Translations under genes and position numbers: made by a program
Part shown: positions 1 to 64,000 of the stretch, one piece after another
How positions within the stretch are numbered: position 1 is the first letter of the stretch
How the letters are laid out: every line of letters begins with the position of its first letter
Source: an uncultured Bacteroidota bacterium
GTDB taxonomy: Bacteria; Bacteroidota; Ignavibacteria; Kryptoniales; JAKASW01
Reading direction: 5' to 3'
Length of the DNA stretch: 64,000 nucleotides
Assembly: GCA_963714955.1 (NCBI GenBank)
Contig: CAVQQJ010000007.1
Coordinates: 37,917-101,916, forward strand
The notes under the pieces: generated by a model
Seen by the model: only the letters and a program-made list of their open reading frames with translations
Databases searched by the model: none
Told to the model about the DNA's origin: nothing

Positions 1-20
1 GCTTTTGCTTTACAGTCAAT

Positions 21-45
21 TTGCGACTTTGCGGCTTGGCGAGAG
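21..45. repeat. One arm of a GC-rich palindromic intergenic element (TTGCGACTTTGCGGCTTGGCGAGAG). The partner arm would lie off-window.
   Basis: The same arm family occurs as complete inverted pairs at 7433-7510 and 43067-43130. Confidence 0.5.
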
Positions 46-107
46 GAAGTTCTTCAAGCGCTTCTTTTCAATACTTTTTTCTCTTCGTCCCGGAGGTCGA
101 ACGCTTG

Positions 108-803
108 TTATTTAATCCCCAGCAGTTCTATTTCAAATATCAGCACGGCATTCGGTGCGATTTGCGCGCCGGCACCCTGCTCGCCGTACGCGATGTCGGC
201 GGGGACAACAATCTGCCATTTCGACCCGACCGGCATCAATTGCAGCGCTTCGGACAATCCTTTAATAATGCCGTTGACCGGAAATACGGCAGGCTCGCCT
301 CTTTTGTATGAGTTGTCGAATTCCGTTCCGTCGATCAACACGCCGCGGTAATTCAGTGTGACCTTGTCGTTAGCTCTCGGCTTTTTGCCGCTCCCCATCG
401 TCAATACTTTGTACTGCAATCCGCTCGGCAGCGTGACAACCCCTTCTTTCTTCTTATTTTCAGCAAGAAAAACTTCCCCGTCTTTTTTATTTTTTTCTCC
501 TGCTGCTTTCATTTTCTCGGCGTGTGTTGCCATCATCTGCGTTTGAAAGGCCATCATTGCAGACCGTGCCTGGGCGTCCGTCAACATCGGTTTGCCATCG
601 CCGTTCAAATCCTTGAGCGCTTGTGCGAGTGCGTCAGGGTTGACGTCGATCATCTGCCCCTTTAAATTCCTCCCTATATCCATGCCGATGCTGTAGCTGA
701 CGCTGTCCTGCAGTGTTTTCAATTCCGTTTTATGCTGCGTGCTCTGGCATGCCGGCAGTATGATGCTGAGCCCAATCATTCCGATCAACGTAGTGTACTT
801 CAT
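108..803 (-). CDS. FKBP-type peptidyl-prolyl cis-trans isomerase, lipoprotein
   Basis: 231 aa. Lipoprotein-type signal (SIILPAC). C-terminal FKBP motifs: GLQYKVLTMGSG, NYRGVLIDGTEFDNSY, VFPVNGIIKGLSEAL, LIFEIELL. Confidence 0.9.
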   Translation of the reverse strand: MKYTTLIGMIGLSIILPACQSTQHKTELKTLQDSVSYSIGMDIGRNLKGQMIDVNPDALAQALKDLNGDGKPMLTDAQARSAMMAFQTQMMATHAEKMKAAGEKNKKDGEVFLAENKKKEGVVTLPSGLQYKVLTMGSGKKPRANDKVTLNYRGVLIDGTEFDNSYKRGEPAVFPVNGIIKGLSEALQLMPVGSKWQIVVPADIAYGEQGAGAQIAPNAVLIFEIELLGIK

Positions 804-1344
804 TAAAAGATTCCTTTATAAGTGTGTTTGTAAAAGAGACAGCATGACTTCCGTCTTTTTGAGATAATATCTATAATACGATTTTTACAGGGCTTATTCA
901 AATTACGGGAAGGAGGGGGGTGTGGTACGGTTTGAATGAACTTATCTATTCTCTACTTTCTCTGTTGCAGTAGAAAGAGGAAACGTCTCACTATATGGGA
1001 TTCTGTCCGTCATATTTTTGGAAAGCCGGAAGAGCTTTACCCGCTCCAAAGAGTAAAAAGGGGGGATGCTGTGAAGCGGCATTTGGTTAATTTCTTCAGC
1101 TGAAGGCATTCAGACTGCGTGAAAAGTCCATTGAGGTGTCATCCCCGCGCGCCGAAGGCGTTCTTTGGGGAAAAGCGGGAATCCATACCCTGCGAACATA
1201 AACTGGATTCTCGCCGAGTCGTCTTCGACCCACCTTCGTGGAAATGACAAAACCGGAGGATTGTTTTTTACACAATCTGCATTCCTTCGGAATCCGGAAA
1301 GGAGGTGCCATCGTAAGCTTGAGAGACTCCTCTTTTTTTCCGCA

Positions 1345-2502
1345 TTATTCAAATTGTAATTTGATGTTTATAATCTCCGGCCTGTTTCCCGTCCGGATGG
1401 GCGGTCCCCACGTTCCGACCCCGCATGAAACGTAATAGTGAGTACTTCCTTTTTTCTTATAGCCCCAGCTCAGTTCGTAGACTTTCTTCGTGATAAAATT
1501 AAACGGCCATAATTGTCCATGGTGAGTATGGCCTGAGAGCTGTAAGTCGACCCCGTTTGCTTCCGCTTCGGCAAGCCGGAAGGGTTGATGATCCATCAAA
1601 ATGACAGGATAACTTTTATCGACTTCCGCCATTAATTCCGAAAGAGGCTTCCTCGTCTTTCCGGTGAACCCGCGAATACTGATGTCTTCCCTTCCTACAA
1701 CGTACAGGCTGTCGCCGATCTTCACCCAAGTATCTCGCAGCATCGTGATGCCATGTTCAGCAAGGTACTTGCATGCCGGTTCGACCCCGCCGATGTATTC
1801 GTGATTGCCCGTAATCGCAAAAACCCCATATTTTGATTGTATCTTTCGCAATGTTTCACCGAGGTTGTTTCTGATCACGGGGCCGATGTCTTCGTCTACA
1901 ACATCGCCGGGGAGCAAGACAAGGTCGGGGTTGAGGGAGTTGATGTGTTCAACAATTCTTTCCAGCTTTGATTTGCAAACGATCGTGCCGAGATGGATAT
2001 CGGAAGCGACGGCAATATTCAGCGATTTTATTGCGTGACCGTTTTTTGGAATCGACAACTCAAGTGTCTTGATGATCGGCGTGCGGGCATTAACGTATCC
2101 TCCAAGCACGATGACCGTCACCATGATAATGACGACAAACGACGTTACTTCCTTTGTTCGCTCGGGATTGACGGTGAGGAATGACGGAAAAAATGGAACG
2201 ATGAAATTCAGAAGCCGGATGATATCGATCGCAAACGCGAACAGTAAAAAATAGACCATCGCTGCAAGCCAGAACGATCCGAGCAAAACTAGTGTGCTGC
2301 TCAACCAGGAAAGCGTGACACGTTCCAGCATTCTCCCGGCAATGAACGAGATGGACAAAAGAAGAAACGCCGCGACGTAGACTGTCCTCCATGTCGATTG
2401 AAATCCGCCGGCCTCCCATTCTCTGATGAAAATATAATAGTTGATAAGGGCGTAGACCGATAGAGCGATCGAAAAGAAAATAACGAAATTGATTTTTTTC
2501 AT
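1345..2502 (-). CDS. Membrane-anchored metallophosphoesterase (calcineurin-like)
   Basis: 385 aa. N-terminal TM helices, then the motifs ASDIHLG, LPGDVVD, GNHEY, GHTHHGQ. Confidence 0.85.
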   Translation of the reverse strand: MKKINFVIFFSIALSVYALINYYIFIREWEAGGFQSTWRTVYVAAFLLLSISFIAGRMLERVTLSWLSSTLVLLGSFWLAAMVYFLLFAFAIDIIRLLNFIVPFFPSFLTVNPERTKEVTSFVVIIMVTVIVLGGYVNARTPIIKTLELSIPKNGHAIKSLNIAVASDIHLGTIVCKSKLERIVEHINSLNPDLVLLPGDVVDEDIGPVIRNNLGETLRKIQSKYGVFAITGNHEYIGGVEPACKYLAEHGITMLRDTWVKIGDSLYVVGREDISIRGFTGKTRKPLSELMAEVDKSYPVILMDHQPFRLAEAEANGVDLQLSGHTHHGQLWPFNFITKKVYELSWGYKKKGSTHYYVSCGVGTWGPPIRTGNRPEIINIKLQFE

Positions 2503-2544
2503 GAAAGGCTGGATGGCAACAGGTGAGTAATCACGATAAAAACC

Positions 2545-3789
2545 TTACAGGCGAATAAAGATAAACGGCACGTGAAGGAGCGCCCAGACGGAGTACGTTA
2601 TTGCCGTCTCTTTCCTGTTCGTCGGCGACAGCACAGCAAAGTAGGCGCCCCTCGCAATCGTGTTGCTTAACATCGCGATGATAATCGCCGGAACTACTAT
2701 TTTCGACAAAGCATCCGACCCGCGAATCAACGAAAGGATAAACGGAACAACGTCGGTGACGCCGACAATCGTCGAAAGTCCGAGGACGCCTGTGTCTCCG
2801 AAGCTTTTTTGAACGATACCGGTGACAACAGAAAGAATGACGAACAATGCGGCAAACGCCATTGCCGGACGGATTTCAAACGGGTTCTGCAACGTCGGGA
2901 CCGAATTTTCAGTGTTTGTCGAACTCCGCCACATAATCCGAGCCGACAATGCAATGCCGATAAAAAAAAGGATCACCAGCCGCCAGGCCAACACAGGAAT
3001 AATACTGTCATTGATGATCCAGATCAAAATCAGAATCCGGAGATTCATGACGCTCCCCGCAAGAACCGACGCTTGCAACGCTTCCTCCGCGCGCTGGGGA
3101 TCCTTTCGTGCGATTCTCCCCACGGCCAAGGTCAGCGCGGTGCTCGAGATAACACCACCCAGCGCTCCAGACAGCCACATGCCGATCTTTTGGCCGAATT
3201 TTTTCGAAAGGAAGTAGCCGACAAAACCGATCGTGGAAACGAGGATGACAATTTTCCAAATGCTTGTCGGGTTGAGCTTAAACGGAGTGTATTCCTGGTC
3301 CGGAAGAACGGGGAGAATGATGACGGTAACAAGAAGGAATTTTATCGTGGCAAGAAATTCGACCTTGTTGAGCCGCTCAACATACGATTCGAGCGCAGCT
3401 TTTTCGGAAAGCAGAATGGTGTTGACGACGCCGATCGCCATTGCGATCCACACGTCGACGAGTAGAGCGAGCGCGCCCGTAACGAACGTGAGAAGCGCGG
3501 AGATTTCACTCGTCGACCCATAACGCTCGACTTTAATTTTTGCAATGTATGCAATCGACGTCAGTGCGGCGATGGACAACAAGCCGACCGGCAGCATAAG
3601 CACCGCGCCAATCTTGTAGAACCATGCGCAGCCGAACCCGAGCAGGCTGATGATCGGATGCGTGCGCACACCGCCGAATACCATTTTCTGCTCTTCGATT
3701 TTCGTGCTCTCGCGCTCCAACCCGACGAGAAACCCGAGAGCGAGAGCGACAAGAAAGCGCAACTCGGGCGTCCATTCAAATGTATTCAT
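2545..3789 (-). CDS. MgtC/SapB-family membrane protein with DUF4010-like extension
   Basis: 414 aa, polytopic. MgtC-type N-terminus (LALGFLVGLERE). Confidence 0.75.
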   Translation of the reverse strand: MNTFEWTPELRFLVALALGFLVGLERESTKIEEQKMVFGGVRTHPIISLLGFGCAWFYKIGAVLMLPVGLLSIAALTSIAYIAKIKVERYGSTSEISALLTFVTGALALLVDVWIAMAIGVVNTILLSEKAALESYVERLNKVEFLATIKFLLVTVIILPVLPDQEYTPFKLNPTSIWKIVILVSTIGFVGYFLSKKFGQKIGMWLSGALGGVISSTALTLAVGRIARKDPQRAEEALQASVLAGSVMNLRILILIWIINDSIIPVLAWRLVILFFIGIALSARIMWRSSTNTENSVPTLQNPFEIRPAMAFAALFVILSVVTGIVQKSFGDTGVLGLSTIVGVTDVVPFILSLIRGSDALSKIVVPAIIIAMLSNTIARGAYFAVLSPTNRKETAITYSVWALLHVPFIFIRL

Positions 3790-3933
3790 ACACTACCGTA
3801 TACAATATTTCGTTATAATCGTCTATATTCTTTTGCGGACGTGGGATCGTCGTTGAAATTTTCATGCGTGAATATAGAAATTCCCGATTACAGAATCAAA
3901 CAATTCGGCCGACAGGTGTGGCTACTGAATACC

Positions 3934-5961
3934 TTATTTCGTTATCCCAAACTCCTTCAACAAAAATGCGTACACGAACGCTTGTTCTTTGTATGCATCG
4001 TAGCGCCCCGAAGCGCCGCTGTGTCCCGCTCCCATATTCATTTTCAGAAGGAGAAGATTGGAACCCGTTTTCGTTGCACGCATTTTTGCGGCATACTTGG
4101 CCGGTTCCCAATACATGACTTGACTGTCATTGATCGACGCGGTGATAAGGATATCAGGATATGATTTCGTTTCGATGTTCGAGTAGGGGCAGTACGTTTT
4201 CATGTAGTCATAGTCGGCCTTCACATTCGGGTTTCCCCACTCAAGGTACTCGCCCACCGTTAGCGGCAATGTTGTGTCGAGCATTGTGTTTACAACATCC
4301 ACAAACGGCACAGCAAGGTGAGCGGCTTTACACAGAGCTGGGCGGATGTTCAAGACTGCTCCGATAAGCAAACCGCCGGCGCTCCCTCCTTGAATCGCAA
4401 GGCGGTCGTTCGATGTATACCCCTGCTTCACGCAATACTCTGCGCACGCGATGAAATCGGTGAATGTAGTTTTCTTCTTCAACATCTTTCCGTCATCCCG
4501 CCATTGGTCTCCCATCTCGCCCCCTCCGCGGATATGAGCTATGGCATAGACAACGCCTCGCTCAAGCAGGCTTAAACGCGGGATGGAAAAATCTACGGGG
4601 ATCGAAATACCGTATGAGCCGTAGCCGTACAACAATAGCGGACGTGAGCCGTCCCTTTTCATTCCATTCTTGTACACGAGTGAAATCGGAATTTCCGTTC
4701 CGTCGGATGCCCTCGCCCAGACGCGTTCCGACACAAATTGTGCCGGGTCGTACCCGCCGAGAACTTCCGTCTGTTTCAACAGCACGATCTCTCCCGACTC
4801 CATATTGTACTCGAACACCGAACTTGGCGTGATGAACGATTGATAACTGTAACGGAATTTCGTTGTGTGGAATTCGGGATTAGCGCTGGGGAAGGCGGAG
4901 TAGACGGGCTCGGGAAAACCAATGTCCTGAATTCTATCCGCCCGAAAATCAAGCACGCGCAGCGTGTTCAGCGCATTCTTTCGTTCGCTGAAGACGGCAT
5001 GATTTCTGAACAATGCCACATCTTCTAATTTTGTGTCAGTCCGATGAGGTACAAGTTCATTCCAATTCTCGGGCGACGGTTTCTCAACAGGCGTCGTGAC
5101 AAGTCGAAAGTTTTTTGCATTCTTGTTTGTACGAATATAGAAAAGACCTTCGCGATGGCCGACGGAATACTCGTGCCCTTCTTCCCTTGCCAGCAGGAGC
5201 GCAAACTTATTCTCCCCCCTGTTGCTTGAGAGATACCATACTTCACTGGTGATCGAACTTTCCGAGTAAAGGAATATATATTCGTGGTCGCTCGATCGGC
5301 TTACCCAAACCCTATACAACTCGTCCTTTTCTTCATACACCACGTCATCGTTTGACATCCCAAGCACGTGCTTGTGTAATCTGTACGGACGCTTCGCATA
5401 ATCTTCCTTCACATAGAAGATCGTTTTGTTGTCGGACGCCCACTCAGCTGAATTTACCTGCCCGAGAGCATCCGGTAAAACTGCCCCCGTTTGAAAATCC
5501 TTAATGTATCCCCGATATTCGCGAAACCCGGTCGTGTCGAGGGAGTAGAGCAGGAGGTTTCCATCGTCGCTGATTTTGTACAGCCCAAGCCCGAGGAATT
5601 GATGCCCCTTTGCGAGCTCGTTGAGGTCGAGCGTGATCTGTTCCACCCCATCCATCGACCCATGTCTGCGGCAATACAGCGGGTATTGTTTTCCTTCTTC
5701 TGTTCTTGTGTAGTACCAATACTCTCCGTATTTGTATGGCGCGCTGAGGTCGGTCTGTTTGATGCGGCCGAGGATTTCCTTGTAGAGAGACGCTTGGAAC
5801 TCTTCCGTCGGCTTCATCACTGATTCGGTGTAGGCATTCTCGGATTCCAGGTAAGCGATGACTTCCGGGTCTGTCTTTTCCCGCAACCAGTAATAATTGT
5901 CTATCCGGATGTCGCCGTGAACGGAATCAACCTTGGGGATTATTTTTGCGGAGGGAGGCAC
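3934..5961 (-). CDS. ptrB: Oligopeptidase B (S9A prolyl oligopeptidase family)
   Basis: The N-terminus PPSAKIIPKVDSVHGDIRIDNYYWLRE aligns with the start of E. coli PtrB. Catalytic serine motif GGSAGG is present. The track ORF starts at a GTG at 6060, but its first 33 codons are only the translated heptad repeat. The GTG at 5961 gives the canonical N-terminus. Confidence 0.88.
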   Translation of the reverse strand: MPPSAKIIPKVDSVHGDIRIDNYYWLREKTDPEVIAYLESENAYTESVMKPTEEFQASLYKEILGRIKQTDLSAPYKYGEYWYYTRTEEGKQYPLYCRRHGSMDGVEQITLDLNELAKGHQFLGLGLYKISDDGNLLLYSLDTTGFREYRGYIKDFQTGAVLPDALGQVNSAEWASDNKTIFYVKEDYAKRPYRLHKHVLGMSNDDVVYEEKDELYRVWVSRSSDHEYIFLYSESSITSEVWYLSSNRGENKFALLLAREEGHEYSVGHREGLFYIRTNKNAKNFRLVTTPVEKPSPENWNELVPHRTDTKLEDVALFRNHAVFSERKNALNTLRVLDFRADRIQDIGFPEPVYSAFPSANPEFHTTKFRYSYQSFITPSSVFEYNMESGEIVLLKQTEVLGGYDPAQFVSERVWARASDGTEIPISLVYKNGMKRDGSRPLLLYGYGSYGISIPVDFSIPRLSLLERGVVYAIAHIRGGGEMGDQWRDDGKMLKKKTTFTDFIACAEYCVKQGYTSNDRLAIQGGSAGGLLIGAVLNIRPALCKAAHLAVPFVDVVNTMLDTTLPLTVGEYLEWGNPNVKADYDYMKTYCPYSNIETKSYPDILITASINDSQVMYWEPAKYAAKMRATKTGSNLLLLKMNMGAGHSGASGRYDAYKEQAFVYAFLLKEFGITK

Positions 5962-6043
5962 GGTGGTAGGTTGTACGCTATAGGTTGTAAGTTCTAAGTT
6001 GTAGGTTGTAAGTTGTAAGTTGTAAGTTGTAAGTTGTAAGTTC
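5962..6043 (-). repeat. Heptad tandem repeat, (TTACAAC)x5 plus about 5 degenerate units, immediately upstream of ptrB
   Basis: Plus strand 6005-6039 is gttgtaa repeated 5 times perfectly. Degenerate units (ctacaac, ttagaac, ttacaac, tacaacc) run on to the GTG at 5961. Confidence 0.9.
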
Positions 6044-6093
6044 AAAAAATCAAAGGCCACACAACATATAACTTAGAACTTCTCTGTATCACG

Positions 6094-7323
6094 CTACTTT
6101 ATCCTTTTCACGACCACAATCGTCTTATCATCGGAATACTTCCCCTTCGAGCCAAACTTCTGAACATCTTCCAGAATCAACCGTGCAATATCCTTCGCAC
6201 TCTCTTGTTTGAATTCTAAGAGCTTGTCGATCAAACGTTTTTCCGAATATTGGTTCCCGGATGCATCCATTGTCTCCGTCACTCCGTCCGTAAACAGCAA
6301 AAGAACGTCTCCCTTGGCGATCATAATTCCTTCACTCCGAAACGCCTGGTCGGGAAAAGGCCCGATGACATTTCCCGTCGATTCAAGCGCCTCTGTTGTG
6401 TTTGTCTTTGCCCGGTAGAGAATTGGATTGGGATGCCCCGCGTTGACATAAACGCACAAGCCGTGTTTATCGTTGATAAGTTCGGCATAAAAGAGAGTGA
6501 GGAACCTGTCATCGCTGAACGCCCGGTGAACGAGCGTATTGATGTTCCGGATGAGTGCGGTGATTTTTGTTTGGTACGACGCGCCCATGCGGAGGGCGCC
6601 GGAAACGTAGAGCGCCTGAACGGCGGCAGAAATTCCTTTGCTCGCCGCATCGCCGATGACAATGCTGACGCGGTCATTGTCATCGCTCACGATGTAGTCA
6701 AAAAAATCTCCGCCGACGACCCTGTCGGCGACAGAGACGCCGAACATTTCATAATTATGGAACCGCAGTTCGTGTTCCGGAAGAATGCTCCGTTGAATCT
6801 CGCGTGCCTTATCCAAATCTTTCTCGATCTGCGCGCTCTTCCGCTCGATATGCCTGCTCTTCAACATCGACGTTACAGCGATGCCGATAATGTTGAGTGT
6901 CGGCGCGATCTGGTCGTGCGTCAAGTCGGTGTTAAACGACATCACGTACCGATAGAGTTCGCCGTCTCTTACTTTTACTAATTCCCCAACGCCGGTCGCC
7001 GAATATTTAAAAATCCCTTTGCTTCGAAGATAGGCATTGGTCTCCTTGGCAACAATGGTGCGTTGTTTTGGCAGCGTTTTGAACACACGATATTCGTTTA
7101 CTTTGACGAGAAAGTGAGGCTTTATTTTTTCCATCGCCCCCACCTGCCCGACAAGCTCGTACGCATATTTGGTCGCGTTCAACTTCCACACGCGCCCCCC
7201 TTGAATTTCGATCCTGTCATTCTGGACGATCTGATGGAGCACGTGCTTAAGGAGCTCTTCACTGGAATCGAATTTCCTGCTGTCGAAACTTTCAATCGTC
7301 TTGTGTAATTGTCTCTGATTCAT
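6094..7323 (-). CDS. PP2C/SpoIIE-family serine phosphatase (RsbU-like) with an uncharacterised N-terminal domain
   Basis: 409 aa. Motifs GGDFFDY, GDAASKGISAA, LLLFTDGVTE, DDKTIVVVKR. Confidence 0.85.
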   Translation of the reverse strand: MNQRQLHKTIESFDSRKFDSSEELLKHVLHQIVQNDRIEIQGGRVWKLNATKYAYELVGQVGAMEKIKPHFLVKVNEYRVFKTLPKQRTIVAKETNAYLRSKGIFKYSATGVGELVKVRDGELYRYVMSFNTDLTHDQIAPTLNIIGIAVTSMLKSRHIERKSAQIEKDLDKAREIQRSILPEHELRFHNYEMFGVSVADRVVGGDFFDYIVSDDNDRVSIVIGDAASKGISAAVQALYVSGALRMGASYQTKITALIRNINTLVHRAFSDDRFLTLFYAELINDKHGLCVYVNAGHPNPILYRAKTNTTEALESTGNVIGPFPDQAFRSEGIMIAKGDVLLLFTDGVTETMDASGNQYSEKRLIDKLLEFKQESAKDIARLILEDVQKFGSKGKYSDDKTIVVVKRIK

Positions 7324-7432
7324 AGTTCCTTAATTAGGGTTTGATGATTTTTGGCTACAAAATGTAACGACATATTCCCGAAGAAACAAGACGGAATGAA
7401 CTACCCCTTTCTGAAACATAAACTTCTTTTAA

Positions 7433-7510
7433 CCGCGAAGACGCCAAGTCCGCCAAGAAGTTTGAGTATAACGGACAATAAAACCCTTGGCGTTCTTTGC
7501 GTCTTGGCGG
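7433..7510. repeat. GC-rich palindromic intergenic element (REP/BIME-like)
   Basis: Arms CCGCGAAGACGCCAAGTCCGCCAAGAAG (7433-7460) and CCTTGGCGTTCTTTGCGTCTTGGCGG (7485-7510) are imperfect reverse complements. Same family as 21-45 and 43067-43130. Confidence 0.6.
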
Positions 7511-7561
7511 TAAAACACACATTTATGCATTGTCATCAGTACGGCAAATGCTCCGTTCCTA

Positions 7562-9106
7562 ATTGCCTCATGTAAGAATCTCGATGAGAGATGATTCGTT
7601 GCCTCACGTAAGGATCTCGATGAAATGGTAGTCAGAATGTTCATTGAGAGACCTGTGGATTGGGAGAGCGGTTGTCAGTATGAAGAATCTTTTGTTGTAA
7701 AGCAACAGGATCAGATGGGATGGTATAGATGCGCCACGGATGCATTATTTTTGGGTAGCCCGGTGGAATCCTTGAGATTTTGGGAGCGCGTAGAGCCGAG
7801 TGAGAGAGTTGTTGTTGAAGATCAGCAATCGACCTCATGAGTTGAGCAGGATTGAGAGTGTCATAGAGGGTGGAGAGCTGATCTTTGATGTTTTGAGAAA
7901 TCGCAGGATGCTGAATGACCCGGTGGTATGGAGTCAGGGGCGGATCATAACGCCGAGAGACTCTGCTGCCGATGCGGACTTTTTCACGGAGCCTCATACT
8001 GGGCTGAAAGAAGTTGGTGTAGAGTCTGAGGTGCTGGTAGAGGGTGCGCAAGAGCTGAAGCTGCTCAGCTTGATCATAGCGATAATAGCCGACAGTTTTG
8101 CGAACGACGGAGTAGTTTTTTTGCTCGATGAAACAGTTGTCATTCTTGCGATAGGGACGGCTGCGGGTAAAGGTAATCTGATGTTCATCACAATAGCGAA
8201 GCAGCTGATTGTTGATGAACTCGCCCCCGTTATCGGAGTCAATGCCGAGCAACGGAAAAGGGATCGTACGAGTGATATCCTGTAAGGCGGCAAAGACATA
8301 ACATTGGGCCTTGTTTTTGACGGCTCGTGTTTCAGTCCAGGCAGTAGCAATATCGGTAACATCGAGGCTTTGGATATAATCGCCGTAGGCAATACCGCCG
8401 TCGTGAGCAACCAGATCAACTTCGACAAAACCAGGCATGGCATCATTCCAATCGGCAAAAGTACGAATGGGGATGTGATGCTTTAAGAGGGTGCCCGGTT
8501 TTGTGTGTGAGCGTCCTTTGAGGCGACTTTTTGCTTTGGTTGGTCCTAACAGACGGTCAGCGGTTGCGTGGCTCATGGTAAGCAACTTTGAGCGAAGCTC
8601 ATCGTTAAGTAAGAGTTCTCCATAGCGTTCAAGGATAGGCAGAGTTTGGCGGATAAAGACCACGAGTCGTTTACCGCACAATCCGTTGGAGATCGCCCAC
8701 AAACGCTTCAGCGCTTCCTCAACGGGTTTGTCGTAGATACACGCGCGCTTTCGACGGTGCCTCGTAAGAGACAGTTGCCCAACAACGGCGATGACACGCC
8801 GACCGTCAACGACACAGTTCTTTCGACGTCCGTAGTTTTTTAAGAGAAACGACGCATAACAGCGTCCATATCCGGTGAGAGCGGTAAACTCGTCGAGGAT
8901 CCGTATGCGTTCACGCTTCGTTGAGCGCTGGTATCGAGGTGCAAGCTCTTTGACAACAGCATAACGTTCTTTCATGGTAAGCCCCATCGTTTACCTCCTG
9001 TCAGGTGATGATAGCTGGCAGGAGTATCTGAAAATTGTGATTGATTTGATATAGATTTTTCCGTGAGGCAATCACATGTTTTCCTATAGATTTTTGATGA
9101 GGCAAA
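7562..9106 (-). mobile_element. Insertion sequence, about 1.55 kb, carrying a single DDE transposase
   Basis: Imperfect terminal inverted repeats: ATTGCCTCATGTAAGAATCT (7562-7581) matches the reverse complement of 9088-9106 (TTTGCCTCATCAAAAATCT). A second TTGCCTCAYG copy lies 34-36 bp inside each end (7599-7608 and 9062-9071). No target-site duplication could be identified. Confidence 0.8.
7641..8987 (-). CDS. DDE (rve/integrase-core) transposase. The family (ISNCY- or IS481-like) was not resolved.
   Basis: 448 aa. N-terminal HTH-like region (ILDEFTALTGYGRCYASFLL). Candidate DDE triad: VEVDLVAHDG, GIDSDNGGEF, CFIEQKNYS. Confidence 0.85.
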   Translation of the reverse strand: MGLTMKERYAVVKELAPRYQRSTKRERIRILDEFTALTGYGRCYASFLLKNYGRRKNCVVDGRRVIAVVGQLSLTRHRRKRACIYDKPVEEALKRLWAISNGLCGKRLVVFIRQTLPILERYGELLLNDELRSKLLTMSHATADRLLGPTKAKSRLKGRSHTKPGTLLKHHIPIRTFADWNDAMPGFVEVDLVAHDGGIAYGDYIQSLDVTDIATAWTETRAVKNKAQCYVFAALQDITRTIPFPLLGIDSDNGGEFINNQLLRYCDEHQITFTRSRPYRKNDNCFIEQKNYSVVRKTVGYYRYDQAEQLQLLRTLYQHLRLYTNFFQPSMRLREKVRIGSRVSRRYDPPLTPYHRVIQHPAISQNIKDQLSTLYDTLNPAQLMRSIADLQQQLSHSALRAPKISRIPPGYPKIMHPWRIYTIPSDPVALQQKILHTDNRSPNPQVSQ

Positions 9107-9149
9107 TCGCGTTCTTGATTGCCCGCCGATTTTTCCCTACATTTTTATC

Positions 9150-11806
9150 ATGTCAACCCCGCTCATGAAGCAATACTCCGAGGTAAAGGCGAAGTATCCC
9201 GGCACCATACTTCTCTTTCGCATGGGGGATTTTTTTGAAACATTCGATGAGGACGCAAAAGTTACCTCACGCGTTCTCGGCATCACCCTCACGCGGCGCG
9301 GCAACGGCGCGGCGGGAGAAACACCTCTTGCCGGATTTCCCCATCATGCGCTCGATACCTATCTGCCGAAGCTGCTGAAAGCCGGTCTTCGCGTTGCGAT
9401 ATGCGAACAGCTCGAAGACCCGAAGTTTGCCAAAGGAATTGTCAAGCGGGACGTCATCGAAGTCGTTTCGCCCGGAGTTGCATTTTCGGACAAAGTGCTT
9501 GACCAGAAACAGAACAATTATCTGGCGGCAATTGCCCTTCCCTCAGCCGTGGCAACCGGAGACGACATGATCGGATTTTCCTACGTCGATATTTCCACCG
9601 GCGAGTTTGCGACGACAGAGATTCCGTTCCGCGCTCTTGAACAGCAAATCAATTCCATTACTCCCTCTGAAATCATTGTCCAGAAAAGAGATAAGGATGC
9701 ACTGCGGCAGCTTTTGAGGTCGTGCTACAGCGGCCTTTTCACGACTATCGACGATTGGGTCTTTCATTTCGATTACGGCTACGAAACGCTCGTCCGTCAT
9801 TTTCACACCCAGTCGCTCAAAGGCTTTGGCGTCGATGCGATGTCGGTTGGCATCGCGGCGGCGGGATCCGTGATGCATTATCTCAACGAAACTCAGAAGA
9901 CAAACCTCGCTCATATTCAAAAAATCGTCCCTTACAATATTTCCGACATTATTGTTCTCGATCCTTCAACGAAACGGAATCTCGAAATCACCTCATCGTT
10001 CGGAGGGACATCCGACGGAACTCTTTTCTCGGTGCTTGACCGGACCTTGACGCCGATGGGCGGAAGGCTTCTAAAAAAATGGATCTCACATCCGTTGAAA
10101 AGGATCGATCAGATCCGATGGCGATCCGGCGGTGTGTCGACGTTCGTCCAAAATGATTCAACGCGGAAGAAAATATCTGCCGAACTCGCTGAGATCGGTG
10201 ACCTGGAGCGCCTCATCGCAAAGATCGCGACGGGCAGGGCAACGCCTCGCGACATGGTCGCGATGAAGCATATACTGCGCCGCATTCCAGTCCTGAAAAC
10301 TATTCTTCATGAGGAAACGACTCCGCCTTTTTCCGAGATTAATTCAGCCTTGCAGCCAATCGACTCGGTTGCCGATGCTATTGAACAAGCGATCTTCGAT
10401 GCTCCGCCGATGAATTTTGCCGACGGAGGTGTCATCAGGCGCGGATACAATACCGAACTGGACGAGCTGACGACACTGGCACATTCCGCGAAAGAGTGGG
10501 TCGCGAATATGCAGAAGAAAGAACGGGAGCGGACCGGAATTTCGTCGCTCAAAATCGGCTTCAATAATGTGTTCGGCTATTACATCGAGATCACTCACAC
10601 GCATAAAGACAAAGTCCCCGCCGATTACATCCGCAAGCAGACGATGACAAATGCCGAGCGATTCATCACCCCGGAGCTGAAAGAGTACGAAGAAAAAATC
10701 CTTCACGCAGAAGAAAAAATTCTCACGCTCGAAACGACGCTCTTCAATGAACTGCGAATGCTCGTCGCCTCGCACGCGGCAATCATCCAGCAAAATGCCC
10801 AACAGATTGCCGTGCTCGATTGCTTTGTGTCGCTCGCCCAGGTAGCCGTTGCAAACCAATACGTTTTGCCGGAAGTCAACGACTCGACGCAGTTGTCTAT
10901 CGAAAACGGTCGCCATCCGGTTATCGAAATACTTTTACCCGTTGGCGAAAAATATGTTTCGAACTCGGTGTCGATCGATACGAACGAAAATCAAATTCTG
11001 ATCATCACGGGGCCAAACATGAGCGGGAAATCTTCCTACCTGCGCCAGGTCGGTTTGATTGTGCTGCTCGCGCAGATCGGAAGTTTTGTCCCGGCGAAAA
11101 AAGCGGTGATCGGATTGGTCGATAATATCTTCACCCGCGTGGGCGCAAGCGACAATATTGCTTCCGGCGAGAGCACATTTCTCGTGGAGATGCACGAAGC
11201 AGCAAACATCGTGAACCGCGCGACGTCGCGAAGCCTGATTCTTCTGGACGAAGTCGGCCGCGGCACCAGCACATTCGACGGTATCAGCATCGCTTGGGCG
11301 TTGACAGAATATCTGCACGAACACATCGGGGCCCGGACGCTGTTCGCGACGCACTACCACGAACTCAATGAGCTGGCGGAGCTTTTCCCCCGCATCAAAA
11401 ACTACAAGGTGGATGTGCGGGATACGGCGATAAGGTTATTTTCCTTCATACCGTCACGCCCGGGACAGCCGACCATTCATACGGCATTCAGGTTGCGAAG
11501 ATGGCAGGTTTGCCGGAAGAACTCACGGAACGAGCAAAAAAAATACTCAATAATCTTGAAGATACGCAGCTACGTCCTCATGGTTCAGGAGATGGAGGAC
11601 ATCTTGAAGAAGTCCTTCATCTGCACGCCGGCGGCAGAAGGACAATCACCCCACATGCCGGCGACAAGATACAACTCACCATGTTCGAGATGAAAGATGA
11701 CGAACTGCGCGCCACACTCAACAAGCTGGACATCGATTCGTTGACACCGCTCGAAGCATTAAAACTGCTTGCAAAATTGAAAGCAAACCTTTCAAAGAAC
11801 GATTAA
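9150..11806 (+). pseudogene. mutS: DNA mismatch repair protein MutS, interrupted by a 1-nt deletion near 11421-11423
   Basis: Frame 0 reads a normal MutS (mismatch-binding N-terminus, Walker A GPNMSGKS) up to KNYKVDVR. The conserved C-terminus [46 protein letters not shown] continues in frame 2, through to the stop at 11806. The sequence cgg ga- tac is missing one base of a GAA codon. Confidence 0.9.
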
Positions 11807-11872
11807 GAAACTCTCACACCACGAGGACGAAATCGCAACGCCAAACTCAAGTGAATGTTCTTGACATACGAA

Positions 11873-11938
11873 GCCCCGTAGGGGGCAACATGTTTGTAGG
11901 GCAGGCAAGAACCGTTCAAAAAGCTCCGTCAGGAGCGA
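11873..11938. repeat. REP-like hairpin pair on the left flank of the RAYT gene
   Basis: CCCCGTAGGGGG and GCTCCGTCAGGAGC hairpins. AAGCTCCGTCAGGAGCGA (11921-11938) is the exact reverse complement of 12442-12459. Confidence 0.8.
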
Positions 11939-11957
11939 AATGTAAAAGGGGAACCAT

Positions 11958-12451
11958 GTGGCAAATACATATTCTCAAATCTATGTTCAAATGACTTTTG
12001 CTGTTCAGGGAAGGCAAAATCTTTTGCAACCCGAGCAAAAGGAAGAGATCCACAAATTTATCACGGGTATCGTTAGGAACAAGAACCAAAAACTCCTCCG
12101 AATCAACAGTGTCCGGGACCATGTTCATATCCTTTTTGAGCCTCAAACCCGACATCGCCCTTTCTGATCTGGTCCGAGATATCAAAGCGAATTCTTCTCG
12201 ATTCATCAACAAGAAGGGATGGCTGAAGGGAAGATTCAACTGGCAAGAAGGTTTTGGTGCTTTTTCATATTCCCACTCACAACTCGATCGAGTTATTAAC
12301 TCTATCAACCGGCAAGAAGAGCATCATCGAAAAACCACGTTCAAAGATGAGTACTCTTGCTTTGTTGGAAAAATTTCAAGTGAACTTTGATCCCAATTAT
12401 TTGTTTGATTGGATGGATAAGGAAACGACGATAGCTTCATCTCGCTCCTGA
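11958..12451 (+). pseudogene. REP-associated tyrosine transposase (RAYT, IS200/IS605 Y1 TnpA-like) with two frameshifts
   Basis: MANTYSQIYVQMTFAVQGRQ...DHVHILF (HUH motif) in frame 0. KPDIALSDLVRDIKANSSRFINKKGW...QEEHHRKTTFKDEY in frame 1. LALLEKFQVNFDPNYLFDW in frame 2. The shifts lie near 12133-12139 and 12350-12358. Confidence 0.85.
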
Positions 12452-12504
12452 CGGAGCTTGGCCCCCTGCAGAGTGATATTACAAACATCGGGCTCCTACG
12501 GAGC
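12442..12504. repeat. REP-like hairpin pair on the right flank of the RAYT gene, inverted relative to 11873-11938
   Basis: TCGCTCCTGACGGAGCTT is an exact inverted copy of the left flank. TTACAAACATCGGGCTCCTACGGAGC mirrors GCCCCGTAGGGGGCAACATGTTTGTA. Confidence 0.8.
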
Positions 12505-12687
12505 TATTAGACTCAAATTGTTAATGACAGCTTGAGATTTTTTGGACAATCTCAACATTGCAGCTCGGTGACAAAGACTTTTCAGAATTCTATTTTCTGA
12601 TTATTTGCACTGGCCTCTTATCCTTCCCTCTTGCAGTACAGAGAGAACCGCTTTATCACAAATCACTTAACAAGACAGGGATATATC

Positions 12688-13183
12688 ATGAACCTTAATG
12701 ACATCAACCTCCTTTACGAATTCAACTATTGGGCAAAAGGAAGAATGCTGGGAGCGGTTGACTCGCTTTCGGAAGAACTCCTCTACAACGATTTGAAAAC
12801 GAGCTTTGGAACCCTTCATGGCACGCTTGTCCACATTTGCGCCGCGGAAGATGTCTGGCTGCACAGGCTCACCGGAACGGCCAGTCCAAAATTCCTTACG
12901 GTAGCCGACTTGCCGACATTACAGTGCCGTCAAGGCAAAATGGCAGGAGGTAGAGAAAGGCATGCTTACCTACGTTCATTCCCTCACCGAAGAACAGCTT
13001 TCGCAGACATTTACATTCTTAAACATCAAAGGCGAACCGGTGAGTAATGTGTTGTGGCAGGCGCTCCAACATCTCGTCAACCATGGCACGTACCACCGCG
13101 GACAAATCACCTCGATGATTCGGCAGCTCGGCGGCACACCCGCGAACACCGACCTTATCGGATTCTACCGGCAAAAAAAGTGA
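12688..13183 (+). pseudogene. DinB-family (DinB_2/DUF664-like) protein with one frameshift near 12922-12926
   Basis: The N-terminal part MNLNDINLLYEFNYWAKGRML...FLTVADLPTLQ is in frame 1. AVKAKWQEVEKGMLTYVHSLTEEQL...HLVNHGTYHRGQITSMIRQLG continues in frame 2. Confidence 0.75.
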
Positions 13184-13196
13184 CGAAATGTAAAAA

Positions 13197-13236
13197 CAAA
13201 AAATCCCGTCCAGCATTGCTCGACGGGATTTTTTTG
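13197..13236. terminator. Bidirectional rho-independent terminator between the convergent dinB-family and clpC genes
   Basis: AAAAATCCCGTC, a 12-nt loop, then GACGGGATTTTTTT. Confidence 0.75.
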
Positions 13237-13253
13237 CAACAGATTATCGCTTG

Positions 13254-15758
13254 TTACGCTACGTCAGCTTTCTTCTCTTCTTCTTTCTTGGGCTCTTCCT
13301 TTTTGCGGTTCTTGTTCGCATCGACAAACTTCAACTGTTCCGTTTTCTTGTTGAATTTCACCTTAATCTTGCTGCCATCGCTGAATTTTCCTTTCAGAAT
13401 TTCCTCCGAGACGGGGTCTTCCACGTACTTCTGGAGTGCACGGCGGAGCGGGCGCGCCCCGAATGCCGGGTCGAAGCCCTTTTCGGCAAGAAATTCTTTC
13501 GCCGGTTTGTTAAGTTCGATCGTGATATTCATCGAGCTCATCCGCTTGAACAAATCCTTCGTCGCGATGTCGATGATCTGCATGATGTGCGATTTTTCCA
13601 GCGCATGAAAGACAATCGTATCGTCAACGCGGTTGAGGAATTCCGGGTTGAAGACCCGCTTCAACGCCTCCTCGATCACGTTCTTCATCGCCTTGTATTT
13701 ATCCTGAATGGTATTATCGCCGAAACCAAAACCGCCGCTCGACTTAATATCGCGCGCGCCGATATTCGATGTCATGATCAGGATCGTGTTCTTAAAATCA
13801 ACCCGCCGGCCCAGACTGTCGGTCAGGATCCCGTCATCGAGCACCTGGAGCAAAATGTTGAAGACGTCGGGATGTGCTTTTTCGATCTCGTCGAGCAGCA
13901 CGACAGCGTACGGTTTGCGGCGGACTTTTTCTGTTAACTGTCCCCCTTCTTCGTAGCCGACATATCCGGGGGGTGCGCCGACAAGCCGCGACACGGAAAA
14001 TTTCTCCATGTACTCGCTCATGTCAATGCGAATCAACGCATCTTCCGAATCGAAGAGGTAGCGTGCAAGCGCTTTCGCCATCTCCGTTTTGCCGACACCG
14101 GTCGGTCCGAGGAAGATGAATGATCCGATCGGCCGCCGTGGATCTTTGAGCCCGGCACGTGTCCGGCGGATCGCTTTCGTCAGCTGTGTCAACGCTTCAT
14201 CCTGACCGATGATCTGTGTGCGAAGCACGGTATCCATCTTGAGAAGCTTTTGGGATTCGGATTCGGCAATTTTGTTGACGGGAATGCCGGTCATCATCGC
14301 AACGACGTCGGAGACACTCTCTTCGCTCACCTGGTACACCGTGTCCTGCGCTTTCAATTCCCATTCTCGTTTGGCAATTTCCAGATCGCTCAATAATTTC
14401 TTTTCCAGGTCGCGGAGCCGCGCGGCTTCTTCGAAGTTCTGATTCTTCACCACCTGATTCTTCGACTGCTTGATCTTCTCGATCTCTTCTTCAAGATGGA
14501 GAATTTCTTTCGGCACGACGATGTTCGCGAGATGCACCCGGGCGCCGGCTTCGTCCATCACGTCGATCGCTTTATCGGGAAGGTTTCTGTCAGTAATGTA
14601 GCGGTCGCTCAATCGGACGGCAGAGACGATTGCCTCGTCGGAATAGTGTACGCCGTGATGCTCTTCATATTTATGTTTGATGTTCTTCAGAATCTGGATC
14701 GTTTCATCAACTGTCGTCGGGTCAACCATGATCTTCTGGAACCGCCGGTCGAGTGCACCGTCCTTCTCAATGTACTGGCGGTATTCGTCCAGCGTCGTCG
14801 CGCCGATGCATTGCAGTTCTCCGCGTGAGAGAGCAGGTTTGAACATGTTCGAAGCATCGAGAGAGCCTGAAGCGCCGCCCGCGCCGACAATCGTATGAAG
14901 CTCGTCGATGAACAAAATGACGTCCTTCGCTTTTTCAAGCTCGTTCATCACCGCTTTCATTCTTTCTTCAAACTGGCCTCGGTATTTCGTTCCGGCAACA
15001 AGAGCGGCAAGGTCGAGCGTGACAACGCGTTTGTCGTGGAGAACGCGCGAAACTTTTTTCTGAACAATGCGATTTGCCAGGCCTTCGGCGATCGCGGTTT
15101 TACCGACACCCGGTTCTCCGATCAACACAGGATTGTTTTTCTTGCGGCGGCTCAACACCTGAGCCACCCGTTCGATTTCTTTTTCGCGCCCTACAACAGG
15201 GTCGAGTTTACCTTCGACAGCCAATTTCGTAAGGTCCCGGCCAAAATTATCGAGCACCGGTGTTTTTGATTTATCCTGCTTCTTTTCCGCGGCCTGATGA
15301 GCCTGCGGCGGCGCCGAGGGCTTGCCGCTGATAATATTATCGAGTTCATTGCGCACGACGTCGTAATGGACGTTAAACTGATGCATGATCTGCGCTGCGA
15401 TATTATCGTCATCGCGCAGGAGCGATAAGAGGAGGTGTTCCGTCCCGATCACGTCGGATTTATAGAGCTTTGCTTCGAGGTAGGTGATCTTGAGAACCTT
15501 CTCAGCTTGTTTTGTGAGCGGAATATTTCCGATGGTCAGCGTCCCGCCCGACGTCCGCACGGTATCTTCGATCGCTTTTTTCAGCTTATAGAGATCACAC
15601 CCGAGGTTGCGGAGAATCTTCACCGCAATGCCTTCTCCTTCACGGATTATTCCAAGCAATAAATGTTCTGTGCCGATATAATCGTGACCAAGGCGGAGAG
15701 CTTCTTCGCGGCTTAATCGGATGACATCCTGTACTCGATTGGAGAAATTTCCTTCCAT
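13254..15758 (-). CDS. clpC: ATP-dependent Clp protease ATP-binding subunit ClpC (class I AAA+)
   Basis: 834 aa. Two Clp_N repeats. Walker A motifs GEPGVGKT and [11 protein letters not shown]-like linker. Confidence 0.92.
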
Positions 15759-15992
15759 TTACTTTCCTTTAGGTTTTTTTGTAGTCACTCTTCATATATA
15801 TATTAAACACGCTTCTCTATGAAGAGGTTTCATCGGCAATCCCCTGTAGTTAATATAAATAAAAATAGGAGGGGTGTCAAGAAATCGAAATTTAGGAGAA
15901 AGATTCCGCGATTTCATCGCTAAAAGGCCAATTGTGCCTTGACTTTTCACATCGTTTTGGATATATTTTTGGAGTCGAAATTCCGATACCAT

Positions 15993-16067
15993 TCCGCGAT
16001 AGCTCAATGGTAGAGCATGCGGCTGTTAACCGCAGGGTTGTAGGTTCGAGCCCTACTCGCGGAGCCA
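15993..16067 (+). tRNA. tRNA-Asn (anticodon GTT) with encoded CCA
   Basis: Manual cloverleaf. Acceptor stem TCCGCGA/TCGCGGA. D arm GCTC-AATGGTA-GAGC. Anticodon arm TGCGG-CTGTTAA-CCGCA. T arm GTAGG-TTCGAGC-CCTAC. Discriminator G, then CCA. Confidence 0.93.
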
Positions 16068-16070
16068 AGC

Positions 16071-16108
16071 AGGACAGGTGATTAGTAGTAATAGCCTGTC
16101 CTGTTTTT
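16071..16108 (+). terminator. Rho-independent terminator after tRNA-Asn
   Basis: AGGACAGG, a 16-nt loop, CCTGTCCT, then GTTTTT. Confidence 0.7.
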
Positions 16109-16109
16109 A

Positions 16110-16560
16110 TTTCTTCAAATCCCGCCTGAAAGTTCCATGGAAGATCGACTACCTCGTTCAATTTCGTGGTTCGATATTTTTTCTCTTCGTAAACCAATCT
16201 CTGCGGAAATATTGAACCAAGAATCTTTCCCTTCAACTCTGGTATAGCATTGTCAAAAGCTGCGTCCAGGTTTGCGACAATAGAAACGCCGAATTCTTGA
16301 TACTCCATGAAATTGTCCCCCGCCTTAATAAGGTCTTCTTTTTTGAGTGAGAGTTCCGTTTTTCTTTGCGAAAGACTGTCTTTGAGTCTTTTGTATGAGC
16401 CTTCTTCCATTTTCTTCTGAACGTAGTAGGTATTGTCGATTTCAAAAAGGGCTTTCTCTATTGAGGTCAGTTCTTCATCAATCTTTTCAAGATTCTTTTT
16501 CTTGTCTCCCTCTTTTTCTCGGAAGATGTCTTCCAGTATCTCAAGATAAAGCCTCATAAT
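16110..16560 (-). pseudogene. C-terminal remnant of a serine recombinase (coiled-coil/recombinase tail). The catalytic N-terminal domain is missing.
   Basis: RLYLEILEDIFREKEG...SIEKALFEIDNTYYVQKKMEEGSYKRLKDSL...ILGSIFPQRLVYEEKKYRTTKLNEVVDL resembles the tail of Bacteroidota-type serine recombinases. The 261-aa track ORF (15892-16677) is a chimera that reads through the terminator and the tRNA antisense strand. Confidence 0.55.
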
Positions 16561-16566
16561 TTCAGG

Positions 16567-17773
16567 GTGGCAACGCAGGGCTACGGATCCGTTCAACGAT
16601 CCTCCGAGACCGACATCGCGAACATGGAAGATTTCCTGACCGGCGGGTATCAGTTTCGACATAACGGTGTCACTCAAAGAACCGAAATCACCAAGGCTTC
16701 AGAGGAAGACTATCGGGTGATCGACGACTTCACGATTAACTCTTTATTCAGGCAGCTTCGGTACAATGGACTGCCCATCAACATCGAAGCACTCCATCAT
16801 ATTGTGGAATCCGACTTCGCCGAAATCTATGATCCGTTCAATGAGTATTTCGATGGATTGAGTGAGTGGGATGGTAACGAGGACTACATTGCGAATCTCG
16901 CGTCGACGCTGACTTTGCGACATCCCGAAGAGCGTGAGACGTTTCTCGATTGCCTGAAACGTTGGTTGGTCGGTCAGGTCGCTTGCGCCATCGGCGATGG
17001 CGTGAACCAGACGGCCATCATACTGGTCGGACCTCAGGGAATCGGAAAGAGTACTTGGCTCAATCGACTGATTCCTCCAGCACTCAATTCTTACAGGTTT
17101 GTTGGGACCATTTATCCGGATAATAAAGACACGTTGTTCTGTCTCTCTGAAAAAATGTTGATTAACTTGGATGAACTGGAGACCTTGAATAAAGGCGAAA
17201 TAGGATCGTTAAAAACGATTATGACGTTGGATAACGTAAACGTTCGACCGCCGTATGGTAGGTATTCGGCCAACTTGAAGCGGCGAGCCTCATTCGTCGG
17301 TTCCATCAACAACACGGACTTTCTTAACGATGCAACAGGTTCACGGAGATTTTTGGTGTCTGAAGTGGATGCTTTTGATTTGAATGCCACGGTTGATATG
17401 GATAAGGTTTACTCGCAAGCAAATGCTTTGCTAGAAGATGGGTATCGGTGGTGGTTCGATCAGGCGGAAATTGAGAAGATCAATGAAAGCAATAAACGCT
17501 ATCTGCGGCGGACGCACGAGCACGAACTGTTGAACCAATATTTCAAACACGGAGTTGAACAGGAAGTGCAGCAGCGAATGGTTGAACGCAAGCGATGTAG
17601 CTCGCAAGTTGTTGGATGTGCATCGAAGCTTTCACATTGATGACAAATCCGTTCGAAACCTTGGCATTGCATTGACTGCTGAAGGTTATCCGAGTAAAAA
17701 TTCAAATGGGTCGAAAAAGTACTTCGTCATGGTGGATCCCATGATTGCGAGATCTCGGGGGCTGCTTCAGTAG
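16567..17773 (+). pseudogene. VapE/VirE-family P-loop NTPase (mobile-element primase/helicase-associated), frameshifted near 17555-17580
   Basis: Walker A GPQGIGKS, Walker B LINLDELE, RRFLVSEV. The expected C-terminal wHTH-like tail (SEWLNASDVARKLL...NLGIALTAEGYPSKNSNGSKKYFVM) continues in another frame, to 17773. Confidence 0.7.
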
Positions 17774-18098
17774 GGGTCAGTAGGTGTTGGGTGGGGGTGA
17801 TACTTCGTCAACCCCTACCCGATTTTTCTTCGTTTTTCGTACGGAACAGGCAGTTTTTATGGAGAGTAGGGGTTGTAGGAGTGAATATGGATACATTTAA
17901 TAAAGTATTATCAGCAGGGTAGAGAGAGGGAGGAATAAGGCCACCGCTGCATTACTCGCTAGCTACTTTACAGAAGTGCCTTTCGACCCCTACCACCCCT
18001 ACTGCCCTACCCGAACCAGGTTCACGTTCAACAAAGCCAAATTCTGGATCGCGAGCTATGGTCAGCCCTTATTGGCGCCAGTGCGAGTAGGTCCCTAC
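17770..18098. repeat. Iteron-like repeat field: GTAGGGG-type motifs on the left, an AT-rich centre, CCCCTAC-type motifs on the right
   Basis: GTAGGGG or GTAGGnG at 17770, 17780, 17866 and 17875. CCCCTAC or CCCTAC at 17812, 17987, 17997, 18005 and 18093. AT-rich core 17881-17915. Confidence 0.6.
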
Positions 18099-18213
18099 TG
18101 CTACTGCTGCCCCCTAATGCATAGTCCCTCATCGATTTTCGGATCCTTCACGCGTCCAATGACGATGAAAGTTTCGGTTAGAGTTACTACAATATGGTAA
18201 CAGGAGTAACTAT

Positions 18214-18450
18214 ATGAAACGACCAGCATTAATGAAGCAGCAGCTCGACACTATGAGCTTCATCGAAAACTATTTCAAAGAACACGAGTGCGCCCCCAGC
18301 CAGGCGGAGGTCGCCAAGGAATGTAAAGTCCGCCAGGAGAACTTCGGAAAGATCCTTGCAGCATTGGAGAAGAAAAATTACATCAACTTGAAGTACGGCG
18401 AGGCAAGAGGAATTGAATTGGTGGTGTGGAGTGACGAGGGAGATAAGTAG
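18214..18450 (+). CDS. Small winged-helix DNA-binding protein resembling the LexA N-terminal domain, without a peptidase domain
   Basis: 78 aa. PSQAEVAKECKV...ILAALEKKNYINLKYGEARGIEL. Confidence 0.6.
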   Translation: MKRPALMKQQLDTMSFIENYFKEHECAPSQAEVAKECKVRQENFGKILAALEKKNYINLKYGEARGIELVVWSDEGDK

Positions 18451-18728
18451 TATTTCAATCGTGAACTAAGAAAATCGGGAATGAATACTGCGTAAGTGTA
18501 AGCAGATTCTTCTATTCGGGCTGCAGCTGTTGCGAGTGCATCGACAATACGTAAATACATGGTTGCCTTTTCTGTGGTTTCATTCTTATGTCAGAAAAGG
18601 CAATAAAAAAGCTCAGCGGGGAGTCTGAGCTTGGATACAATTACGAATTAATCTAAGATCATTTCAAAAGCAATATCTTCTTCGTATCGAGGAAATGTTT
18701 GGTAGGATTAGCCACAAGAGGATATTTT

Positions 18729-19232
18729 TTACTGTTGTTTAACCTGATTCTCGTAAATGCCCGTGATGAGAAGCCACGCGCCTGAAATGAGGAAGCCAAA
18801 GGTGAGCACCAAAGCTACGGAGGCTACGTAAAGTCCGGCAACATCTCCTGATATAAGTAGGACAGAACCTATTATCTGAACTACATAACAAGATGTGCCC
18901 GCGATAAAGCGACCGGTGCTGAGCCCCACAGAACTCCTGCCCATCTTTTTGGCCTGGATGTATTTTCGTATGTAAGTAATCACCGCAAAGAGCGAAAAAA
19001 ATAACCATTCGATGCCGATCCATTGATAGCTTTGATTTGCAATGAGGGCGAATGCACAGATCATGAAGACGGCAGCGAAGCCTGTCAACGTTGCTACGGC
19101 GCGATTTTTATGGGTTGCATCCTGAGCGGTGATCGAAAGATTGATCGACATGGCTACAAACACCAAGCCCGTGAGAGCTGCCGCTCCGCCTCCCACCATA
19201 ACGAAGAAATCATACCATTGGTTGATACCCAT
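18729..19232 (-). CDS. Hypothetical integral membrane protein (about 5 TM helices)
   Basis: 167 aa, strongly hydrophobic. No recognisable family. Confidence 0.6.
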   Translation of the reverse strand: MGINQWYDFFVMVGGGAAALTGLVFVAMSINLSITAQDATHKNRAVATLTGFAAVFMICAFALIANQSYQWIGIEWLFFSLFAVITYIRKYIQAKKMGRSSVGLSTGRFIAGTSCYVVQIIGSVLLISGDVAGLYVASVALVLTFGFLISGAWLLITGIYENQVKQQ

Positions 19233-19310
19233 TACGCTTTATGATTCTAAAAAGAAAATAAATTCGCTACGTTCTTTGTTCAGGGAGCAAAAACGCCACT
19301 TGAGCGATTG

Positions 19311-19345
19311 GTTAGGCCGCAGTTCACAGCCGTGACTAACGAGCC
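19311..19345 (-). repeat. attC-like core pair just downstream of the VOC stop codon
   Basis: Plus strand reads GTTAGGC, 18 nt, then CTAACGAGCC. On the gene-sense strand this is GGCTCGTTAG followed by GCCTAACC. Confidence 0.45.
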
Positions 19346-19348
19346 TGC

Positions 19349-19735
19349 TTATTGGCCTTGAGGCGGCTCCCATAGCTCGACCTTGTTTCCCTCTGGATCA
19401 ATGACCCAGGCAAACTTCCCATACTCGGATTCGTCAATCTTCTTGAGCACATTGCAGCCTTCTTCCTTCAAGGCTTTGACCAAGGCGTGGAGGTCGTCCA
19501 CTCGGTAGTTGACCATGAACGGAGCAGAGCTCGGAGCAAAGTGATTACTTTCTTCCGGATCGATTAACCAGGCGGTTGTGCCTGTGACCGGCTTACCCTC
19601 AGCGTCGGTCCAATCGAAGGAAGCTCCGCCCCAGACTTGGACATCGATTCCCAAGTGCCGCTTGTACCAAGCCTGCAATGATGGAGCGTCTTTGGCCTTG
19701 AAGAAGATGCCGCCGATGCCAGTGACTCGTTTCAT
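19349..19735 (-). CDS. VOC-family (glyoxalase/bleomycin-resistance fold) protein
   Basis: 128 aa. GIGGIFFKAKD...FMVNYRVDDL...KFAWVIDPEGNKVELWEP. Confidence 0.85.
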   Translation of the reverse strand: MKRVTGIGGIFFKAKDAPSLQAWYKRHLGIDVQVWGGASFDWTDAEGKPVTGTTAWLIDPEESNHFAPSSAPFMVNYRVDDLHALVKALKEEGCNVLKKIDESEYGKFAWVIDPEGNKVELWEPPQGQ

Positions 19736-19794
19736 ATGACCTCCTATGTGTGGTGGTGGTGAGTGGAATGTTTCTTCTGCGGCTTAAGGGGACA

Positions 19795-19866
19795 GCTAAG
19801 CCTCGCCGACGAAAAGCCGCCGCCATGTAGTTAGTTGCGCGGACGTTCCAAGATACTTTCCTCATG
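19795..19866 (-). repeat. attC-like intergenic repeat (degenerate copy)
   Basis: GCTAAGCCTCGCC...GCCGCCGCCATG...GCGCGGAC...CTTTCCTCATG parallels the blocks of the 27483-27564 copy. Confidence 0.4.
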
Positions 19867-20321
19867 TCGCATCAAGCGATAATCTGTTGATAATCGATTC
19901 CGAAAGGGCTGCACATATTGTGCACAGCTCGATGGAATTGTTTTTGTCTCGGATTGATTTGATCAAAAGGGGGAATGGGCTCCCCAATGGCATATGTGAA
20001 ATTAATACTTTGGCAAGAATCTGTCAAGCAAAAAATGGACGGTAGATGAGCCTCAACCCCGAGACTCCTCATGTAACGATCCATCGGGGACGACGGGGAT
20101 CCATCGATGCTGGTGGAAAGGTGTGATTTCTAAATTTTTATTCTGGATTTTTAGATGGGATCTATAGGCGACTTCGCCATTTGCTAATCTCTCTATAAAG
20201 ATAGTAGCAAAGGCAAACCTGCCATCAGGCGAAATTGTTGGCAAAGGGAGTTTGCCGCCAACGCATCTTTTTAGGTAGTATTAATCAAATTGTTGTGTGA
20301 CAAATTCGATAGGGAGAAATG

Positions 20322-20354
20322 AAAAACGCCGACTTATTTAGGGTCGGCGTTTTC
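20322..20354. terminator. Bidirectional rho-independent terminator
   Basis: AAAAACGCCGAC, a 9-nt loop, then GTCGGCGTTTT. Confidence 0.75.
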
Positions 20355-20374
20355 ATTTATTCATCATTACTGTC

Positions 20375-21097
20375 TTAGGATATTTTCCTCAAATATATCA
20401 GACTTGCTACTATGTCATTCATTTCATCATCAGATATGTGATATAAATTGTCGTTGCTGAGAAAGAGATGTTTGCCGTTTGGTTTATATTCAAAATTCCA
20501 ATAGTATGATGCATGTTTATCCCCCGATTGCGTTGTTGCAAATGCGACAACATGGTAATTTGTGTTCTTTAATTCCACCTTGAACTTGCCATCAGCGTCT
20601 GTCTTGTCGTGAATGATGTCGTCTTTGAGACTGTCCAGATACATCTGAATTGCAACAGCCTCAGCCCGATAATCTGTTGTGAAGGTGTGGTAGTTGTCGA
20701 CTGTTTTCTGATATTCGTCTGCTTTCTCTTTACACTCCTGAGCCTTTCTAGACGCTTGTTCGGCCTCCATGGCGTCGCCTTTTTTCTTAAATGTCGCGCT
20801 TAAATCCATATAAGAATTGTAAAAACGCGTATAGGTGTCAATGCACTTCAGATTTTCAGTTCTGGAAAAAGCGTCCGCGGCGTTCAAATTCAAAATAAGC
20901 TGTTTGTATAAAAGAGTGTTGGTATCAGATGCGGCCTTGAATTGCTCATCTGTCAGGAATGAGACCGTGACTAATCCAAGTTTTACATTACCTGCGTCTT
21001 TTGTAACCACAAAGGCTTCTACATTCACTTCAGGTTTACCGCATCCTGCCAAGAGCAAAGCCAATAATAATAAAATGACTGTCATTCTATTCTTCAT
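20375..21097 (-). CDS. Hypothetical lipoprotein
   Basis: 240 aa. Lipobox LLLAGC. No recognisable domain. Confidence 0.65.
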   Translation of the reverse strand: MKNRMTVILLLLALLLAGCGKPEVNVEAFVVTKDAGNVKLGLVTVSFLTDEQFKAASDTNTLLYKQLILNLNAADAFSRTENLKCIDTYTRFYNSYMDLSATFKKKGDAMEAEQASRKAQECKEKADEYQKTVDNYHTFTTDYRAEAVAIQMYLDSLKDDIIHDKTDADGKFKVELKNTNYHVVAFATTQSGDKHASYYWNFEYKPNGKHLFLSNDNLYHISDDEMNDIVASLIYLRKIS

Positions 21098-21177
21098 TCG
21101 TTTATTCCACCCGGTGAGTTATGAATGTTTTTAGATTATTGTGGCACACGATACTATTTGGTTGATTTTGAGAGTAT

Positions 21178-21630
21178 TTACTGATTCAATGTTATAGATG
21201 CAATACCTGCCATATCACCTCTGAAATCTTTTAGCCAAAGATAGCCCTGTAAGGATGAATCTGCAATTTGAGCCTCATAAAACAGAGGATTTGAAGACTC
21301 AGGAGGATATAAATAATCGAATAAAGAATCGTTTTGAATTATTCCTATGTGCGTAAATGAGGTAAATTGTAAATGTTCATTTGCATGTTCTAAACTGTCT
21401 CCAATCACGCCATAACCTTTAACAGTATCATTTGATTGATATGTTATGTAGAACACTATTGGTTGACTAATTGCATGGGGTGGTAACGGAAAACTTCCAG
21501 ACCACGTGCCCATTAGGTTTGGAATAGGGACTCTTGGTTGTAATGGTTCAACTATTGAATTCTTTTTTTTACTGCATCCTGTCAAAAATAATACTGACAG
21601 GACAAAAATTATTATCAGTTTGTATCTCAT
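21178..21630 (-). CDS. Hypothetical lipoprotein
   Basis: 150 aa. Lipobox LFLTGC. Confidence 0.65.
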   Translation of the reverse strand: MRYKLIIIFVLSVLFLTGCSKKKNSIVEPLQPRVPIPNLMGTWSGSFPLPPHAISQPIVFYITYQSNDTVKGYGVIGDSLEHANEHLQFTSFTHIGIIQNDSLFDYLYPPESSNPLFYEAQIADSSLQGYLWLKDFRGDMAGIASITLNQ

Positions 21631-21695
21631 ATGTCTGCCTATGATGGGCGTGACAGACCAAGGCTGCGTAATATTAATACAACATTTTTCCTCCT

Positions 21696-21834
21696 GTTAC
21701 AACAGCGCGCATGAACACCGCCGCGAATGACGACGAATGTAGTTGGGTGAGTGGGGAGCATGCGAATTTCTTTTCTCTTGTTGAAGATCCCGCTGCTATT
21801 AACGGGGACTATTTCCTTTTTAAAGTGTTAGGGC
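21696..21834 (-). repeat. attC-like intergenic repeat (long copy)
   Basis: Plus strand begins GTTACAAC...GCCGCGAATG and ends GGGGACTATTTCCTTTTTAAAGTGTTAGGGC. It lies between the GNAT stop and the start of the next gene. Confidence 0.5.
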
Positions 21835-21851
21835 AGCAGCAACACGGTGAA

Positions 21852-22376
21852 CTAGATTTCCAGCGCCATTACAAGGTCGTTATACTCGTGATGTCCTACT
21901 TTGAATTTTCTTTCGCCAACTATCTTGTAACCCAATTTTTGATAGAACGCAATTGCGCTTGTATTTCGAGAATGCACGCCCAGGAGCAATCGTCGGGAAT
22001 TGTGATGCTTCGCGTGATCCAGTGCTTCCTGCATTAATCGTTTTCCAATTCCAGTCCCTTGAAATGGAGATAATAGGTAAATGCGCTTGATTTCGAGATC
22101 GTCGGCTTGTGGGTCGGCAATCGGCAGGTTTGGAGGAGCAACTACTAAATACCCGATTGGTGCATTACCGGGTTGGATTTCTGCGAGCCAGAGGCCAAAA
22201 GTGCTTTGTTTGAGCCAGCTAAGATACACAGAAGTAGAATGTTGATTCGCGCAATGTGCAAGAATATCATTTCCGTCAAGCATCCCAGCAAAGGATTCGA
22301 GAAAAGTGGCTTGCCCGAGGAGCGAGAGGGTGGTTTCATCACCGATTGCACACTGTCGAATCGAAATCTTTTCCAA
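21852..22376 (-). CDS. GNAT-family N-acetyltransferase
   Basis: 174 aa. Acetyl-CoA motif FQGTGIGKRLM. AFYQKLGY. Confidence 0.88.
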   Translation of the reverse strand: MEKISIRQCAIGDETTLSLLGQATFLESFAGMLDGNDILAHCANQHSTSVYLSWLKQSTFGLWLAEIQPGNAPIGYLVVAPPNLPIADPQADDLEIKRIYLLSPFQGTGIGKRLMQEALDHAKHHNSRRLLLGVHSRNTSAIAFYQKLGYKIVGERKFKVGHHEYNDLVMALEI

Positions 22377-22402
22377 TCTATCGAGAATTCCTTTCTGCGG
22401 TT

Positions 22403-22472
22403 GCCTTACAAACCTCCGCCCGCTGCGGCGACGTGCGGAGAATGATGGGTAATCCGCAACGTAGACTTTTTA
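22403..22472 (-). repeat. attC-like intergenic repeat
   Basis: GCCTTACAAACCTCCGCCCGCTGCGGCGACGTGCGGAG...TTTTAGC. It overlaps the stop codon of the upstream T9SS gene. Confidence 0.5.
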
Positions 22473-24749
22473 TTTTAGCAACAACAGTTTCTTCGTGGCC
22501 ACAAAATTCCCCGCTTCGATCCTGTAGAAATATACCCCGCTCGCTTGCCTCGACCCATCGAAGGTGACCTGATACAAGCCCGGTTGTTTCTGTTCGTTCA
22601 CCAATGTCTTCACTTCTCTTCCAAGCACGTCGTAAACCTTCAATGTGACGAAACCGTTTACCGGCAACTGATAGCTGATGAGAGATGAAGGATTAAACGG
22701 ATTTGGATAGTTCTGTTCAAGAGCAAAATGAATCGGAATCTCTTCTGGGTTATCCTTAACGCCGGCGACCATGTCAGATATGGCGCGGCGCCACACTCCG
22801 CATGCAGAGCTTCCCCCCGCAAAACCCCCGCTTGTAGAGCTACCGCTGGTAGAGCTTCCGGTTGCAGAACCGACAAAGACAAATGTTCCTTTGGGGTCGA
22901 CGGCAACAGAAGAGATCAAGAGATTAGCCAATCCTTCATTGGCCGCTTTCCAGCTGGAACCGTTGTTCGTGGATAGATACACGCCGCCAAGTCCAATGCC
23001 AGCAAAGATAGTCGATCCATCTGGAGTGACGGCGAGAGAATTGACCCACGGAGTTGGTAATCCATTGTTTATTGCCTTCCAACTTGTACCGTTGTTCGTG
23101 GAGAGAAAGACTCCGCCGCCATTAGTGCCAGCGAAGAGTCTCGTCCCATCGGGGCTGATCGCAAGAGAATAAACATAATCATTCGTTAATCCAGAGTCGA
23201 CAACTGTCCAACTTGTACCGTTGTTCGTGGAGAGAAAAACTCCGCCTCCATTAGTGCCAGCGAAAAGTCTTGTCCCATCGGGGCTGATCGCAAGAGAGTA
23301 GACGGAGTCGTTTGTTAGTCCAGAGTCGACCGCCGTCCAGTTTGAACCGTTGTCGGTGGAAAGAAAGACGCCGTTGTGGGTAGTGCCGGCAAATATGTTC
23401 TTCCCGTTGGGACTCATTGCAAGAATTCTGGCCTGATCATTTGTTAACCCATTGCTGACTGATACCCAGCTTGAACCGTTGTCCGTGGATTGATACACGC
23501 CGCTATAGTAGGTACCAGCAAAGATGTTTGACCCATTCGGGCTAATCACAAGAGACCCGATGCCATTTTCCCCCATTCCGTTGTTGATCGCCGTCCAGCT
23601 TGAACCATTGTCGGTAGAAAGAAAAGCTCCGTAAGAGTCACTGCCCGCAAGGATATTCGTATCGCCGGGAGTGAATGCAAAAGATAAAATAAAGACGTTC
23701 GTTATTCCGTTATTCTCAGCTGTCCAACTTGAGCCGCCGTTCGTAGAAAGAAAGACTCCATCGGAATGAGTGCCGACGAAAATGTTCATCCCGTTGGGGC
23801 TCAGCGCGATGGTCCACACGCCCCCCAATTCAGAGCCTATTGTCCGCCAGCTCGAACCGTTATCGGTTGAAAGGAAAACGTCATCACCACCACCCCAACA
23901 ACCGGCGTAGATATTCGCACCATCTTGGCTAATTGCAAAAGAAGAGATGTTGGTGTTCGTTAATCCGCTGTCGACGGCTGTCCAGCTAGAACCATCGTTA
24001 GTAGAGCGAAAAAGTCCTGCGCCCCACGGGCCTGTTGAGATAATCGGCCCGCTGTTAGGGCTGACTGCGGCAAAGATGCTCCCATTCTTTGTGCTTATTG
24101 CAAGAGAATAGACGTTCATGTTTGTTAATCCGCTGTTAACCGCCATCCAGGTTGAACCATTGTCCGTCGAAAGAAAAATTCCGCCACCTAAAGTGCCTGC
24201 GAATATCTTCGATCCATCAGGACTGACAACAAGAGACCAAATATTAGTGTTGGTTAGTCCACTGTCTACTGCCGTCCAGCTTGAACCGTCATTCGTTGAC
24301 AGAAAAACTCCGCTACCAGTTCCCGCGAAGATTTTCGTCCCATCAGGATTTATTGCAAGGGAGTTGACGCCAGTGTTAGGTAAACCATTGCTGACCGCTA
24401 CCCAGCCTGAACCGTTGTCTGTTGAAAGAAAGACTCCACTGATCCAGCTTTGACAGCCTGCAAAGATATTTTTTCCATCAGGGCTAATTGCAAAAGAAGA
24501 AATGCCTGCGTTTGTTAATCCAGAGTATGTCCAGCTTGAACCGTTGTCAATGGAATGAAACACTCCGCCGCCCCATGTTCCTGCAAAGATATTAGTTCCG
24601 TCCGGGGTGATTGCAAGGGCATGAACGCTACCACCATACGGTCCATTACTTTGCACCCATTGAGCGATCGATGAATGTGCATCGGTGAATATTACAAACA
24701 CCACTAATATGAATCGGAAGATGTTTTTCATTTCCTTATCCTTTTGCAA
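22470..24749 (-). CDS. Secreted Asp-box/BNR-repeat beta-propeller protein with a T9SS C-terminal sorting domain
   Basis: 759 aa. Signal peptide. At least 12 tandem units of about 43-47 aa (GGVFLSTDNGSSWTAV-SGLTN). C-terminal domain NYPNPFNP...VYDVLGREV...SGVYFYRIEAGNFVATKKLLLLK. Confidence 0.85.
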   Translation of the reverse strand: MQKDKEMKNIFRFILVVFVIFTDAHSSIAQWVQSNGPYGGSVHALAITPDGTNIFAGTWGGGVFHSIDNGSSWTYSGLTNAGISSFAISPDGKNIFAGCQSWISGVFLSTDNGSGWVAVSNGLPNTGVNSLAINPDGTKIFAGTGSGVFLSTNDGSSWTAVDSGLTNTNIWSLVVSPDGSKIFAGTLGGGIFLSTDNGSTWMAVNSGLTNMNVYSLAISTKNGSIFAAVSPNSGPIISTGPWGAGLFRSTNDGSSWTAVDSGLTNTNISSFAISQDGANIYAGCWGGGDDVFLSTDNGSSWRTIGSELGGVWTIALSPNGMNIFVGTHSDGVFLSTNGGSSWTAENNGITNVFILSFAFTPGDTNILAGSDSYGAFLSTDNGSSWTAINNGMGENGIGSLVISPNGSNIFAGTYYSGVYQSTDNGSSWVSVSNGLTNDQARILAMSPNGKNIFAGTTHNGVFLSTDNGSNWTAVDSGLTNDSVYSLAISPDGTRLFAGTNGGGVFLSTNNGTSWTVVDSGLTNDYVYSLAISPDGTRLFAGTNGGGVFLSTNNGTSWKAINNGLPTPWVNSLAVTPDGSTIFAGIGLGGVYLSTNNGSSWKAANEGLANLLISSVAVDPKGTFVFVGSATGSSTSGSSTSGGFAGGSSACGVWRRAISDMVAGVKDNPEEIPIHFALEQNYPNPFNPSSLISYQLPVNGFVTLKVYDVLGREVKTLVNEQKQPGLYQVTFDGSRQASGVYFYRIEAGNFVATKKLLLLK
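23079..23336 (-). repeat. Near-identical 129-bp (43-aa) tandem duplication inside the T9SS gene
   Basis: 23079-23207 and 23208-23336 differ at only a few positions. They encode DSGLTNDSVYSLAISPDGTRLFAGTNGGGVFLSTNNGTSWTVV and DSGLTNDYVYSLAISPDGTRLFAGTNGGGVFLSTNNGTSWKAI. Confidence 0.9.
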
Positions 24750-24805
24750 AGTGTGACGGCCAATTGCAGCTAACTACTGCAATGGCACCATAAGTAATTC
24801 GTGTG

Positions 24806-24886
24806 TTCTAACGAACCCTCGCCGCTGCGGCGACGCGCGTCAGTTGTTCTTTAGCGGGGACTATTTCCTTTTTAGAATGGTTTGCC
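24806..24886 (-). repeat. attC-like intergenic repeat (complete three-block copy)
   Basis: TTCTAACGAACCCTCGCCGCTGCGGCGACGCGCG...TTTAGCGGGGACTATTTCCTTTTTAGAATGGTTTGCC. Confidence 0.55.
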
Positions 24887-24938
24887 CGCGCGTGGTGGAA
24901 TACTCATTTGACAAGCGATAAAGATATTACTTGGGCTG

Positions 24939-25718
24939 TTAGCCTTTTGTTTGTGCTGCTATTCGGTTCTTCCTGTGCTTTTTCCTGTTCCAGATAAATT
25001 TTATCGAAACTGCTCTTCGATAACAACTTTCGATGCACTTACCGCAAAGAAGACACTCTGAGTTCGTTACGAGCCCGTCATTCTTGGCGACATATTGTGT
25101 TATGGGGATCTTCACCAAGCAGTCCCTGTCGCATTTGCCACAAAAGTTGCATTTATCCGTATCAACCACTGGTATCAATCTTGAATACGTTGTTCCTGCT
25201 GCGCAGAGACTGCCCATCATACATAGATTTCGACACATCCATCGCCTCTCCAAAAACAAACCAAAGAGAATAGCTCCGCTGCAATCGTAGAGCCAGACTT
25301 GTTTGTAATGGTTGTCGAAATTCATGTCGAAGAACCCAAGATCAAACTGTAGATGTGTTATCCTCCCTGATTTCAGATTGAAGAACAAAAATGCGAAAGC
25401 AGTGATAAAGAAGGCATTTACCACCACAATCCGATTCATTTTCAGCCACCATCCTGGCTTGCGCCACGGAATTTTAAACAGAGACTGCTGGCCCGAGAAA
25501 TCCTGAAGCGTACCAAAGAAACAGAGCCAACCACATCCGACTCTCCCAATGAGGGGTGTGAGCACTATCAGACTTCCCCAGAGAACAACAACCGATGTAA
25601 CCACTCCCCAGTAAATCGAATGCCAAATGAAAGCAAAGTTTAACGCTCTAAAAAATATGGGTGTCAGAATTAAAAAGACTGTTCTGGCTAGCAAATTATA
25701 AGTGAACAACTTCTTCAT
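24939..25718 (-). CDS. Membrane-bound 4Fe-4S ferredoxin-type protein (NapH/MauN-like)
   Basis: 259 aa. TM helices, CGWLCFFG, and two CxxCxxCxxxC motifs (CNFCGKCDRDC, CLLCGKCIESC). Confidence 0.8.
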   Translation of the reverse strand: MKKLFTYNLLARTVFLILTPIFFRALNFAFIWHSIYWGVVTSVVVLWGSLIVLTPLIGRVGCGWLCFFGTLQDFSGQQSLFKIPWRKPGWWLKMNRIVVVNAFFITAFAFLFFNLKSGRITHLQFDLGFFDMNFDNHYKQVWLYDCSGAILFGLFLERRWMCRNLCMMGSLCAAGTTYSRLIPVVDTDKCNFCGKCDRDCLVKIPITQYVAKNDGLVTNSECLLCGKCIESCYRRAVSIKFIWNRKKHRKNRIAAQTKG

Positions 25719-25756
25719 CTTCTCATTCCATTGACGGCTGGTTTAAAATACGGCAA

Positions 25757-25840
25757 CGCCAACGACGGCGAACGGACCGTCGCTCCTGTCAAGAGCAGCT
25801 GGACAGGTAAGCTGCGGCGACGTGCAACACTGCTTGACTA
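25757..25840 (-). repeat. attC-like intergenic repeat (divergent copy)
   Basis: CCAACGACGGCGAACGGACC...GCTGCGGCGACGTGC...GACTATTTC. It abuts the stop codon of the T9SS gene. Confidence 0.4.
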
Positions 25841-27397
25841 TTTCAATAACAACAATTTCTTCGTCTCGGCGAATGTGCCAGCCTGTAATCGATAGAAGTA
25901 AACACCGCTTGCAATATTTGCCGCATTCCACTGTCGAGCGTAACTTCCCCCCTGCATTTCTCCGGAGACAAGCGTTGAAACTTCTCTCCCCAACAAATCG
26001 AAGACTTTCAACGATACAAATGACCGGGATGGAAGAGCAAACGAGATTGTTGTCGTCGGATTAAATGGGTTTGGATAGTTCTGTGAAAGGGCAAACTCTT
26101 TGGGAATTCCGCTGGGCTCATTGACGGCGTCGATTTCATCGCCAGTCGCGAAAATCTCAACGGATGAATAATTGCTTGTCCCGGCAGTATTCGCGGCACT
26201 CACATGCCAGAAGTATATTGTCCCAGCCGCAAATGGATTGGATGATTTCGCAACCGTATCTACCAACGTCGTGTCGAAAACAATGTTTCCATTAACGAAT
26301 CCACCAATTGAATCAAGCGCGTTATTAGATGCAACTTGAAGATGATATGTTGTCGCACCTGGTGACGGATTCCACTTGAAAGTTGTCCTCCTGGGCACCT
26401 CAGTCGTCCCAAGCGGTGACGCAAGCAGCGGTGTCGGTGGTCGTTCCATTGGTGTATGCACAATGACTCCATCGTGCCCGACAGCCCAGCCTTCTGAATC
26501 ATTAATGAAGTAAATATCTTCGAAGTAGATTCCGGGATGCGCATTAACGACCTGGCTTGTCCATGTGTCCCCACGGTTGGTCGATTTCAAAATAGCGTCG
26601 TTAGGTCCGCCGGCAACATACGCGACGGAGTCCCCCTGAAGAAAAAGCTTGAAGAATACGGCATCCGGGGTTGATTCTATGATCTTCCAATGTGTCCCGC
26701 CGTCAATTGATTTCATTATTAATCCGTTACTTCCGACGCAGAGACCGACCAGGGAATCGAAAAACATGATGTCGGCAAGCCCGGCATGCGTGTAGCTTGA
26801 ATCCTGATTCCACGAAAGGCCCCCGTTCATTGTCGAGAGGATCAGGCCGGAATCGCCGGTAGCCCAACCGAGGCTTGCATTGAGAAAGAAGATACGAACC
26901 AATCTCCCTGAAAATCCGATATACTGTGGATACCAATTCTCGCTCTTCTGGCTCGACGCATCAATGACGGAGAGAGCTGTGTAGCTGCGCCCGCCAGCCA
27001 TCCAGCATAGCGTCTGCTTATTAGATACCATGCCAAAAATTCCATAATAATCCGCCATGTACGGTGAATTATCAATGTTTTGTTGCCAGGATACGCCGCC
27101 ATCTGTTGTTGACAAGATGACATTGTAATCTCCGACGATCCAGCCGTTGAGGCTGTCCAAAAAGAAGACCTTGTTGAGGTTTGATGAATACTGGTTCGAC
27201 ACCTCGTTCCATGAAGCACCGCCGTCAGTGGTGCTAAGGAAAGCCCCATTTTGTCCGACTATCCAGCCATTCATTAGCGAGGTGAATCGAACTCCAAAAA
27301 GATTTGAAGTCACGTTGGATGCTTGTTGTGTCCATTGGGCTGATACATTTGAAATCACACAAGTAAAAAACGCAAGAAGCAATAGAATCTTTCTCAT
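25838..27397 (-). CDS. Secreted Ycf48/BNR-like beta-propeller protein with a T9SS C-terminal sorting domain
   Basis: 519 aa. Signal peptide. TTDGG-SW repeats. C-terminal domain NYPNPFNPTTTISF...SGVYFYRLQAGTFAETKKLLLLK. Confidence 0.85.
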   Translation of the reverse strand: MRKILLLLAFFTCVISNVSAQWTQQASNVTSNLFGVRFTSLMNGWIVGQNGAFLSTTDGGASWNEVSNQYSSNLNKVFFLDSLNGWIVGDYNVILSTTDGGVSWQQNIDNSPYMADYYGIFGMVSNKQTLCWMAGGRSYTALSVIDASSQKSENWYPQYIGFSGRLVRIFFLNASLGWATGDSGLILSTMNGGLSWNQDSSYTHAGLADIMFFDSLVGLCVGSNGLIMKSIDGGTHWKIIESTPDAVFFKLFLQGDSVAYVAGGPNDAILKSTNRGDTWTSQVVNAHPGIYFEDIYFINDSEGWAVGHDGVIVHTPMERPPTPLLASPLGTTEVPRRTTFKWNPSPGATTYHLQVASNNALDSIGGFVNGNIVFDTTLVDTVAKSSNPFAAGTIYFWHVSAANTAGTSNYSSVEIFATGDEIDAVNEPSGIPKEFALSQNYPNPFNPTTTISFALPSRSFVSLKVFDLLGREVSTLVSGEMQGGSYARQWNAANIASGVYFYRLQAGTFAETKKLLLLK

Positions 27398-27482
27398 GGT
27401 ATTCTCCTTTTCACTTGGTCATGGTTGTTGTCAAATTGCGACGGCAACCAACCTGCGTAATCATGTATGCTTTATTCACACC

Positions 27483-27564
27483 GCCTAACGAACCCTCGCA
27501 CGCTGCGGCGACATGCTTCCACCTGTTTTTTAGCGCGGACTCTTTCCTTTCAAAATGGTTAGGC
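27483..27564 (-). repeat. attC-like intergenic repeat, the best-formed copy (82 bp, GCCTAAC ... GTTAGGC)
   Basis: GCCTAACGAACCCTCGCACGCTGCGGCGACATGC...TTTAGCGCGGACTCTTTCCTTTCAAAATGGTTAGGC. The terminal 10 bp are complementary (ACCGCCTAAC / GTTAGGCGGT). The stop codon of ORF 27559-27903 lies inside the GCCTAA core. Confidence 0.6.
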
Positions 27565-27903
27565 GGTTGCTCCGTGACACACTTTCTTTTCTTCAAGGAT
27601 GTGTCGTACGGTTTCAGTATTCTCCGTGGTAAATCCTATCTTGACTTTTTTGCCTACAAGTGACATCAAAAATATTTCGTCTCTTTTCGGCCTCAGAATG
27701 TCAAGGGGATACCAAGTTGTCAGATCTCTTGTACCCCAAATTCTCCATTTTCCTGTAGACGGTGACGTATGCTCGACAGCGACTGAATTGATCTTATCAA
27801 AAGGGACTCGCTTTGAAGTTCCAGGAAAATAGTAATTTTTGAAGACAATAGAATCCGACGTGATCACAATGAGCCTGTCTTTATAGATGACATTTTCGTG
27901 CAT
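27559..27903 (-). CDS. Hypothetical protein (114 aa), candidate cassette ORF
   Basis: Compact ORF flanked by the perfect 13-bp inverted repeat GTTAGGCGGTTGC (27558-27570) / GCAACCGCCTAAC (27935-27947). Confidence 0.6.
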   Translation of the reverse strand: MHENVIYKDRLIVITSDSIVFKNYYFPGTSKRVPFDKINSVAVEHTSPSTGKWRIWGTRDLTTWYPLDILRPKRDEIFLMSLVGKKVKIGFTTENTETVRHILEEKKVCHGATA

Positions 27904-27934
27904 GGTGAGTGTCTCCTTTTGAATGTAGAGTGTT

Positions 27935-27990
27935 GCAACCGCCTAACAACCTCCGCATGTTGCGGCGAAGAATGAACACGTTTTGCACAA
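27935..27990 (-). repeat. attC-like intergenic repeat (core plus GC hairpin block)
   Basis: GCAACCGCCTAACAACCTCCGCATGTTGCGGCGAAGAATG. Confidence 0.5.
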
Positions 27991-28032
27991 ATACAGGATT
28001 ATTTATTGGAAACGGCACCAGGCAGCTGACAA

Positions 28033-29007
28033 TCATTCGCTCAGTGGCCGCCTCCAAATACCTTTGCCGGTAAAAACAGAATTTGTGCCGGTTCCGGCGA
28101 AGAGAGTAGAACCGGAGACAGCAAATGCAGTAACTACGGTGTTTGCGGGCAATCCCGAATTAATGGCAGTCCAGCTCGTGCCGTTGTTCGTTGAAAGAAG
28201 AACGCCGCCGCCCAGAGTTCCGACAAAGAGATCATCCCCAGAGACCGCAAAAGAAGTGACAAATACATCGGTTAATCCTGAATCAACTGCACTCCAGGTT
28301 GTGCCACTGTTTGTTGAAAGAAAAACCCCGCCCCCCAAAGTTCCAGCGAAAAGGTTGCTCCCGGCGACTGCAAAAGATGTGACAAATGCATTGGTCAATC
28401 CTGAATCAGTTGCATTCCAACTTGTCCCATTATTGGTGGAAAGAAAAATACCGTAGCCGGCAGTTCCGGCAAAGACTTTCATACCGGAAACGGCAAATGC
28501 ATCAACATAATTGCCCGTTAACATTGAATTTATGATACTCCAGCTTGTGCCGTTGTTACTTGAAAGGTAAACACCATAATAAGCTGCCCCAACAATTATA
28601 TTTGACCCTGACATGGTGAGTGCTTGATCGTTGGTGGCTGTCATGCCGGTATTGATTGAAGTCCAGCTTGCACCGCTGTTCGTGGAAAGGAAGACCCCGT
28701 GGCCATAGGTCCCTGCAAAGATATTCGTATCAGAGACAACAACAGACAAAACGGTAATATTCGTCAAACCAGCATTGTTCCAGCGTGTGCCGTTGTCGGT
28801 GGAGAGGAAAATTCCGCCGTCAGTACCTGCAAAGATATTCGAACCTGAAACAGCAAGAGCATTCACTCCAGTGCTCGTCAAACCGTCATTAACTTGAGTC
28901 CAGACTGTGGATGAGTTTGCCGCAACGGGATTTTCAGTTTTATGGCTGCAACCAATGCAGGAAATAACAGATAAAAATAATGCGACTATGAATATCAGTT
29001 CTTTCAT
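28033..29007 (-). CDS. Asp-box/BNR-repeat lipoprotein, a paralogue of the T9SS proteins that lacks the sorting domain
   Basis: 324 aa. Lipobox VISCIGC. Repeats GIFLSTNNGTSW. It ends at GIWRRPLSE, the point where the paralogues continue into the C-terminal sorting domain. Confidence 0.8.
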   Translation of the reverse strand: MKELIFIVALFLSVISCIGCSHKTENPVAANSSTVWTQVNDGLTSTGVNALAVSGSNIFAGTDGGIFLSTDNGTRWNNAGLTNITVLSVVVSDTNIFAGTYGHGVFLSTNSGASWTSINTGMTATNDQALTMSGSNIIVGAAYYGVYLSSNNGTSWSIINSMLTGNYVDAFAVSGMKVFAGTAGYGIFLSTNNGTSWNATDSGLTNAFVTSFAVAGSNLFAGTLGGGVFLSTNSGTTWSAVDSGLTDVFVTSFAVSGDDLFVGTLGGGVLLSTNNGTSWTAINSGLPANTVVTAFAVSGSTLFAGTGTNSVFTGKGIWRRPLSE

Positions 29008-29017
29008 TTTTTTCCTC

Positions 29018-29124
29018 TCTAACAGTTAAACCTCTGCTGCGGAAGGGACCTGAGTTGTCTACGACCTGTAGAGCGGCAGCATGCGACTTGTTGATCCGCA
29101 GTAAATAAATCTACAGGTTTTTCT
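29018..29124 (-). repeat. attC-like intergenic repeat (divergent copy)
   Basis: CTAACAGTTAAACCTCTGCTGCGGAAGG...AGCGGCAGCATGCGAC. Contains 7-8 bp internal stems (CCTGTAGA/TCTACAGG, CTGCGGA/TCCGCAG). Confidence 0.4.
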
Positions 29125-30369
29125 TTACGAACCAGCAGGAGAATCTACCTTGCCGATAAACAGGATCGTTCCGGATTGATGTTCACGAATAGCAAAAATA
29201 AAGGGACGATCGATACGCATCTGCGGAATTTCTACAAACACGGTCGCAACGACTGTAATCACTGTGACAGCTGCAGCTTCGGTCCCTTCTTCGTTGACAT
29301 CCACGTACGTTTTGTGCAAAACGTCGGATACATTTAAGCCCCCCTCTTGACTTATATGGCTTAAGTCCGCCCTCCTCGCGTCAAACACTATCCCCATCCC
29401 AAGCGCCGTCAGGTCATCCCTTAATGATCTGGAATAATTCAGCGTGAATTTCGGCAGGTATAAATCGACTTTCGCTGAATCTAATTTGCTGATGATTGCA
29501 TTCCATTGTATTTGCGTTAATCCCGATGCAAATTGGTCGATCGAGGTTCCGGACGCGGGCAATATAACCGTCATGCTGAATGACTTATCGCCATACGGCA
29601 GATCTATCGCCTGCAGAGAATTATCGCCATAATACGCAAACGTGTTCTCCTGGCTCATTAAATTGCATTGTGTAATGCTTCCATCAGAACAAGTGAATGG
29701 CGCTTGCCTGGATTTCGAGGTATCAAACGTGTACGTCCATGCCCCTTTGAAATAAATGGCGTTGATCAGATACATCACGACACTTGGGGGTATAGTGCCG
29801 CCGATGATCGTCGGGATTTTGCCGTTTGTTTTCGTGTCGACCCAATTGTTGATGGTCTGTGCCGCGCTGGGCTGAGTAAAATCCAGTCCGTCCACGTCTG
29901 CATCAAAATACGTCTTATTCACGCTTAAGAAAGCCGGCAGGACCGGGAATCCGTTTCTATACCAGATGGAATTGGCATTCTGGAATATGACTTGAGCGTC
30001 AAGAGCCACTAAATAGGAGGAGATATTCTTATACGAAGTGTTGATGTCACTTAGTGACATCCCCGCATTGCCAAGCGTTTTCTCCAATGAATCAAGCGTC
30101 GGACCATTAGCACCATTGAGCAGCATGCCGAAGGCCATTGAAACGCTGAAGGGGGAGATGAAGACGTTCTTGTTCTGCTGACTTCCGTTGATTGTGGCAA
30201 AGAGCTTGAAGCCGAATGAATTGTCCGATGAAGAAACAGCTTTTTCCATTGTGCTCAGTTGACCCACAATTGGCTGACCTTCCGACGGTCCGGTAGTATT
30301 TGTGCGACAACCGAATAAAACAACTGTGAAGATAATGCAAACAAGAGCGAAGAATATTGTCCTATTCAT
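29125..30369 (-). CDS. Serpin-family serine protease inhibitor, lipoprotein
   Basis: 414 aa. Lipobox VLFGC. Serpin motifs SPFSVSMAFGML and NAIYFKGAWTYTFD. Inhibitory-type hinge EEGTEAAAVTVI, then DRPFIFAI. Confidence 0.88.
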   Translation of the reverse strand: MNRTIFFALVCIIFTVVLFGCRTNTTGPSEGQPIVGQLSTMEKAVSSSDNSFGFKLFATINGSQQNKNVFISPFSVSMAFGMLLNGANGPTLDSLEKTLGNAGMSLSDINTSYKNISSYLVALDAQVIFQNANSIWYRNGFPVLPAFLSVNKTYFDADVDGLDFTQPSAAQTINNWVDTKTNGKIPTIIGGTIPPSVVMYLINAIYFKGAWTYTFDTSKSRQAPFTCSDGSITQCNLMSQENTFAYYGDNSLQAIDLPYGDKSFSMTVILPASGTSIDQFASGLTQIQWNAIISKLDSAKVDLYLPKFTLNYSRSLRDDLTALGMGIVFDARRADLSHISQEGGLNVSDVLHKTYVDVNEEGTEAAAVTVITVVATVFVEIPQMRIDRPFIFAIREHQSGTILFIGKVDSPAGS

Positions 30370-30486
30370 ACTGGACTCCTTTCTTTTAAAGCGAAAGCAA
30401 AGATATTTTTTTTACTTCAATTGCATGGCACCACGATCATTGCTTGTTATAGCGGACACACGTTTTAGAATCGTTGACCGATTGCC

Positions 30487-32577
30487 TTACTTGATTACCA
30501 TTAATTTCTTCGTTTCAACAAAACTTCCAGCACTAAGCCTGTAGAAATAAACACCGCTCGACAAGTTGCTCGCATTGAAAGTCACCGAGTGTGTGCCCGC
30601 AGTCTGACGGTCATCGACTAATGTTCTCACAAGCCGTCCCAGTGCATCATAGACTTTTAAGGTGACGAGGGTGCTCACCGGTAATTGATAACTGATCACG
30701 GCCGAGGGGTTGAAGGGGTTTGGGAAATTCTGATCAAGCTCGAACCTCATCAGAAGACCGACCTCTTTGGTTTTGACAGAGGTCGCCATCTCGGACAATG
30801 GCCGTTTCCAGACTCCTCCGTCCCGTGTTCCGGCAAACAGGCTACTGTCGTTGAGAGCAATGGCCGTTACACGAAGATCTGCAAGACCGGAATTAACGGG
30901 AACCCAACTGATTCCGTCATCGGCTGAATGAAAGACCCCGCCGCCAATTGTGCCTGCAAAGATATCGTTGCTGTTTACGGCAAGCGTCTGAACATAAAAG
31001 GATGATAATCCAGAATCAGCTCTCATCCAGCTTGAGCCTCTATTGATTGAGCGGTATATATCCTCGTACGTGGCGGCGAAAAGCGTGTTGCTGTTGGCTC
31101 CGAGCGCATTGACCTCGGGATAATCAGTCAGCCCGGAGTTGAAGGCTGTCCAACTGGAGCCGTTGTTCGTAGAAAGAAAGACACCGCCTGTATATGTCGC
31201 TGCAAAGAGATCGCTGTCGACGACGGCGAGAGCCAGAACAACCGTCTCAGTCAAACCTAAGTTAACTGCCGACCAGCTGCTGCCGTTATTTGTGGACAGA
31301 AAAACGCCGCCGGCTGTGCCTGCGAAAAGATTATTGCCGATTAAAGCAAGCGCATAAACATCCGGATTCGTCAATCCAGAATCTACTGAACTCCAGTTCC
31401 TGCCGTTGTTGGTTGAAAGAAAAATGCCGCCGCCAAACTCGCCCGCAAAGAGATTGTTGCCGCTGACCAAGAGAGTCTGAACAGAATAAATGTTGTCTGT
31501 TAAGCCGGTATCAGCAGCGTTCCAATTCTCGCCGCTATTTGAAGAATAGAATACTCCGGCGTCCTGTGTGCTCGCAAAAAGGTTGCTCCCCATAACTGCA
31601 AGCGCTGAAATATTTGTGAAAGCCAAACCGAAATTAACAGACGTCCAAAGCGCCCCGCTGTTTGTGGAAAGAAATACGCCGTCACCGAGAGTGCCGGCGA
31701 ACAGATCGGTGTCTCTAAGAACGAGAGCATTTACATGTCTCGAGCCGAGGCCAGAATCTATTGCCGACCAGCTGATCCCGTTGTTTGTTGATAGAAAAAT
31801 GCCTCCACCGGTGCCCGCAAACAGATCGCTTCCGTTAACGGCAAAACTGGTAACGCCGTAGTCGGCCAAACCGGAGTCAACGGCTGACCAACTGGTTCCG
31901 TTGTTGGTGGATCGAAAAATACCGTTGCCGAGAGTCCCCATATACAGATTGGTATCGCTGACAGTCAATGCTCGGACGTTAGCGTACGTTAAGCCTGAAT
32001 TGACGGGCGTCCAACTATCGCCATTGTTGGTTGAGAGAAAAACGCCGTCGCCGCCTGTGCCCGCAAATAAGTTGCTGCCGTTGACCGCAAAAGCATGAAC
32101 ATCGGTATTGATCGTGAATCCGGAATTTACGAGAGTCCAATTTGTACCGTTATCGCTCGAACGGAAAACACCGCTGTAGGTTCCGGCAAAAAGATATCCG
32201 CCGCTGACAGCAAAAGCCTGAACATTAGGATTAGTCAATCCGGTTGTTGCAGGTGTCCAGTTCTCACCATTGTTTGTAGAAAGAAAGATGCCGCCAATGT
32301 ATGTTGCCGCAAAGAGGTTTTCCCCCTTGACGGCCAGCGCATTAATGATAGGGTTTGTTAAGCCAGAATTGGCGGATGTCCAGCTTGCGCCATTATCCGT
32401 CGAACGATAGACTCCATTCGTTAGCGTTCCAGCAAAGAGATAGCTGCCGTTCATTGCGATGCATTGGATCATACCATCTCCTGAGGGCCCAGTTGTTTGG
32501 ATCCACTGCGCGTGCGTTTTGGATAATGGCACTATAGCAACGGTCAGAAGGAGAAGAACCTTGATCTTAAGTCTCAT
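30487..32577 (-). CDS. Secreted Asp-box/BNR-repeat beta-propeller protein with a T9SS C-terminal sorting domain
   Basis: 696 aa. Signal peptide. About 13 units (GGIFLSTNNGxxW). C-terminal domain NFPNPFNPSAVISYQL...SGVYFYRLSAGSFVETKKLMVIK. Confidence 0.85.
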   Translation of the reverse strand: MRLKIKVLLLLTVAIVPLSKTHAQWIQTTGPSGDGMIQCIAMNGSYLFAGTLTNGVYRSTDNGASWTSANSGLTNPIINALAVKGENLFAATYIGGIFLSTNNGENWTPATTGLTNPNVQAFAVSGGYLFAGTYSGVFRSSDNGTNWTLVNSGFTINTDVHAFAVNGSNLFAGTGGDGVFLSTNNGDSWTPVNSGLTYANVRALTVSDTNLYMGTLGNGIFRSTNNGTSWSAVDSGLADYGVTSFAVNGSDLFAGTGGGIFLSTNNGISWSAIDSGLGSRHVNALVLRDTDLFAGTLGDGVFLSTNSGALWTSVNFGLAFTNISALAVMGSNLFASTQDAGVFYSSNSGENWNAADTGLTDNIYSVQTLLVSGNNLFAGEFGGGIFLSTNNGRNWSSVDSGLTNPDVYALALIGNNLFAGTAGGVFLSTNNGSSWSAVNLGLTETVVLALAVVDSDLFAATYTGGVFLSTNNGSSWTAFNSGLTDYPEVNALGANSNTLFAATYEDIYRSINRGSSWMRADSGLSSFYVQTLAVNSNDIFAGTIGGGVFHSADDGISWVPVNSGLADLRVTAIALNDSSLFAGTRDGGVWKRPLSEMATSVKTKEVGLLMRFELDQNFPNPFNPSAVISYQLPVSTLVTLKVYDALGRLVRTLVDDRQTAGTHSVTFNASNLSSGVYFYRLSAGSFVETKKLMVIK

Positions 32578-32644
32578 AGTATTTCCGCAAACAAGATTGA
32601 AAGAAGTGTTACGAAAATTCTCAAAAACCGTGCAACCAGCTCGA

Positions 32645-34804
32645 TTATTTCAGCAGCAAAAGTTTTTTCGTCTCGCTGTATGTTCCCGCTTGTAAGCGAT
32701 AAAAATATACCCCGCTTGCCATAGTCGCCGCATTCCATTGCTGGGTGTAGCTTCCCGGCTCCAGTTCTCCGGAAACAATAGTCGATACCTCTCTTCCCAA
32801 TATGTCAAATACTTTTAACGATACGATCGACCGGACTGGAATAGCGAATGAGATGATTGTCGACGGGTTAAACGGGTTTGGATAGTTCTGCATTAATAAA
32901 AATGCTTTTGGAATAGTGATCGAGTGTTCATTGACGGACGTCGTTGACTCTGTCGTCTTGAATACACCTCCACCATACGTGGCTGCATATGCGTAACCAT
33001 CGCGGTCAAAAACGATCGACCGTACATCTGAATATGTTAGTCCTTGATTTAGTGAAACCCAAGTGATTCCACTATCTGGTGAAAAGAATATTCCATCTTT
33101 TGATCCTATGAAGATCTTCTTGGTCGAATTGACAGATATGGATTGGATTGATTTGGCCAAGAGACCCGTGTTCGATGCAAACCAGTTAGCTCCCGAATCG
33201 GTTGAACAATATATTCCACTGTTATCTGTGCCCGCAAACAACTTATTCTCCGAACAAGAGATAGAAATTACCGCATCATTTGGTAGGCCTTTACTGCAAG
33301 CCGACCAACTCTTACCATTATTTTGCGAACAATAAACTCCAGACCCTGTAGCTGCATATTGATTACCAGATGCTCCGAAGCCTAATGCAAATACTTTCGA
33401 AGTAAGTCCGCTGTTAGCTAATTGCCAACTCGAGCCGCCGTCCGACGATTTGAATAAGCCGCTCTGTGTGGAGGTGAACATGGTACCTGTAGAGTCCATT
33501 GCCATTGCTATCACATTCGAATCAGCTAGACCCGTATTTGATCGATACCATTGGTCACCGTTGTCGGCAGAACGATATATACCTGCAGCACCCATGGTTC
33601 CCGCAAATTCAACGTTCGCCCTATTAACTACAACGGCGGTCACGTTCATTACACCAATGCCATTGTTAATAGACACCCAGTCTTGCCCTTGATCGGTTGA
33701 ACGATAAATACCTCCCTCTGCAGTACCTGCAAACAAATCACCGTTGAGATTTGTCGCTATAGACTGAACATCACTTCTCGATAGGCCTTCATTGCTCACG
33801 TTCCAATTGTCTCCTTTGTTAGTAGATTTGAATACTCCCGAACCCCCCGTGCCAACATATATGTTGTCATTGGAGTCTGCAGCGATGCACTCAATCCACC
33901 ATTCAGTAAGACCATTATTAACTTCTGTCCAAGTAGAGCCATTGTCCGTTGAACGCTCTATCCCAGCCACTTCTGCATAGCTTCCCGCGAACATGTTACC
34001 ATCCTCAGTCATCAGAAAGCAGCTGAAATCGCCTCCACCTCCAACCGGACTCGACGGGGTGGTCATAGTCATCAATTTCCAGTGATCTCCGTCGTCTGAT
34101 GAGCGGTAGACCGAAAAATTTACAATAGAGAAGAGATCGCCATTTCTGGCAACATAGATCGGGCCTCCGTAAAGCATCTGCGCGCCAACTGATGGCGTTT
34201 GAATTCCGTTACTTGTACTGCTCCAAGTTTGTCCGTCGGTCGTAGATCTGAATATCGCATTCCGCTGCGTCATGACGAAAACATCCCCGTCGGGCTTCGA
34301 AGCAAGAGAGATAATTCCAAAGAGTGCGGGAATGCTGTCACTTGTGATCCATGTCATTCCCCTATCGGTGGATCGGTAACATAATGGATAATAAAGGTCC
34401 CCAACCACTACAGTTCCTTTTGCAGTTATGGTTACACATGACATTGGATTGCTGAACAGGAGTTTCCAGTTGATACCATCATCCGAGGAAGAATACAATC
34501 CCGTGGGAGAACAAAGGTAAACATATCCCGAATCGTCACATGCGACAGAATTCAGTGCCGATGTGGCATCTAGCCCAGTATGTAAAGCCGTCCATGTTAA
34601 CCCCTCATCGGTAGAACGAAATAATCCCACACCTCTTGAGATTGCAAACAAATGTCCGTTTATGCTTGCAGTGATTGCTGTTATATCGCCTCCTGATGGC
34701 CCTATTAGACCGCTTGTCTTCTGCCATTGGGCGTTAAGTACCCGAAAAATGAAAATGTCGAGCGACAATACAACAATTAATCCAAAAACGCTTCTTACAT
34801 TCAT
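32645..34804 (-). CDS. Secreted sortilin/BNR-like beta-propeller protein with a T9SS C-terminal sorting domain
   Basis: 719 aa. Signal peptide. Repeats (RSTDxGxxW). C-terminal domain NYPNPFNPSTIISF...SGVYFYRLQAGTYSETKKLLLLK. Confidence 0.85.
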   Translation of the reverse strand: MNVRSVFGLIVVLSLDIFIFRVLNAQWQKTSGLIGPSGGDITAITASINGHLFAISRGVGLFRSTDEGLTWTALHTGLDATSALNSVACDDSGYVYLCSPTGLYSSSDDGINWKLLFSNPMSCVTITAKGTVVVGDLYYPLCYRSTDRGMTWITSDSIPALFGIISLASKPDGDVFVMTQRNAIFRSTTDGQTWSSTSNGIQTPSVGAQMLYGGPIYVARNGDLFSIVNFSVYRSSDDGDHWKLMTMTTPSSPVGGGGDFSCFLMTEDGNMFAGSYAEVAGIERSTDNGSTWTEVNNGLTEWWIECIAADSNDNIYVGTGGSGVFKSTNKGDNWNVSNEGLSRSDVQSIATNLNGDLFAGTAEGGIYRSTDQGQDWVSINNGIGVMNVTAVVVNRANVEFAGTMGAAGIYRSADNGDQWYRSNTGLADSNVIAMAMDSTGTMFTSTQSGLFKSSDGGSSWQLANSGLTSKVFALGFGASGNQYAATGSGVYCSQNNGKSWSACSKGLPNDAVISISCSENKLFAGTDNSGIYCSTDSGANWFASNTGLLAKSIQSISVNSTKKIFIGSKDGIFFSPDSGITWVSLNQGLTYSDVRSIVFDRDGYAYAATYGGGVFKTTESTTSVNEHSITIPKAFLLMQNYPNPFNPSTIISFAIPVRSIVSLKVFDILGREVSTIVSGELEPGSYTQQWNAATMASGVYFYRLQAGTYSETKKLLLLK

Positions 34805-34873
34805 GACTATGTCCTTATTTCGAATGGTCTAAAACAATAGTAGGTACTTTCTATAATTACGAAATGCGTCGCG

Positions 34874-34918
34874 ACCTAACGAACCGGAGCCAGCAGCGGC
34901 ACTTGATTCATCGACAGT
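34874..34918 (-). repeat. attC-like intergenic repeat (short copy)
   Basis: ACCTAACGAACCGGAGCCAGCAGCGGCACTTG. Confidence 0.45.
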
Positions 34919-34920
34919 TA

Positions 34921-37118
34921 TTACTTCAACAACATCAACTTCTTGGTCTGGACAAAATTTCCGGCCGTCAGCCTGTAGAAATATACTCCGCTCGCCAAGC
35001 TCGAACCATCGAACGTCACACGATACGATCCCGGCTGTTTCTGGTTATTGACAAGTGTGGCGATCTCTCTGCCGAGAATGTCATAGACTTTCAATGTCAC
35101 CATCCCTGCCTTCGTAAGATCGTAAGAGATTGTTGTGGACGGATTGAACGGGTTCGGGTAGTTCTGACCGAGTTCCGATCGTTCGGGTACCGTCGGCCGC
35201 CTGAACGATGAAGAAACCTCCGTGAGGCTGCTTCTGTAAAACCTGGCGCCGGAAGTCGCAAGAATCTCCATCTCATCGAGCAAAATGCAGCGCACCGGAT
35301 AGGGAAGCGTTGCTATGAGAGTCCATTGTTCGCCCCCGTCGGTAGATCGGTAGATAGAGCCCCTCGTAGATCCTGCAAAGAGAATCCCTTTATTGTTGAC
35401 CGTTGCCGAGATCAGAGATGTGTCGGTGATGCCGGATTTTGTTTGAGTCCATGTGAGGCCGGTATCGTTCGACCGGTACACACCGCGTGAGCCGAACGAG
35501 AAAATGAGTGTGTCGCTGATCTTCGCGACGGCGGCGACGTTCTGATCGACTCGTCCACGGTTAGTCCACGAAATGTCGTCCACGGTTGCTTGGGAGATTC
35601 TGCCGTCCAGTGTGAAGCCCAACATACCACTTAGGATTTGTGGATAAATTCTATGCGGCGCCGTGTGACAGAACGCTATGTAATTCCCATCCGTAATCCA
35701 CGTGGGAATCCATTCGGGGAACGTCGCATAGATGGGATTCCAAAAAATACCCTCATCCGCCCCGACCAAGAGATCTCTCCAGACATTGAACTGCGTTGAG
35801 TCTGTCGTGAATGGCTGGATGTGGTAGTAAACCTCAAGACAATTGAACCGCCGACCGGACGACATCCCTAACTGATCCGGGATCTTCGTCCATGAAACAC
35901 CGCTTTGAGAAGTATAAGCGCCGTTCTCTGCCGTGGCGGCATAGTAAGACCCCATCGTATCTTGAATGATCTGAGTGATAAGAGGAAGCGTCAGCGAAGT
36001 CTGGGTCCATGTTCTTCCTTTGTCTACAGATCGGAAGATCCCCGCGCTGTCTGTTCCGACAAGCAAAGCGCCGTTCTTGTCGATCAACCCGCAGGAAATA
36101 TCATATCCACCGGGCAGGGAGTTCGTGAAATTCGAAGTGTCAAGAGGAGTAACCATGCCGCTGTTCAGAACTGTCCATGATAGCCCCCTGTTTGTGGTTT
36201 CGTAGACTCCGCCCCATGCCCCGGCATAGACAGTATCTTTTCGGAGAGCTACAATGGTCCTGATACCATAGCCATTGTGGGCAATCCCGGCCGGTCCGAT
36301 GGAAGCCGTATCTCCCGACGCGCTGATGCTGGATAGTCCGCCGATACTCCCCGTAAATATTGTCCCCGCAGAATCGACCGCCATGACATCGATCGGATTC
36401 ATGAGCTTGGCGAGAAACGTCCAATTCGCGCCCCCGTTTGTCGAGCGGAATATTTCGTATGCGTAAGCGCCAAGACCTTCGTAGACGCCGGCATACATTG
36501 TTCCGTCCGAGCTCACCGTCAACGCAAGGACCAAATGGAATCATGCCCTCCCCAATTGCATTCCTCCCAATCGGCGCCGGCATTTGTCGATCGGAGCATA
36601 TGATCCTTCGAAGCCGCAACCATCGTAGCGCTGTCCACCATCGCAAGCTCTAACACATCTGTTCCGGGAAACGGATTGGATCCATAAGTTGACCAGTTCT
36701 TACCGTCGTCGATTGATCGATAGATCCCGCCCCCGAAGGCAGGTGCGTACAGCGATCCATCCCTCAACGCAATGATCGAAGAGGGAGTAAACGTAAGGCT
36801 CACACTATCGAGCAAGGTTCCGTTGGCGGAAAGGCGAAAGAGATACCTACCGTAGGACTGACCAAATGCGAAAGTGAGGATGGTCCCGGGCCGGGAGATG
36901 GCCATTGTCGTAACGCCGTACTTCATAGGAGTCTGGCGCCATGTTGCACCCCTATCGGTCGAAGTATAGATTCCGCTGCCATTTGCTGAAGTGCCGGCAT
37001 ACATGATCCCGCTGGAATCAATTGCCAGCGACGTTACCCAATCCTGAAAATTAGGAACCGTTTGAGAATAGACGTTCGCGACGCAGGCCGCGCAGATAAT
37101 GAACATGACTCTTTTCAT
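34921..37118 (-). pseudogene. BNR-like beta-propeller T9SS protein split by a frameshift near 36525-36535
   Basis: ORF 36519-37139 carries the signal peptide (MKRVMFIICAACVANVYSQ, ATG at 37118) and the first blades. It stops at ...HDSIWSLR. The next frame continues LVLALTVSSDGTMYAG through to a T9SS C-terminal domain (NYPNPFNPSTTISYDL...SGVYFYRLTAGNFVQTKKLMLLK). Confidence 0.75.
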
Positions 37119-37161
37119 GATGATTTCTCCTCCTAGCAAGGATTCCCGTCCTTTTGAGCTG

Positions 37162-37185
37162 GCCTAACGAATTGCGGCAGGCCTG
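37162..37185 (-). repeat. attC-like core (minimal copy) upstream of the first array gene
   Basis: GCCTAACGAATTGCGGCAGGCC. Confidence 0.4.
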
Positions 37186-37702
37186 TTTCCACAAAACCCT
37201 CCCAAAAACGCAAAAACCTCTTTCATCGCAAAGCGCGAATCCGGAGGTTATAGGTTTGTTATTTTCCTTCCGCCCGTTCCCCCGGGATAACTAACGCGAG
37301 AATGTACCTGTAATCGACAAAAGAGTCAAGGCAAGGATGCGCAAAAAGATATTATCGTATCGGACTCTTCAGCGCCTAAACTAAAATCATTTCTGTCTCC
37401 TTGGAAAAATTGAATTTAGCACCGATACAACTCCCGTTAAAATTACGATTATGATTTCGACCGTTCGTTTCTTCATATGTGAATCCTCTGTATCTGATTT
37501 GTGAGTGGTGACGTAATGCGATCTTCAAGTTCTTATGCCTTATTAAAACCGCCTCGTTTTCTGTGATAAGAAAGAATGGATGAACTCCGTACTTACTATC
37601 CACAATAGGAGGCACGATGACACAGGCACTTTATGAGAATCTATGGCACTACACAGAACAGACACAATTGTTTCCACAGCCTTATAACGCCTGGGAGTGA
37701 CG

Positions 37703-38496
37703 ATGCCGAAAATCCGTATACTGCTCGTAGAAAATAACCGTATCCTAAGGGATGGAATCGCTGCTCTGATCAACAAGGAGAAAGATTTCACTGTTACGGC
37801 AGTGTCCGGGCGGGCGTAACGTAGCAGCCATGACACGTAAGGTGAAACCGTAAGTTGTGCTGCTGGATCTCGGCTTAGTAAGTCAAAACATCTTGGAAAT
37901 ATTCGAAAAATTGAAGAATGAATTTCACGGCATCAAAGTTATCGGAATGGGCCTTGCTCCCTCACAGACGGACATTGTGGAATGTGTGCAAGCGGGGGCG
38001 GATGGTTTCATCCTGAAGGACGCAAAGGTAGAGGATGTGATCTATACGATTCGAGCAGTAGCTGCAGGGAAGACGGTGCTTCCCACTCCGATGACCGGGT
38101 CGCTTTTCTTTCAAATCGATGAACAGGCTCTCTTGAAAAGGGAAAAGAAATCTCAAGAGGCTTATTCGGATGACGGATCGAGAGAAGGAAATTGTTGCAT
38201 TGATTGTTGACGGTATGAGCAACAAGCAAATTGCGAGCAATCTCAACATTGCAACTATTACAGTCAAAAGTCATGTGCATAACATCCTGGAAAAATTGGC
38301 ATTGCATAGCCGCCTTCAGATCGCGAACTTCTCGCGAGACGAAGAGACGTCCAAACGCCATTCCGACCAACCTTCCCAAAAGTACACAGCTGACTCTATC
38401 CCGAGCAACGCAGTCCCGTTTCATTTAACTTTTCGATTCGACCTAAGTTCCCAACCCACCTCTCGCCATCGTATCTCGTCCTTGAAAAAGGATTAG
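37703..38496 (+). pseudogene. NarL/FixJ-type response regulator (receiver plus LuxR HTH) with two frameshifts and one in-frame stop
   Basis: MPKIRILLVENNRILRDGIAALI... stops at 37817. The frame shifts near 37808-37815. An in-frame TAA at 37851-37853 occupies the codon before VVLLDLG. A second shift near 38160-38172 precedes MTDREKEIVALIVDGMSNKQIASNLNIATITVKSHVHNILEKL. Confidence 0.8.
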
Positions 38497-38522
38497 CTAT
38501 TTATTCATCCTTTCGGGCTATT
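38484..38522 (+). repeat. Conserved 39-nt hairpin motif, copy 1
   Basis: GAAAAAGGATTAGCTATTTATTCATCCTTTCGGGCTATT. Stem AAAGGAT/ATCCTTT. Confidence 0.7.
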
Positions 38523-38902
38523 CCAGGTAAAATAAAGTATTAACATATTAATACGTTTAATAAAAAAGAGCACACTGCCCAACGAAGGATAGGTATGATC
38601 GTTTTTGATCCGTGATTCCTGTCTTCCGTCTGTATTGTTCAGTGAAGGCTCAACCCACGGACCAGCGTGAATGAAAGTGAAAAAGAGACCCTTGCCAAAG
38701 AAGAAGGAGAGGGTGAATTTTACATGAAATCCGGAAGTGACCTTTGCACAATTCATATGTGTGAACTTCGCAGCGGCGTCGGTGATGTTATTGGTTTCTA
38801 AAATATTTGTCCACCCCTGTTGGCAGAACATATTTCCTTCATACTGATTGAAAACTAAACGCTTAGAGCCCTTTTACCGAATACTTCTCCACCTTCATTC
38901 TG

Positions 38903-40699
38903 ATGAGCTGCGTGTCAGGATCCCTCATAGCTCAGAAAAAATATCTTGCCCATGACGACTCTGGGGAAACAGTTGTCCAGGCAGTTAAAGATTATTCGGA
39001 GGAGGATAATCTATTCTCAAAGCTCGTAAAGTCAGTTCTCGTTCAAGATGATGAACTAGTACATACTATTGCATTTGATCCCGACAGGAAAAAAATAAGG
39101 CAGTATACCGGAAAATTTATCAGGAAAATCGATATTGAAGTTCTTGACGTATTTGGCGGGTCTGTCGATCATCCAAAAGACTCCGTCCGCAGTTGGCTGG
39201 AAGAGACAGGAAATTCCGTCCATTTGAAAACAAGAGAATGGATTATTAAAGACATGCTCCTCTTTACTGAAGGAGATAAACTTGTTCCTTTTGATGTTAA
39301 AGAAAGTGAAAGGATAATTCGACTGAGCCCTTATGTGTATGATGTTCGGATCATTCCCCAAAAAATAAAGAACAATGCGGATAGTGTTGACGTTATGGTA
39401 TATGTCCAAGACAAATGGACTATTAATGGGAGTGTTTCATTCCAGCCGAGTCAAATGGACGGAAGCGTTTCATTGAGCGACCTGAACTTTCTTGGATTCG
39501 GAAATGAATTCAAGGGTGGACTTGCGGTCGATCATAACCTCCCCCGGGGATGGGACTGGAATGCCAGCTACTCCATTAATAATATTGAAAGGACGTTCCT
39601 TTCCTCGACGGTGAATTATGCGTCGGATCAGATTCACGAACAGTATGGTATTTCCATCGGCAGGGATTTTTTCTCGCCGATCATTGATTGGGCGGGGGGA
39701 TTCGCACAGAATTGGGTAAACACCAGATATCCCGAGTATTTAAATTCGTCAGGATTAGTGGAAACCGTCCGATATAACCAGCAAGATTACTGGCTAGGCT
39801 ATGCGTTCGATTTTTGGAAGGTCGATACAACGAAAGAAAATCAGAACAAATTCAATATAGCGGGGAGAATTACCAGAACTGTATATAGTCAGAAACCTAT
39901 TCAGGATTCAGTCGATTTATTCCAGAACAATACATTTTTTCTAGGTCGCATTGGATTTGCTAGTAGAACATATTATGAAGATCAATATGTCTTCGGTCTT
40001 GGTGTGACAGAGGATATTCCGTTAGTCCAGATGATAGCACTTCTTTTCGGTTTTGATGAAGGTTCAAATTCCAGTAGACCGTATTATGGAATAAAAACTG
40101 GTTATAGTCTTCGCGATGATTCACTCGGTTATCTGTATGGAGGGTTTCAGTTTGGAGCGTTCCAGAGCCAGGGGAAATGGCTAAATCGCAGTGCCCTTCT
40201 GGACTTTTTGTATTTTTCAAATCTCAATGCCGTCGGTAGTTGGAAATGGAGGTATTACATTGGAAGCAGTTATTCATATAGCTTTGACCCGCTTAACCCG
40301 CAGGATGTCTTGAACGTTAATAATGGAAACGGACTCAGAGGATTTTCAGACAACTATTTAATAGGAACGAAGAAACAGCTGCTGAGTTATGAAGGCGATT
40401 TTTTTTCTCCATTAAAACTCGTCGGTTTTAAGCTCGCGGTCATCATGTTCGCCGATTTTGGAATGATCTCTTCAAACGATCGTTCGATCTTTACCAGTAA
40501 GGTTTTTCAAGGATACGGGGTTGGCTTTAGAATTCAAAATGAACATCTCATTTTCCCGTCGTTCCAGTTTATGTTTGGTTTTTACCCCAACATTTATCAG
40601 ACGGATGGGGTACACTATGCACTATTCCATGAAAGCGCAACCTATTATCAGTTCAACAAATTTCAATTTTCCAGCCCTACCATTGTTTCGGTGCAATGA
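38903..40699 (+). CDS. Probable Omp85/BamA-TamA-family outer-membrane beta-barrel protein. The N-terminus is possibly clipped.
   Basis: 598 aa. POTRA-like segment (IRKIDIEVLDVFGG...YVYDVRIIPQ...VDVMVYVQDKWT), then beta-strand-rich sequence with many aromatic residues. In-frame upstream codons encode the tail of a signal peptide (LSTFIL) but are closed by a stop at 38849. Confidence 0.5.
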   Translation: MSCVSGSLIAQKKYLAHDDSGETVVQAVKDYSEEDNLFSKLVKSVLVQDDELVHTIAFDPDRKKIRQYTGKFIRKIDIEVLDVFGGSVDHPKDSVRSWLEETGNSVHLKTREWIIKDMLLFTEGDKLVPFDVKESERIIRLSPYVYDVRIIPQKIKNNADSVDVMVYVQDKWTINGSVSFQPSQMDGSVSLSDLNFLGFGNEFKGGLAVDHNLPRGWDWNASYSINNIERTFLSSTVNYASDQIHEQYGISIGRDFFSPIIDWAGGFAQNWVNTRYPEYLNSSGLVETVRYNQQDYWLGYAFDFWKVDTTKENQNKFNIAGRITRTVYSQKPIQDSVDLFQNNTFFLGRIGFASRTYYEDQYVFGLGVTEDIPLVQMIALLFGFDEGSNSSRPYYGIKTGYSLRDDSLGYLYGGFQFGAFQSQGKWLNRSALLDFLYFSNLNAVGSWKWRYYIGSSYSYSFDPLNPQDVLNVNNGNGLRGFSDNYLIGTKKQLLSYEGDFFSPLKLVGFKLAVIMFADFGMISSNDRSIFTSKVFQGYGVGFRIQNEHLIFPSFQFMFGFYPNIYQTDGVHYALFHESATYYQFNKFQFSSPTIVSVQ

Positions 40700-40704
40700 A
40701 ATCA

Positions 40705-40743
40705 GGAAAAGGATTAGCTACTTATTCATCCCTTCGGACGATT
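40705..40743 (+). repeat. Conserved 39-nt hairpin motif, copy 2
   Basis: GGAAAAGGATTAGCTACTTATTCATCCCTTCGGACGATT, starting 6 nt after the stop codon at 40699. Confidence 0.7.
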
Positions 40744-41362
40744 GTCTTCTTTTCCATCTTTCCGTAGCATAATTTATGGCTAATCCGATCCAATTCAAGC
40801 AATGAGATTCATTGCAAGACATACCAGAGTTTTTGGAAGAGCCTTCACTATCGTGTTTCTTCTCGCATGCTCAGGCTTTGCAACCATTTTGCAAATCTAT
40901 GCAAGTGAAGAATCTAAACACTGCGATGCCTCTGGCGACCAACCTGCCTGTCACGACAGGCAACTACCGCTGCCTGCAGCTCGCATGTTCGTCCACAACG
41001 TAGGCGACTGCCAGAAGAAAACAATAGTCGTTGGTATTGCTGTTTTTCAGTCATCGGAGGAAAAGAATCGCAAGGCGAAGAACGCTACAGCCCTTTCTTT
41101 GCTTGCCTCCACGTTTATTCTGCCTGCACCCTGTAACATCTTAAATTGTTCAAACTACTATTGTACAAATAGCATTTCTCCATCCTCCGTCGAGAAGTTC
41201 ATTCTCAACACAACACTCCTGATCTGATTCTCCACCAGCAACTTTTGCGTACCCAAGACGTGGATGAGCTCCACGTTCAGGTGACCGCATTCAAGGCTAT
41301 TGCGCTCTGGTTGAGATTCGTAGAGAAGAGGGAATAACCGAGCTAATTCGGAGGAGGTATTT

Positions 41363-41470
41363 GTGAGAAGGCAGTATGAACATTTGTGGGCTATCATCCT
41401 TGCAGGTGGTGACGGGGTTCAAATGCGCGTTGCACTTTCATTGCCGGTCGCAGCCGTCAACCGCCTTTGA
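41363..41470 (+). pseudogene. 35-codon stub resembling the N-terminus of a sugar-phosphate nucleotidyltransferase
   Basis: RBS GGAGGAGG, then VRRQYEHLWAIILAGGDGVQMR... (the LAGGxG motif), ending at a stop at 41468. Confidence 0.4.
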
Positions 41471-41507
41471 AAATTGACGGATATACTATCCGCCGGAGCA
41501 GAAGACA

Positions 41508-42509
41508 ATGATAGTGACCCCAGAAAGCAATCACCGAAATCGCAGCCATGCCATCGCATTAACTGGTGGGATGGCATTGATCGGAGTTGCTGCCGGTTGG
41601 CTTTGGTTTCCATTACTTCTCTCCTGCGGTCTGTGCCCGTTCATCTATTGGATGATTAGACGGCGTTGTCTTCGGCGATTGATGATTATGAAGCAGCGAT
41701 TGCCAACTTCATGGGAAGAGATACTTCAAACTCATGTAGCCTTTTTCCGAGCTCTGCAAGACCATGAGAAAGAGCGATTTCGACAGATGGTGAAAATTTT
41801 CCTGGATGAAGTCCGAATCACTGGTATCCGGACCGAGGTCGATGACACCATTCGCGTTCTCGTTGCGGCCAGCGCGGCGATCCCTATCTTCGGATTCCAT
41901 GATTGGGAATACCATCGGCTGGGTGAAGTGCTGGTCTACCCCGACTCGTTCGGAGAGGAATATGAAACTAATGGGAAGGCAGATAGTAACATTCTCGGCT
42001 TAGTAGGCTTGAAGCAATTACGGGGTGTGATGATCCTGTCCAAGCCTTCTCTCTTAGAGGGTTTCGATAGCTCTTCGAATAGGGATAATGTCGGTATTCA
42101 TGAGTTCACGCACCTGGTGGAGCAAGAGGAGATTGAACACGGTTTGCCTCCGGAGGTTCCGTGGCCGGCAGTGAAGCACTGGGTGAAGTACGTTGCGCGT
42201 GAACTTTCCAATTCATCTGAGAATAGCTCTTACATCCGCAGCTATGCATATACGAATGAGCATGAATTCTTTGCCGTGCTGGCGGAATATTTTTTCAAGT
42301 CGCCGGAGCTGCTCGAAAAAAAAGATCCGGAATTGTACGAGATGCTTCACGAGATGTTTCATCAAGACACATTGTCTTTGTTGAAACCGAGATCTGCACA
42401 TAGCCCGAGATTCGGTCGTAACGCTCCGTGTCCATGCGGGAGCGGGAAGAAGTATAAGCATTGCTGTTTGCTGAAGGCAAATCAAATGACAATGGCACAT
42501 GCGGCTTGA
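41508..42509 (+). CDS. MtfA-like (M90) zinc peptidase with a C-terminal SEC-C motif
   Basis: 333 aa. N-terminal TM segments. HEFTHLVE zinc motif, NEHEFFAVLAEYFF, and C-terminal CPCGSGKKYKHCC. Confidence 0.75.
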   Translation: MIVTPESNHRNRSHAIALTGGMALIGVAAGWLWFPLLLSCGLCPFIYWMIRRRCLRRLMIMKQRLPTSWEEILQTHVAFFRALQDHEKERFRQMVKIFLDEVRITGIRTEVDDTIRVLVAASAAIPIFGFHDWEYHRLGEVLVYPDSFGEEYETNGKADSNILGLVGLKQLRGVMILSKPSLLEGFDSSSNRDNVGIHEFTHLVEQEEIEHGLPPEVPWPAVKHWVKYVARELSNSSENSSYIRSYAYTNEHEFFAVLAEYFFKSPELLEKKDPELYEMLHEMFHQDTLSLLKPRSAHSPRFGRNAPCPCGSGKKYKHCCLLKANQMTMAHAA

Positions 42510-42607
42510 CAAAGAGTCCTCGGCTTCGGCCCAAGAATGAAGAGCTTTTTCAACTGATTGTTCAAAGCTTTAAAGAACTGACACAGTCCAAATCAAAGGA
42601 GGCAATA

Positions 42608-42970
42608 ATGCCTATCCAACTCAAAGAAGAAAATGAAGGGAACCTGCTTATAGTTCATGTTGCCGGCAAGCTGGCAAAGAAGGATTATGAGCGATTTGTT
42701 CCGGAGTTCGAAAGACTCGTACATCTGCACGGGAAGTTGAACCTTTTATTCGATATGACCGGGTTCCACGGTTGGACCGGAGGAGCGATGTGGGAGGACA
42801 TTAAGTTTGATGCGAAACACTTCAATGACATCGAACGGCTGGCTATTGTTGGCGACACAAAATGGGAGAAGGCGATGGCAGTCTTTTGTAAGCCGTTCAC
42901 TACGGCGAAAATCCTCTACTTCGAACATACTAAAGCCGCCGAAGCGCGGCAATGGCTTGCGGGGAAGTAA
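42608..42970 (+). CDS. STAS/SpoIIAA-like (DUF3478-type) protein
   Basis: 120 aa from the ATG at 42608, preceded by AAAGGAGG. LLFDMTGFHGWTGGAMWEDIKFDAKHFNDIERLAIVGD. Confidence 0.7.
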   Translation: MPIQLKEENEGNLLIVHVAGKLAKKDYERFVPEFERLVHLHGKLNLLFDMTGFHGWTGGAMWEDIKFDAKHFNDIERLAIVGDTKWEKAMAVFCKPFTTAKILYFEHTKAAEARQWLAGK

Positions 42971-43066
42971 GAAAATGGAAATAAACTTCATGCACCCATG
43001 AGTAGCTCTTAAGGTTATTGAGATTAAATTTTTCGGATTTTATTAATTGAGACATCTGAAAAATCG

Positions 43067-43130
43067 TCTCTCGCCAAGGCGCAAGGACTCCTTTTTTAAA
43101 TCATTTTGCGACTTTGCGTCTTCGCGTGAG
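43067..43130. repeat. GC-rich palindromic intergenic element (REP/BIME-like)
   Basis: Arms TCTCTCGCCAAGGCGCAAGGACTCC and TTTTGCGACTTTGCGTCTTCGCGTGAG. Confidence 0.6.
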
Positions 43131-43192
43131 TCATACTTTTGGAATTATTCAGAAGTCTCTAATTATAATAATCGAACATAGAAAGGAAGATT

Positions 43193-44891
43193 ATGAATAG
43201 GAACAATTCTTGCACTGCGATCCATCCATCGCATTTGGCTGCCGAAGTAGCTATAACAGAATTCCGCCATCTGGGTTTCGAATTGAAGGAGCTGGCGAGG
43301 GAATGGCCTTACCGTTCTGTGCTTTGCAGATGGGCCGCAATTTTGTTGATTGCTGCCGGAATGCAAATTCTGATATTCCAAACCTCACATGCAACGACAC
43401 CAAAAAATGATGCAAGAAGCGCGAAATCTACGGTCAAGAAAATTACGGACGGCGGCATCACGGCCGCTGTTGAAGACGAATTAGTATTCGAAAGTGGAGT
43501 CTATCCAAACGATGTGGATGTCAGCACCAGCCAGGGGATCGTCACTCTTTTTGGATCGGTGGACAACCTCCTTGCCAAAGGCCGGGCGTTGAAGATCGCC
43601 GAGAGCGTGCGGGGTGTGCTTGGGGTGATTGACCGGATCACAGTGTCGCCCATATCGCGTCCCGATGAAGATATCCGGAAGGACATCCTGATGGCGTTGC
43701 TGCAGGATCCTGCAACGGAATCATATCAGGTGGCAGTTTCGGTGCAAGACGAAGTTGCCAGGTTAACTGGCAGCGTTACTTCTTATACAGAAAAGGAATT
43801 GGTTGCTCGGATTGCCAGGGGCGTCAAGGGTGTCAAGGAAATCAAGAATGATATCACGATCAATGCTTTTGCAAAACGCACAGACGCGGAAATTCAGGCC
43901 GACATCAACGATCGCCTCGAATGGGACATCTGGATCAATGGAAACATGATCTACACGGTAGTAAGCAGTGGAAAGGTAACGCTGACCGGTTCTGTTGGAA
44001 GCGCGATCGGTAAATCACGTGCATATGACGATGCATGGGTCAGCGGAGTGACCTCCGTGGACTACAGCGGAGTGAAGGTCGATCCAAGGGATCGCAATGA
44101 TGAGCTTCGAAAATTAAAATATGCAATCAGGCCTGACAGCGCAATCAAAAAGGCAGTGAAGGCTGCACTTCGTCTTGACCCGCGCGTTTCGGCTTTTTCT
44201 CCTAATGTAACCGTCGAAGACGGATTGGTACACCTTCAGCGGAGTCGTCGGGAACTTGAAGGCGAAAATGTCCGCCGAACAGGATGCGAAAGACATCGTG
44301 AGCGTTTGGCTGGTCGAAAACTTTCTGAAGGTGAGGCCAAAGGAGCAACCCTCTGATGCGGACATGAAGAAGCAATTGACGGCAGCCCTATTCTGGGACC
44401 CCTTGCTGGATGGTTACGCTATCGAGGCCGCTGTCACAAACCGGATAGCGCGCCTCACAGGCTCGGTTGCTACGATTGTTCAAAAGGCCGAAGCAGAAGA
44501 TGTTGCTTCGCGGACAAAGGGAGTGTTGTTCGTGCATAACTCTATCAAGATTGAGCCGGAGTTTTCGGTCACCTACTCCGATTGGCCGGAGAGCTACGCT
44601 TACGACTGGCCTCATTTTTACCATTCACCTTTTGACGGCACCGAGATCTTTCAATCACAGCCATATCTAAGCGACGAGCAGATCAGAAAGAAGATCGAGG
44701 ACAAATTCTTCTGGAGCCCCTTCGTGGACAGAGGCGACATCATGGTCACCGTTAAAGGTGGTGTGGCAACCCTAACCGGCACTGTCGGGACCCGGATTGG
44801 GTGGAATGAAGCTAACAATGATGCCGAAAAGAGTGGTGCGATCGAGGTGTTGAACCGAATCACAGTCAAGAAAGGAGGTTGGCTCTGGTAG
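43193..44891 (+). pseudogene. Multi-BON-domain (OsmY-like) protein with a 1-nt insertion near 44237
   Basis: BON repeats (VDVSTSQGIVTLFGSVDNLLAKGRALKIAESVRGVLGVIDRITV, and others). Frame 2 reads ...VEDGLVHL. The following SGVVGNLKAKMSAEQDAKDIVSVWLVENFLKV continues in frame 0, to 44891. Confidence 0.75.
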
Positions 44892-45009
44892 GAGGCAACT
44901 TGGGGGCGTAAAATGAAAAGTGAAACTGAATTTCGTTGTAAACCGATTTACGTACAAAGTTATTCTAACGTGGGATCATTCATTCACATTTAATGAAAGG
45001 AACAAGACC

Positions 45010-45276
45010 ATGAAAGGACTGCGAAATATCGCGCTTATCCTTCTACTGGCAGGTTCTGCTGCAGTGTATTCCGGATGCAGCAGCGGGCCCAGCGCCGATG
45101 AACTGGCGCAGCTTGATCAGCTCAAATCCGAAGTAGAATCACTGAAGAAGGAAGTTGCTGCGAAAGAAGCCGAGAAGGCATCACTTGAAACACAAGTTAA
45201 ACAAAAGAAGGACGAGCTCGCTACCGCCGAGAATAATCAAAAGTTAACGCGGGAACGGCTCAATAGCCAGCATTGA
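45010..45276 (+). CDS. Small coiled-coil lipoprotein
   Basis: 88 aa. Lipobox AVYSGC. Heptad-rich sequence. Confidence 0.65.
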   Translation: MKGLRNIALILLLAGSAAVYSGCSSGPSADELAQLDQLKSEVESLKKEVAAKEAEKASLETQVKQKKDELATAENNQKLTRERLNSQH

Positions 45277-45308
45277 TCACACTACAACTAATAAGAGAGG
45301 AAAATATT

Positions 45309-46052
45309 ATGAAAACCCGAATTCTCACCCTCTTGGCTGTCCTTCTCGTTGTTGCGACTGTGTCAAGCGCACAGGAGAAACTTTCGAAAGAAGAATGGCA
45401 AAGACAAATGATCCAATACACAGCACAGCGAGACAGTCTTAAGGCTGAGCTGGCGACACTGACGAAAGATGTTGATGGTCTTCGTTCAACTCTCGCCAGC
45501 CTTGTGAAGCAAATCCAGGCGGTGAAAGACGAGACGATCGCATTGACGGGTGCAAGTGATGCGATGCAGAAAGATTTTGAAACCCGCTTGAAAGCCCTCG
45601 AAGATCGCGTTGCTGCGCTGCTCACCCTTTCCAATCAGGACCTCTATGCCCGCAGATTCGAAGTCGATTCCGTGCAGGCCGTGAAAGACAACATGATGAA
45701 GGAGCGCATTGCGGATGCGGAACGTTACTATCTGCGTCTTCAGAAAATTCAAAGCAATATCGACAATCTCCGTGCAACCCTTGCCACCGTTAAAACCGTG
45801 GCAGCGGAGGAACAGCATTATGTTGTGCGATCTTGGTCAAAGTACCACGATTGCCTTTGGAATATTTCAAAAAAGAAAGAAATCTATGACAACCCCTTCA
45901 TGTGGCCGAAGATCTGGCAAGCCAACAGAGATCAAATCAAAGACCCGGATATTATCCGGATCGGTGAACGCCTGAAGATCCCGGCCCCGGGCGACTTGAC
46001 AACTGCTGAGAAACGTGCGGAGCAAAAATATTGGAGTAAAAAGCACTCGTAG
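45309..46052 (+). CDS. Secreted coiled-coil protein with a C-terminal LysM domain
   Basis: 247 aa. Signal peptide. LysM-like HYVVRSWSKYHDCLWNISKK...IIRIGERLKIP. Confidence 0.75.
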   Translation: MKTRILTLLAVLLVVATVSSAQEKLSKEEWQRQMIQYTAQRDSLKAELATLTKDVDGLRSTLASLVKQIQAVKDETIALTGASDAMQKDFETRLKALEDRVAALLTLSNQDLYARRFEVDSVQAVKDNMMKERIADAERYYLRLQKIQSNIDNLRATLATVKTVAAEEQHYVVRSWSKYHDCLWNISKKKEIYDNPFMWPKIWQANRDQIKDPDIIRIGERLKIPAPGDLTTAEKRAEQKYWSKKHS

Positions 46053-46357
46053 CTCTTACGTCGGGAAGAAAGGGAAACCCTCCAATCATATACAAAAAGG
46101 GGGGTTCCTTTTCTCCCACAACTTCTGAAAGCTGCAATTCCGATGGCTCAAATGGCTTATTTGATATTCACTAAAAGATTTTTAAGTTACGTTTCAGGAA
46201 TAGAAGTTTGCCAACGTCACATTTGCCGCCGAGGATTGAATTAAAGCGATGGACAGTACAGCTGGTAGGAATTCTTCGATAAAATACTTTTGGCTGAGTC
46301 CAGCTCTAGTTCTTTTCTTTCGGAAGTCGCCCCGACAACGATAACTCTGGGACAAAT

Positions 46358-47659
46358 ATGATACATCCGATTTTGAAAAAGTTTCAGATCTTTCATGAAC
46401 GAGAAAGTCCGGAATCGGTAATTAGGAATATTGCGCAAGACGCAGTATTTCAGGGGACAAATCTTTGGATTCTGATCTTCGCAATATTGATAGCATCATT
46501 GGGGTTGAACATAAATTCAACCGCGGTCGTGATTGGCGCGATGCTCATTTCACCGTTGATGGGGCCGATCATGGGGATAGGTCTCGGAGTAGGAATAAAT
46601 GATCTTCAATTAGTCAAAACAGCGGCCAAAAACTATTTTCTTGCGGTGAGCATAGGTCTGGTCACCTCATCTGTATATTTTGCATTGACTCCTTTAAATG
46701 AAGCTTACTCCGAACTATTGGCGAGGACTGCTCCAACTATTTACGATGTTTTGATTGCACTATTCGGCGGATTCGCAGGTATCGTAGCCACATCGAGCAA
46801 GCAAAAGGGAAATGTGATTCCCGGCGTAGCGATTGCAACCGCTTTAATTCCACCGCTTTGCACTGCGGGCTACGGTGTTGCAACAATGAATGCGGAATAT
46901 TTCTTCGGGGCATTTTACCTTTTTACCATTAATACCGTTTTCATCGCCATTGCGACTCTTGTTACAGTCAAATTATTGCATTTTCCGCTGAAGCAATTAC
47001 AAGATAAAAGAAGCGAGATGCACTCTCGCAGAATAGTTGTTGCCATTACCATCTTGACACTCATTCCCAGTATTTACCTCGGATATCAGATGGTGCAGCA
47101 AAATAGATTCATCCATAGTGCAAACCTATTTATTAGGGTCAATTCATCCATAGAGGGTAACTATTTATTGAATAAGAGCATTGATTTTCACGAAAGAAAA
47201 ATAACTCTCATTTACGGGGGCAAGGATATACCTGAATCTAAAATCAATTCTATGAACGGGCAGTTAAGCGCGTTTGGTCTAAACCGAGTCACTCTTGAAG
47301 TAAAACAAGGTATTTCTATTTTAGATGAGAGCAAGGAGTCAGGCAGAATGGTCCAGCTTACACAGATGTTGGCCGAAAAGGAAAAAGAACTAATGGTATC
47401 CACAGCAACGACGGACAGCATCGCTTCGCAACGTTTGCTGGCCCAACAAATATTTAAAGAATTAAAGATTCAATACCCGGAAATTATATATTCAACAATT
47501 AGCCAGCCTTTTGAATACTATGACAACAAGGCAAATAATGTCCCATTGGTTTTAATAAAAGTTAAGAGATCTCTTTCAATCGCAAAGCAGAAGCGAATGA
47601 AAGAATGGTTAAAGACAAGGATGCAATCTGAAAAGATGAATGTCATAATAACAAAATAG
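46358..47659 (+). CDS. DUF389/TIGR00341-family membrane protein
   Basis: 433 aa. ISPLMGPIMGIGLGVG and several TM helices. Confidence 0.7.
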   Translation: MIHPILKKFQIFHERESPESVIRNIAQDAVFQGTNLWILIFAILIASLGLNINSTAVVIGAMLISPLMGPIMGIGLGVGINDLQLVKTAAKNYFLAVSIGLVTSSVYFALTPLNEAYSELLARTAPTIYDVLIALFGGFAGIVATSSKQKGNVIPGVAIATALIPPLCTAGYGVATMNAEYFFGAFYLFTINTVFIAIATLVTVKLLHFPLKQLQDKRSEMHSRRIVVAITILTLIPSIYLGYQMVQQNRFIHSANLFIRVNSSIEGNYLLNKSIDFHERKITLIYGGKDIPESKINSMNGQLSAFGLNRVTLEVKQGISILDESKESGRMVQLTQMLAEKEKELMVSTATTDSIASQRLLAQQIFKELKIQYPEIIYSTISQPFEYYDNKANNVPLVLIKVKRSLSIAKQKRMKEWLKTRMQSEKMNVIITK

Positions 47660-48285
47660 ATAGAAATGAATCTTATCTTATAATTGAGGGAATTTCGCAG
47701 TAGGTTAAGATTATCACGAATCGCTGCAAGTCTTCGAAAGGAATGGCTATTCGCGTCAGCGTAGCGCCGACAAAGCAAAATGCGAAGGGCATAATCCTGA
47801 CGGAAATCGAAATCTCGAAATAGTTAGAATACAGAGGAATAGTATACTTGCAAGACGCGCTAATCACGGATCGGCTGCAATTCGCATTTACAGTCTCTTC
47901 TTTTCACATTTAGCATGTTTTGTCAGATCACAATGCATCGAAGGCCTCGCAAGGAATTGCAATCACCTTAACGAAAACGAAATCGCTCAATACGTCGACG
48001 CCCTGGTATCGGACAAGCAGGATCAGTTCTCTCCGTAAATCTTGGCTTATGCGGAGGAGTGTTTGGAGCGTATGGTGGAGGTTATGGGGGTATTCAAGCT
48101 CTTGATTCCACTGTCAAGATCTCTGCCGCGAGATCATCATGCGTCGCATGAGGGCTTCGGAATGCTTTTTGGGGGAGGGGAGCATATGGTTTCAATCTAG
48201 AAATTTCCGTCATTGAGTACTACCGGCTTCATCCGCCTTTGGCGTGAGCTGAACGACATGTCAGGCGCCACGCGAATCATTGGAT

Positions 48286-49464
48286 TTAAATATGTTTACA
48301 GATTAGATCAATGTTCATTTCCGAAAGGCCACCTTCGATAAAATGCACATTTGCACGATCAGGGTAATTGTCCTTAGGGCGAACTATATCGACCACGAAC
48401 ATTTGTTTTTCGGAATCGGATAGGAAGTCTTTTTGCAGATAAGAATTTATCCTGGAATCTGCAAAGCCGTATCCAATAATGATTAAAATGTCTGATTCGA
48501 TTAGATTCGTCCGAAAATGTTTAATTACTGCAGAATAGTACGGTCCACGTTCATAACGGCTTACTTTGTGAAGCGTGCCTGCAAGAAAATCTGAAACAAC
48601 GTTCGATGATCGTTGTGAATATTGAAGTGTGCCATCCTTTAGAACTTCTTTGTGGATTTCACCGGGAAAAACACCCCAAGGAATTTTCAGAAGATCAGAT
48701 TTCTCGCCAAAGCTTGCCCAATAATTATCTATGCTTCCATGTAGTTTATAGAGACAGAACCGTTCTTTGTATGTGTCGGTGAACTCCCGAAGCCTGACCA
48801 TATAAGTGGAGAACTCATCAAACTTCTTTGCGTAGTATTGAGAGCCCAATTCTGTAAATCCGTCGTCTATATGCCCTTCAATAGCATCGCTAAGGGCAAG
48901 ACGCTCCATGTAGAGATCATGATTGAGAGTGTGAATATGAACTGTTGATTGTTTCCCGAGTTCTTCGAGAAGTAGAAGAAAATTCCTGTACCCAGGGTCG
49001 TAGGGTTTACACAGATGAGTCTGTTTCAAACGTCTTGTTAGAAGGTTAGCGAGAAGTTGGGTGAACGTATCGTTGAAATCCATAAGGAGATGATGAATAT
49101 CAGAGACCACGTTGTGTCGAACCCGAAATCCTTCAAGGAAATTTTGCAAGTCAGCAGAATATGTCTTGGTGTTGTAGGCAGAAATATAGTAATCGTAAAA
49201 AGTTTCATAATGAAATGAGCCGGCAGATTTCAAGACATTCTGACTATAAAATAGGAGAAACTCGTGCACGAATTTTCTTTCTTGTTCTCCCGTAAATGAC
49301 GTGTTTGGGTCAGCCTTTCGATTTAAAAACCACGCTTCACGGTTCGTGTGTACACCAATCTCAGAGGCATCAATCTTTCCTAGTTTAGCATTTATTTCTG
49401 CCGTTGTCGGGTAGCCCGCCGGTACTGAAAATCCAGACCCTAATAAGAATGACGCTTTGTTCAT
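48286..49464 (-). CDS. SIR2-like domain (SIR2_2-type) protein, stand-alone
   Basis: 392 aa. N-terminal FLLGSGFSVPAGYPT and distal ILIIIGYGFADSRIN are typical of the SIR2_2 fold. Confidence 0.65.
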   Translation of the reverse strand: MNKASFLLGSGFSVPAGYPTTAEINAKLGKIDASEIGVHTNREAWFLNRKADPNTSFTGEQERKFVHEFLLFYSQNVLKSAGSFHYETFYDYYISAYNTKTYSADLQNFLEGFRVRHNVVSDIHHLLMDFNDTFTQLLANLLTRRLKQTHLCKPYDPGYRNFLLLLEELGKQSTVHIHTLNHDLYMERLALSDAIEGHIDDGFTELGSQYYAKKFDEFSTYMVRLREFTDTYKERFCLYKLHGSIDNYWASFGEKSDLLKIPWGVFPGEIHKEVLKDGTLQYSQRSSNVVSDFLAGTLHKVSRYERGPYYSAVIKHFRTNLIESDILIIIGYGFADSRINSYLQKDFLSDSEKQMFVVDIVRPKDNYPDRANVHFIEGGLSEMNIDLICKHI

Positions 49465-49483
49465 GGGAAAACTCTCGATTGAC

Positions 49484-49569
49484 GGCTAACGAACCTTCGA
49501 TTGCCCTCTGCGATTCGAAGAGTCGTAGACTCGTGTAGCGGCGACGTGCAGTCAGACAGGCTTAGCGCC
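49484..49569 (-). repeat. attC-like intergenic repeat, an outlying copy upstream of the SIR2-like gene
   Basis: GGCTAACGAACCTTCGATTGC...GCGATTCGAAG, GAGTCGTAGACTC, GCGGCGACGTGC, ...CTTAGCGCC. Confidence 0.5.
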
Positions 49570-49589
49570 TGTTTTGAGCCTGAGCGCCA

Positions 49590-49966
49590 CTACGCAATCA
49601 TTGTATTCAATAACTTTATCATGACCGTTGTGCCTACCTCCTCCGTGCTTTCGATCGTGAGACTCCCTCCGTAGAGCTCCGTAAGCGTTTTTGCAATTGC
49701 CAATCCAAGACCCGCTCCTTGTTGCTCATGAAGGCGGCGTTCAAATTGCTGGAAGGCGGTAACCGCAGCGATTTGCTCAGGCGAGGTGCAGCGCCCCTCA
49801 TCTTGTATTGTTATCGTGACCTCGTCGTGTTGCTTGCCCCGATAACATCGCAGCTTATCATCTTCAGCGTTGCCGTAATCATCGCACGGTAGTTGTCTTC
49901 GTCGTCAATGACGAGTATTTTTTGCTGCGGAAGCTGACCGATGGTATTTGCTTTAGCGTGTTCCAT
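49590..49966 (-). pseudogene. Deletion chimera: a receiver-domain N-terminus joined out of frame to a histidine-kinase ATPase C-terminus
   Basis: MEHAKANTIGQLPQQKILVIDDEDNYRAMITATLKM... stops after 51 codons. Another frame reads ...VTITIQDEGRCTSPEQIAAVTAFQQFERRLHEQQGAGLGLAIAKTLTELYGGSLTIESTEEVGTTVMIKL. Confidence 0.6.
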
Positions 49967-49990
49967 TGTGATGGATTCCTCTCACCGCCA

Positions 49991-52900
49991 TCATTGCGAG
50001 TCGATCGCCTTGCGGATCTTCGCCAAAACTTCATCCTGCATATACGGCTTCTGAATGAAATTTTTTAGTCCGGCTTTGAACATCTCGGACTTCGTCTCCG
50101 GATCGAAAAAACCGCTTGCCAAGATTACTTTTGCTCCCGGGTTGATCGCTCGAATTTTCCTGAAGACATCTTGACCGCTAAGGAGTGGAAGCCCCACATC
50201 GGAAAGAACAACGGCTATCTCTTTTTGATGGCTTTGATACATCTCTACTCCTTGCATACCATCTTCTGCCATCAATACCTTGTAGCCCTTTGAAACAAGA
50301 ATGCCTTTCGCAAGACTCCTCAGCATCTCCTCGTCCTCGATTACCAAAATAGTTTCTGTTCCTCCCGGTATTTCCTCGATGCTCCAGGGTACTCGTTGCC
50401 CTATTTCCGGTGCACGTTCCGCTATCGGAAGATATACGGTGAAACTCGTTCCCTTTCCTGGTGTGCTACGGACATCAATGAAGCCGCTGTGATGTTCAAC
50501 GATACCGAACACCACGGACAGACCTAAGCCGGTGCCTTTTCCGGGACCTTTTGTAGTAAAGAACGGCTCGAAGATTCTCTGGCGCGTTGCTTCATCCATT
50601 CCGATTCCCGTATCAGTCACTTCGATCTGGACATACTGCCGGGCAGTTGCTTTTGAGAATCGTGAGCCGACAGCCTTACCGTCGATGGTCCTGGTGGAGA
50701 TTGAAAGCGTTCCAGAACTTTGCATCGCGTCTCGTGCATTTACAAAGAGATTCAAGAGCACTTGATGGATTTGGCCGGCATCGGCAACGATCGCGGGCAA
50801 ATCTTGTTGGAGAGACGTAGAGATGATGATGGTCTTAGGGAATGTCTCTCGAAGAAGCTTGGTGAGTTCCCCGATGATATTGTTGACCTTAACGGTTTCT
50901 AAGAGAGGTTCCGCCTTCCGCGCAAAGAGCATGAGCTGTTTTACCAGCGAAGCACCGCGCTGCGTTGCCTTCGTAATTGCTGCGACACTCTCTGCATGCA
51001 TCTGCGGATCTTTCCTCAGACGTTCCAGGAGAGTTGAATGACCCAAAATGATACCGAGAATATTATTGAAATCGTGGGCGATGCCGCTGGCGAGCGTGCC
51101 AATACTTTCAAGCTTCTGGGCTTGCTGGAGCTGCGTTTCTAAGCCTCTCTTTGTATCCTCTGCTCGCTTGCGCTCCGTAATGTCCTGGTTGGCGCCATAG
51201 ACCTTATAGGTACGTCCCGATTGGTCTTTCAGCAGTTTTATCATAACAGTTACATTCGCGATATCTCCGTTGTCTCGATAGACTCTTGCCTCTTGTGTTA
51301 TGGAAAAATTTGGATCCGGTGACTCTATAGCCTTTTGCAGAGCCTCGGCCACTAAAGACGAATCAGCAGGATAAACAAGTTTCTTCGCGAATTCTTGAGC
51401 GCTCATAATATCCCCCCCCTGTTTTTCAGCAGAGGAGCCATGGATGAGCCTAAAATACTGATCGCTGAAAGTAAAATTTCCCGAGTCTACATCATATTCC
51501 CAATAGCCGAGTTTTGCCAATTCTGTTGCAGCTAATAGACTTGTCTCGATTTTTTTCAGATTGGAGATGTCGCGTCCAATGGTCGATGCGGCAACGACAT
51601 TGCCTTTGCTGTCCCGGATGGGAGATACGCTCAGCGAGATTCGAACGTCCTGACCGTTTTTCTTGCGGCGCAACGTCTCATAATTTTCGACATTATTGCC
51701 TGATTTGATTTTATCAAGAATTTCTTGCATCTCTTTATCATTTCCGAGCGAATTTAGAAGAGATAGTGACTTGCCTACCATTTCACTAGAGGTATATCCA
51801 TAGATCGTTTCCGCGCCGAAGTTCCAGCTCGTGATGATTCCATCCAACGTTCCCCCGATGATCGCATCTTGGGATGATTCGACAATAGCGGCAAGGAGTT
51901 TTGACTTCTCTTCGTCTTTCTTGCGCTCGGTGATGTCCGTTGCAACACCAATGAGCGCAATTGCTTTTCCTTCGTCGTTCGTCACGATGCTGGTAGATAG
52001 GGATACGGAAAATTCGGAACCGTCCTTCTTCCGATTCAGAAGCTCTCCCTGCCAGCCCCCTTGAATTGTTGCGGGAAGAATGTTGCCTGCAAGCCGATTC
52101 TCATTCTTTTCAGATCTCACAATTCCTATGTTTCTCCCCAATAGTTCATCCTGTTCATAACCGTACGTCTTCAGAAACGATTGGTTGACAAAGAGAATTT
52201 TGTCGTCAGGATCGGTAATGCTAATGCATTCGCTGATGCTTTTGATTGCCTGAGCAAGCATTCTATTCTGTGTCTCAGCCGCTTTGCTAATTGTTATGTC
52301 CTTAAGAAGAACAAGTTTTTCGTCGAAGCCTTGAACCGGAGAATATGAAATAAGGCAATCTGCCAGGGTTCCATCTTTCCTGATTATCTGCAGTTCGTCT
52401 GTGCCGACGATACCTTGCAAAAGCTTCGCCCAGCTCTCTGACAATTTTGGACGGTATTCTTCCGGAACGACCTCCATAAAATAACGGCCTTTGATCTCTT
52501 CAAATAGATACCCTAAAACGGGCGTGATCCTCGAGTTGCAAAACGTAAGTCTCCCGTCGTTCGTCAGAGTAAAAATGACATCCGTTGAACTTTCCATAAT
52601 CGCTTCGTAGAATTCCTCACGACGCTTGATCTCCGCGGCTGCAAGTTTGCGTTCGGTGATGTCATTGAAGACAGTGAGCATGGCCGGTTCCCCGGCGTAA
52701 TGAAATGGAATGCCTGATACTTCAACGTCAATCGCTTTTCCGTCCAGCCTCACGAATTTTTCTTCCATCATGGGGGCGGAAACACCTTCAGCTATCGATT
52801 GCTGGATTCGTTTCAAAACAAGCTCCCGGTTGTGAGGATGCACAAACTCTGCAACCGACTTTCCGAGGAGTTCAGCCGGACTGGCGGCTCCGATAAATTT

Positions 52901-53797
52901 AGCGCTCGCCGGGTTGGCAAAGACGATGCGGCCCTGACTATGGACAACCACGCCATCAGGCATGGTTTCAACTAGGACACGATAACGTTTTTCGCTTTCG
53001 CCCAAAGCTTCTTCTGCCTTCTTGCGCTCGGTGATGTCTTCTGCCATTCCTATAATCTCAAGGGGAATTCCATGTTCATCCCGCACCATTGTCACAGAAA
53101 GATTGGCCCAGATCAGATTTCCATTCTTGTGGACATATCTTTTTTCCATGGTATAGTTGGATATTTTTCCTTCTATTAGTTCTTTAAATAAGTTCAAATC
53201 TTTATCGGCATCATCGGGATATGTAAAATCAGCAAACTTCATTTTGGATAATTCATCATTGCTGTACCCAAGCATTTTCGACAAAGGCAAATTTGAAATG
53301 ATGAGATGTCCTTGTATGTCAAGCAGCGCAATTGCGACGGGCGATTGGTCAAATATGGATCTAAAACGCTTTTCACTTTCTCGAACGAGCTGCTCCGAGT
53401 GTTTGCGCGCCGTGATGTCCTCTGCAACCAGCAATGCTGCCTTGTGTCCGCCGTACTCCAGAGTTTGCGATGTTATCTCGACGTCGATCGTGCGACCGTC
53501 TTTTAGCTTGTGGCGCCACTCGCCCGAATGCTGCAGTTCCCACTGAATCTTCGCCACGTCATGAAGCAGGCTTGCAACGTCTTCCGCCGGACGGATGTCT
53601 TTGATTGTCATTTTGAGGAATTCTTCACGACCGTAGCCGTATTTCTCAACGGCGGCATCGTTCAAGTCGAGGAACTTGAGTGTCTCTACGTCGTATATCC
53701 ACATAGGGATTGGGTGACGACGAAACAGGAGGGTGAAGACCTCCTCGCCCGATGCACTTCCTGAAAGGATTTTCCCCGCAGATTCGCTAGTCTTCAT
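49991..53797 (-). CDS. Multi-PAS hybrid sensor histidine kinase with a C-terminal receiver
   Basis: 1268 aa. Repeated PAS/PAC units, each closed by DITERK. His[12 protein letters not shown]. HATPase GTGLGLSVV. Receiver ILVIEDEE...LSDVGLP. Confidence 0.9.
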
Positions 53798-54131
53798 GGC
53801 CCATCTCCGCGCATAATCAATTGGACTTCAATTTCGCCTATATTCGATAACTATTGGCCTCTGTAATGCCATCAGGCTCATTGGGTTGAAGCACATCTAG
53901 CAAATGCAGATCCAGACTGCCTCGTGCAGGGAGTTGTTATTGTTGATGTTTGAGAGAAAATGCTGCACGATGGGCTCATCGTGGAAGGGAAAAACGAGGG
54001 TAGGAATACAACCCCTTGACGCGTGGGTCAAAAGTAATTTAGAATCTTACCTCGTTAAAGTCAAATCGGACCACTACCAGGCTTCAAGTGTCAGCGCACT
54101 TGGAGCCTCGCTTTTTATTATCTTCCTGTCG

Positions 54132-54148
54132 AGTGATAAAGTATCACT
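54132..54148. promoter_or_regulatory. 17-bp perfect palindrome AGTGATA-AAG-TATCACT (operator-like)
   Basis: Read directly from the sequence. Same half-sites as at 54384-54400. Confidence 0.6.
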
Positions 54149-54167
54149 TTACAGGGCAAAAAATATA

Positions 54168-54368
54168 TTAACCCCTCTGGCGGTCTTTCCATTTGTCAAC
54201 CTCTTTTGCGTCCAGCAAAGTAAGGCTCTTAAATTTATGCGTGGTAAAGTCTCCCAGATAGAGATAATTTCTAATTGCATTAGCCTTCACACCGAGTACC
54301 TCAGAAGCCTCTTCGACTGTAAGGTACTCGGTCTCATTTGCGTTCTTTAATGTTTTTACCTTTTTCAT
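54168..54368 (-). CDS. Small excisionase/MerR-type helix-turn-helix protein
   Basis: 66 aa. EYLTVEEASEVLGVKANAIRNYLYLG. Confidence 0.7.
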   Translation of the reverse strand: MKKVKTLKNANETEYLTVEEASEVLGVKANAIRNYLYLGDFTTHKFKSLTLLDAKEVDKWKDRQRG

Positions 54369-54383
54369 GACGGGTACAATATA

Positions 54384-54400
54384 AGTGATAAACTATCACT
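54384..54400. promoter_or_regulatory. 17-bp perfect palindrome AGTGATA-AAC-TATCACT (operator-like) just upstream of the HTH gene
   Basis: Read directly from the sequence. Confidence 0.6.
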
Positions 54401-54421
54401 TGTCAAGTAAAAAATAAAGAA

Positions 54422-54619
54422 TTATTCATCCCGCTCTTCAACCTGGTATCTTCTTGTTCCAATAGTATCTGTTGGCGGTATTTCGTCCTCTTGTTTTTTG
54501 ATAAGCCCGCGCTTGAGTAATTCTTGATACCGTTCAACAAACTTTCGATACTGAGGATTTGCGTCGTACTTATCTTTATTTTCTTTTAGTATTTCAATAA
54601 CTTTTTCATGTGCTGACAT
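54422..54619 (-). CDS. Hypothetical small charged protein
   Basis: 65 aa. Packed tightly between the protease and HTH genes. Confidence 0.45.
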   Translation of the reverse strand: MSAHEKVIEILKENKDKYDANPQYRKFVERYQELLKRGLIKKQEDEIPPTDTIGTRRYQVEERDE

Positions 54620-54630
54620 TGTTATTCCTT

Positions 54631-55470
54631 TTAGAAGTAGTATTTGCTATGCAGAAATAACTTTAACTTGCCTCGACGTATATACTCAATCATTAGATCA
54701 TTGTATTGTCTAATCAATCCCCTCAACTTTGGTTCGTTTGAATAATCATCGATTTCAAGGCCAAGTTTTTGAAGTTTTTTTACCCCTATATTTCTCCCAT
54801 GTGAATGCCACTCCTTATTATTACTAAGTCTCTCTGCTATCTTATCTGCGCACTGCTCCTTATCTACCTGTGTTACTGGCTGGCCAATTTTTTGTGGATT
54901 GGTTCTATGTAGAGTCCAACTCTTGAATTTATACTCAACAAGCCATTGTTTTGATAAACTTTTTGATAGCTCCGATGCTTGTTCATAACTGTTCAATGTC
55001 GCAAGGTCAAGATTTTGGAGAATTGCAAATTCTGCATCTGTAATAGTACCGTTTTTTGATTTTTCAATAAGCTTATTAACTTGATCCAAATATCCTAAAG
55101 CGGGAACATATTCTTTCCCGTTAAATACTTGTGGATCAATAGGCCCTAAAGAAGAAGAGTAATCCATAAAAATTTTATCTCCAGACATACAGAATATAGT
55201 TCCTGCGGACATTGCGTAGTCAGGGACTATAAAGTAGACTTCGCTATAATGATGGCGTATTATCTCCACCATCTTTTCTGTTGTTTCTGTGCTACCGCCC
55301 GGAGTATTAAGTCCTATAACAAGTCTATCTCTCTGTTGAGTTCTTGAACTGCGCAAGTCTTCAATAAAATCTCGGAAATACTTTTCGTATGATGGATGTA
55401 TTTCTCCGAAATAGAAAACTGCATCTGCGCTGAAATGCTTCTCCAATCCTTTCAGTTTAGCCGTGAGCAA
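54631..55470 (-). CDS. ClpP-fold SDH-family (S49-like) serine protease
   Basis: 279 aa. GLNTPGGS...PDYAMSAGTIFCMSGDKIFM. Only a TTG start is available after the in-frame stop at 55483-55485, so the N-terminus may be damaged. Confidence 0.65.
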   Translation of the reverse strand: MLTAKLKGLEKHFSADAVFYFGEIHPSYEKYFRDFIEDLRSSRTQQRDRLVIGLNTPGGSTETTEKMVEIIRHHYSEVYFIVPDYAMSAGTIFCMSGDKIFMDYSSSLGPIDPQVFNGKEYVPALGYLDQVNKLIEKSKNGTITDAEFAILQNLDLATLNSYEQASELSKSLSKQWLVEYKFKSWTLHRTNPQKIGQPVTQVDKEQCADKIAERLSNNKEWHSHGRNIGVKKLQKLGLEIDDYSNEPKLRGLIRQYNDLMIEYIRRGKLKLFLHSKYYF

Positions 55471-55601
55471 ATCAGATATTGTTTATCAAAGACTGGCATT
55501 TAGATTTTCAGATTTTCCGTGGCAGAATTTTGAAAATCGGAAAATAAAGGTCAATAGTGACAACCTATAACTTAGACAAATAATACAATCAAAAAGTTCC
55601 A

Positions 55602-55646
55602 AGTGATAATATTACACTTATCGTGCCAAAGTGATATAATATCATG
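55602..55646. promoter_or_regulatory. Two imperfect copies of the AGTGATA-N3-TATCACT palindrome upstream of the protease gene
   Basis: AGTGATAATATTACACT (55602-55618) and AGTGATATAATATCATG (55630-55646). Confidence 0.5.
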
Positions 55647-55764
55647 TAATTATTACCGACTTTTTATTAAAAAATACTTGAAAACGTACCCACTACCCGG
55701 ACTACGAGGTGATCGTGGAAATCAGTGAGCGGCCTCTTTCTGGATATGGGCGAAGAGACCAGAA

Positions 55765-55845
55765 TAAAAAAGCCCGACTGGGGGGAAGTCGGGCAGTGAC
55801 CCTTTCAAGGTGCGATAACCAGGGAGGGGTTGTCGCACAGGTCGT
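55765..55845 (-). ncRNA. Candidate small RNA of about 80 nt: orphan promoter, 10-bp hairpin and intrinsic terminator
   Basis: Minus strand reads TTGACA (55878-55873), 17 nt, TATATT (55855-50). Then hairpin TGCGACAACC/GGTTATCGCA (55838-55811). Then GCCCGACT, an 8-nt loop, AGTCGGGC and TTTTTT (55794-55765). No ORF is present. Confidence 0.35.
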
Positions 55846-55936
55846 CTGAAATATAAATATTCGATGCGAATGTGTCAAGATGAGAAGAAAAAAAGCGGAA
55901 TAGAAGAACAAACTATTCTATTCATAAGAAGGAATT

Positions 55937-56206
55937 ATGAGCAATCAGGAATACGATCAGTTGTGGCATTATAGTGAACAGTTCTCCCGCGACCCCTTGC
56001 AGCAAAATGAACTCGTCACTATGGCATAAAAAGAAGGAGAGCGACTTCGGAAGCGGTCAACGACTGGACTGATGAAGAGTATGATGCATTTCCGATCCAA
56101 AGAACTGAACAAACGCAGTGCATTTCCTGCCAAAGAAATAGGAGAAAGAACACTCGATGCGTGGAATCGACCGGTTTCAACGGCAAACGGCATAGAACGG
56201 GCATGA
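55937..56206 (+). pseudogene. Unknown-function ORF interrupted by an in-frame TAA at 56027
   Basis: MSNQEYDQLWHYSEQFSRDPLQQNELVTMA, stop, then KEGERLRKRSTTGL...DAWNRPVSTANGIERA in the same frame. Confidence 0.35.
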
Positions 56207-56416
56207 CATTTTTTTCTCAAATTGGGCCACTACCCAAACGACTCTATTTATATATCGGGAAAACACGACTGCGTCTACAAGGAATTTGGAGCCATCCACA
56301 AACTGATGTTCCATCCTCAAGCAGACAGCTCAAAAAAATGCGTTCCCAACGTCGAGCGAGACGCAAGGTTTGGTCAACACGGGAATATTCCTCCGAACAG
56401 GCAAAAGAAAGATCTG

Positions 56417-57376
56417 TTACAACTTCCACTCAAAATCCCCATACTCCAGGAAATATAGTATCTGATTTATGGTCATTTGCGTCTTACGCTTAATCGCCTC
56501 CAGCGTATTAAACGCATTGTGCGGCGTCATAATCACGTTTGGATAATTCAACATCTCCCGGACGACTCCGGCAAAATCCGTTTCCGATGCCCGGCCTGAC
56601 CGAAGGGCCAGTGCGAGATTCCCTTCGTTTTCAAACACATCCAATCCCACGCCTCCCAGATGTCCTTCCTTGAGAAGTCTGAGGAGGGCATTGAGGGGTG
56701 AAAGTTCACCACGGGCAATGTTGACGAAGATGACGCCGGCACGAGATCGAGAGAGAACTTCGTAGGAAAAATACCGGTTGTTCTCTTCGGTCAAATTCAT
56801 CGAACACACGATTACGTCTGCCCATAAGATGCCTTCCTCGACAGAGACATATTCCACGCCCTCTTTATCCCGGACTATATCGACGCCGCGCACATTCATT
56901 CCCAGCCCCCGTCCGATTTCTAGTATTTCAGCGCCGATCCTCCCGACTCCTACCACGAGGAGGTTTCTTCCCTTACACTCTATCCCGGTTATTTCATCAC
57001 GATTGAACGACTGAAACTTCGTCATCTGCGCTCTAAGTTTTCTGAAAAGTGCAAGGATGAGCAACACAGCATGTTCCGCGACGGCGCGGGTGGCGTACTC
57101 ATCGAGATAACCACAGGGTATTCTCACCCCCGTCCGCTGCTTGAAAGCAACTAAGTGATCATATCCTGTACTGCGGCTAAGAATCCCGCTAAGACCAGCA
57201 GCCCACTCCGGCGGTATAGAGGATTGCGTCCGGATGCTGATAAGTCCGGCGGGCGGTTCTTTGTGACCAGCTTCCTGAATAGTCTTACTCGTTGCTTCAT
57301 ACGAGAATCTCTTGCCGACATATTTCTGAAACAATGCCGCTTCTTCCTCAAACACTTCATATAAAAAAACGTCCAT
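56417..57376 (-). CDS. D-isomer-specific 2-hydroxyacid dehydrogenase (NAD-binding)
   Basis: GVGRIGAEI Rossmann motif, NIARGEL, GLDVFENE, MTPHNAF. The ATG at 57376 (MDVFLYEVFEEE) is preferred over the track start at 57478. Confidence 0.85.
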   Translation of the reverse strand: MDVFLYEVFEEEAALFQKYVGKRFSYEATSKTIQEAGHKEPPAGLISIRTQSSIPPEWAAGLSGILSRSTGYDHLVAFKQRTGVRIPCGYLDEYATRAVAEHAVLLILALFRKLRAQMTKFQSFNRDEITGIECKGRNLLVVGVGRIGAEILEIGRGLGMNVRGVDIVRDKEGVEYVSVEEGILWADVIVCSMNLTEENNRYFSYEVLSRSRAGVIFVNIARGELSPLNALLRLLKEGHLGGVGLDVFENEGNLALALRSGRASETDFAGVVREMLNYPNVIMTPHNAFNTLEAIKRKTQMTINQILYFLEYGDFEWKL

Positions 57377-58080
57377 AAATCCTCGCCGATAAACTATTTT
57401 ATTACCGGTTTGTTCAACTCTAAAAAATCCGAAAGAAAGGCCCTTCGTTGCACCCGAACCCGCTCGCAAATCGCACACTCAATAATCGGTTGATTTCATT
57501 CCAACCAACAATCTCTATAAAGGCAGTGATGGGAGCGCCACCGGCTGATTCAACCAGGAGTGGAAAGCACAACACCTTTGCGATCGGATTGCACATCTCT
57601 GACAAATTCACATCCTCAATCAACAGAATGTCTTCATCCAACAAGAACTTACGATGTGCAATCTTGCCGATATCCCTATTATGGTAACTGAACACCGATA
57701 CAAAATCAATACTAACCGCGTATTGTCCGAAAATTATTAAACCGAATCCGACTTGCGCGCAAGAATCAGCAGCCGTATCAATCGTGCATTATTCAATCAC
57801 CAAGGTAATTGATCATTTTGAAAGTATTCACAGACGATAAACTGCCAAGCCTAAGAGTTGCTTTTCCGGGCAAACGCTATGCAACACTTGCAGCTTATGA
57901 TCGACACAGGTAGAAGCGCTCGTTCGGCTTGTCTGCTTTCGTAGACTGCATGCCCACTCGGGAGTAGCGTTACAGGTTCGGCAGATGTCGGACAGCTTGT
58001 CGGGAGGATCGTGGTATGTCGAAGTTTCTGGTAAGATAACTCAATATGGTGACGACATCCGCCTATACTGAACCACTACG

Positions 58081-58119
58081 GAGAAAGGATTAACCCCTTT
58101 TTCATCCTTTCGGACTATT
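58081..58119 (+). repeat. Conserved 39-nt hairpin motif, copy 3
   Basis: GAGAAAGGATTAACCCCTTTTTCATCCTTTCGGACTATT, about 260 nt upstream of the kinase start codon. Confidence 0.65.
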
Positions 58120-58382
58120 ACTTCTCAAAGTCGGCATTGGTCCACTTTTGCATGCTTGGCAGGAGATAGAACTCGCAGCATATTTCCTCATCGGGGGCGT
58201 CCGCGCCTACGGCGAGAGATTATGGAAATCTGCGTGCGTCTCATTTTCTTCGCCGAGCTGGAGTTGTTACCTATGTGGATAACAGCCGAAAACCATGCAG
58301 TAAACATCGCTTGTTGGCGTCTGGGGTGTGGCAGCCCGGATATGCTCCACGTGTATTCGGGAGAGTACAAGGGATTAAGAAA

Positions 58383-60887
58383 ATGAAAATCTCTGACGCA
58401 AAAACACAACGGAATTCAAAGCTCTCCATCCTGATTTTTGTCCTCCTGGCTGCCGGCATTCTCACAGCCGGCTACTTCTATTATGCTGACTACGAGCATA
58501 AATACCGGACCGTGGTGGAGCGACAGCTTTCAGCAATAGCAGAACTCAAGGTTGGCGAACTGGTGCAATGGCGAAAAGAGCGTATTGCCGACGCTGAACT
58601 ATTCTACGACAACGAAGTTTTTTCCATTCTTGTTAAGCGATACTTCAAAGACCGGAACGACCGCGATGCAAAAACAAGAATCGTGGCATGGATGGGAGAG
58701 GCACAGAAGGCAAATAGGTACAATCTCGCAATGCTGGTAGACGCGAATTTCAATACGAGATTGGTAGTTCCGGAAAACAAGGAGGGAGTGCATTTAATTC
58801 TTGATGAACAAAGTGCCGGGATTGTGCGGTCCGGGAATATTGCTTTTCAGGATTTTTACCGTAATGACCAGGATCAACATGTCTATTTGAATGTCCTGGT
58901 TCCGATCAGGGATATCGCTTCTCCGAAAACGCTCCTCGGCATCCTTGCACTGCGGGTCGATCCCGAAGAGTACCTCTATCCTCTCATTCAACAATGGCCC
59001 ATACCAAGCCGCACATCGGAAACTTTGATCGTCCGCAAAGAGGGAAGCGATGCGCTGTTTCTGAATGAGTTGAAGTTCCATGCAAACAGTGCTCTCAATT
59101 TGCGAATTCCATTGACGCAGACGAACACGCCCGCGGTAGGAGCGGCATTAGGCAAGGAAGGAATTATCGAAGGAGTGGACTATCGAGGGGTGCCGGTGAT
59201 CGCCGACATACGGTCTGTACCGAATTCCCCCTGGTTTCTTGTCGCCCGCGTTGATTTCTCGGAGGCGTACACACCCGTTCGAGAGCGAATGTCGATGATG
59301 ATTTATCTTATCATTGCACTTCTTGTCGGTTCAGGGGCGAGCGTCGGTCTGCTTTGGCGCCGCGAGCACGCTCGCTTTTACCGGCAGCAGTATGAGGCAG
59401 CGCAAACGCTGATCGCTTCGGAGGCCCGCTATCGTCGCCTCTTTGAGGCGGCGAGAGACGGCATTTTGATCCTCGACGCCGAAACGGGGATGGTTGTGGA
59501 TGTGAATGCCTTCTTAATCGAATTGTTGGGCTATTCGCGCAAACAATTCATCGGAAAAAAGCTCTGGGAGCTTGGGTTCCTTAAAGATACTGCCGCAAGT
59601 AAATTGAATTTTGCGGAATTGGAGGAGAAAAAATTTATCCGGTATGAAGATTTACCGCTTGAAACGTCCGATGGGCGACGGATCGAGGTTGAGTTCGTAA
59701 GCAATGTCTATCTGGTTGACCATACAAAGGTGATACAGTGCAACATACGCGATATCACCGAACGCAAGCACGCGGAAGAATCCTTCGCCCGACTGGCGGC
59801 AATAGTCGAATCATCGGATGATGCCATCATCGGAAAAGACTTGAACGGCATTATCACCAGTTGGAACGCAGGTGCAGAAAAGCTCTTTGGGTATTCTGCA
59901 CAGGAGTCTGTGGGGCGCTCAATTAATCAGATAGTTCCACAAGACCGCTTGAACGAGGAAGAGCAAATTTTGGCCAAAATCAAACGGAACGAAAGCGTTC
60001 AACACTTTGACACTGCACGATTGGCAAAAAACGAACAGCTCGTTGATGTCTCTGTCACGGTTTCGCCGATCAAAGATGTTGCAGGCAATGTCGTTGGTGC
60101 CTCGAAGGTTGCGCGCGATATCACCGAGCGCAAGCGGGCGGAAAAAGAAATCCAACAGTTGAACGCCGAACTGGAGACTCGCGTGGTCGAACGCACTGCG
60201 CAATTGGAGGCCGCAAACAAAGAGCTTGAAGCGTTCTCTTATTCAGTATCGCACGACCTGCGGGCCCCCTTGCGGCATGTCAGCGGCTACGTGGATTTGC
60301 TTGCCAGACATTTCCAATCAGCATTGTCCGAGAAAGGGGCGCACTATCTGGATTCAATTGCAGATTCCACGCACCAGATGGGAAAACTCATTGACGACCT
60401 GCTGCAATTCTCCAGATCGGGAAGGACGGAGTTGCACCGCTCGCAATTAGAGATGAACGGAATCGTTCACGAAGCGGTAGAATCCGTAAGCAAAGATAAT
60501 CCTGGTGTTGCGATCGAATGGGTTATAGGAAAATTACCTTCCGTCTCCGGCGACGATGCAATGCTTCGGCTCGTGTGGATCAATCTTCTGAGCAACGCTG
60601 CCAAATTCACACGGACAAGGGCAAAAGCCTTAATTGAAATCGGAGCCACGGTTGACACAAAAGATGTAACGTATTTTGTCAGAGACAACGGCGTTGGGTT
60701 TGATATGAAATATGCATCGAAGCTGTTCGGAGTATTCCAACGTCTCCATTCCACAGAAGAATTTGAAGGGACGGGCGTTGGGTTGGCAAATGTGCGCCGC
60801 ATTATCATGCGTCATGGAGGACGCACATGGGCTGACGCTGAACTCGACAAAGGCGCAACATTCTATTTTTCGATGCCACATAATTGA
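58383..60887 (+). CDS. PAS-domain sensor histidine kinase with an N-terminal extracytoplasmic sensor domain
   Basis: ATG at 58383 (MKISDAKTQRNSKLSILIFVLLAAG). Two TM segments flank a domain of about 280 aa. Two PAS units. HisKA SYSVSHDLRAPL. HATPase GTGVGLANV. Confidence 0.9.
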   Translation: MKISDAKTQRNSKLSILIFVLLAAGILTAGYFYYADYEHKYRTVVERQLSAIAELKVGELVQWRKERIADAELFYDNEVFSILVKRYFKDRNDRDAKTRIVAWMGEAQKANRYNLAMLVDANFNTRLVVPENKEGVHLILDEQSAGIVRSGNIAFQDFYRNDQDQHVYLNVLVPIRDIASPKTLLGILALRVDPEEYLYPLIQQWPIPSRTSETLIVRKEGSDALFLNELKFHANSALNLRIPLTQTNTPAVGAALGKEGIIEGVDYRGVPVIADIRSVPNSPWFLVARVDFSEAYTPVRERMSMMIYLIIALLVGSGASVGLLWRREHARFYRQQYEAAQTLIASEARYRRLFEAARDGILILDAETGMVVDVNAFLIELLGYSRKQFIGKKLWELGFLKDTAASKLNFAELEEKKFIRYEDLPLETSDGRRIEVEFVSNVYLVDHTKVIQCNIRDITERKHAEESFARLAAIVESSDDAIIGKDLNGIITSWNAGAEKLFGYSAQESVGRSINQIVPQDRLNEEEQILAKIKRNESVQHFDTARLAKNEQLVDVSVTVSPIKDVAGNVVGASKVARDITERKRAEKEIQQLNAELETRVVERTAQLEAANKELEAFSYSVSHDLRAPLRHVSGYVDLLARHFQSALSEKGAHYLDSIADSTHQMGKLIDDLLQFSRSGRTELHRSQLEMNGIVHEAVESVSKDNPGVAIEWVIGKLPSVSGDDAMLRLVWINLLSNAAKFTRTRAKALIEIGATVDTKDVTYFVRDNGVGFDMKYASKLFGVFQRLHSTEEFEGTGVGLANVRRIIMRHGGRTWADAELDKGATFYFSMPHN

Positions 60888-60899
60888 GGAGATTAGGCT

Positions 60900-61364
60900 A
60901 TGGAAGAGCTACGGAAAATACTCTTAGCGGAAGACAGCCCTAAAGACGTCGAGTTGACTCTCGAAGCGCTGGCTGAACATCATCTTGCGAATCAGGTCAT
61001 TGTCGTCAAAGATGGTGTAGAAGTAATGGACTATCTGCGGTGCCAGGGTAAGTACAACCTACGGAAACCGTGTCTTCCGGCAGTACTGCTGTTGGATATC
61101 AAAATGCCGCGCATGGACGGTCTTGAAGTGTTACAAGCTGTCCGTAGCGATCCGGCCCTGAGGTTATTACCCGTCGTTATTCTCTCATCTTCCCGCGAAG
61201 AACAGGATTTGATGAGAAGCTATGAGTTGGGAGTCAATGCCTATGTGGTCAAGCCGGTCGATTTCAAAGATTTTATCCGAGCAGTGAAAGAGATTGGCGT
61301 CTTCTGGGCTATCATTAATGAAGTACCGCCGGAAAGTATGTTGTCCAAGGGAACTAAGAGCTAA
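60900..61364 (+). CDS. Single-domain CheY-like response regulator
   Basis: 154 aa. LLAEDSPKD, LLLDIKMPRMDG, AYVVKP. Confidence 0.9.
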   Translation: MEELRKILLAEDSPKDVELTLEALAEHHLANQVIVVKDGVEVMDYLRCQGKYNLRKPCLPAVLLLDIKMPRMDGLEVLQAVRSDPALRLLPVVILSSSREEQDLMRSYELGVNAYVVKPVDFKDFIRAVKEIGVFWAIINEVPPESMLSKGTKS

Positions 61365-61373
61365 GGGGTTACC

Positions 61374-64000
61374 ATGCTACGAGCACTTTTACTTGAGGAT
61401 TCGCCGCGAGATGTCGAGCTCATACGCGAGTTGTTGATAGATGCGGGATTTGACCTGGAAATGGACTTCACGGCGCTCGAAAAAGAATTTATCTCTTTGC
61501 TCCGCAGCCGCACGTACGATATTATTCTGTCTGATTTCAACTTACCCGGATTCGATGCATTCGCCGCATTACGATGGAGTTTGGAAATTTGCCCCAATGT
61601 CCCTTTTATCTGCGTCTCCGGCACAATTGGCGAGCATACTGCCGTCGAACTTCTGAAACAAGGCGCGGTAGATTATGTCTTAAAGGACAAATTGATAAAA
61701 CTTCCTTCAGCAATACATCGAGCACTGGGGGAAGTAAAAGAAAAAGAGACACGACGAGAAGCAGAAGCAGCGTTGCAGGAGAGCAAAGAGCGGTATAATG
61801 CTCTTTTTGAACGTTCGCTCGATCTTGTGTATATCTGTGATTTCGAAGGGTACTTCATCGATGCAAACGATGCCACCTTGAACTTGCTTGGCTACAAGAA
61901 AGAAGAAATCAGGTCGCTCACATTTGCCTCGCTGCTAAGCGAGGAACAGTTGCCGCTTGCATTCAAAGTAGCGCAAGAGATCAGAGAAACCGGTGGCCAA
62001 AAGGGTCTGGTGGAGTTTAGGCTGCGGTCCAAAAACGGTGAAGAAGTGCGCGTGGAGTCAATAGGGTCCGCCATCATGTCCAATGGAATAACTGTAGCGA
62101 TCCAGGCGATAGCACGTGACATCTCGGAGCGCAAGCGGGCAGAGGAAAAACTAACCAGGAGTGAAGAAAAATACCGCAGCATCTTTGAAAATGTGCAAGA
62201 TGTCTATTTCGAGGTCTCGATCGACGGAACAATTCTCGAAGTCAGTCCCTCCATAGAGATCATGTCGAACGGACAATATCATCGCGAAGATCTCGTCGGG
62301 AAGCCGATGGACGATTTCTATTCCGTTGCCGGCGGGCGGCGAGCTTTGCTCGCATTATTACGCGAACGAAACAGTATTACAGACCGTGAGATCGCGCTTA
62401 AGAACCGCGACGGTTCATCTGTGGCGTGTTCCATTTCTGCGAAGATACTATTCGATGCACAGGGAGTACCGTTGAAAATTGTCGGCAGCATGCTCGACAT
62501 CAGCGAACGCAAGCGTGCGGAAAAGGCTCTGAGCCAAAGTGAGGAACGTTTCAAATTGCTGTACGAATACGCGCCGATTGGCATGCTCCTTGCGAATCGA
62601 TCGGGACAAATCCTTGAGGTGAACCCTGCAGCGATCCGCATTCTAGCATCCCCATCTGTCGAGGAGACAAAGAAAATAAACCTGCTGACATTTCCGCTGC
62701 TCATCAAGTCCGGAATTTCCGCTGCGCTCAAGTCCTGCATTGAAACAGGTCAGGCCAGCTTTGGCGAGTATCTGTATACTTCCAAATGGGAAAAAACCAT
62801 TTATACACATTTGCGGTATGTCCCTATTTGCGATGATCACCATCAGGTGACCCTGGTGCACGTCATCATAGAGGATGTCACTGAGCGGAAGAGGACGGAA
62901 GAGGCGCTACGCTTGAGTGAAGAACGGTACCGGCATTTGTTCGATGCCAGCCCTGACGGCATCGTAGTCATCGGGCCTGACGGGTGCATCATGCGCGCAA
63001 ACATCGCACAAGCACGAATGTACCAGTATGATTCTCCAGACGACCTGATCGGTGTTCATGCGACGCAGCTGGTTGCCATGTCTTCGCGGGACTATTCCGC
63101 GGAGATCTTGAAACGGCGTCTGAACGGTGAATATATTCCCCCTGTTGAGTATGAGTTGGCCCGGAAGGACGGGACCACATTTTACGGAGAAACCTCGGCG
63201 ACGAGTCTGCGAAAAGCCGACGGCACAGTATCGGGCTATATCTGTGTCACTCGCGATATCAGTGAGCGTAAACAAGCGGAGGATGCATTGACGTATGAGC
63301 GTAACTTGCTCAACGCGCTTATGGACAATATGCCCGACCATATCTATTTCAAGGACAGGGAGAGCCGCTTCCTCAAAATCAGCAAGTCCCAAGCGCACCA
63401 ATTTGGCCTTGACGATTCCGGGCAGGCCGTCGGCAAAACAGATTTTGATTTCTTTGCCGAAGAGCACGCACGTCCGGCGTTCGAGGACGAGCAAAAGATC
63501 CTGAAATCCGGAATTGCCATCGTCGGGTTGGAGGAAAAAGAATCCTGGCCCGACGGCCGGGAAGGATGGGTGTCGACCACAAAGGTCCCTCTCCGGAACG
63601 AGCAGGGCGAAATCGTCGGAACATTCGGCATTTCCAGAGACATCACCAAGAGCAAGCAAGCTGAAGAGGAACGGCATCGCTTGATGACTGCTATTGAGCA
63701 GACTCTAGAGGCCATTCTTGTCACGGATCCTTCAGGCATCATTCAATACGTCAACCCCGCTTTTGAGCGAATCACCGGCTTTACCCGCAAAGAAGCAATC
63801 GGCCAGAATCCGCGCATCTTGAATAGCGGACACCAGAGTGCCGGGTTCTACGAGGATCTTTGGAAGACGATCTCCACAGGCGGGAAATGGACGGGGAGAT
63901 TCGTCAACAAGAAGAAAAATGGGACATTGTTCACGGATGAAACATCCATCTCACCCGTCGTCGATGAGAAGAGGGAAATCATCAATTACGTCGGAGTGAA
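61374..64000 (+). CDS. Receiver plus multi-PAS signalling protein, 3' end off-window. Not in the supplied ORF track.
   Basis: Frame 0 is open from the ATG at 61374 to the end of the window (875 codons, translated by hand). MLRALLLEDSPRDVELIRELL...ILSDFNLPGFDAF (receiver), then at least 5 PAS/PAC units, each closed by D(I/V)(S/T)ERK. Confidence 0.85.
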   Translation, partial: MLRALLLEDSPRDVELIRELLIDAGFDLEMDFTALEKEFISLLRSRTYDIILSDFNLPGFDAFAALRWSLEICPNVPFICVSGTIGEHTAVELLKQGAVDYVLKDKLIKLPSAIHRALGEVKEKETRREAEAALQESKERYNALFERSLDLVYICDFEGYFIDANDATLNLLGYKKEEIRSLTFASLLSEEQLPLAFKVAQEIRETGGQKGLVEFRLRSKNGEEVRVESIGSAIMSNGITVAIQAIARDISERKRAEEKLTRSEEKYRSIFENVQDVYFEVSIDGTILEVSPSIEIMSNGQYHREDLVGKPMDDFYSVAGGRRALLALLRERNSITDREIALKNRDGSSVACSISAKILFDAQGVPLKIVGSMLDISERKRAEKALSQSEERFKLLYEYAPIGMLLANRSGQILEVNPAAIRILASPSVEETKKINLLTFPLLIKSGISAALKSCIETGQASFGEYLYTSKWEKTIYTHLRYVPICDDHHQVTLVHVIIEDVTERKRTEEALRLSEERYRHLFDASPDGIVVIGPDGCIMRANIAQARMYQYDSPDDLIGVHATQLVAMSSRDYSAEILKRRLNGEYIPPVEYELARKDGTTFYGETSATSLRKADGTVSGYICVTRDISERKQAEDALTYERNLLNALMDNMPDHIYFKDRESRFLKISKSQAHQFGLDDSGQAVGKTDFDFFAEEHARPAFEDEQKILKSGIAIVGLEEKESWPDGREGWVSTTKVPLRNEQGEIVGTFGISRDITKSKQAEEERHRLMTAIEQTLEAILVTDPSGIIQYVNPAFERITGFTRKEAIGQNPRILNSGHQSAGFYEDLWKTISTGGKWTGRFVNKKKNGTLFTDETSISPVVDEKREIINYVGV

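Follow-up and report, generated by a model that had tools for sequence, protein, structure and literature searches.

A genuine IS insertion upstream of mutS and a probable consensus error within it in an uncultured Bacteroidota bacterium

Has an uncultured Bacteroidota bacterium lost mismatch repair? The question is raised by a 64,000-nucleotide stretch of its DNA (the window), part of a 129,485-bp contig, in which the mutS gene is frameshifted and an insertion sequence (IS) lies immediately upstream of its start codon. Taken at face value, the locus would point to a natural mutator from soil or sediment, with the loss of mismatch repair as the explanation for the other broken genes in its genome. 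We propose instead that two unrelated events are superimposed here: a genuine IS insertion and a base deletion that is probably absent from the organism's DNA, the frameshift at 11422/11423 being, with a probability of about 0.7, a consensus error of the assembly.

The mutS gene (plus strand) starts at 9150, and its first 757 codons plus two nucleotides (9150–11422) encode domains I–IV and most of domain V (Pfam MutS_I to MutS_V). Its remaining 127 codons and the stop, which encode the C-terminal tail and the last part of domain V, are in a shifted frame (11423–11806). Domains I–V follow one another in order, and the profile scores of the gene exceed the curated cut-offs (984.6 bits for PRK05399, cut-off 480; 892.7 bits for TIGR01070, cut-off 641.7), as befits a MutS1 protein; as assembled, however, no single frame runs through domain V and the tail. 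At the break the frame from 9150 reads GTG CGG GAT ACG (VDVRDTA), the conserved YGDKVIFLH... tail continues in the next frame from 11423, and Pfam MutS_V is divided between the two frames at profile position 144/145. In the window GA is followed directly by TA (11421–11424), where all relatives have GA(G/A)TA. Indeed, GAA or GAG followed by TAC is found in all of some 60 relatives, GAGTAC being the form in the closest ones, and so exactly one base is missing. A preliminary description of this DNA had placed a missing base at about 11421–11423 and the C-terminal 128 codons out of frame; both claims were borne out, the 128 being 127 codons and the stop. The displaced segment is 96% identical to an intact JGI protein (P0121). 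The deleted form of the site is GTGCGGGATACGGCG, and the k-mer pair for the site is GGATGTGCGGGAGTACGGCGATAAGGTTATT versus GGATGTGCGGGATACGGCGATAAGGTTATT. A scan of JGI metagenomes for GTGGATGTGCGGGA[N]TACGGCGATAAGGT recovered just two contigs, neither of which lacks the base; the deletion was likewise seen in no contig of the JGI metagenomes and nowhere in the protein collection searched. Exact-protein look-ups with the 847-aa and 842-aa MutS products gave no match, and two large protein searches returned no relative above 96% identity and no second, independent assembly of this strain. One protein that begins at the V of VDVREY (P0245) was considered as a third frameshift at the site and rejected, the cause being a scaffold gap.

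The preliminary description had called for comparison with sister genomes, and the base proved to be present not only in the some 60 relatives but also in the nearest haplotype. This haplotype is represented by a second contig of the same assembly (L090), which is approximately 95–97% identical to the window, has the identical IS–mutS junction, and carries an intact GAGTAC at the site of the window's deletion. L090 has lesions of its own: mutS has lost 1 nt at window position 9417, the gene for 2-hydroxyacid dehydrogenase has gained an A, and an ADH gene is split. The two mutS sequences differ by approximately 4.5% (dS = 0.18). When both are repaired, dN/dS between them is 0.053 (100 synonymous and 19 non-synonymous changes), and 3′ of the frameshift it is 0.013 (20 synonymous changes to 1 non-synonymous). 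Among the window-specific changes 3′ of the frameshift, the non-synonymous share is no higher than in relatives. As judged by these substitution patterns, purifying selection on mutS is strong, also in the part that follows the frameshift.

Natural mutS-null mutators, arising from frameshifts, deletions, and IS disruptions, occur among isolates of E. coli, Salmonella, and Pseudomonas aeruginosa. Like these alleles, a real 1-nt frameshift that cost the protein its C-terminal tail and the last part of the ATPase domain would be null. Unlike them, the window has no long branch, transition excess, relaxed selection, or independent confirmation. Its terminal branch carries 139 singletons, as compared to 66–482 in five relatives, and its transition/transversion ratio is 3.8, as compared to 1.8–5.0; hence the excess of substitutions and strong transition bias that would mark a mutator were not seen relative to those five genomes. 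Nor did ClpB or SpoIIE show any singleton amino-acid change, and selection on mutS showed no sign of relaxation either overall or past the frameshift. No mutL was identified among those ORFs of the window that were scanned against Pfam. With the deletion missing from L090, with purifying selection on mutS, with an ordinary branch, and with frameshifts confined to contigs of one assembly type (see below), the proposal of a mismatch-repair-deficient mutator lineage is unsupported. We note that neither dN/dS nor branch length would have changed if a real mutation had arisen very recently.

The window's contig was apparently produced by a Flye-style metagenome assembly from Nanopore reads alone. 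The transposase of its IS is present on two contigs of ENA assembly ERZ25039480 with Flye-style names (contig_23582 and contig_23587), the genomes closest to the window are long-read (Nanopore) MAGs of the Microflora Danica project, and a multi-copy IS was assembled through within the 129-kb contig. That project used Flye with --meta --nano-hq and one round of Medaka 1.8.0, with no short reads (PMC12313526). According to the same group, Nanopore bins below approximately 40x still need polishing, and indels in the Nanopore consensus lead to frameshifts in gene calls (PMC9262707). In the clade of the window, 3 of 19 contigs of Flye type have a frameshifted mutS, as against none of 66 others (Fisher p = 0.01). 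A tBLASTN frame check of the same 16 kb found no unique gene-breaking indel in seven loci of short-read type (L004–L006, L008–L010, and L012), in agreement with a DNA-level scan of four of them. Meanwhile, of the Flye-type loci in this check, L011 had three gene-breaking indels, all in one gene, and L082 had one together with a nonsense change.

Within the window, four window-specific 1-nt indels lie inside 11423–12917, and none was found in the other approximately 13 kb of syntenic coding sequence. Beyond mutS, the cluster includes a hairpin (GCCCCGTAGGGGGC, 11873–11886) in which the window has one more G than any relative; an IS200-like Y1 transposase gene (11958–12390, plus strand), in which Pfam Y1_Tnp is spread over two ORFs by an extra T (T5 at 12133–12137 versus T4 in L083, L086, L011, and L090); and a DinB-like gene (12631–13183, plus strand) with a window-specific +1 at approximately 12917, which is intact (167 aa) in L090. 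Only the change from T4 to T5 extends a homopolymer run of at least four, the +G at 11881 counting as a second run indel if variation in L090 at that position is disregarded. Probable frameshifts were seen further off in a BNR/T9SS gene (approximately 36.53 kb) and a BON-domain gene (44.23 kb), and ORFs of 700–1278 aa are intact. Thus, the earlier impression of many indel-disrupted genes holds for the IS200-like and DinB-like genes and probably for the BNR/T9SS and BON-domain genes, but several apparent cases dissolved into separate genes, namely an M90 peptidase and SpoIIAA-like pair, a GNAT and T9SS protein pair, and the ORF upstream of 2-Hacid_dh. The disrupted genes had been taken to fit a mutator; they point instead to consensus error. 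The broken IS200-like and DinB-like neighbors are dispensable, and real decay would predict the same. The far end of the 40-kb island was also checked for an att repeat of tRNA-Asn, and none was detected.

In several respects these indels resemble the Nanopore consensus artefacts that IDEEL-type truncated-protein tests reveal: single-base changes split conserved genes, are confined in the window's clade to Flye/Medaka contigs, are absent from short-read assemblies, and are locally clustered. The mutS indel in particular is a singleton that the closest haplotype lacks, and indels of this kind track assembly technology. Classic Nanopore artefacts fall in long homopolymers, whereas here only one indel is in a run and several lie at or beside GTAC, which suggests a possible effect of DNA modification. 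In L082, from an unrelated sample, mutS has gained a C 3 nt from the position of the window's deletion, right after GAGTAC, and among the gene-breaking singletons of Flye-type contigs, 4 of 11 are no more than 2 nt from GTAC (p = 9e-5; the association is post hoc, and p = 0.012 after correction for 136 4-mers). Most GTAC sites are unaffected by indels, and no window-specific amino-acid singletons were found near GTAC. Basecalling errors linked to modification are a known effect of Nanopore sequencing. The deletion would thus be a residual error of a Nanopore-only consensus (Flye and one Medaka round), aggravated by the co-assembled sister haplotype; a modified GTAC site may also have promoted it. 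If so, the living cell would have an intact, working mutS, and the lineage would be no mutator.

The IS insertion is of a different kind. The element is 1551 bp long (7559–9109, minus strand), and its site is empty in relatives: L002 and L004 have GGTCCGTTCTTGATTGCCC, with a single CGTTC, as compared to the two copies that flank the IS in the window (7554–7558 and 9110–9114). The right boundary at 9109, which is backed by a third copy of the element (L089), leaves 40 bp before the mutS ATG at 9150. The preliminary description had reported an IS ending at 9106, 43 bp from the ATG, which was essentially right, and the comparison of the 7.5–9.2 kb junction with relatives that it had suggested establishes the insertion as genuine. 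A multi-copy ISNCY/ISBj12-like element has transposed into the SpoIIE–mutS intergenic region, duplicating CGTTC.

The insertion point coincides with the 5′ edge of a conserved mutS-proximal block (CGTTCTTGATTGCCCGCCGATTTTTCCCTACATTTTTATC, 9110–9149, plus strand) that is kept in L002–L011 and L082, among which nothing upstream of it can be aligned. The block has a promoter-like layout (TTG, a spacer of approximately 20 nt, and TAcaTTTT), and is likely to be a core promoter of the Bacteroidota −33/−7 type; a scan of the mutS plus strand for promoters of the sigma-70 type gave no site. Because of the target-site duplication, the 40-bp block is still contiguous with mutS. Thus, the claim that the native promoter had been displaced stands only for sequence upstream of approximately −36 and fails for the proximal block. 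With its candidate core promoter kept next to it, mutS would most likely still be expressed.

Could the deletion nonetheless be real? A recent event is conceivable, albeit unlikely, whereby a strain or sub-population carries a mutS null allele, truncating domain V before the helix-turn-helix and removing the C-terminal tail, and is deficient in mismatch repair but too young to show a genomic signature. Two observations that count against a consensus error speak for it: the base is absent at a site outside a homopolymer, the classic context of Nanopore errors, and the window is otherwise clean, with no gaps relative to an independent Logan contig (L001) over 1531 bp of the IS and with its long ORFs intact. 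Nearby dispensable genes are broken as well, and mutS mutator alleles are known from natural populations. Set against this, the sister haplotype is without the deletion, selection is not relaxed downstream, and there is neither a long branch nor an excess of transitions. That only one of four clustered indels falls in a homopolymer is unlike the spectrum of mismatch-repair deficiency, the frameshifts occur only in Flye-type contigs (one of them, from an unrelated sample, at a distance of 3 nt), and the JGI metagenomes and protein collection yielded no contig with the deletion. It is far more doubtful that the mutS indels are both real and recurrent, with independent inactivation in the window, L090, and L082, twice within 3 nt at GAGTAC. 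Were it so, there would be a GTAC-linked mutational hot spot, for example where a restriction-modification target is nicked or repaired, and mutator alleles would be maintained in the population, downstream of an IS insertion held in common.

The shared junction invites a further possibility, namely that the IS silenced mutS in the ancestor of both haplotypes and that a decaying pseudogene then acquired independent frameshifts at 11423 in the window and at 9417 in L090. This would account for an identical IS–mutS junction in haplotypes approximately 4.5% apart in mutS, each with its own frameshift. We regard it as very improbable: a dN/dS of 0.05 over a dS of 0.18 is incompatible with neutral decay since the split, the conserved promoter block is retained, and a single mismatch in 1550 bp between the IS copies means that the IS may have arrived long after the haplotypes diverged. 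As for programmed recoding, by which full-length MutS would be regained through a −1 shift of the ribosome or slippage during transcription, the perfectly conserved downstream frame is all that favors it. A slippery heptamer or homopolymer is absent at GCGGGATACGG, and the relatives effectively exclude it, since all of some 60 use one frame and L090 is in frame here.

If consensus error is the correct explanation, Nanopore-only MAGs can mimic mutator biology, in that single-base errors split conserved genes and recur in the same gene across related bins, and such errors may concentrate at a putatively modified GTAC motif. Pseudogene and mutator calls in these MAGs would then need confirmation from reads or short-read data. 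The biology that is left is modest: an IS that inserted at the 5′ border of a conserved, putative promoter block and left the block in place.

Finally, the element itself appears to be an uncatalogued member of the ISNCY/ISBj12-like group, placed by comparison with annotated transposase genes. Its DDE/rve transposase (7641–8987, minus strand; 448 aa; Pfam rve, 33.7 bits) is directed away from mutS and is 42–48% identical, over 86–91% of its length, to plasmid genes annotated as ISNCY or ISBj12-family transposases. Assignment to the IS481 family was rejected (NCBIfam transpos_IS481, 44.7 bits, below the cut-off of 224). The exact 444-aa product is encoded on three contigs, the window's being the longest, and copies of the IS are present on three contigs and one Logan contig. 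Relative to the window, L089 has 4 mismatches, L090 has 1, and the Logan contig has 1, with no gaps over 1531 bp, a T8 run included. The 13-bp terminal inverted repeat, CGATTTGCCTCAT, is perfect in the L089 copy, around which no target duplication was seen, and the left terminus of the window's copy is CTAATTGCCTCAT. The single DDE/rve transposase of approximately 445 aa, terminal inverted repeats, short target duplication with an empty site in relatives, and multiple copies are all shared with the ISNCY elements related to ISBj12. Those elements belong to rhizobia and actinobacteria, whereas the host here is an uncultured Bacteroidota/Ignavibacteriota-like lineage. Also unlike them, the IS has doubled subterminal repeats at both ends. 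At the left end (7563–7623) two direct copies of TTGCCTCA(T/C)GTAAG(A/G)ATCTCGATGA lie 36 bp apart (family D1) and have mirror copies at the right end (I2 and I3); at the right end (9057–9105) two copies of TTTT(C/T)(C/G)(G/A)TGAGGCAA, presumably transposase-binding sites, lie 34 bp apart (families D10 and D5).

The mutS gene (from 9150, plus strand) lies beyond a divergent PP2C/SpoIIE phosphatase gene (6094–7323, minus strand) and a gene for a DDE/rve transposase of 448 amino acids (7641–8987, minus strand), and is followed by an IS200-like Y1 transposase gene, a DinB-like gene and clpB. The frame opened at 9150 runs to ...NYKVDVR, continues as DTAIRLFSF... and ends with a stop codon at 11693; the conserved MutS continuation occupies the next frame (11423–11806), and the Pfam MutS_V domain is split over the two frames with the break at profile position 144/145. 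All of the approximately 60 related loci read GTG CGN GA(A/G) TAC GGN where the window reads GTG CGG GA- TAC GGC, and the preliminary description was therefore exact in reporting a missing base.

To what extent mutS is truly inactive can be judged from a sister haplotype (L090; ENA ERZ25039480 contig_23587), which spans the insertion sequence (IS), mutS, the Y1 gene, the DinB-like gene and clpB, directly followed by a 2-hydroxyacid dehydrogenase gene. Its IS–mutS junction is the same as that of the window. At the site of the window's frameshift L090 is intact (GGGAGTACGG), and its mutS has a 1-nt deletion of its own at window position 9417 (GAA-ACCC). With both frameshifts repaired, 100 synonymous and 19 non-synonymous substitutions separate the two genes (dS 0.18, dN/dS 0.053), of which 20 and one, respectively, lie in the 128 codons past the window's frameshift; a count polarised against other relatives revealed no non-synonymous excess in the window's MutS tail. 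This substitution pattern argues that purifying selection on mutS is strong over essentially the whole separation of the haplotypes. The lesions in the two mutS genes are thus either extremely recent or not real.

The distribution of frameshifts among assemblies bears on this choice. The genomes nearest to the window are Microflora Danica long-read MAGs. That project used Nanopore reads alone, assembled by Flye (--meta --nano-hq) and polished in a single Medaka 1.8.0 round (PMC12313526); the same group showed that further polishing is required for Nanopore bins below ~40x and that the indels left over break up gene calls (PMC9262707). For the window's MutS product, the source contig listed is 129,485 bp long; contig_23582 and contig_23587 of ERZ25039480 have Flye-style names. 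We infer that the window is a contig of this Nanopore-only Flye/Medaka type, which fits the fact that a multi-copy IS of 1.55 kb was assembled through within a long contig. A tBLASTN frame check over ~16 syntenic kb found no unique gene-breaking indels in seven short-read-type loci (L004, L005, L006, L008, L009, L010 and L012), in agreement with a DNA-level scan of L004, L005, L006 and L008. Among Flye-type loci, a single gene of L011 contains three +1 insertions inside 400 bp, L082 carries both a frameshifted mutS and a nonsense change in SpoIIE, and L002 has a +C close to a gene end. Overall, mutS is frameshifted in three of 19 Flye-type contigs versus none of 66 others (Fisher p = 0.01). 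In the window, four single-base indels specific to it are clustered in 11423–12917 (mutS -G, a hairpin +G, +T in the Y1 gene and +1 in DinB), and none was found in the other ~13 kb of syntenic coding sequence. L090 has a +A in its dehydrogenase gene (window 56763), which is split into 228 and 77 amino acids (2-Hacid_dh), and a split alcohol dehydrogenase gene (ADH_N/ADH_zinc_N) in addition to its split mutS; two neighbouring DUF6603 genes on L089 (contig_23582, 1080–4971) may be one split gene. Split genes of this kind fit a high rate of residual indels in ERZ25039480.

We therefore consider the mutS frameshift to be most likely a consensus error (probability about 0.7). A real null allele that arose very recently, the other way to reconcile a broken frame with the selection pattern, is unlikely, and the related proposal of a mutator lineage is not supported: the window's terminal branch has 139 singletons with a ts/tv of 3.8 in 8.4 kb of aligned genes (66–482 and 1.8–5.0 for five relatives), no window-specific amino-acid changes were found at invariant positions of ClpB and SpoIIE, and only one of the clustered indels is a homopolymer extension (T4 to T5). 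Other genes split by indels are indeed present in the assembly, as had been described, but the same assembly problem explains them better than loss of mismatch repair does. Pseudogenisation driven by the adjacent IS is contradicted by the dN/dS and is highly improbable, and recoding that would restore MutS is excluded for practical purposes.

A possible link between indels and the motif GTAC emerged post hoc. The mutS indel of L082 is a +C right after GAGTAC, 3 nt from the G deleted from GAGTAC in the window. Because the site has no repeat, this coincidence has no apparent biological mechanism, and a GTAC effect would account for it. The nonsense change of L082 is a G to T within GTAC, the +C of L002 comes after GTAC, and the frameshift in a BON-domain gene of the window is 5–8 nt past a GTAC; four of 11 gene-breaking singletons are within 2 nt of one (p = 9e-5, or 0.012 corrected for choice among 136 4-mers). 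Base modification at motifs of this sort disturbs Nanopore basecalling. Among 4-bp palindromes in the whole window, CTAG (observed/expected 0.10) and GTAC (0.45) are strongly depleted, and the rarity of GTAC would be compatible with the lineage having a restriction-modification system that targets GTAC.

The IS upstream of mutS is real and ordinary. Region 7559–9109 is missing from relatives that are syntenic on both sides at ~85% nucleotide identity; the unoccupied site in L002 and L004 reads ...CCGTTCTTGATTGCCC..., and CGTTC flanks the element on the left (7554–7558) and right (9110–9114). A second copy, in a different context on L089 (9867–11417), shares the boundary at 9109 and has perfect 13-bp terminal inverted repeats (CGATTTGCCTCAT); a doubled subterminal repeat with TTGCCTCA is present at either IS end. 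No target-site duplication is recognisable around the L089 copy, which suggests either that copies were rearranged with one another or that a flank contains a sequence error. The transposase shares 42–48% identity with plasmid genes whose annotation is ISNCY or ISBj12-family transposase, and it does not pass the IS481 and IS3 models. Its exact product, in a 444-aa form, was found on three contigs, the window's being the longest and the others L089 and L090. A Logan short contig (L001), which extends from the left IS boundary to a point ~20 bp before the right one, differs from the window's IS by one mismatch and no gap. The element is thus a multi-copy, active-looking ISNCY-type IS. Between the window and L090 it differs at one base in 1550, whereas adjoining mutS and flanking DNA differ by ~4.5%; the IS may have spread recently to the same site in both haplotypes, gene conversion may have acted between copies, or multi-mapped reads may have made the copies uniform during polishing.

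The mutS promoter region had also been described as displaced, but it was not moved as a whole. Not even close relatives can be aligned 5' of ...TTCTTGATTG..., and the 40 bp up to the ATG (TTCTTGATTGCCCGCCGATTTTTTCCTACCTTTT..ATG) are kept even in relatives at 77% MutS identity. This block contains TTG, a spacer of ~20 nt and TAccTTTT, which we take to resemble the Bacteroidota -33/-7 promoter type; a promoter scan found no sigma-70-type site on the mutS strand. The insertion point of the IS coincides exactly with the 5' edge of this block, which was preserved through target duplication. The insertion may take away upstream regulatory input, but silencing of mutS cannot be assumed.

Finally, ~40 kb (16.07–56.2 kb; segment 15993–56200) are missing from L090 and the related locus L003, in which clpB closely precedes the 2-hydroxyacid dehydrogenase gene (window 56420–57478). 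The segment begins immediately past tRNA-Asn (15993–16067) with genes for a VapE-like primase (16465–17637) and a LexA-like HTH protein (18169–18447) and looks like a tRNA-linked genomic island, although neither an integrase nor an att repeat was found for it. It encodes a serpin (29128–30411) and at least five BNR/Sortilin-repeat paralogues that carry C-terminal sorting domains for type IX secretion (22473–37163); the gene of one paralogue (34924–37163, minus strand) is in two pieces, probably through a frameshift near 36.53 kb. The gene for a protein with six BON domains (43172–44888) is in two frames, its extra base being located by repeat comparison in GTACACCTTCAGC (44228–44240), adjoining the GTAC site. 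The Y1 gene directly 3' of mutS (11873–12450), which has a GC hairpin in front of it (in relatives GCCCCGTAGGGGC), is syntenic in L011, L083–L086 and L090 and missing from L002–L005 and L082; it may be domesticated or REP-associated.

Follow-up and report, generated by a model that had tools for sequence, protein, structure and literature searches.

In an integron gene cassette, an open reading frame (ORF) has an attC site after it. Folded as a hairpin, the bottom strand of attC shows an R box (R'' and R', with the triplets AAC and GTT), then an unpaired spacer, next an L box that carries extrahelical bases, and lastly a variable terminal structure. Both boxes are bound by the integrase IntI, whose cut falls between the G and TT of R', and following such cutting cassettes leave as circles and reinsert. 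In the chromosomal VCR superintegron of Vibrio cholerae, long (>100 nt) and highly homogeneous attC sites follow many cassettes, and the cassette stop codon is often in or beside R''.

An R box, an unpaired central spacer, an L box, extrahelical bases and a variable terminal structure are the described features of attC sites (PMC4889954). In IntegronFinder, clusters of attC sites lacking an integron integrase are termed CALINs (PMC4889954; PMC9024848), and are defined by having at least two attC sites that pass the model and no integrase inside 4 kb; an origin of CALINs by integrase loss has been proposed (PMC4889954; PMC9024848). Complete integrons were found with IntegronFinder 2.0 in Chlorobi, Ignavibacteriae and Salinibacter ruber (PMC9024848).

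The locus described here lies in a 64,000-nucleotide stretch of DNA (the window) from an uncultured Bacteroidota bacterium of the class Ignavibacteria, in which three repeat blocks, M1, M2 and M3, punctuate a cluster of minus-strand genes. As in CALINs and degraded sedentary chromosomal integrons, small accessory ORFs lie on one strand, each followed by an attC-family element, and there is no integrase nearby in the window and no recognisable intI pseudogene. However, CALIN attC sites pass an attC covariance model, whereas the window sites are without an L box and mostly without one R core, and the array therefore probably falls below the CALIN definition. Sedentary chromosomal integrons of the FCB group, seen here as arrays in MAGs, share with the window the attC family, the L' sequence GTCGCCGCAGCTTAGC and R' GTTAGGC, as well as common cargo (orphans, GNAT, VOC and T9SS propellers), with two cassettes shared at ~90% identity; they differ in having intact ~150-nt attC sites and, in at least one array, IntI, neither of which the window has. 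The VCRs belong to another sequence family and another host phylum, and, unlike VCRs, the window sites are truncated and probably inert. The comparisons below make it very likely that the repeats are remnants of integron attC sites and that the cluster at ~19.3–37.2 kb is a former cassette array. It is read here as a fossil, CALIN-like array, a variant of the known integron attC/cassette-array type at a later decay stage than a CALIN, with a recurrent ~85-nt derivative.

Repeat blocks and cassettes of the window

A search of the window recovers five copies of M2 (GCAYGTCGCCGCAGC) at two or fewer mismatches, on the minus strand throughout, where 0.13 are expected; none of 100 shuffles reaches this count, and the copies are clearly non-random. 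M3 (GGTTCGTTAGGC) has nine matches at the same stringency against 3.8 expected, two of them on the plus strand, and one of 100 shuffles reaches nine, an excess over chance that is marginal taken by itself. The 35-mer M1 is present as a single copy at three or fewer mismatches, with diverged relatives in copies B and C (Table 1) and a weak one at 30446-30479. The spacing of M2 and M3 ranges from 6 to ~40 nt. A repeat search of the window returned mostly intragenic propeller repeats, and only family D19 (4 copies) corresponds to M2-M3. Profile A1, a sequence profile made from related elements of other genomes with the window sequences excluded, gives seven partial matches (E<0.03), all minus-strand, intergenic and between 19299 and 34900, plus a weak eighth at 49538-49556 (E=1.4); there is nothing comparable across the other ~45 kb of the window. 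A scan of the whole window at Rfam gathering thresholds reported tRNA-Asn alone, and no Rfam family for the repeats.

The original prediction located M3 shortly 5' of eleven start codons. This position is confirmed (11-92 nt for M2-M3), and a remnant is present at nine of the listed sites, upstream of 19735, 22376, 24749, 25718, 27397, 27903, 34804, 37118 and 49464, although at 37118 an R'-like 17-mer alone is left. The other two copies are unsupported, the element upstream of 21630 having the 5' (M1) half alone (copy C), and the sequence at 29017-42, upstream of 29007, being unconvincing. A proposed M3 variant (GGCTCGTTAG, 19334-19345) proves to be no core site but sequence within the 3' end of the glyoxalase cassette, kept along with that cassette in another genome. 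M1 does start at or beside stop codons, the TAA at 27559-27561 within the GCCTAAC of copy A being the stop codon of gene 27559-27903, and every array gene is on the minus strand as stated. The elements sit directly 3' of ORFs, in one orientation and repeatedly along the array, as attC sites do.

Table 1. Repeat elements, cassettes and other array genes of the window. A1, profile A1.
Feature	Position	Strand	Description
R'' + start of L'' (GCGGCCTAACCAATCGCTCAAG)	19299..19320	-	Closes glyoxalase cassette; A1 positions 2-23, E=0.005
Cassette ORF, glyoxalase/VOC family	19349..19735	-	128 aa
Mutated R' (CTTAAGCC)	19777-19791	-	Opens glyoxalase cassette
Central region + L' arm remnant	19794-19843	-	Forms element 19777..19843 together with the mutated R'
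Copy C	21789..21833	-	5' half of short form (R'' CCCTAAC + M1 part), 3' of GNAT gene
Cassette ORF, GNAT acetyltransferase	21852..22376	-	174 aa
Copy D	22403..22440	-	3' half alone: L' arm M2, spacer and R'; triplet mutated (GTAAGGC)
Other array genes	22470..37139	-	T9SS-sorted BNR/sortilin propeller paralogues, Fer4, BNR, serpin
T9SS-sorted BNR/sortilin propeller paralogues	22470-24749, 25838-27397, 30487-32577, 32645-34804, 34921-37139 (frameshifted)	-
Copy B	24806..24886	-	Short form, 3' of Fer4 gene; R'' degenerate (GGCAAAC), R' GTTAGAA
Fer4 membrane protein	24939-25718	-
3' half	25767..25825	-	M2, inserted hairpin, degenerate R' (GTTCGCC); directly after T9SS gene stop codon
Copy A	27483..27564	-	82-nt short form; R'' GCCTAAC and R' GTTAGGC both present, uniquely among window elements
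Cassette ORF	27559..27903	-	114 aa, no Pfam match
Copy E	27941..27969	-	Degenerate 3' half (TTCGCCGCAACATGCGGAGGTT-GTTAGGC) opening cassette 27559-27903
BNR protein	28033-29007	-
Serpin	29125-30369	-
3' end remnant (GCTCCGGTTCGTTAGGT)	34874..34900	-	Upstream of T9SS gene 32645-34804; A1 positions 129-159, E=0.03
R'-like site (GCCGCAATTCGTTAGGC)	37162..37178	-	Most upstream; core alone left
Isolated cassette-like unit (tentative)	48243..49591	-	SIR2-like gene 48286-49464 between attC-like sequences

Copy B corresponds to A1 positions 46-154 (E=0.004), and copy C, which has no 3' half, is of the same truncated type as the element 3' of the homologous GNAT cassette in contig L053. Copy E is seen in an alignment with loci L038, L042 and L020. 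The 3' half at 25767-25825 matches A1 with E=0.001, and the homologous junction in L050 retains GTTAGGC; the combined element at 19777..19843 gives E=0.0009, and 57 nt of it are 79-88% identical to attC sites at six MAG loci. The downstream end of the array is the element at 19299-19320, truncated beyond the start of L''. At the other end, 37162-37178 is assigned as an R' site of the array tentatively, since no more than the core is left. Upstream of the SIR2-like gene lies an attC-like remnant (49484-49549 and 49567-49591), and downstream of it 5'-arm-like sequence (48243-48268); the unit may be a cassette with an attC remnant, an assignment that is tentative because the profile match is the weak eighth one noted above.

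Comparison with related genomes shows single cassettes shared in other contexts, with homology running from R' to R''. Cassette 27559-27903 is bounded in this way and shares 91-92% identity with a cassette that occurs three times in MAG OY970334.1, in differing contexts; its start (TTAGGCGGTTGC) and end (GCAACCGCCTAA) are reverse complements. The glyoxalase cassette is 89% identical to one in an Anaerolineales-labelled contig (L007), with R' and R'' again bounding the homology. The GNAT cassette is 85-90% identical in L049, L053 and L054, and its neighbours differ in each. In L034 and L046, T9SS homologues of window genes lie directly against intact attC sites. Frameshifts are present in two adjacent window genes, and could be assembly errors.

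Related attC arrays in other genomes

An M2-M3 motif scan over a genome collection identified ~30 places in soil MAGs labelled 'uncultured Bacteroidetes', with arrays in OY970334.1, CAWGZY01 and OY969800.1. The elements at these places are ~150 nt long and lie on one strand 0.35-2.5 kb apart. In their consensus fold an R box (CTAAC/GTTAG) is followed, beyond an unpaired spacer, by an L box in which two bases bulge out (GCT[C]AAGCTG[A]CGG / CCGCAGCTTAGC). Three L-box pairs show covariation when the Bacteroidetes-type family is compared with the Gemmatimonadales-type family, and pairing holds in 97% of cells, compared with 20-53% when the partners are slid. The ~150-nt elements are genuine, canonical attC sites, and the window repeats are homologous to them.

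One of these arrays is adjoined by an ORF (L024, 5876-6898) that matches the integron integrase model TIGR02249 with 434 bits (cut-off 265); the gene is co-oriented with the cassettes, which is unlike the VCR superintegron. Perfect complementarity between the 7 nt that follow GTTA at the start of a cassette and the 7 nt that precede TAAC at its end, the cassette-specific signature expected of crossover within GTT, is seen in 138 of 157 cassettes; the two flanks of one attC show such complementarity in 22/178 cases, and random pairs in 6.5%. The sampled part of one related chromosome contains at least 90 intact ~150-nt attC sites. The cargo includes Por_Secre_tail BNR propeller cassettes of 1.4-2.3 kb (443-726 aa) between intact attC sites, which disposes of the earlier objection that 2-kb T9SS genes would be unusually large units; a literature search for T9SS cargo in integron cassettes yielded nothing relevant.

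Features lost from the window copies

No window copy is an intact attC. Aligned with the ~150-nt sites, M2 is the L' arm and M3 the 3' spacer plus R'; M1 joins R'' to a piece of the central variable region, ~50-70 nt with the L'' arm having been lost. Segment GTCGCTCAAGCTGACGG is absent from the window copies when aligned with homologous cassettes, and none of them, copy A included, has an L'' arm or extrahelical bases. Complete copies were predicted to run from GCCTAAC to GTTAGGC, and exactly one does: copy A alone has an R'' RYYYAAC and an R' GTTRRRY with the AAC and GTT triplets, and it is the one strict pair of the array. The others are either half-sites or carry cores that have degenerated (GGCAAAC, GTAAGGC, CTTAAGC, GTTCGCC), R' being mutated in the last three.

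Structure predictions give a similar picture. The short-form consensus fold has the R box alone (6 pairs) and no L stem, with -4.6 kcal/mol, whereas the long form reaches -25. Folding of individual copies as ssDNA, for either strand, a check suggested with the original prediction, gives z-scores of -0.1 to -1.5 against shuffles (-1.5 for copy A), and the predicted structure is not convincing. Covariance model R1, a family model of 160 positions that works on relatives, scores 108-183 bits on ~180 sites in Bacteroidetes-labelled MAG loci, versus at most 16.2 bits in the window; R2, a core model of 74 positions (R and L boxes only) meant as a general attC detector, reaches at most 18.5 bits there. 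Both values come from copy A, where each model aligns the R box alone. Both models are tied to their family and fail on Ignavibacteria-type attC sites held out from L059 and L060, and low window scores are therefore no general attC test. A scan for RYYYAAC/GTTRRRY pairs with arm-duplex energies places the window values inside the shuffle range, and misses most L059 and L060 sites, the cores of which deviate.

By the CALIN criteria the window offers no integrase and one marginal covariance match (E ~0.015, with family-specific models). The reported lack of an integrase is borne out: searches of the window with IntI1 (an approximate sequence) and the L024 IntI found no intI or fragment (best E 0.24), and no complete integron with intI beside the array is present within it. 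The attC interpretation thus stands as to origin, the repeats being homologous to an attC family with an array beside IntI, and fails as to functional attC sites, given the missing L box, the single copy with both R cores, the GTT/AAC mutations in several copies, and the lack of intI in the window. With the L box lost, and the GTT triplet or any R'' lost from several sites, they would no longer be efficient IntI substrates; the array would be effectively frozen, its genes persisting as ordinary chromosomal genes while the sites erode.

The short form and alternative readings

The short form (~85 nt) has the layout R'' CCTAACCA, A/T-rich GGAAAGAGTCC, a small hairpin, GTCGCCGCAGC, GCGRAG and GGTTCGTTAGG. 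It recurs with the same apparent internal deletion in copies A, B and C, after different genes, and also in metagenome contigs L049, L050 and L053. This recurrence counts against the fossil reading: independent random decay would not produce it, and either one derivative spread or the short form is a type of site specific to the lineage. So does the invariance of M2 in the short forms, where it no longer has a pairing partner, and so do differences in cassette order between close relatives (the window, L049, L053 and L054), which indicate that rearrangement went on in the window lineage.

These observations bear on whether short forms are active but non-canonical attC sites in a live CALIN, with IntI encoded elsewhere using R''/R' and internal hairpins replacing the L box. 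Their recurrence beside different cassettes in several contigs, the complementary R''/R' cores retained in the best copies, the differing neighbours of the GNAT cassette with its short-form site, and the common occurrence of integron integrases in Ignavibacteria-labelled genomes would all fit. We nonetheless regard this reading as unlikely: there is no L box or bulged base, the consensus fold amounts to the 6 R-box pairs, fold energies are like those of shuffles (z ~-1.5), and most window copies are half-sites, some without GTT. No integrase is found in the close-relative contigs L054-L058, in which the array is placed differently, nor is IntI found in the window itself or over ~110 kb of sequence from related contigs with such elements, and homologous recombination between repeats could equally cause the rearrangements. 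It is also rather doubtful that the short form is a propagating L-box-free attC derivative, either moved by an Ignavibacteria IntI that uses nothing but the R box or exapted as a signal between cassettes; if true, this would explain the same form after different cassettes in genomes with differing order.

Co-option of the remnants as expression signals appears quite improbable. They would then be conserved because they serve as a 5' leader common to the genes, or between cassettes as a terminator or stabiliser, and a GC-rich M2 hairpin would lie just upstream of start codons. M2-M3 does lie close to start codons, sequence 3' of M2 can pair with it (e.g. CTCCGC...GCGGAG in copy D), and M2 is invariant in the short forms. 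However, cassette anatomy explains the position, because R' is always 5' of the next ORF; moreover the hairpins are GC-rich stems of 4-6 bp that are no better than shuffles, the M2-M3 spacing varies, and there is no Rfam family match. A reading of M2/M3 as a sigma-54 or ECF promoter was dropped by eye, as the variable spacing misfits. Finally, a dispersed REP- or MITE-like element with no relation to integrons, suggested by short intergenic GC-rich repeats with some hairpin potential, is already contradicted and has next to no probability, as the copies keep one orientation in one array plus one outlier, show, apart from the R cores, neither terminal inverted repeats nor target duplications, and have homologues that form attC arrays beside IntI with the cassette recombination signature; neither this nor the shared leader, the two fallbacks of the original prediction, is needed for the pattern.

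The favoured interpretation, a fossil cassette array, makes the window an example of late integron decay, in which cassette ORFs remain intact, at ~90% identity to mobile relatives, and it is their recombination sites that suffer deletion or mutation. Such arrays are probably missed by standard attC models, and CALIN counts may therefore understate the chromosomal accessory DNA of cassette origin. The recurrent short form provides a handle on how much of an attC site recombination needs. The finding also draws attention to little-studied hosts, the Bacteroidota/Ignavibacteria of soil and peat, whose genomes would contain very large integron arrays, with an unusual cargo of T9SS-secreted propeller proteins of up to 726 aa and possible spread, ~90% identical cassettes being present also in contigs binned to another phylum.

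A family of attC sites in soil genomes

Scanning one genome per species with the pattern GTCGCCGCAGC-N(4-34)-GGTTYGTWAG returned 47 loci, about 30 of them in a few soil MAGs that bear the label 'uncultured Bacteroidetes' and the remainder including contigs labelled Gemmatimonadales, Anaerolineales and Chitinophagaceae; these labels may reflect binning. In the Bacteroidetes- and Gemmatimonadales-labelled loci the motif is repeated along one strand at intervals of 0.35-2.5 kb, as the 3' end of an element of ~150 nt (~100 nt in the Gemmatimonadales loci) that starts (G/C)CCTAAC and ends GTTAGGC. The consensus fold of 55 copies comprises an R box (CTAAC/GTTAG) with an unpaired spacer, an L box in which GCT[C]AAGCTG[A]CGG pairs with CCGCAGCTTAGC and two bases bulge on the 5' arm, and a variable central region containing a CGCGCG stem. 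The defining features of attC sites are an R box, an unpaired spacer, an L box with bulged bases and a variable central region (PMC4889954), and the predicted consensus fold has this architecture. Gemmatimonadales-type copies share the geometry with a different L-box sequence, giving three compensatory pairs, and 97% of cells are paired in a test of these pairs compared with 20-53% for slid partners. The family covariance model (R1, 160 positions) has 209 matches in 26 loci, and the ~180 that score 108-183 bits are all in Bacteroidetes-labelled MAG loci. In the sampled, non-overlapping parts, one contig has at least 90 full-length sites and another at least 59. The 3' half of the site is also present in contigs labelled Anaerolineales (L007, JBAUMB010000029.1), Gemmatimonadales (L003, L016 and L021) and Chitinophagaceae (L043), reflecting either cross-phylum cassette transfer or mis-binning.

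The MAG arrays carry a signature of cassette recombination. In the established model a cassette is cut inside the GTT of R', between G and TT, so that its start (the distal part of the site) and its end (R'') derive from the same original site and should be complementary. In 138 of 157 cassettes, the seven nucleotides that follow the GTTA of the start are a perfect complement of the seven that precede the TAAC of the end, compared with 22 of 178 for the two flanks of a single attC and 6.5% of random pairs (Mann-Whitney p = 4e-41). In 140 of 166 spacers, ORFs in the sense direction exceed antisense ORFs in length. The products of the largest cassettes (1.4-2.3 kb) are T9SS-sorted BNR propeller proteins, 443 and 726 aa long, and large T9SS genes are thus genuine cassette cargo in these arrays, which removes the objection in the original prediction that such genes would make unusually large units.

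The array in OY969800.1 (L024) adjoins a 340-aa ORF that is a full-length match to TIGR02249 'integron integrase' (434 bits, cut-off 265) and 49% identical to IntI1; a weak attC-like site (22.8 bits) lies upstream of the SDR gene preceding intI. The integrase is divergent from the cassettes in class 1 integrons, whereas it is co-oriented with them here and in two further loci, L059 and L060, whose sites of ~200 nt have a common spacing of R'', 8 nt, a bulged C, 6 nt and a bulged A. Integron integrases are common in Ignavibacteria-type genomes and already annotated as such, and complete integrons are listed in Ignavibacteriae by IntegronFinder 2.0 (PMC9024848). As predicted, no integrase or integrase fragment is present in the 64-kb window.

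State of the copies in the window

The three predicted repeat blocks correspond to parts of this site: M2 matches the L' arm, M3 comprises the 3' spacer and R', and in M1 R'' runs straight into part of the central region. The repeat family is largely real. M2 (GCAYGTCGCCGCAGC) has five copies at no more than two mismatches, every one on the minus strand, where 0.13 are expected; M3 by itself is marginal (nine matches against 3.8 expected, nine being reached by one of 100 shuffles), and the M1 35-mer has one close copy, with diverged relatives visible in intergenic sequences. A profile built from the MAG sites alone, with no window sequences, gives seven partial matches (E<0.03), all on the minus strand, intergenic and within 19.3-34.9 kb, each spanning only part of the element.

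Two cassettes link the window directly to the family. That at 27559-27903 shares 91-92% identity with a cassette found at three sites in OY970334.1, the identity starting exactly at GTTAGGCGGTTGCA and stopping exactly at GCAACCGCCTAACCA, beyond which the OY970334.1 copies continue with the L'' arm (GTCGCTCAAGCTGACGG...) that the window lacks. The glyoxalase cassette is 89% identical to one in L007 and bounded by R' and R''; the L007 alignment also shows that the sequence at 19334-19345, a supposed M3 variant, belongs to the 3' end of this cassette and is not a core site.

The L'' arm is absent from every window copy, only one copy has both of the strict cores that the original prediction gave to complete copies, and R' is mutated in others. 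The best window scores are 16.2 bits with R1 and 18.5 bits with a core model of the R and L boxes (R2, 74 positions), with the R box alone aligned, and folds of single copies are no better than those of shuffles. Neither model detects the L059 and L060 sites. Both are family-specific, so the low window scores mean that the L box of this family has been lost, not that attC sites of every kind are absent. The attC interpretation holds for ancestry, by homology to the MAG family, but not for the present state of the sites.

A search of metagenomes for the 3' variant specific to the window (GCAGCG...GGTTYGTWAG) identified six contigs, which share with the window a recurrent short form of ~80-90 nt consisting of CCTAACCA, TTTTAAAAAGGAAAGAGTCC, a small hairpin, GTCGCCGCAGC, GCGRAG-like bases and GGTTCGTTAGG in order. 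Its consensus fold has six R-box pairs only (-4.6 kcal/mol). Further deletion derivatives retain other pieces, such as CTGACGG/CCGCAG in L050. A GNAT cassette with its short-form site is 85-90% identical in L049, L053 and L054, with different neighbours in each. In the closest relative, L054, the sites are likewise reduced to remnants, and 21.8 kb of sequence contains no integrase.

Array genes and neighbourhood

Array genes between 18.7 and 37.1 kb are all on the minus strand, as predicted, and encode a VOC/glyoxalase protein, a GNAT acetyltransferase, a Fer4 membrane protein, a serpin, orphan ORFs and five BNR/sortilin propeller proteins, four carrying a T9SS sorting domain at the C-terminus. 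Cargo of the T9SS type is consistent with the FCB group, and homologues of a flanking 598-aa outer-membrane protein are named Ignavibacterium, Ignavibacteriales, Melioribacteraceae or Kapabacteria. In-frame repeats of 123-129 nt (up to 30 copies, 60-94% identical) are blades of the propeller paralogues and swamp any repeat search of the region.

Features of the window and related loci
Feature	Location	Strand	Remarks
tRNA-Asn	15993-16067	+	only Rfam match in window
VapE-like primase/helicase gene	16567-17640	+	with tRNA-Asn, just downstream of array end
Glyoxalase cassette	19349-19735	-	
Mutated R'	19777	-	CTTAAGC
Mutated R'	22403	-	GTAAGGC
Mutated R'	25767	-	GTTCGCC
Propeller-blade repeats	22866-24650, 28140-28860, 30880-32450		
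Copy with both strict cores	27483-27564	-	
Serpin gene	29125-30369	-	full-length bacterial; Pfam Serpin 367 bits; among T9SS propeller genes; flanks weak remnants only
T9SS BNR propeller gene	34921-37139	-	upstream array edge; overlapping ORFs 36519-37139 and 34921-36534; frameshift near 36525 beside G-runs
LuxR/GerE-type response regulator	37703-38379	+	spread over three reading frames
Its orthologue	L054 1780-2463		intact, 227 aa
SIR2-like unit	48243-49591	-	Pfam SIR2_2; PADLOC Aga_SIR2 70 bits; attC-like remnants both sides; ~11 kb from main array
Integrase	L024 5876-6898		
Weak attC-like site	L024 7805-7974		
Integrase	L059 10001-11047		
Integrase	L060 10001-11050		
Deletion derivative	L050 3445-3516		
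Cassette-like array	L054 12081-21797		

The tRNA-Asn and VapE-like gene may be what is left of an integrative element at the tRNA, with no integrase seen there, and the SIR2-like unit may be a stray or split-off cassette with a defence-type gene. The response regulator is either a pseudogene or an assembly error, and both its frameshifts and that near 36525 may be assembly errors. The cassette-like array of L054 lies on the opposite side of a conserved 598-aa ShlB/POTRA-like gene from that of the window (19300-37200) and has different cargo (an acyl-ACP thioesterase, SnoaL and a beta-lactamase-fold protein); the accessory region is rearranged between these near relatives.

A probable fossil cassette array

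The repeats are likely attC relics of a cassette array, and those of the window are probably now recombinationally inert. The region is a fossil, CALIN-like integron cassette array whose sites have decayed beyond the features that define the family. What a simple decay model chiefly leaves unexplained is that one derivative recurs on several cassettes. Published work proposes that CALINs are degraded integrons (PMC4889954, PMC9024848), and the window array would be a later stage. Points of interest are the recurrent short form lacking an L box, the presence of T9SS cargo, and the great size of the arrays in soil lineages that have been little studied.

Follow-up and report, generated by a model that had tools for sequence, protein, structure and literature searches.

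A probable relic integron cassette in a degraded, integrase-less array of an uncultured Bacteroidota bacterium

Introduction

The gene cassettes of integrons, both the mobile integrons of classes 1-3 and the sedentary chromosomal integrons, start at TTRRRY and carry a promoterless ORF whose stop codon lies in an RYYYAAC box, and they close with a 3' element, the attC site, that ends in GTTRRRY. Known attC sites are about 57-141 nt in length, ranging up to about 200 nt, and the integrase IntI needs the L''/L' stem of the folded attC bottom strand. A group of such sites is treated as a CALIN if at least two of them are clustered less than 4 kb apart in the absence of intI. The acronym stands for 'cluster of attC sites lacking an integron integrase' (Cury et al. 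2016, PMC4889954); such clusters are frequent and are regarded as integrons that have been degraded or split (PMC4889954). Within the Bacteroidetes/Chlorobi group, the Ignavibacteriae among them, integrons are already known (PMC9024848).

Here a 458-bp unit is described from a 64-kb stretch of DNA, referred to below as the window, of a 129-kb contig from an uncultured Bacteroidota bacterium. The unit resembles the integron cassettes described above in its layout, in its position in a co-oriented array, in having a type of site that is also found on unrelated genes, and in carrying an ORF whose family occurs in different arrays, of which one has a bona fide IntI. It differs from them in its 82-nt 3' element (the focal element), where neither the L''/L' stem nor the extrahelical-base geometry of attC is present, nor its short, symmetric and unpaired central spacer; the element has an A-rich stretch of roughly 18 nt on the 5' side only, and its score against an attC covariance model comes from the R boxes only. 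Unlike a complete integron, the window has no IntI, and no attI or Pc was recognised in it.

Results and discussion

Anatomy of the unit

The unit came to notice through an initial annotation, made from the sequence alone, which read it as an integron cassette, and the layout given there was borne out in every particular. The ORF occupies 27559-27903 on the minus strand and encodes 114 amino acids; its TAA stop codon (27561-27559) is embedded in GCCTAAC (27564-27558); GTTAGGC (27947-27941) ends 38 nt upstream of the ATG; and the 82-nt element, running from 27564 down to 27483, terminates in GTTAGGC. The perfect 13-bp inverted repeat was read directly from the sequence (GTTAGGCGGTTGC at 27558-27570, GCAACCGCCTAAC at 27935-27947), and the 10-bp terminal pairing of the 82-nt element, ACCGCCTAAC (27567-27558) with GTTAGGCGGT (27489-27480), was recovered as a stem by folding. 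The features are:

27941..27969, minus strand: upstream attC remnant, 3' module TTCGCCGCAACATGCGGAGGTT-GTTAGGC, with its R' core GTTAGGC at 27947-27941, read directly
27935..27947, no strand assigned: inverted-repeat arm at the 5' end of the cassette, whose partner (27558-27570) is the 3' end of the ORF
27904..27946, minus strand: cassette 5' leader TTAGGCGGTTGCAACACTCTACATTCAAAAGGAGACACTCACC, 43 nt, with a GGAG ribosome-binding site and homology to loci L005, L008 and L010
27559..27903, minus strand: cargo ORF, 114 aa, with 12 homologues
27483..27564, minus strand: the cassette's own attC-derived element, 82 nt, of the form termed 'type B short' below, near-identical to that of locus L083

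Crossover is predicted between G27947 and T27946 at the upstream remnant, which gives the left cassette boundary, and between G27489 and T27488 in the 82-nt element; the unit between these two points runs from T27946 to G27489 on the minus strand and measures 458 bp. The upstream module is homologous to the attC 3' ends ...GCCGCAGC...GGTCC-GTTAGGC of IntI-bearing loci, and no R'' partner was found upstream of it. The 82-nt element comprises, in order, R'' GCCTAAC (27564-27558), an A-rich linker, a mutated H1 hairpin, the module GCATGTCGCCGCAGC, GGTTC, and R' GTTAGGC (27489-27483). As in attC sites, R'' at the 5' end is of the RYYYAAC type and R' at the 3' end of the GTTRRRY type; the two are complementary at 7/7 positions with three flanking pairs, and they form the sole complete R''...R' pair of the array. 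The length of the element is within the known attC range, and it lies directly 3' of a co-oriented ORF, with no promoter-like site, inside an array of such units. Neither a sigma-70-like promoter nor a terminator was found in 27300-28150, so that expression of the cassette would depend on read-through; an intrinsic terminator at the focal copy was considered and rejected, no terminator-like site being found there. If the unit were excised as a circle, both arms of the inverted repeat would abut the reconstituted attC and lengthen the R-box stem to 13 bp.

Taken alone, the 13-bp inverted repeat is statistically unremarkable. A perfect 13-mer inverted repeat within 500 nt is present in 47% of Markov-simulated windows (mean 0.87), three further and unrelated examples occur in the same window, and GCCTAAC is found five times against an expectation of 3.8. 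The inverted repeat being weak evidence by itself, the case for a cassette rests on comparative data. These leave it scarcely credible that an inverted repeat has arisen by chance around an ordinary orphan gene: three of the five GCCTAAC copies are clustered within 465 nt as R-box heptamers; both arms are kept in homologous units on other contigs, where the leader GTTAGG(C)GGTTGC and the ORF end GCAACCGCCTAA recur; and the 82-nt element has near-identical relatives elsewhere. The conserved arms and the near-identical 82-nt relatives effectively refute such an origin.

The cargo gene and its contexts

The 12 homologues of the 114-aa ORF show 57-94% identity, with a mean column identity of 75%; a lookup of the exact protein found no other indexed copy. 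Searches with the protein of Pfam, NCBIfam and PADLOC gave no match, which in the case of PADLOC means no match to a defence system. The AlphaFold model (pLDDT 66.8, moderate confidence) has seven strands and a C-terminal helix, and its top matches in the PDB are all PH domains, bacterial ones included; the matches are weak (E 0.06-0.5, TM about 0.5), and a PH-domain-like fold is assigned only tentatively.

The neighbours of the homologues differ from contig to contig, giving eight distinct contexts, and most homologues sit in runs of small, co-oriented and functionally unrelated genes. In L001, a 99-kb contig of a metagenome-assembled genome (MAG) labelled Bacteroidota, an 88% identical homologue lies about 5 kb from a recombinase that scores 379.7 bits on the NCBIfam model TIGR02249 'integron integrase' (cutoff 265). 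In L005 the closest homologue (94% identity) is flanked on both sides by 152-nt GCCTAAC...GTTAGGC elements, which read GCCTAAC-CAGTC-GCT(C)AAGCTG ... CAGCTTAGC-TCCGGTCC-GTTAGGC. The initial annotation had suggested looking for the same ORF with its boundary motifs elsewhere, and they are indeed present among different neighbours, including at this locus with an integron integrase above the curated threshold (L001). Upstream, the homology between the window, L005, L008 and L010 starts at G|TTAGG(C)GGTTGC, and the sequences are unrelated 5' of that point. The stop codon falls inside GCCTAAC in the window, L005 and L010, and in most homologues the last codons of the ORF, GCA ACC GCC TAA, bear the GCAACCGCCTAA(C) arm. 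The inverted-repeat arms are conserved in the L005 unit and in part in the L008 and L010 units, and because they recur in this way the 13-bp repeat is to be regarded as a conserved property of the unit. By these comparisons, the 114-aa ORF is a real, travelling gene.

The 3' boundary is less clean than the 5' boundary, as the attC interiors differ among the homologues. That of L005 differs from that of the window, and the break comes directly after GCCTAACCA, that is, right after R''. A normal crossover at R' does not explain a break at this position, so that attC exchange or gene conversion must be invoked.

The attC family of the clade

With the IntI of L001 as query, eight loci were collected whose integrases are 74-100% identical and which derive from uncultured 'Bacteroidetes' MAGs. 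Their repeats, here called type A, are modular and 106-250 nt long, with the modules GCCTAAC-CAGTCGCT, a CCCCGC...GCGGGG hairpin, ...AAGCTGACGG...CCGTCGACGA..., CTGCA(C/T)GTCGCCGC... and CAGCTTAGCTCCGGTCC-GTTAGGC. The simplest type-A site, in L005, reads as a canonical attC: an R box, a 5-nt spacer, L'' (GCT^AAGCTG), a variable terminal structure, L', a spacer and R'. Its L'' has one extra base, on the ORF-sense 5' arm, and the longer members of the family have a hairpin at the position of this base. In the related loci intI is embedded in the cassette array and co-oriented with it, and in L016, if not in others, the intI gene itself has the layout of a cassette. Type A resembles the long, homogeneous attC families of sedentary chromosomal integrons, such as the Vibrio cholerae repeats, in being lineage-specific and conserved in sequence, with a branched variable terminal structure, and in that the repeats of the clade are highly similar within an array. 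It differs from the Vibrio cholerae repeats in its uncultured Bacteroidota-like host, in its modular architecture with a hairpin inserted at the extrahelical-base position, and in having short type-B deletion derivatives.

The focal element shares R'', the module GCATGTCGCCGC and the ending ...GGTTC-GTTAGGC with type-A sites, the middle being replaced by about 45 nt of A-rich sequence; its 3' half matches the conserved 3' end of attC sites beside IntI. More generally, each module of the copies in the window has its homologue in elements immediately beside an IntI of curated-threshold quality in L016, L014 and L013. Profiles of the element ends iterated with nhmmer were underpowered for motifs of 20-30 nt and gained one window site only.

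When metagenomes were scanned for the A-rich core, 26 stretches came up, about 16 of them real type-B sites. The general plan of these is YYCTAAC-C-ATTTTAAAAAGGAAAKAG, a TCCCCGC-TAAAGAACA-GCGGGA hairpin, optional modules, and GTCGCCGCAGC..GCGGAGG-TTC-GTTAGRN. On these contigs, about 16 in number, the sites are invariably placed immediately 3' of a co-oriented ORF, with 12 unrelated protein families before them and 11 after, and YCGTTAGR boxes are found 20-40 nt ahead of the next ORF. Type B is thus not tied to any one gene; it is homologous to type A and has gained an A-rich insertion after R'', and the 82-nt form would be a deletion variant of it. The element of L083 is nearly identical to the focal one and has the H1 hairpin intact (TCCCCGC...GCGGGA), whereas the window has CCGCGC...GGTGGA. 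The long type-B forms have a T-run after the H1 hairpin (GCGGGATTTTC), an arrangement that resembles a terminator.

Structural tests of the 82-nt site

The initial annotation had proposed that 27483-27564 be judged by attC structure, and here the expectation failed in part: the R''/R' pairing is present and the L''/L' stem is absent. As a single-stranded DNA fold, the focal element gave the terminal stem and weak interior pairs only (z -1.7 for the top strand, -1.25 for the bottom strand). For calibration, 11 textbook attC sites from class 1 arrays were used, whose arm-duplex energies range from -7 to -19.5 kcal/mol, with z down to -7; the corresponding values of the focal element, -5.1/-5.4 kcal/mol (z +0.3 to +0.9), are no better than those of shuffled sequence, and there is no L stem. 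In none of the six type-B sites tested could arm pairing be told from that of shuffles. Given seven short type-B sites, RNAalifold found only the R stem and a small 3' GC hairpin, at -5.4 kcal/mol, with no compensatory pairs.

A covariance model was built for this work from the same 11 class 1 sites, and is distinct from that of IntegronFinder. RNAalifold gave no structure for the MAFFT alignment of these sites, and the textbook R/L structure was therefore imposed; a count of pairs bore it out, with pairing in 83% of R-box cells and 57% of L-stem cells and compensatory changes in four of the six L pairs. The model scored independent attC sites from the chromosomal integrons of Methylotenera and Methylophilus at 24-52 bits, and the type-A sites of L005 at 22.1 and 19.2 bits. 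Run on the window with default filters it gave no match. With the filters off, the focal element was the top match in the window, on the right strand, at 12.3 bits with E 0.99, in an alignment of the R boxes only that skips the L stem.

A cassette that is still active, with a functional though non-canonical attC, has to be weighed at this point. On this account type B would be a true structural subclass, with R boxes, an enlarged asymmetric spacer and an alternative pairing of (G)TCCSCGC with GCGRGGG(TTC), recombined in trans by an IntI of the clade encoded elsewhere in the genome. The A-rich 5' part of type-B sites, 35 nt in length, is almost invariant between contigs next to 12 unrelated upstream gene families, which suggests constraint and is awkward for a mere relic. 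The minimum-energy fold of the focal element contains a weak long-range pairing of GAGTCC.GCG with CGC.GAGGGTTC, its R''/R' complementarity is the best of all type-B sites, it heads the covariance-model matches in the window, and CALIN cassettes are in principle mobilisable in trans (PMC4889954). Against this stand the type-B alignment, with its consensus structure of only -5.4 kcal/mol and its lack of compensatory changes, and the shuffle-like arm pairing of the six sites; moreover, neither the window nor any of the 15 type-B contigs yielded an IntI, about 0.9 Mb of IntI-anchored loci contain no type-B motif, and the focal copy has lost a hairpin that L083 retains. An active cassette is accordingly considered unlikely. 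The more general proposition, that type B is a functional attC class which dispenses with the canonical L''/L' stem and relies on R boxes, a conserved, one-sided A-rich spacer of 18 nt and local hairpins, and which would serve integrons of an uncultured Bacteroidota-like clade with intI embedded in the array, seems distinctly doubtful. A relic cassette remains the preferred reading.

The surrounding array

The ORF lies within a run of co-oriented minus-strand genes at roughly 18.7-37.2 kb (about 18.5 kb), which encode a 167-aa protein of unknown function, a glyoxalase, two more unknowns, a GNAT protein, a 4Fe-4S protein and a serpin, together with several large BNR/Sortilin proteins that bear T9SS sorting tails. 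The chromosome is of FCB-group type (Bacteroidota/Ignavibacteria-like), and the array combines small cargo of the classic cassette kind, the glyoxalase and GNAT genes, with large genes for secreted BNR/T9SS proteins. The array is flanked by housekeeping genes (FKBP, prolyl oligopeptidase, MutS, ClpB and sensor kinases), and an rve transposase is also present there, as is a tRNA with a VapE-like gene after it. The GC composition does not set the array apart. Rfam at gathering thresholds reported only a tRNA in the window. A strict pattern for the repeat motif matched the focal copy only, since the copies differ by indels. Most spacers of the array bear pieces of the repeat, GCA(C/T)GTCGCCGCAGC ... 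GGTTC-GTTAGRN, on the minus strand only, and the 5' part YCCTAAC-(C)ATTTTRAAAGGAAAKAGTCC is also present in three spacers. The individual copies are:

19299..19345, minus strand: R'-like box GGCTC-GTTAGTC, then type-A attC 5' end GCCTAACCAATCGCTCAAG; downstream of the glyoxalase gene 19349-19735
21770..21834, minus strand: type-B 5' half, CCCTAAC...AAAGGAAATAGTCCCCG...CGGGATCTTCAACAAGAGAAAAG; downstream of the GNAT gene 21852-22376
22403..22432, minus strand: attC 3' module remnant GTCGCCGCAGCGGGCGGAGGTTT-GTAAGGC; in the spacer that separates the GNAT gene from the 759-aa BNR/T9SS gene
24806..24886, minus strand: second 'type B short' element, with degenerate R boxes GGCAAAC / GTTAGAA; downstream of the 4Fe-4S gene 24939-25718
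25801..25825, minus strand: partial attC 3' module GCACGTCGCCGCAGCTTACCTGTCC, without an intact R'; downstream of the 519-aa BNR/T9SS gene
34874..34900, minus strand: attC 3' module remnant GCCGCTGCTGGCTCCGGTTC-GTTAGGT
37162..37182, minus strand: attC 3' module remnant GCCTGCCGCAATTC-GTTAGGC; at the upstream end of the co-oriented array

In all, the array at 19.3-37.2 kb contains one full R''...R' element and at least eight partial attC-derived remnants, and one more site lies at 49.5 kb. Among the ORFs of the window there was no integron integrase, Phage_integrase or other tyrosine recombinase and no recognisable intI pseudogene, and tblastn of the window with the IntI of the clade gave nothing at E <= 1e-3. 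These searches cover 64 kb of the 129-kb contig, and an IntI may be encoded elsewhere in the genome. As no integron integrase is present in the window, the array is regarded as degraded and CALIN-like. It shares with CALINs the co-oriented arrangement with attC-derived repeats, the lack of intI or a recognisable pseudogene, a cargo that includes a glyoxalase and a GNAT protein, and the proximity of a transposase and a tRNA-linked island remnant. It departs from them in that both R boxes are present in one element only, the others being 5' or 3' fragments, so that it may miss the two-attC threshold of IntegronFinder; and several of its spacers separate very large genes (500-760 aa) for secreted BNR/T9SS proteins, which are not typical small cassettes.

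The repeats might also have nothing to do with integrons. They would then be an extragenic repeat of REP/MITE-like kind, or else a conserved terminator or 3'-UTR element, with ends that resemble R boxes by chance. They do share with REP/BIME elements, as found with RAYT, the character of short, GC-rich, hairpin-bearing repeats in the spacers after unrelated genes; the interior of the focal element does not fold as attC, the long type-B forms have the T-run noted above, and no integrase is nearby. This explanation is nevertheless very unlikely. Every copy shares the orientation of the genes, and except for the one site at 49.5 kb all of them lie in a single array; their modules are homologous to the elements flanking IntI in L016, L014 and L013; the L005 relative passes an independent attC covariance model; stop codons lie inside R'', and homology breaks at G|TT. 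Nor was a Y1/RAYT transposase found in the window, or a terminator-like site in the focal unit. REP/RAYT repeats are short palindromes scattered over the genome in both orientations and associated with a Y1 (RAYT) transposase; such an origin was rejected in view of the one-strand orientation, the clustering and the lack of a Y1 transposase, and the present repeats are bounded by integron R boxes. A CRISPR was rejected because the copies vary and stand hundreds to thousands of nt apart, with genes in the intervals.

Mobility of this copy

The initial annotation had also envisaged a discrete mobile unit that might be seen as a presence/absence polymorphism or through an empty site. Neither was found: the sole independent assembly of the junction (L075) is identical to the window, and no empty site, circle or strain polymorphism was seen in the indexed sequences or in that assembly. 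Relatives of the downstream neighbour (69-74% identity) lie in unrelated contexts and gave no empty site. The junctions predicted for the two products of excision are:

empty site: ...GCGGAGGTTG|TTAGGCGGTGTGAAT
458-bp circle: ...GAGGGTTCG|TTAGGCGGTTGCAAC

Conclusions

The unit is a cassette by descent, because its anatomy, the behaviour of its gene family, its boundaries and the homology of its attC all agree; as a present-day discrete mobile unit it is not demonstrable. Thus the interpretation first put forward, of an integron cassette, stands as regards the layout, the 5' boundary at G|TTAGGC and the occurrence of the family in other arrays, and falls short as regards attC structure, polymorphism and an integrase in the window. 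We put at about 70% the probability that the unit is an integron-type cassette in a degraded, integrase-less, CALIN-like array and is now most likely an immobile relic. The lack of the stem that IntI needs, together with the extra mutations relative to L083, is the reason for thinking the focal site most likely immobile.

The history of the locus may be pictured as follows. The unit would have arrived by IntI-mediated recombination, attC x attI or attC x attC, at the G|TT of the R' boxes. Its attC would have decayed after arrival, the interior now being the short type-B deletion variant without L''/L' stem, and further decay would have come with mutations in the hairpin that relatives keep intact. 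The cassette would at present be immobile, vertically inherited and expressed only via upstream read-through. The traits of a decayed array are in evidence around it: both R boxes survive in a single element, half-sites are numerous and in places separated by very large genes, and an integrase is lacking.

The unit itself is routine, a cassette stranded in a degraded array without an integrase, and its value is as an entry point. Through it a long, modular attC family came to light that is specific to a lineage of uncultured Bacteroidota-like bacteria of soil and peat. This type-A family largely escapes standard attC models, and the generic model used here found its simplest members only. Neither this nor any of the wider points that follow is established by the present unit alone. 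If type B were functional without its stem, and served integrons with an embedded intI, then attC recognition and integron architecture would obey wider rules than those assumed in current models and in IntegronFinder. The occurrence of nearly the same ORF (94% identity) on two different attC interiors, with the break after R'', is relevant to the unsettled matter of cassette assembly and of exchange between attC sites. The modular attC family, the stem-less type B and the embedded, co-oriented intI of the related loci are all worth following, and the recurrent type B, in which the R boxes are kept and the hairpin is gone, offers a natural series for the study of attC decay or of the structural needs of IntI.

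Overlap of the ORF with its attC element

In an alignment of the ORF family, the C-terminal residues (…GATA and the stop codon) were found to be encoded by the inverted-repeat arm GCAACCGCCTAA (window 27558-27570), so that the end of the protein and the R'' arm of the attC site share the same nucleotides. In two of the other loci compared, L006 and L003, R'' is mutated and the ORF is longer by 2-3 codons. The closest comparison is with L005, where the ORF is nearly the same as that of the window (94% identity) but the attC differs, being a 152-nt element of the long modular type A in L005 and an 82-nt element of the short, A-rich type B in the window (27483-27564). Homology between these two elements stops directly past the common GCCTAACCA. 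A crossover at R' is unable to give a break at this point, which suggests an exchange of attC sites, or else gene conversion among the repeats of the array.

Two further perfect inverted repeats of 13-14 bp within 500 nt occur in the window, and have no relation to the array:

13198-13234, inverted repeat AAAAAATCCCGTC, just downstream of clpB
39214-39465, inverted repeat TTCCGTCCATTTGA

The first of these may be a terminator.

Large secreted proteins encoded in the array

The array houses genes for at least five paralogous secreted proteins of the BNR/Sortilin/YCF48-like type, located as follows:

22470-24749, within the array
25838-27397, within the array
28033-29007, within the array
30487-36534, within the array

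Most of the proteins bear T9SS C-terminal sorting domains, and the genes are composed of 123- or 129-nt coding repeats, which dominate repeat-finder output. The presence of attC remnants between genes as large as these is unusual. The 519-aa gene of the window has a 522-aa relative that is identical in the two contigs L071 and L072, which have the 200 nt upstream of it in common; the next upstream gene calls are unlike (703 aa versus 445 aa), and strains could thus differ here, where a run resembling an array ends.

Flanks of the array

Three features were located on the low-coordinate side:

7641-8987, minus strand, rve-family (DDE) transposase gene, about 10 kb from the array
15993-16064, plus strand, tRNA
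16567-17640, plus strand, VapE-like primase gene, after the tRNA

After the VapE-like gene comes a stretch of about 1.1 kb that contains a small HTH-like ORF, and the whole directly abuts the low-coordinate end of the array. This region (15993-18728), in which no integrase gene was seen, may be what is left of an island integrated at the tRNA. IS elements have been linked to CALIN formation in published work (PMC4889954), and the nearby transposase gene is consistent with that link.

Geometry of intI in related loci and a SIR2-like gene outside the array

In the IntI-anchored loci L011-L017 and L053, small ORFs lie in long runs on both sides of intI and on the same strand, and attC-like ends are found mainly upstream of intI and oriented towards it. 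This arrangement differs from the classical integron geometry, in which intI is divergent, and does not match a simple 'inverted' geometry either. The clearest view is given by one locus:

L016:1663-3028, intI region with flanking attC elements

Here 46 nt separate the end of a type-A attC from the intI ATG, the stop codon of intI lies inside GTCTAAC, and a full element of 184 nt (GTCTAAC...GTTAGGC) comes next, so that intI itself has a cassette-like layout. In L053 and L011 this layout is traceable only in part.

A SIR2-like gene of the window, with the attC 3' module before it, lies away from the main array:

48286-49551, minus strand, SIR2-like gene with its preceding attC 3' module
49484-49551, minus strand, attC 3' module of 68 nt, ending GGTTC-GTTAGCC, immediately before the SIR2-like gene

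The module is 12 kb from the main array, with a sensor-kinase gene upstream of it. The SIR2-like gene matches PADLOC Aga_SIR2/SIR2 (best E 2.9e-20), and together with the module it could be a solitary defence-gene cassette that was inserted at a secondary site.
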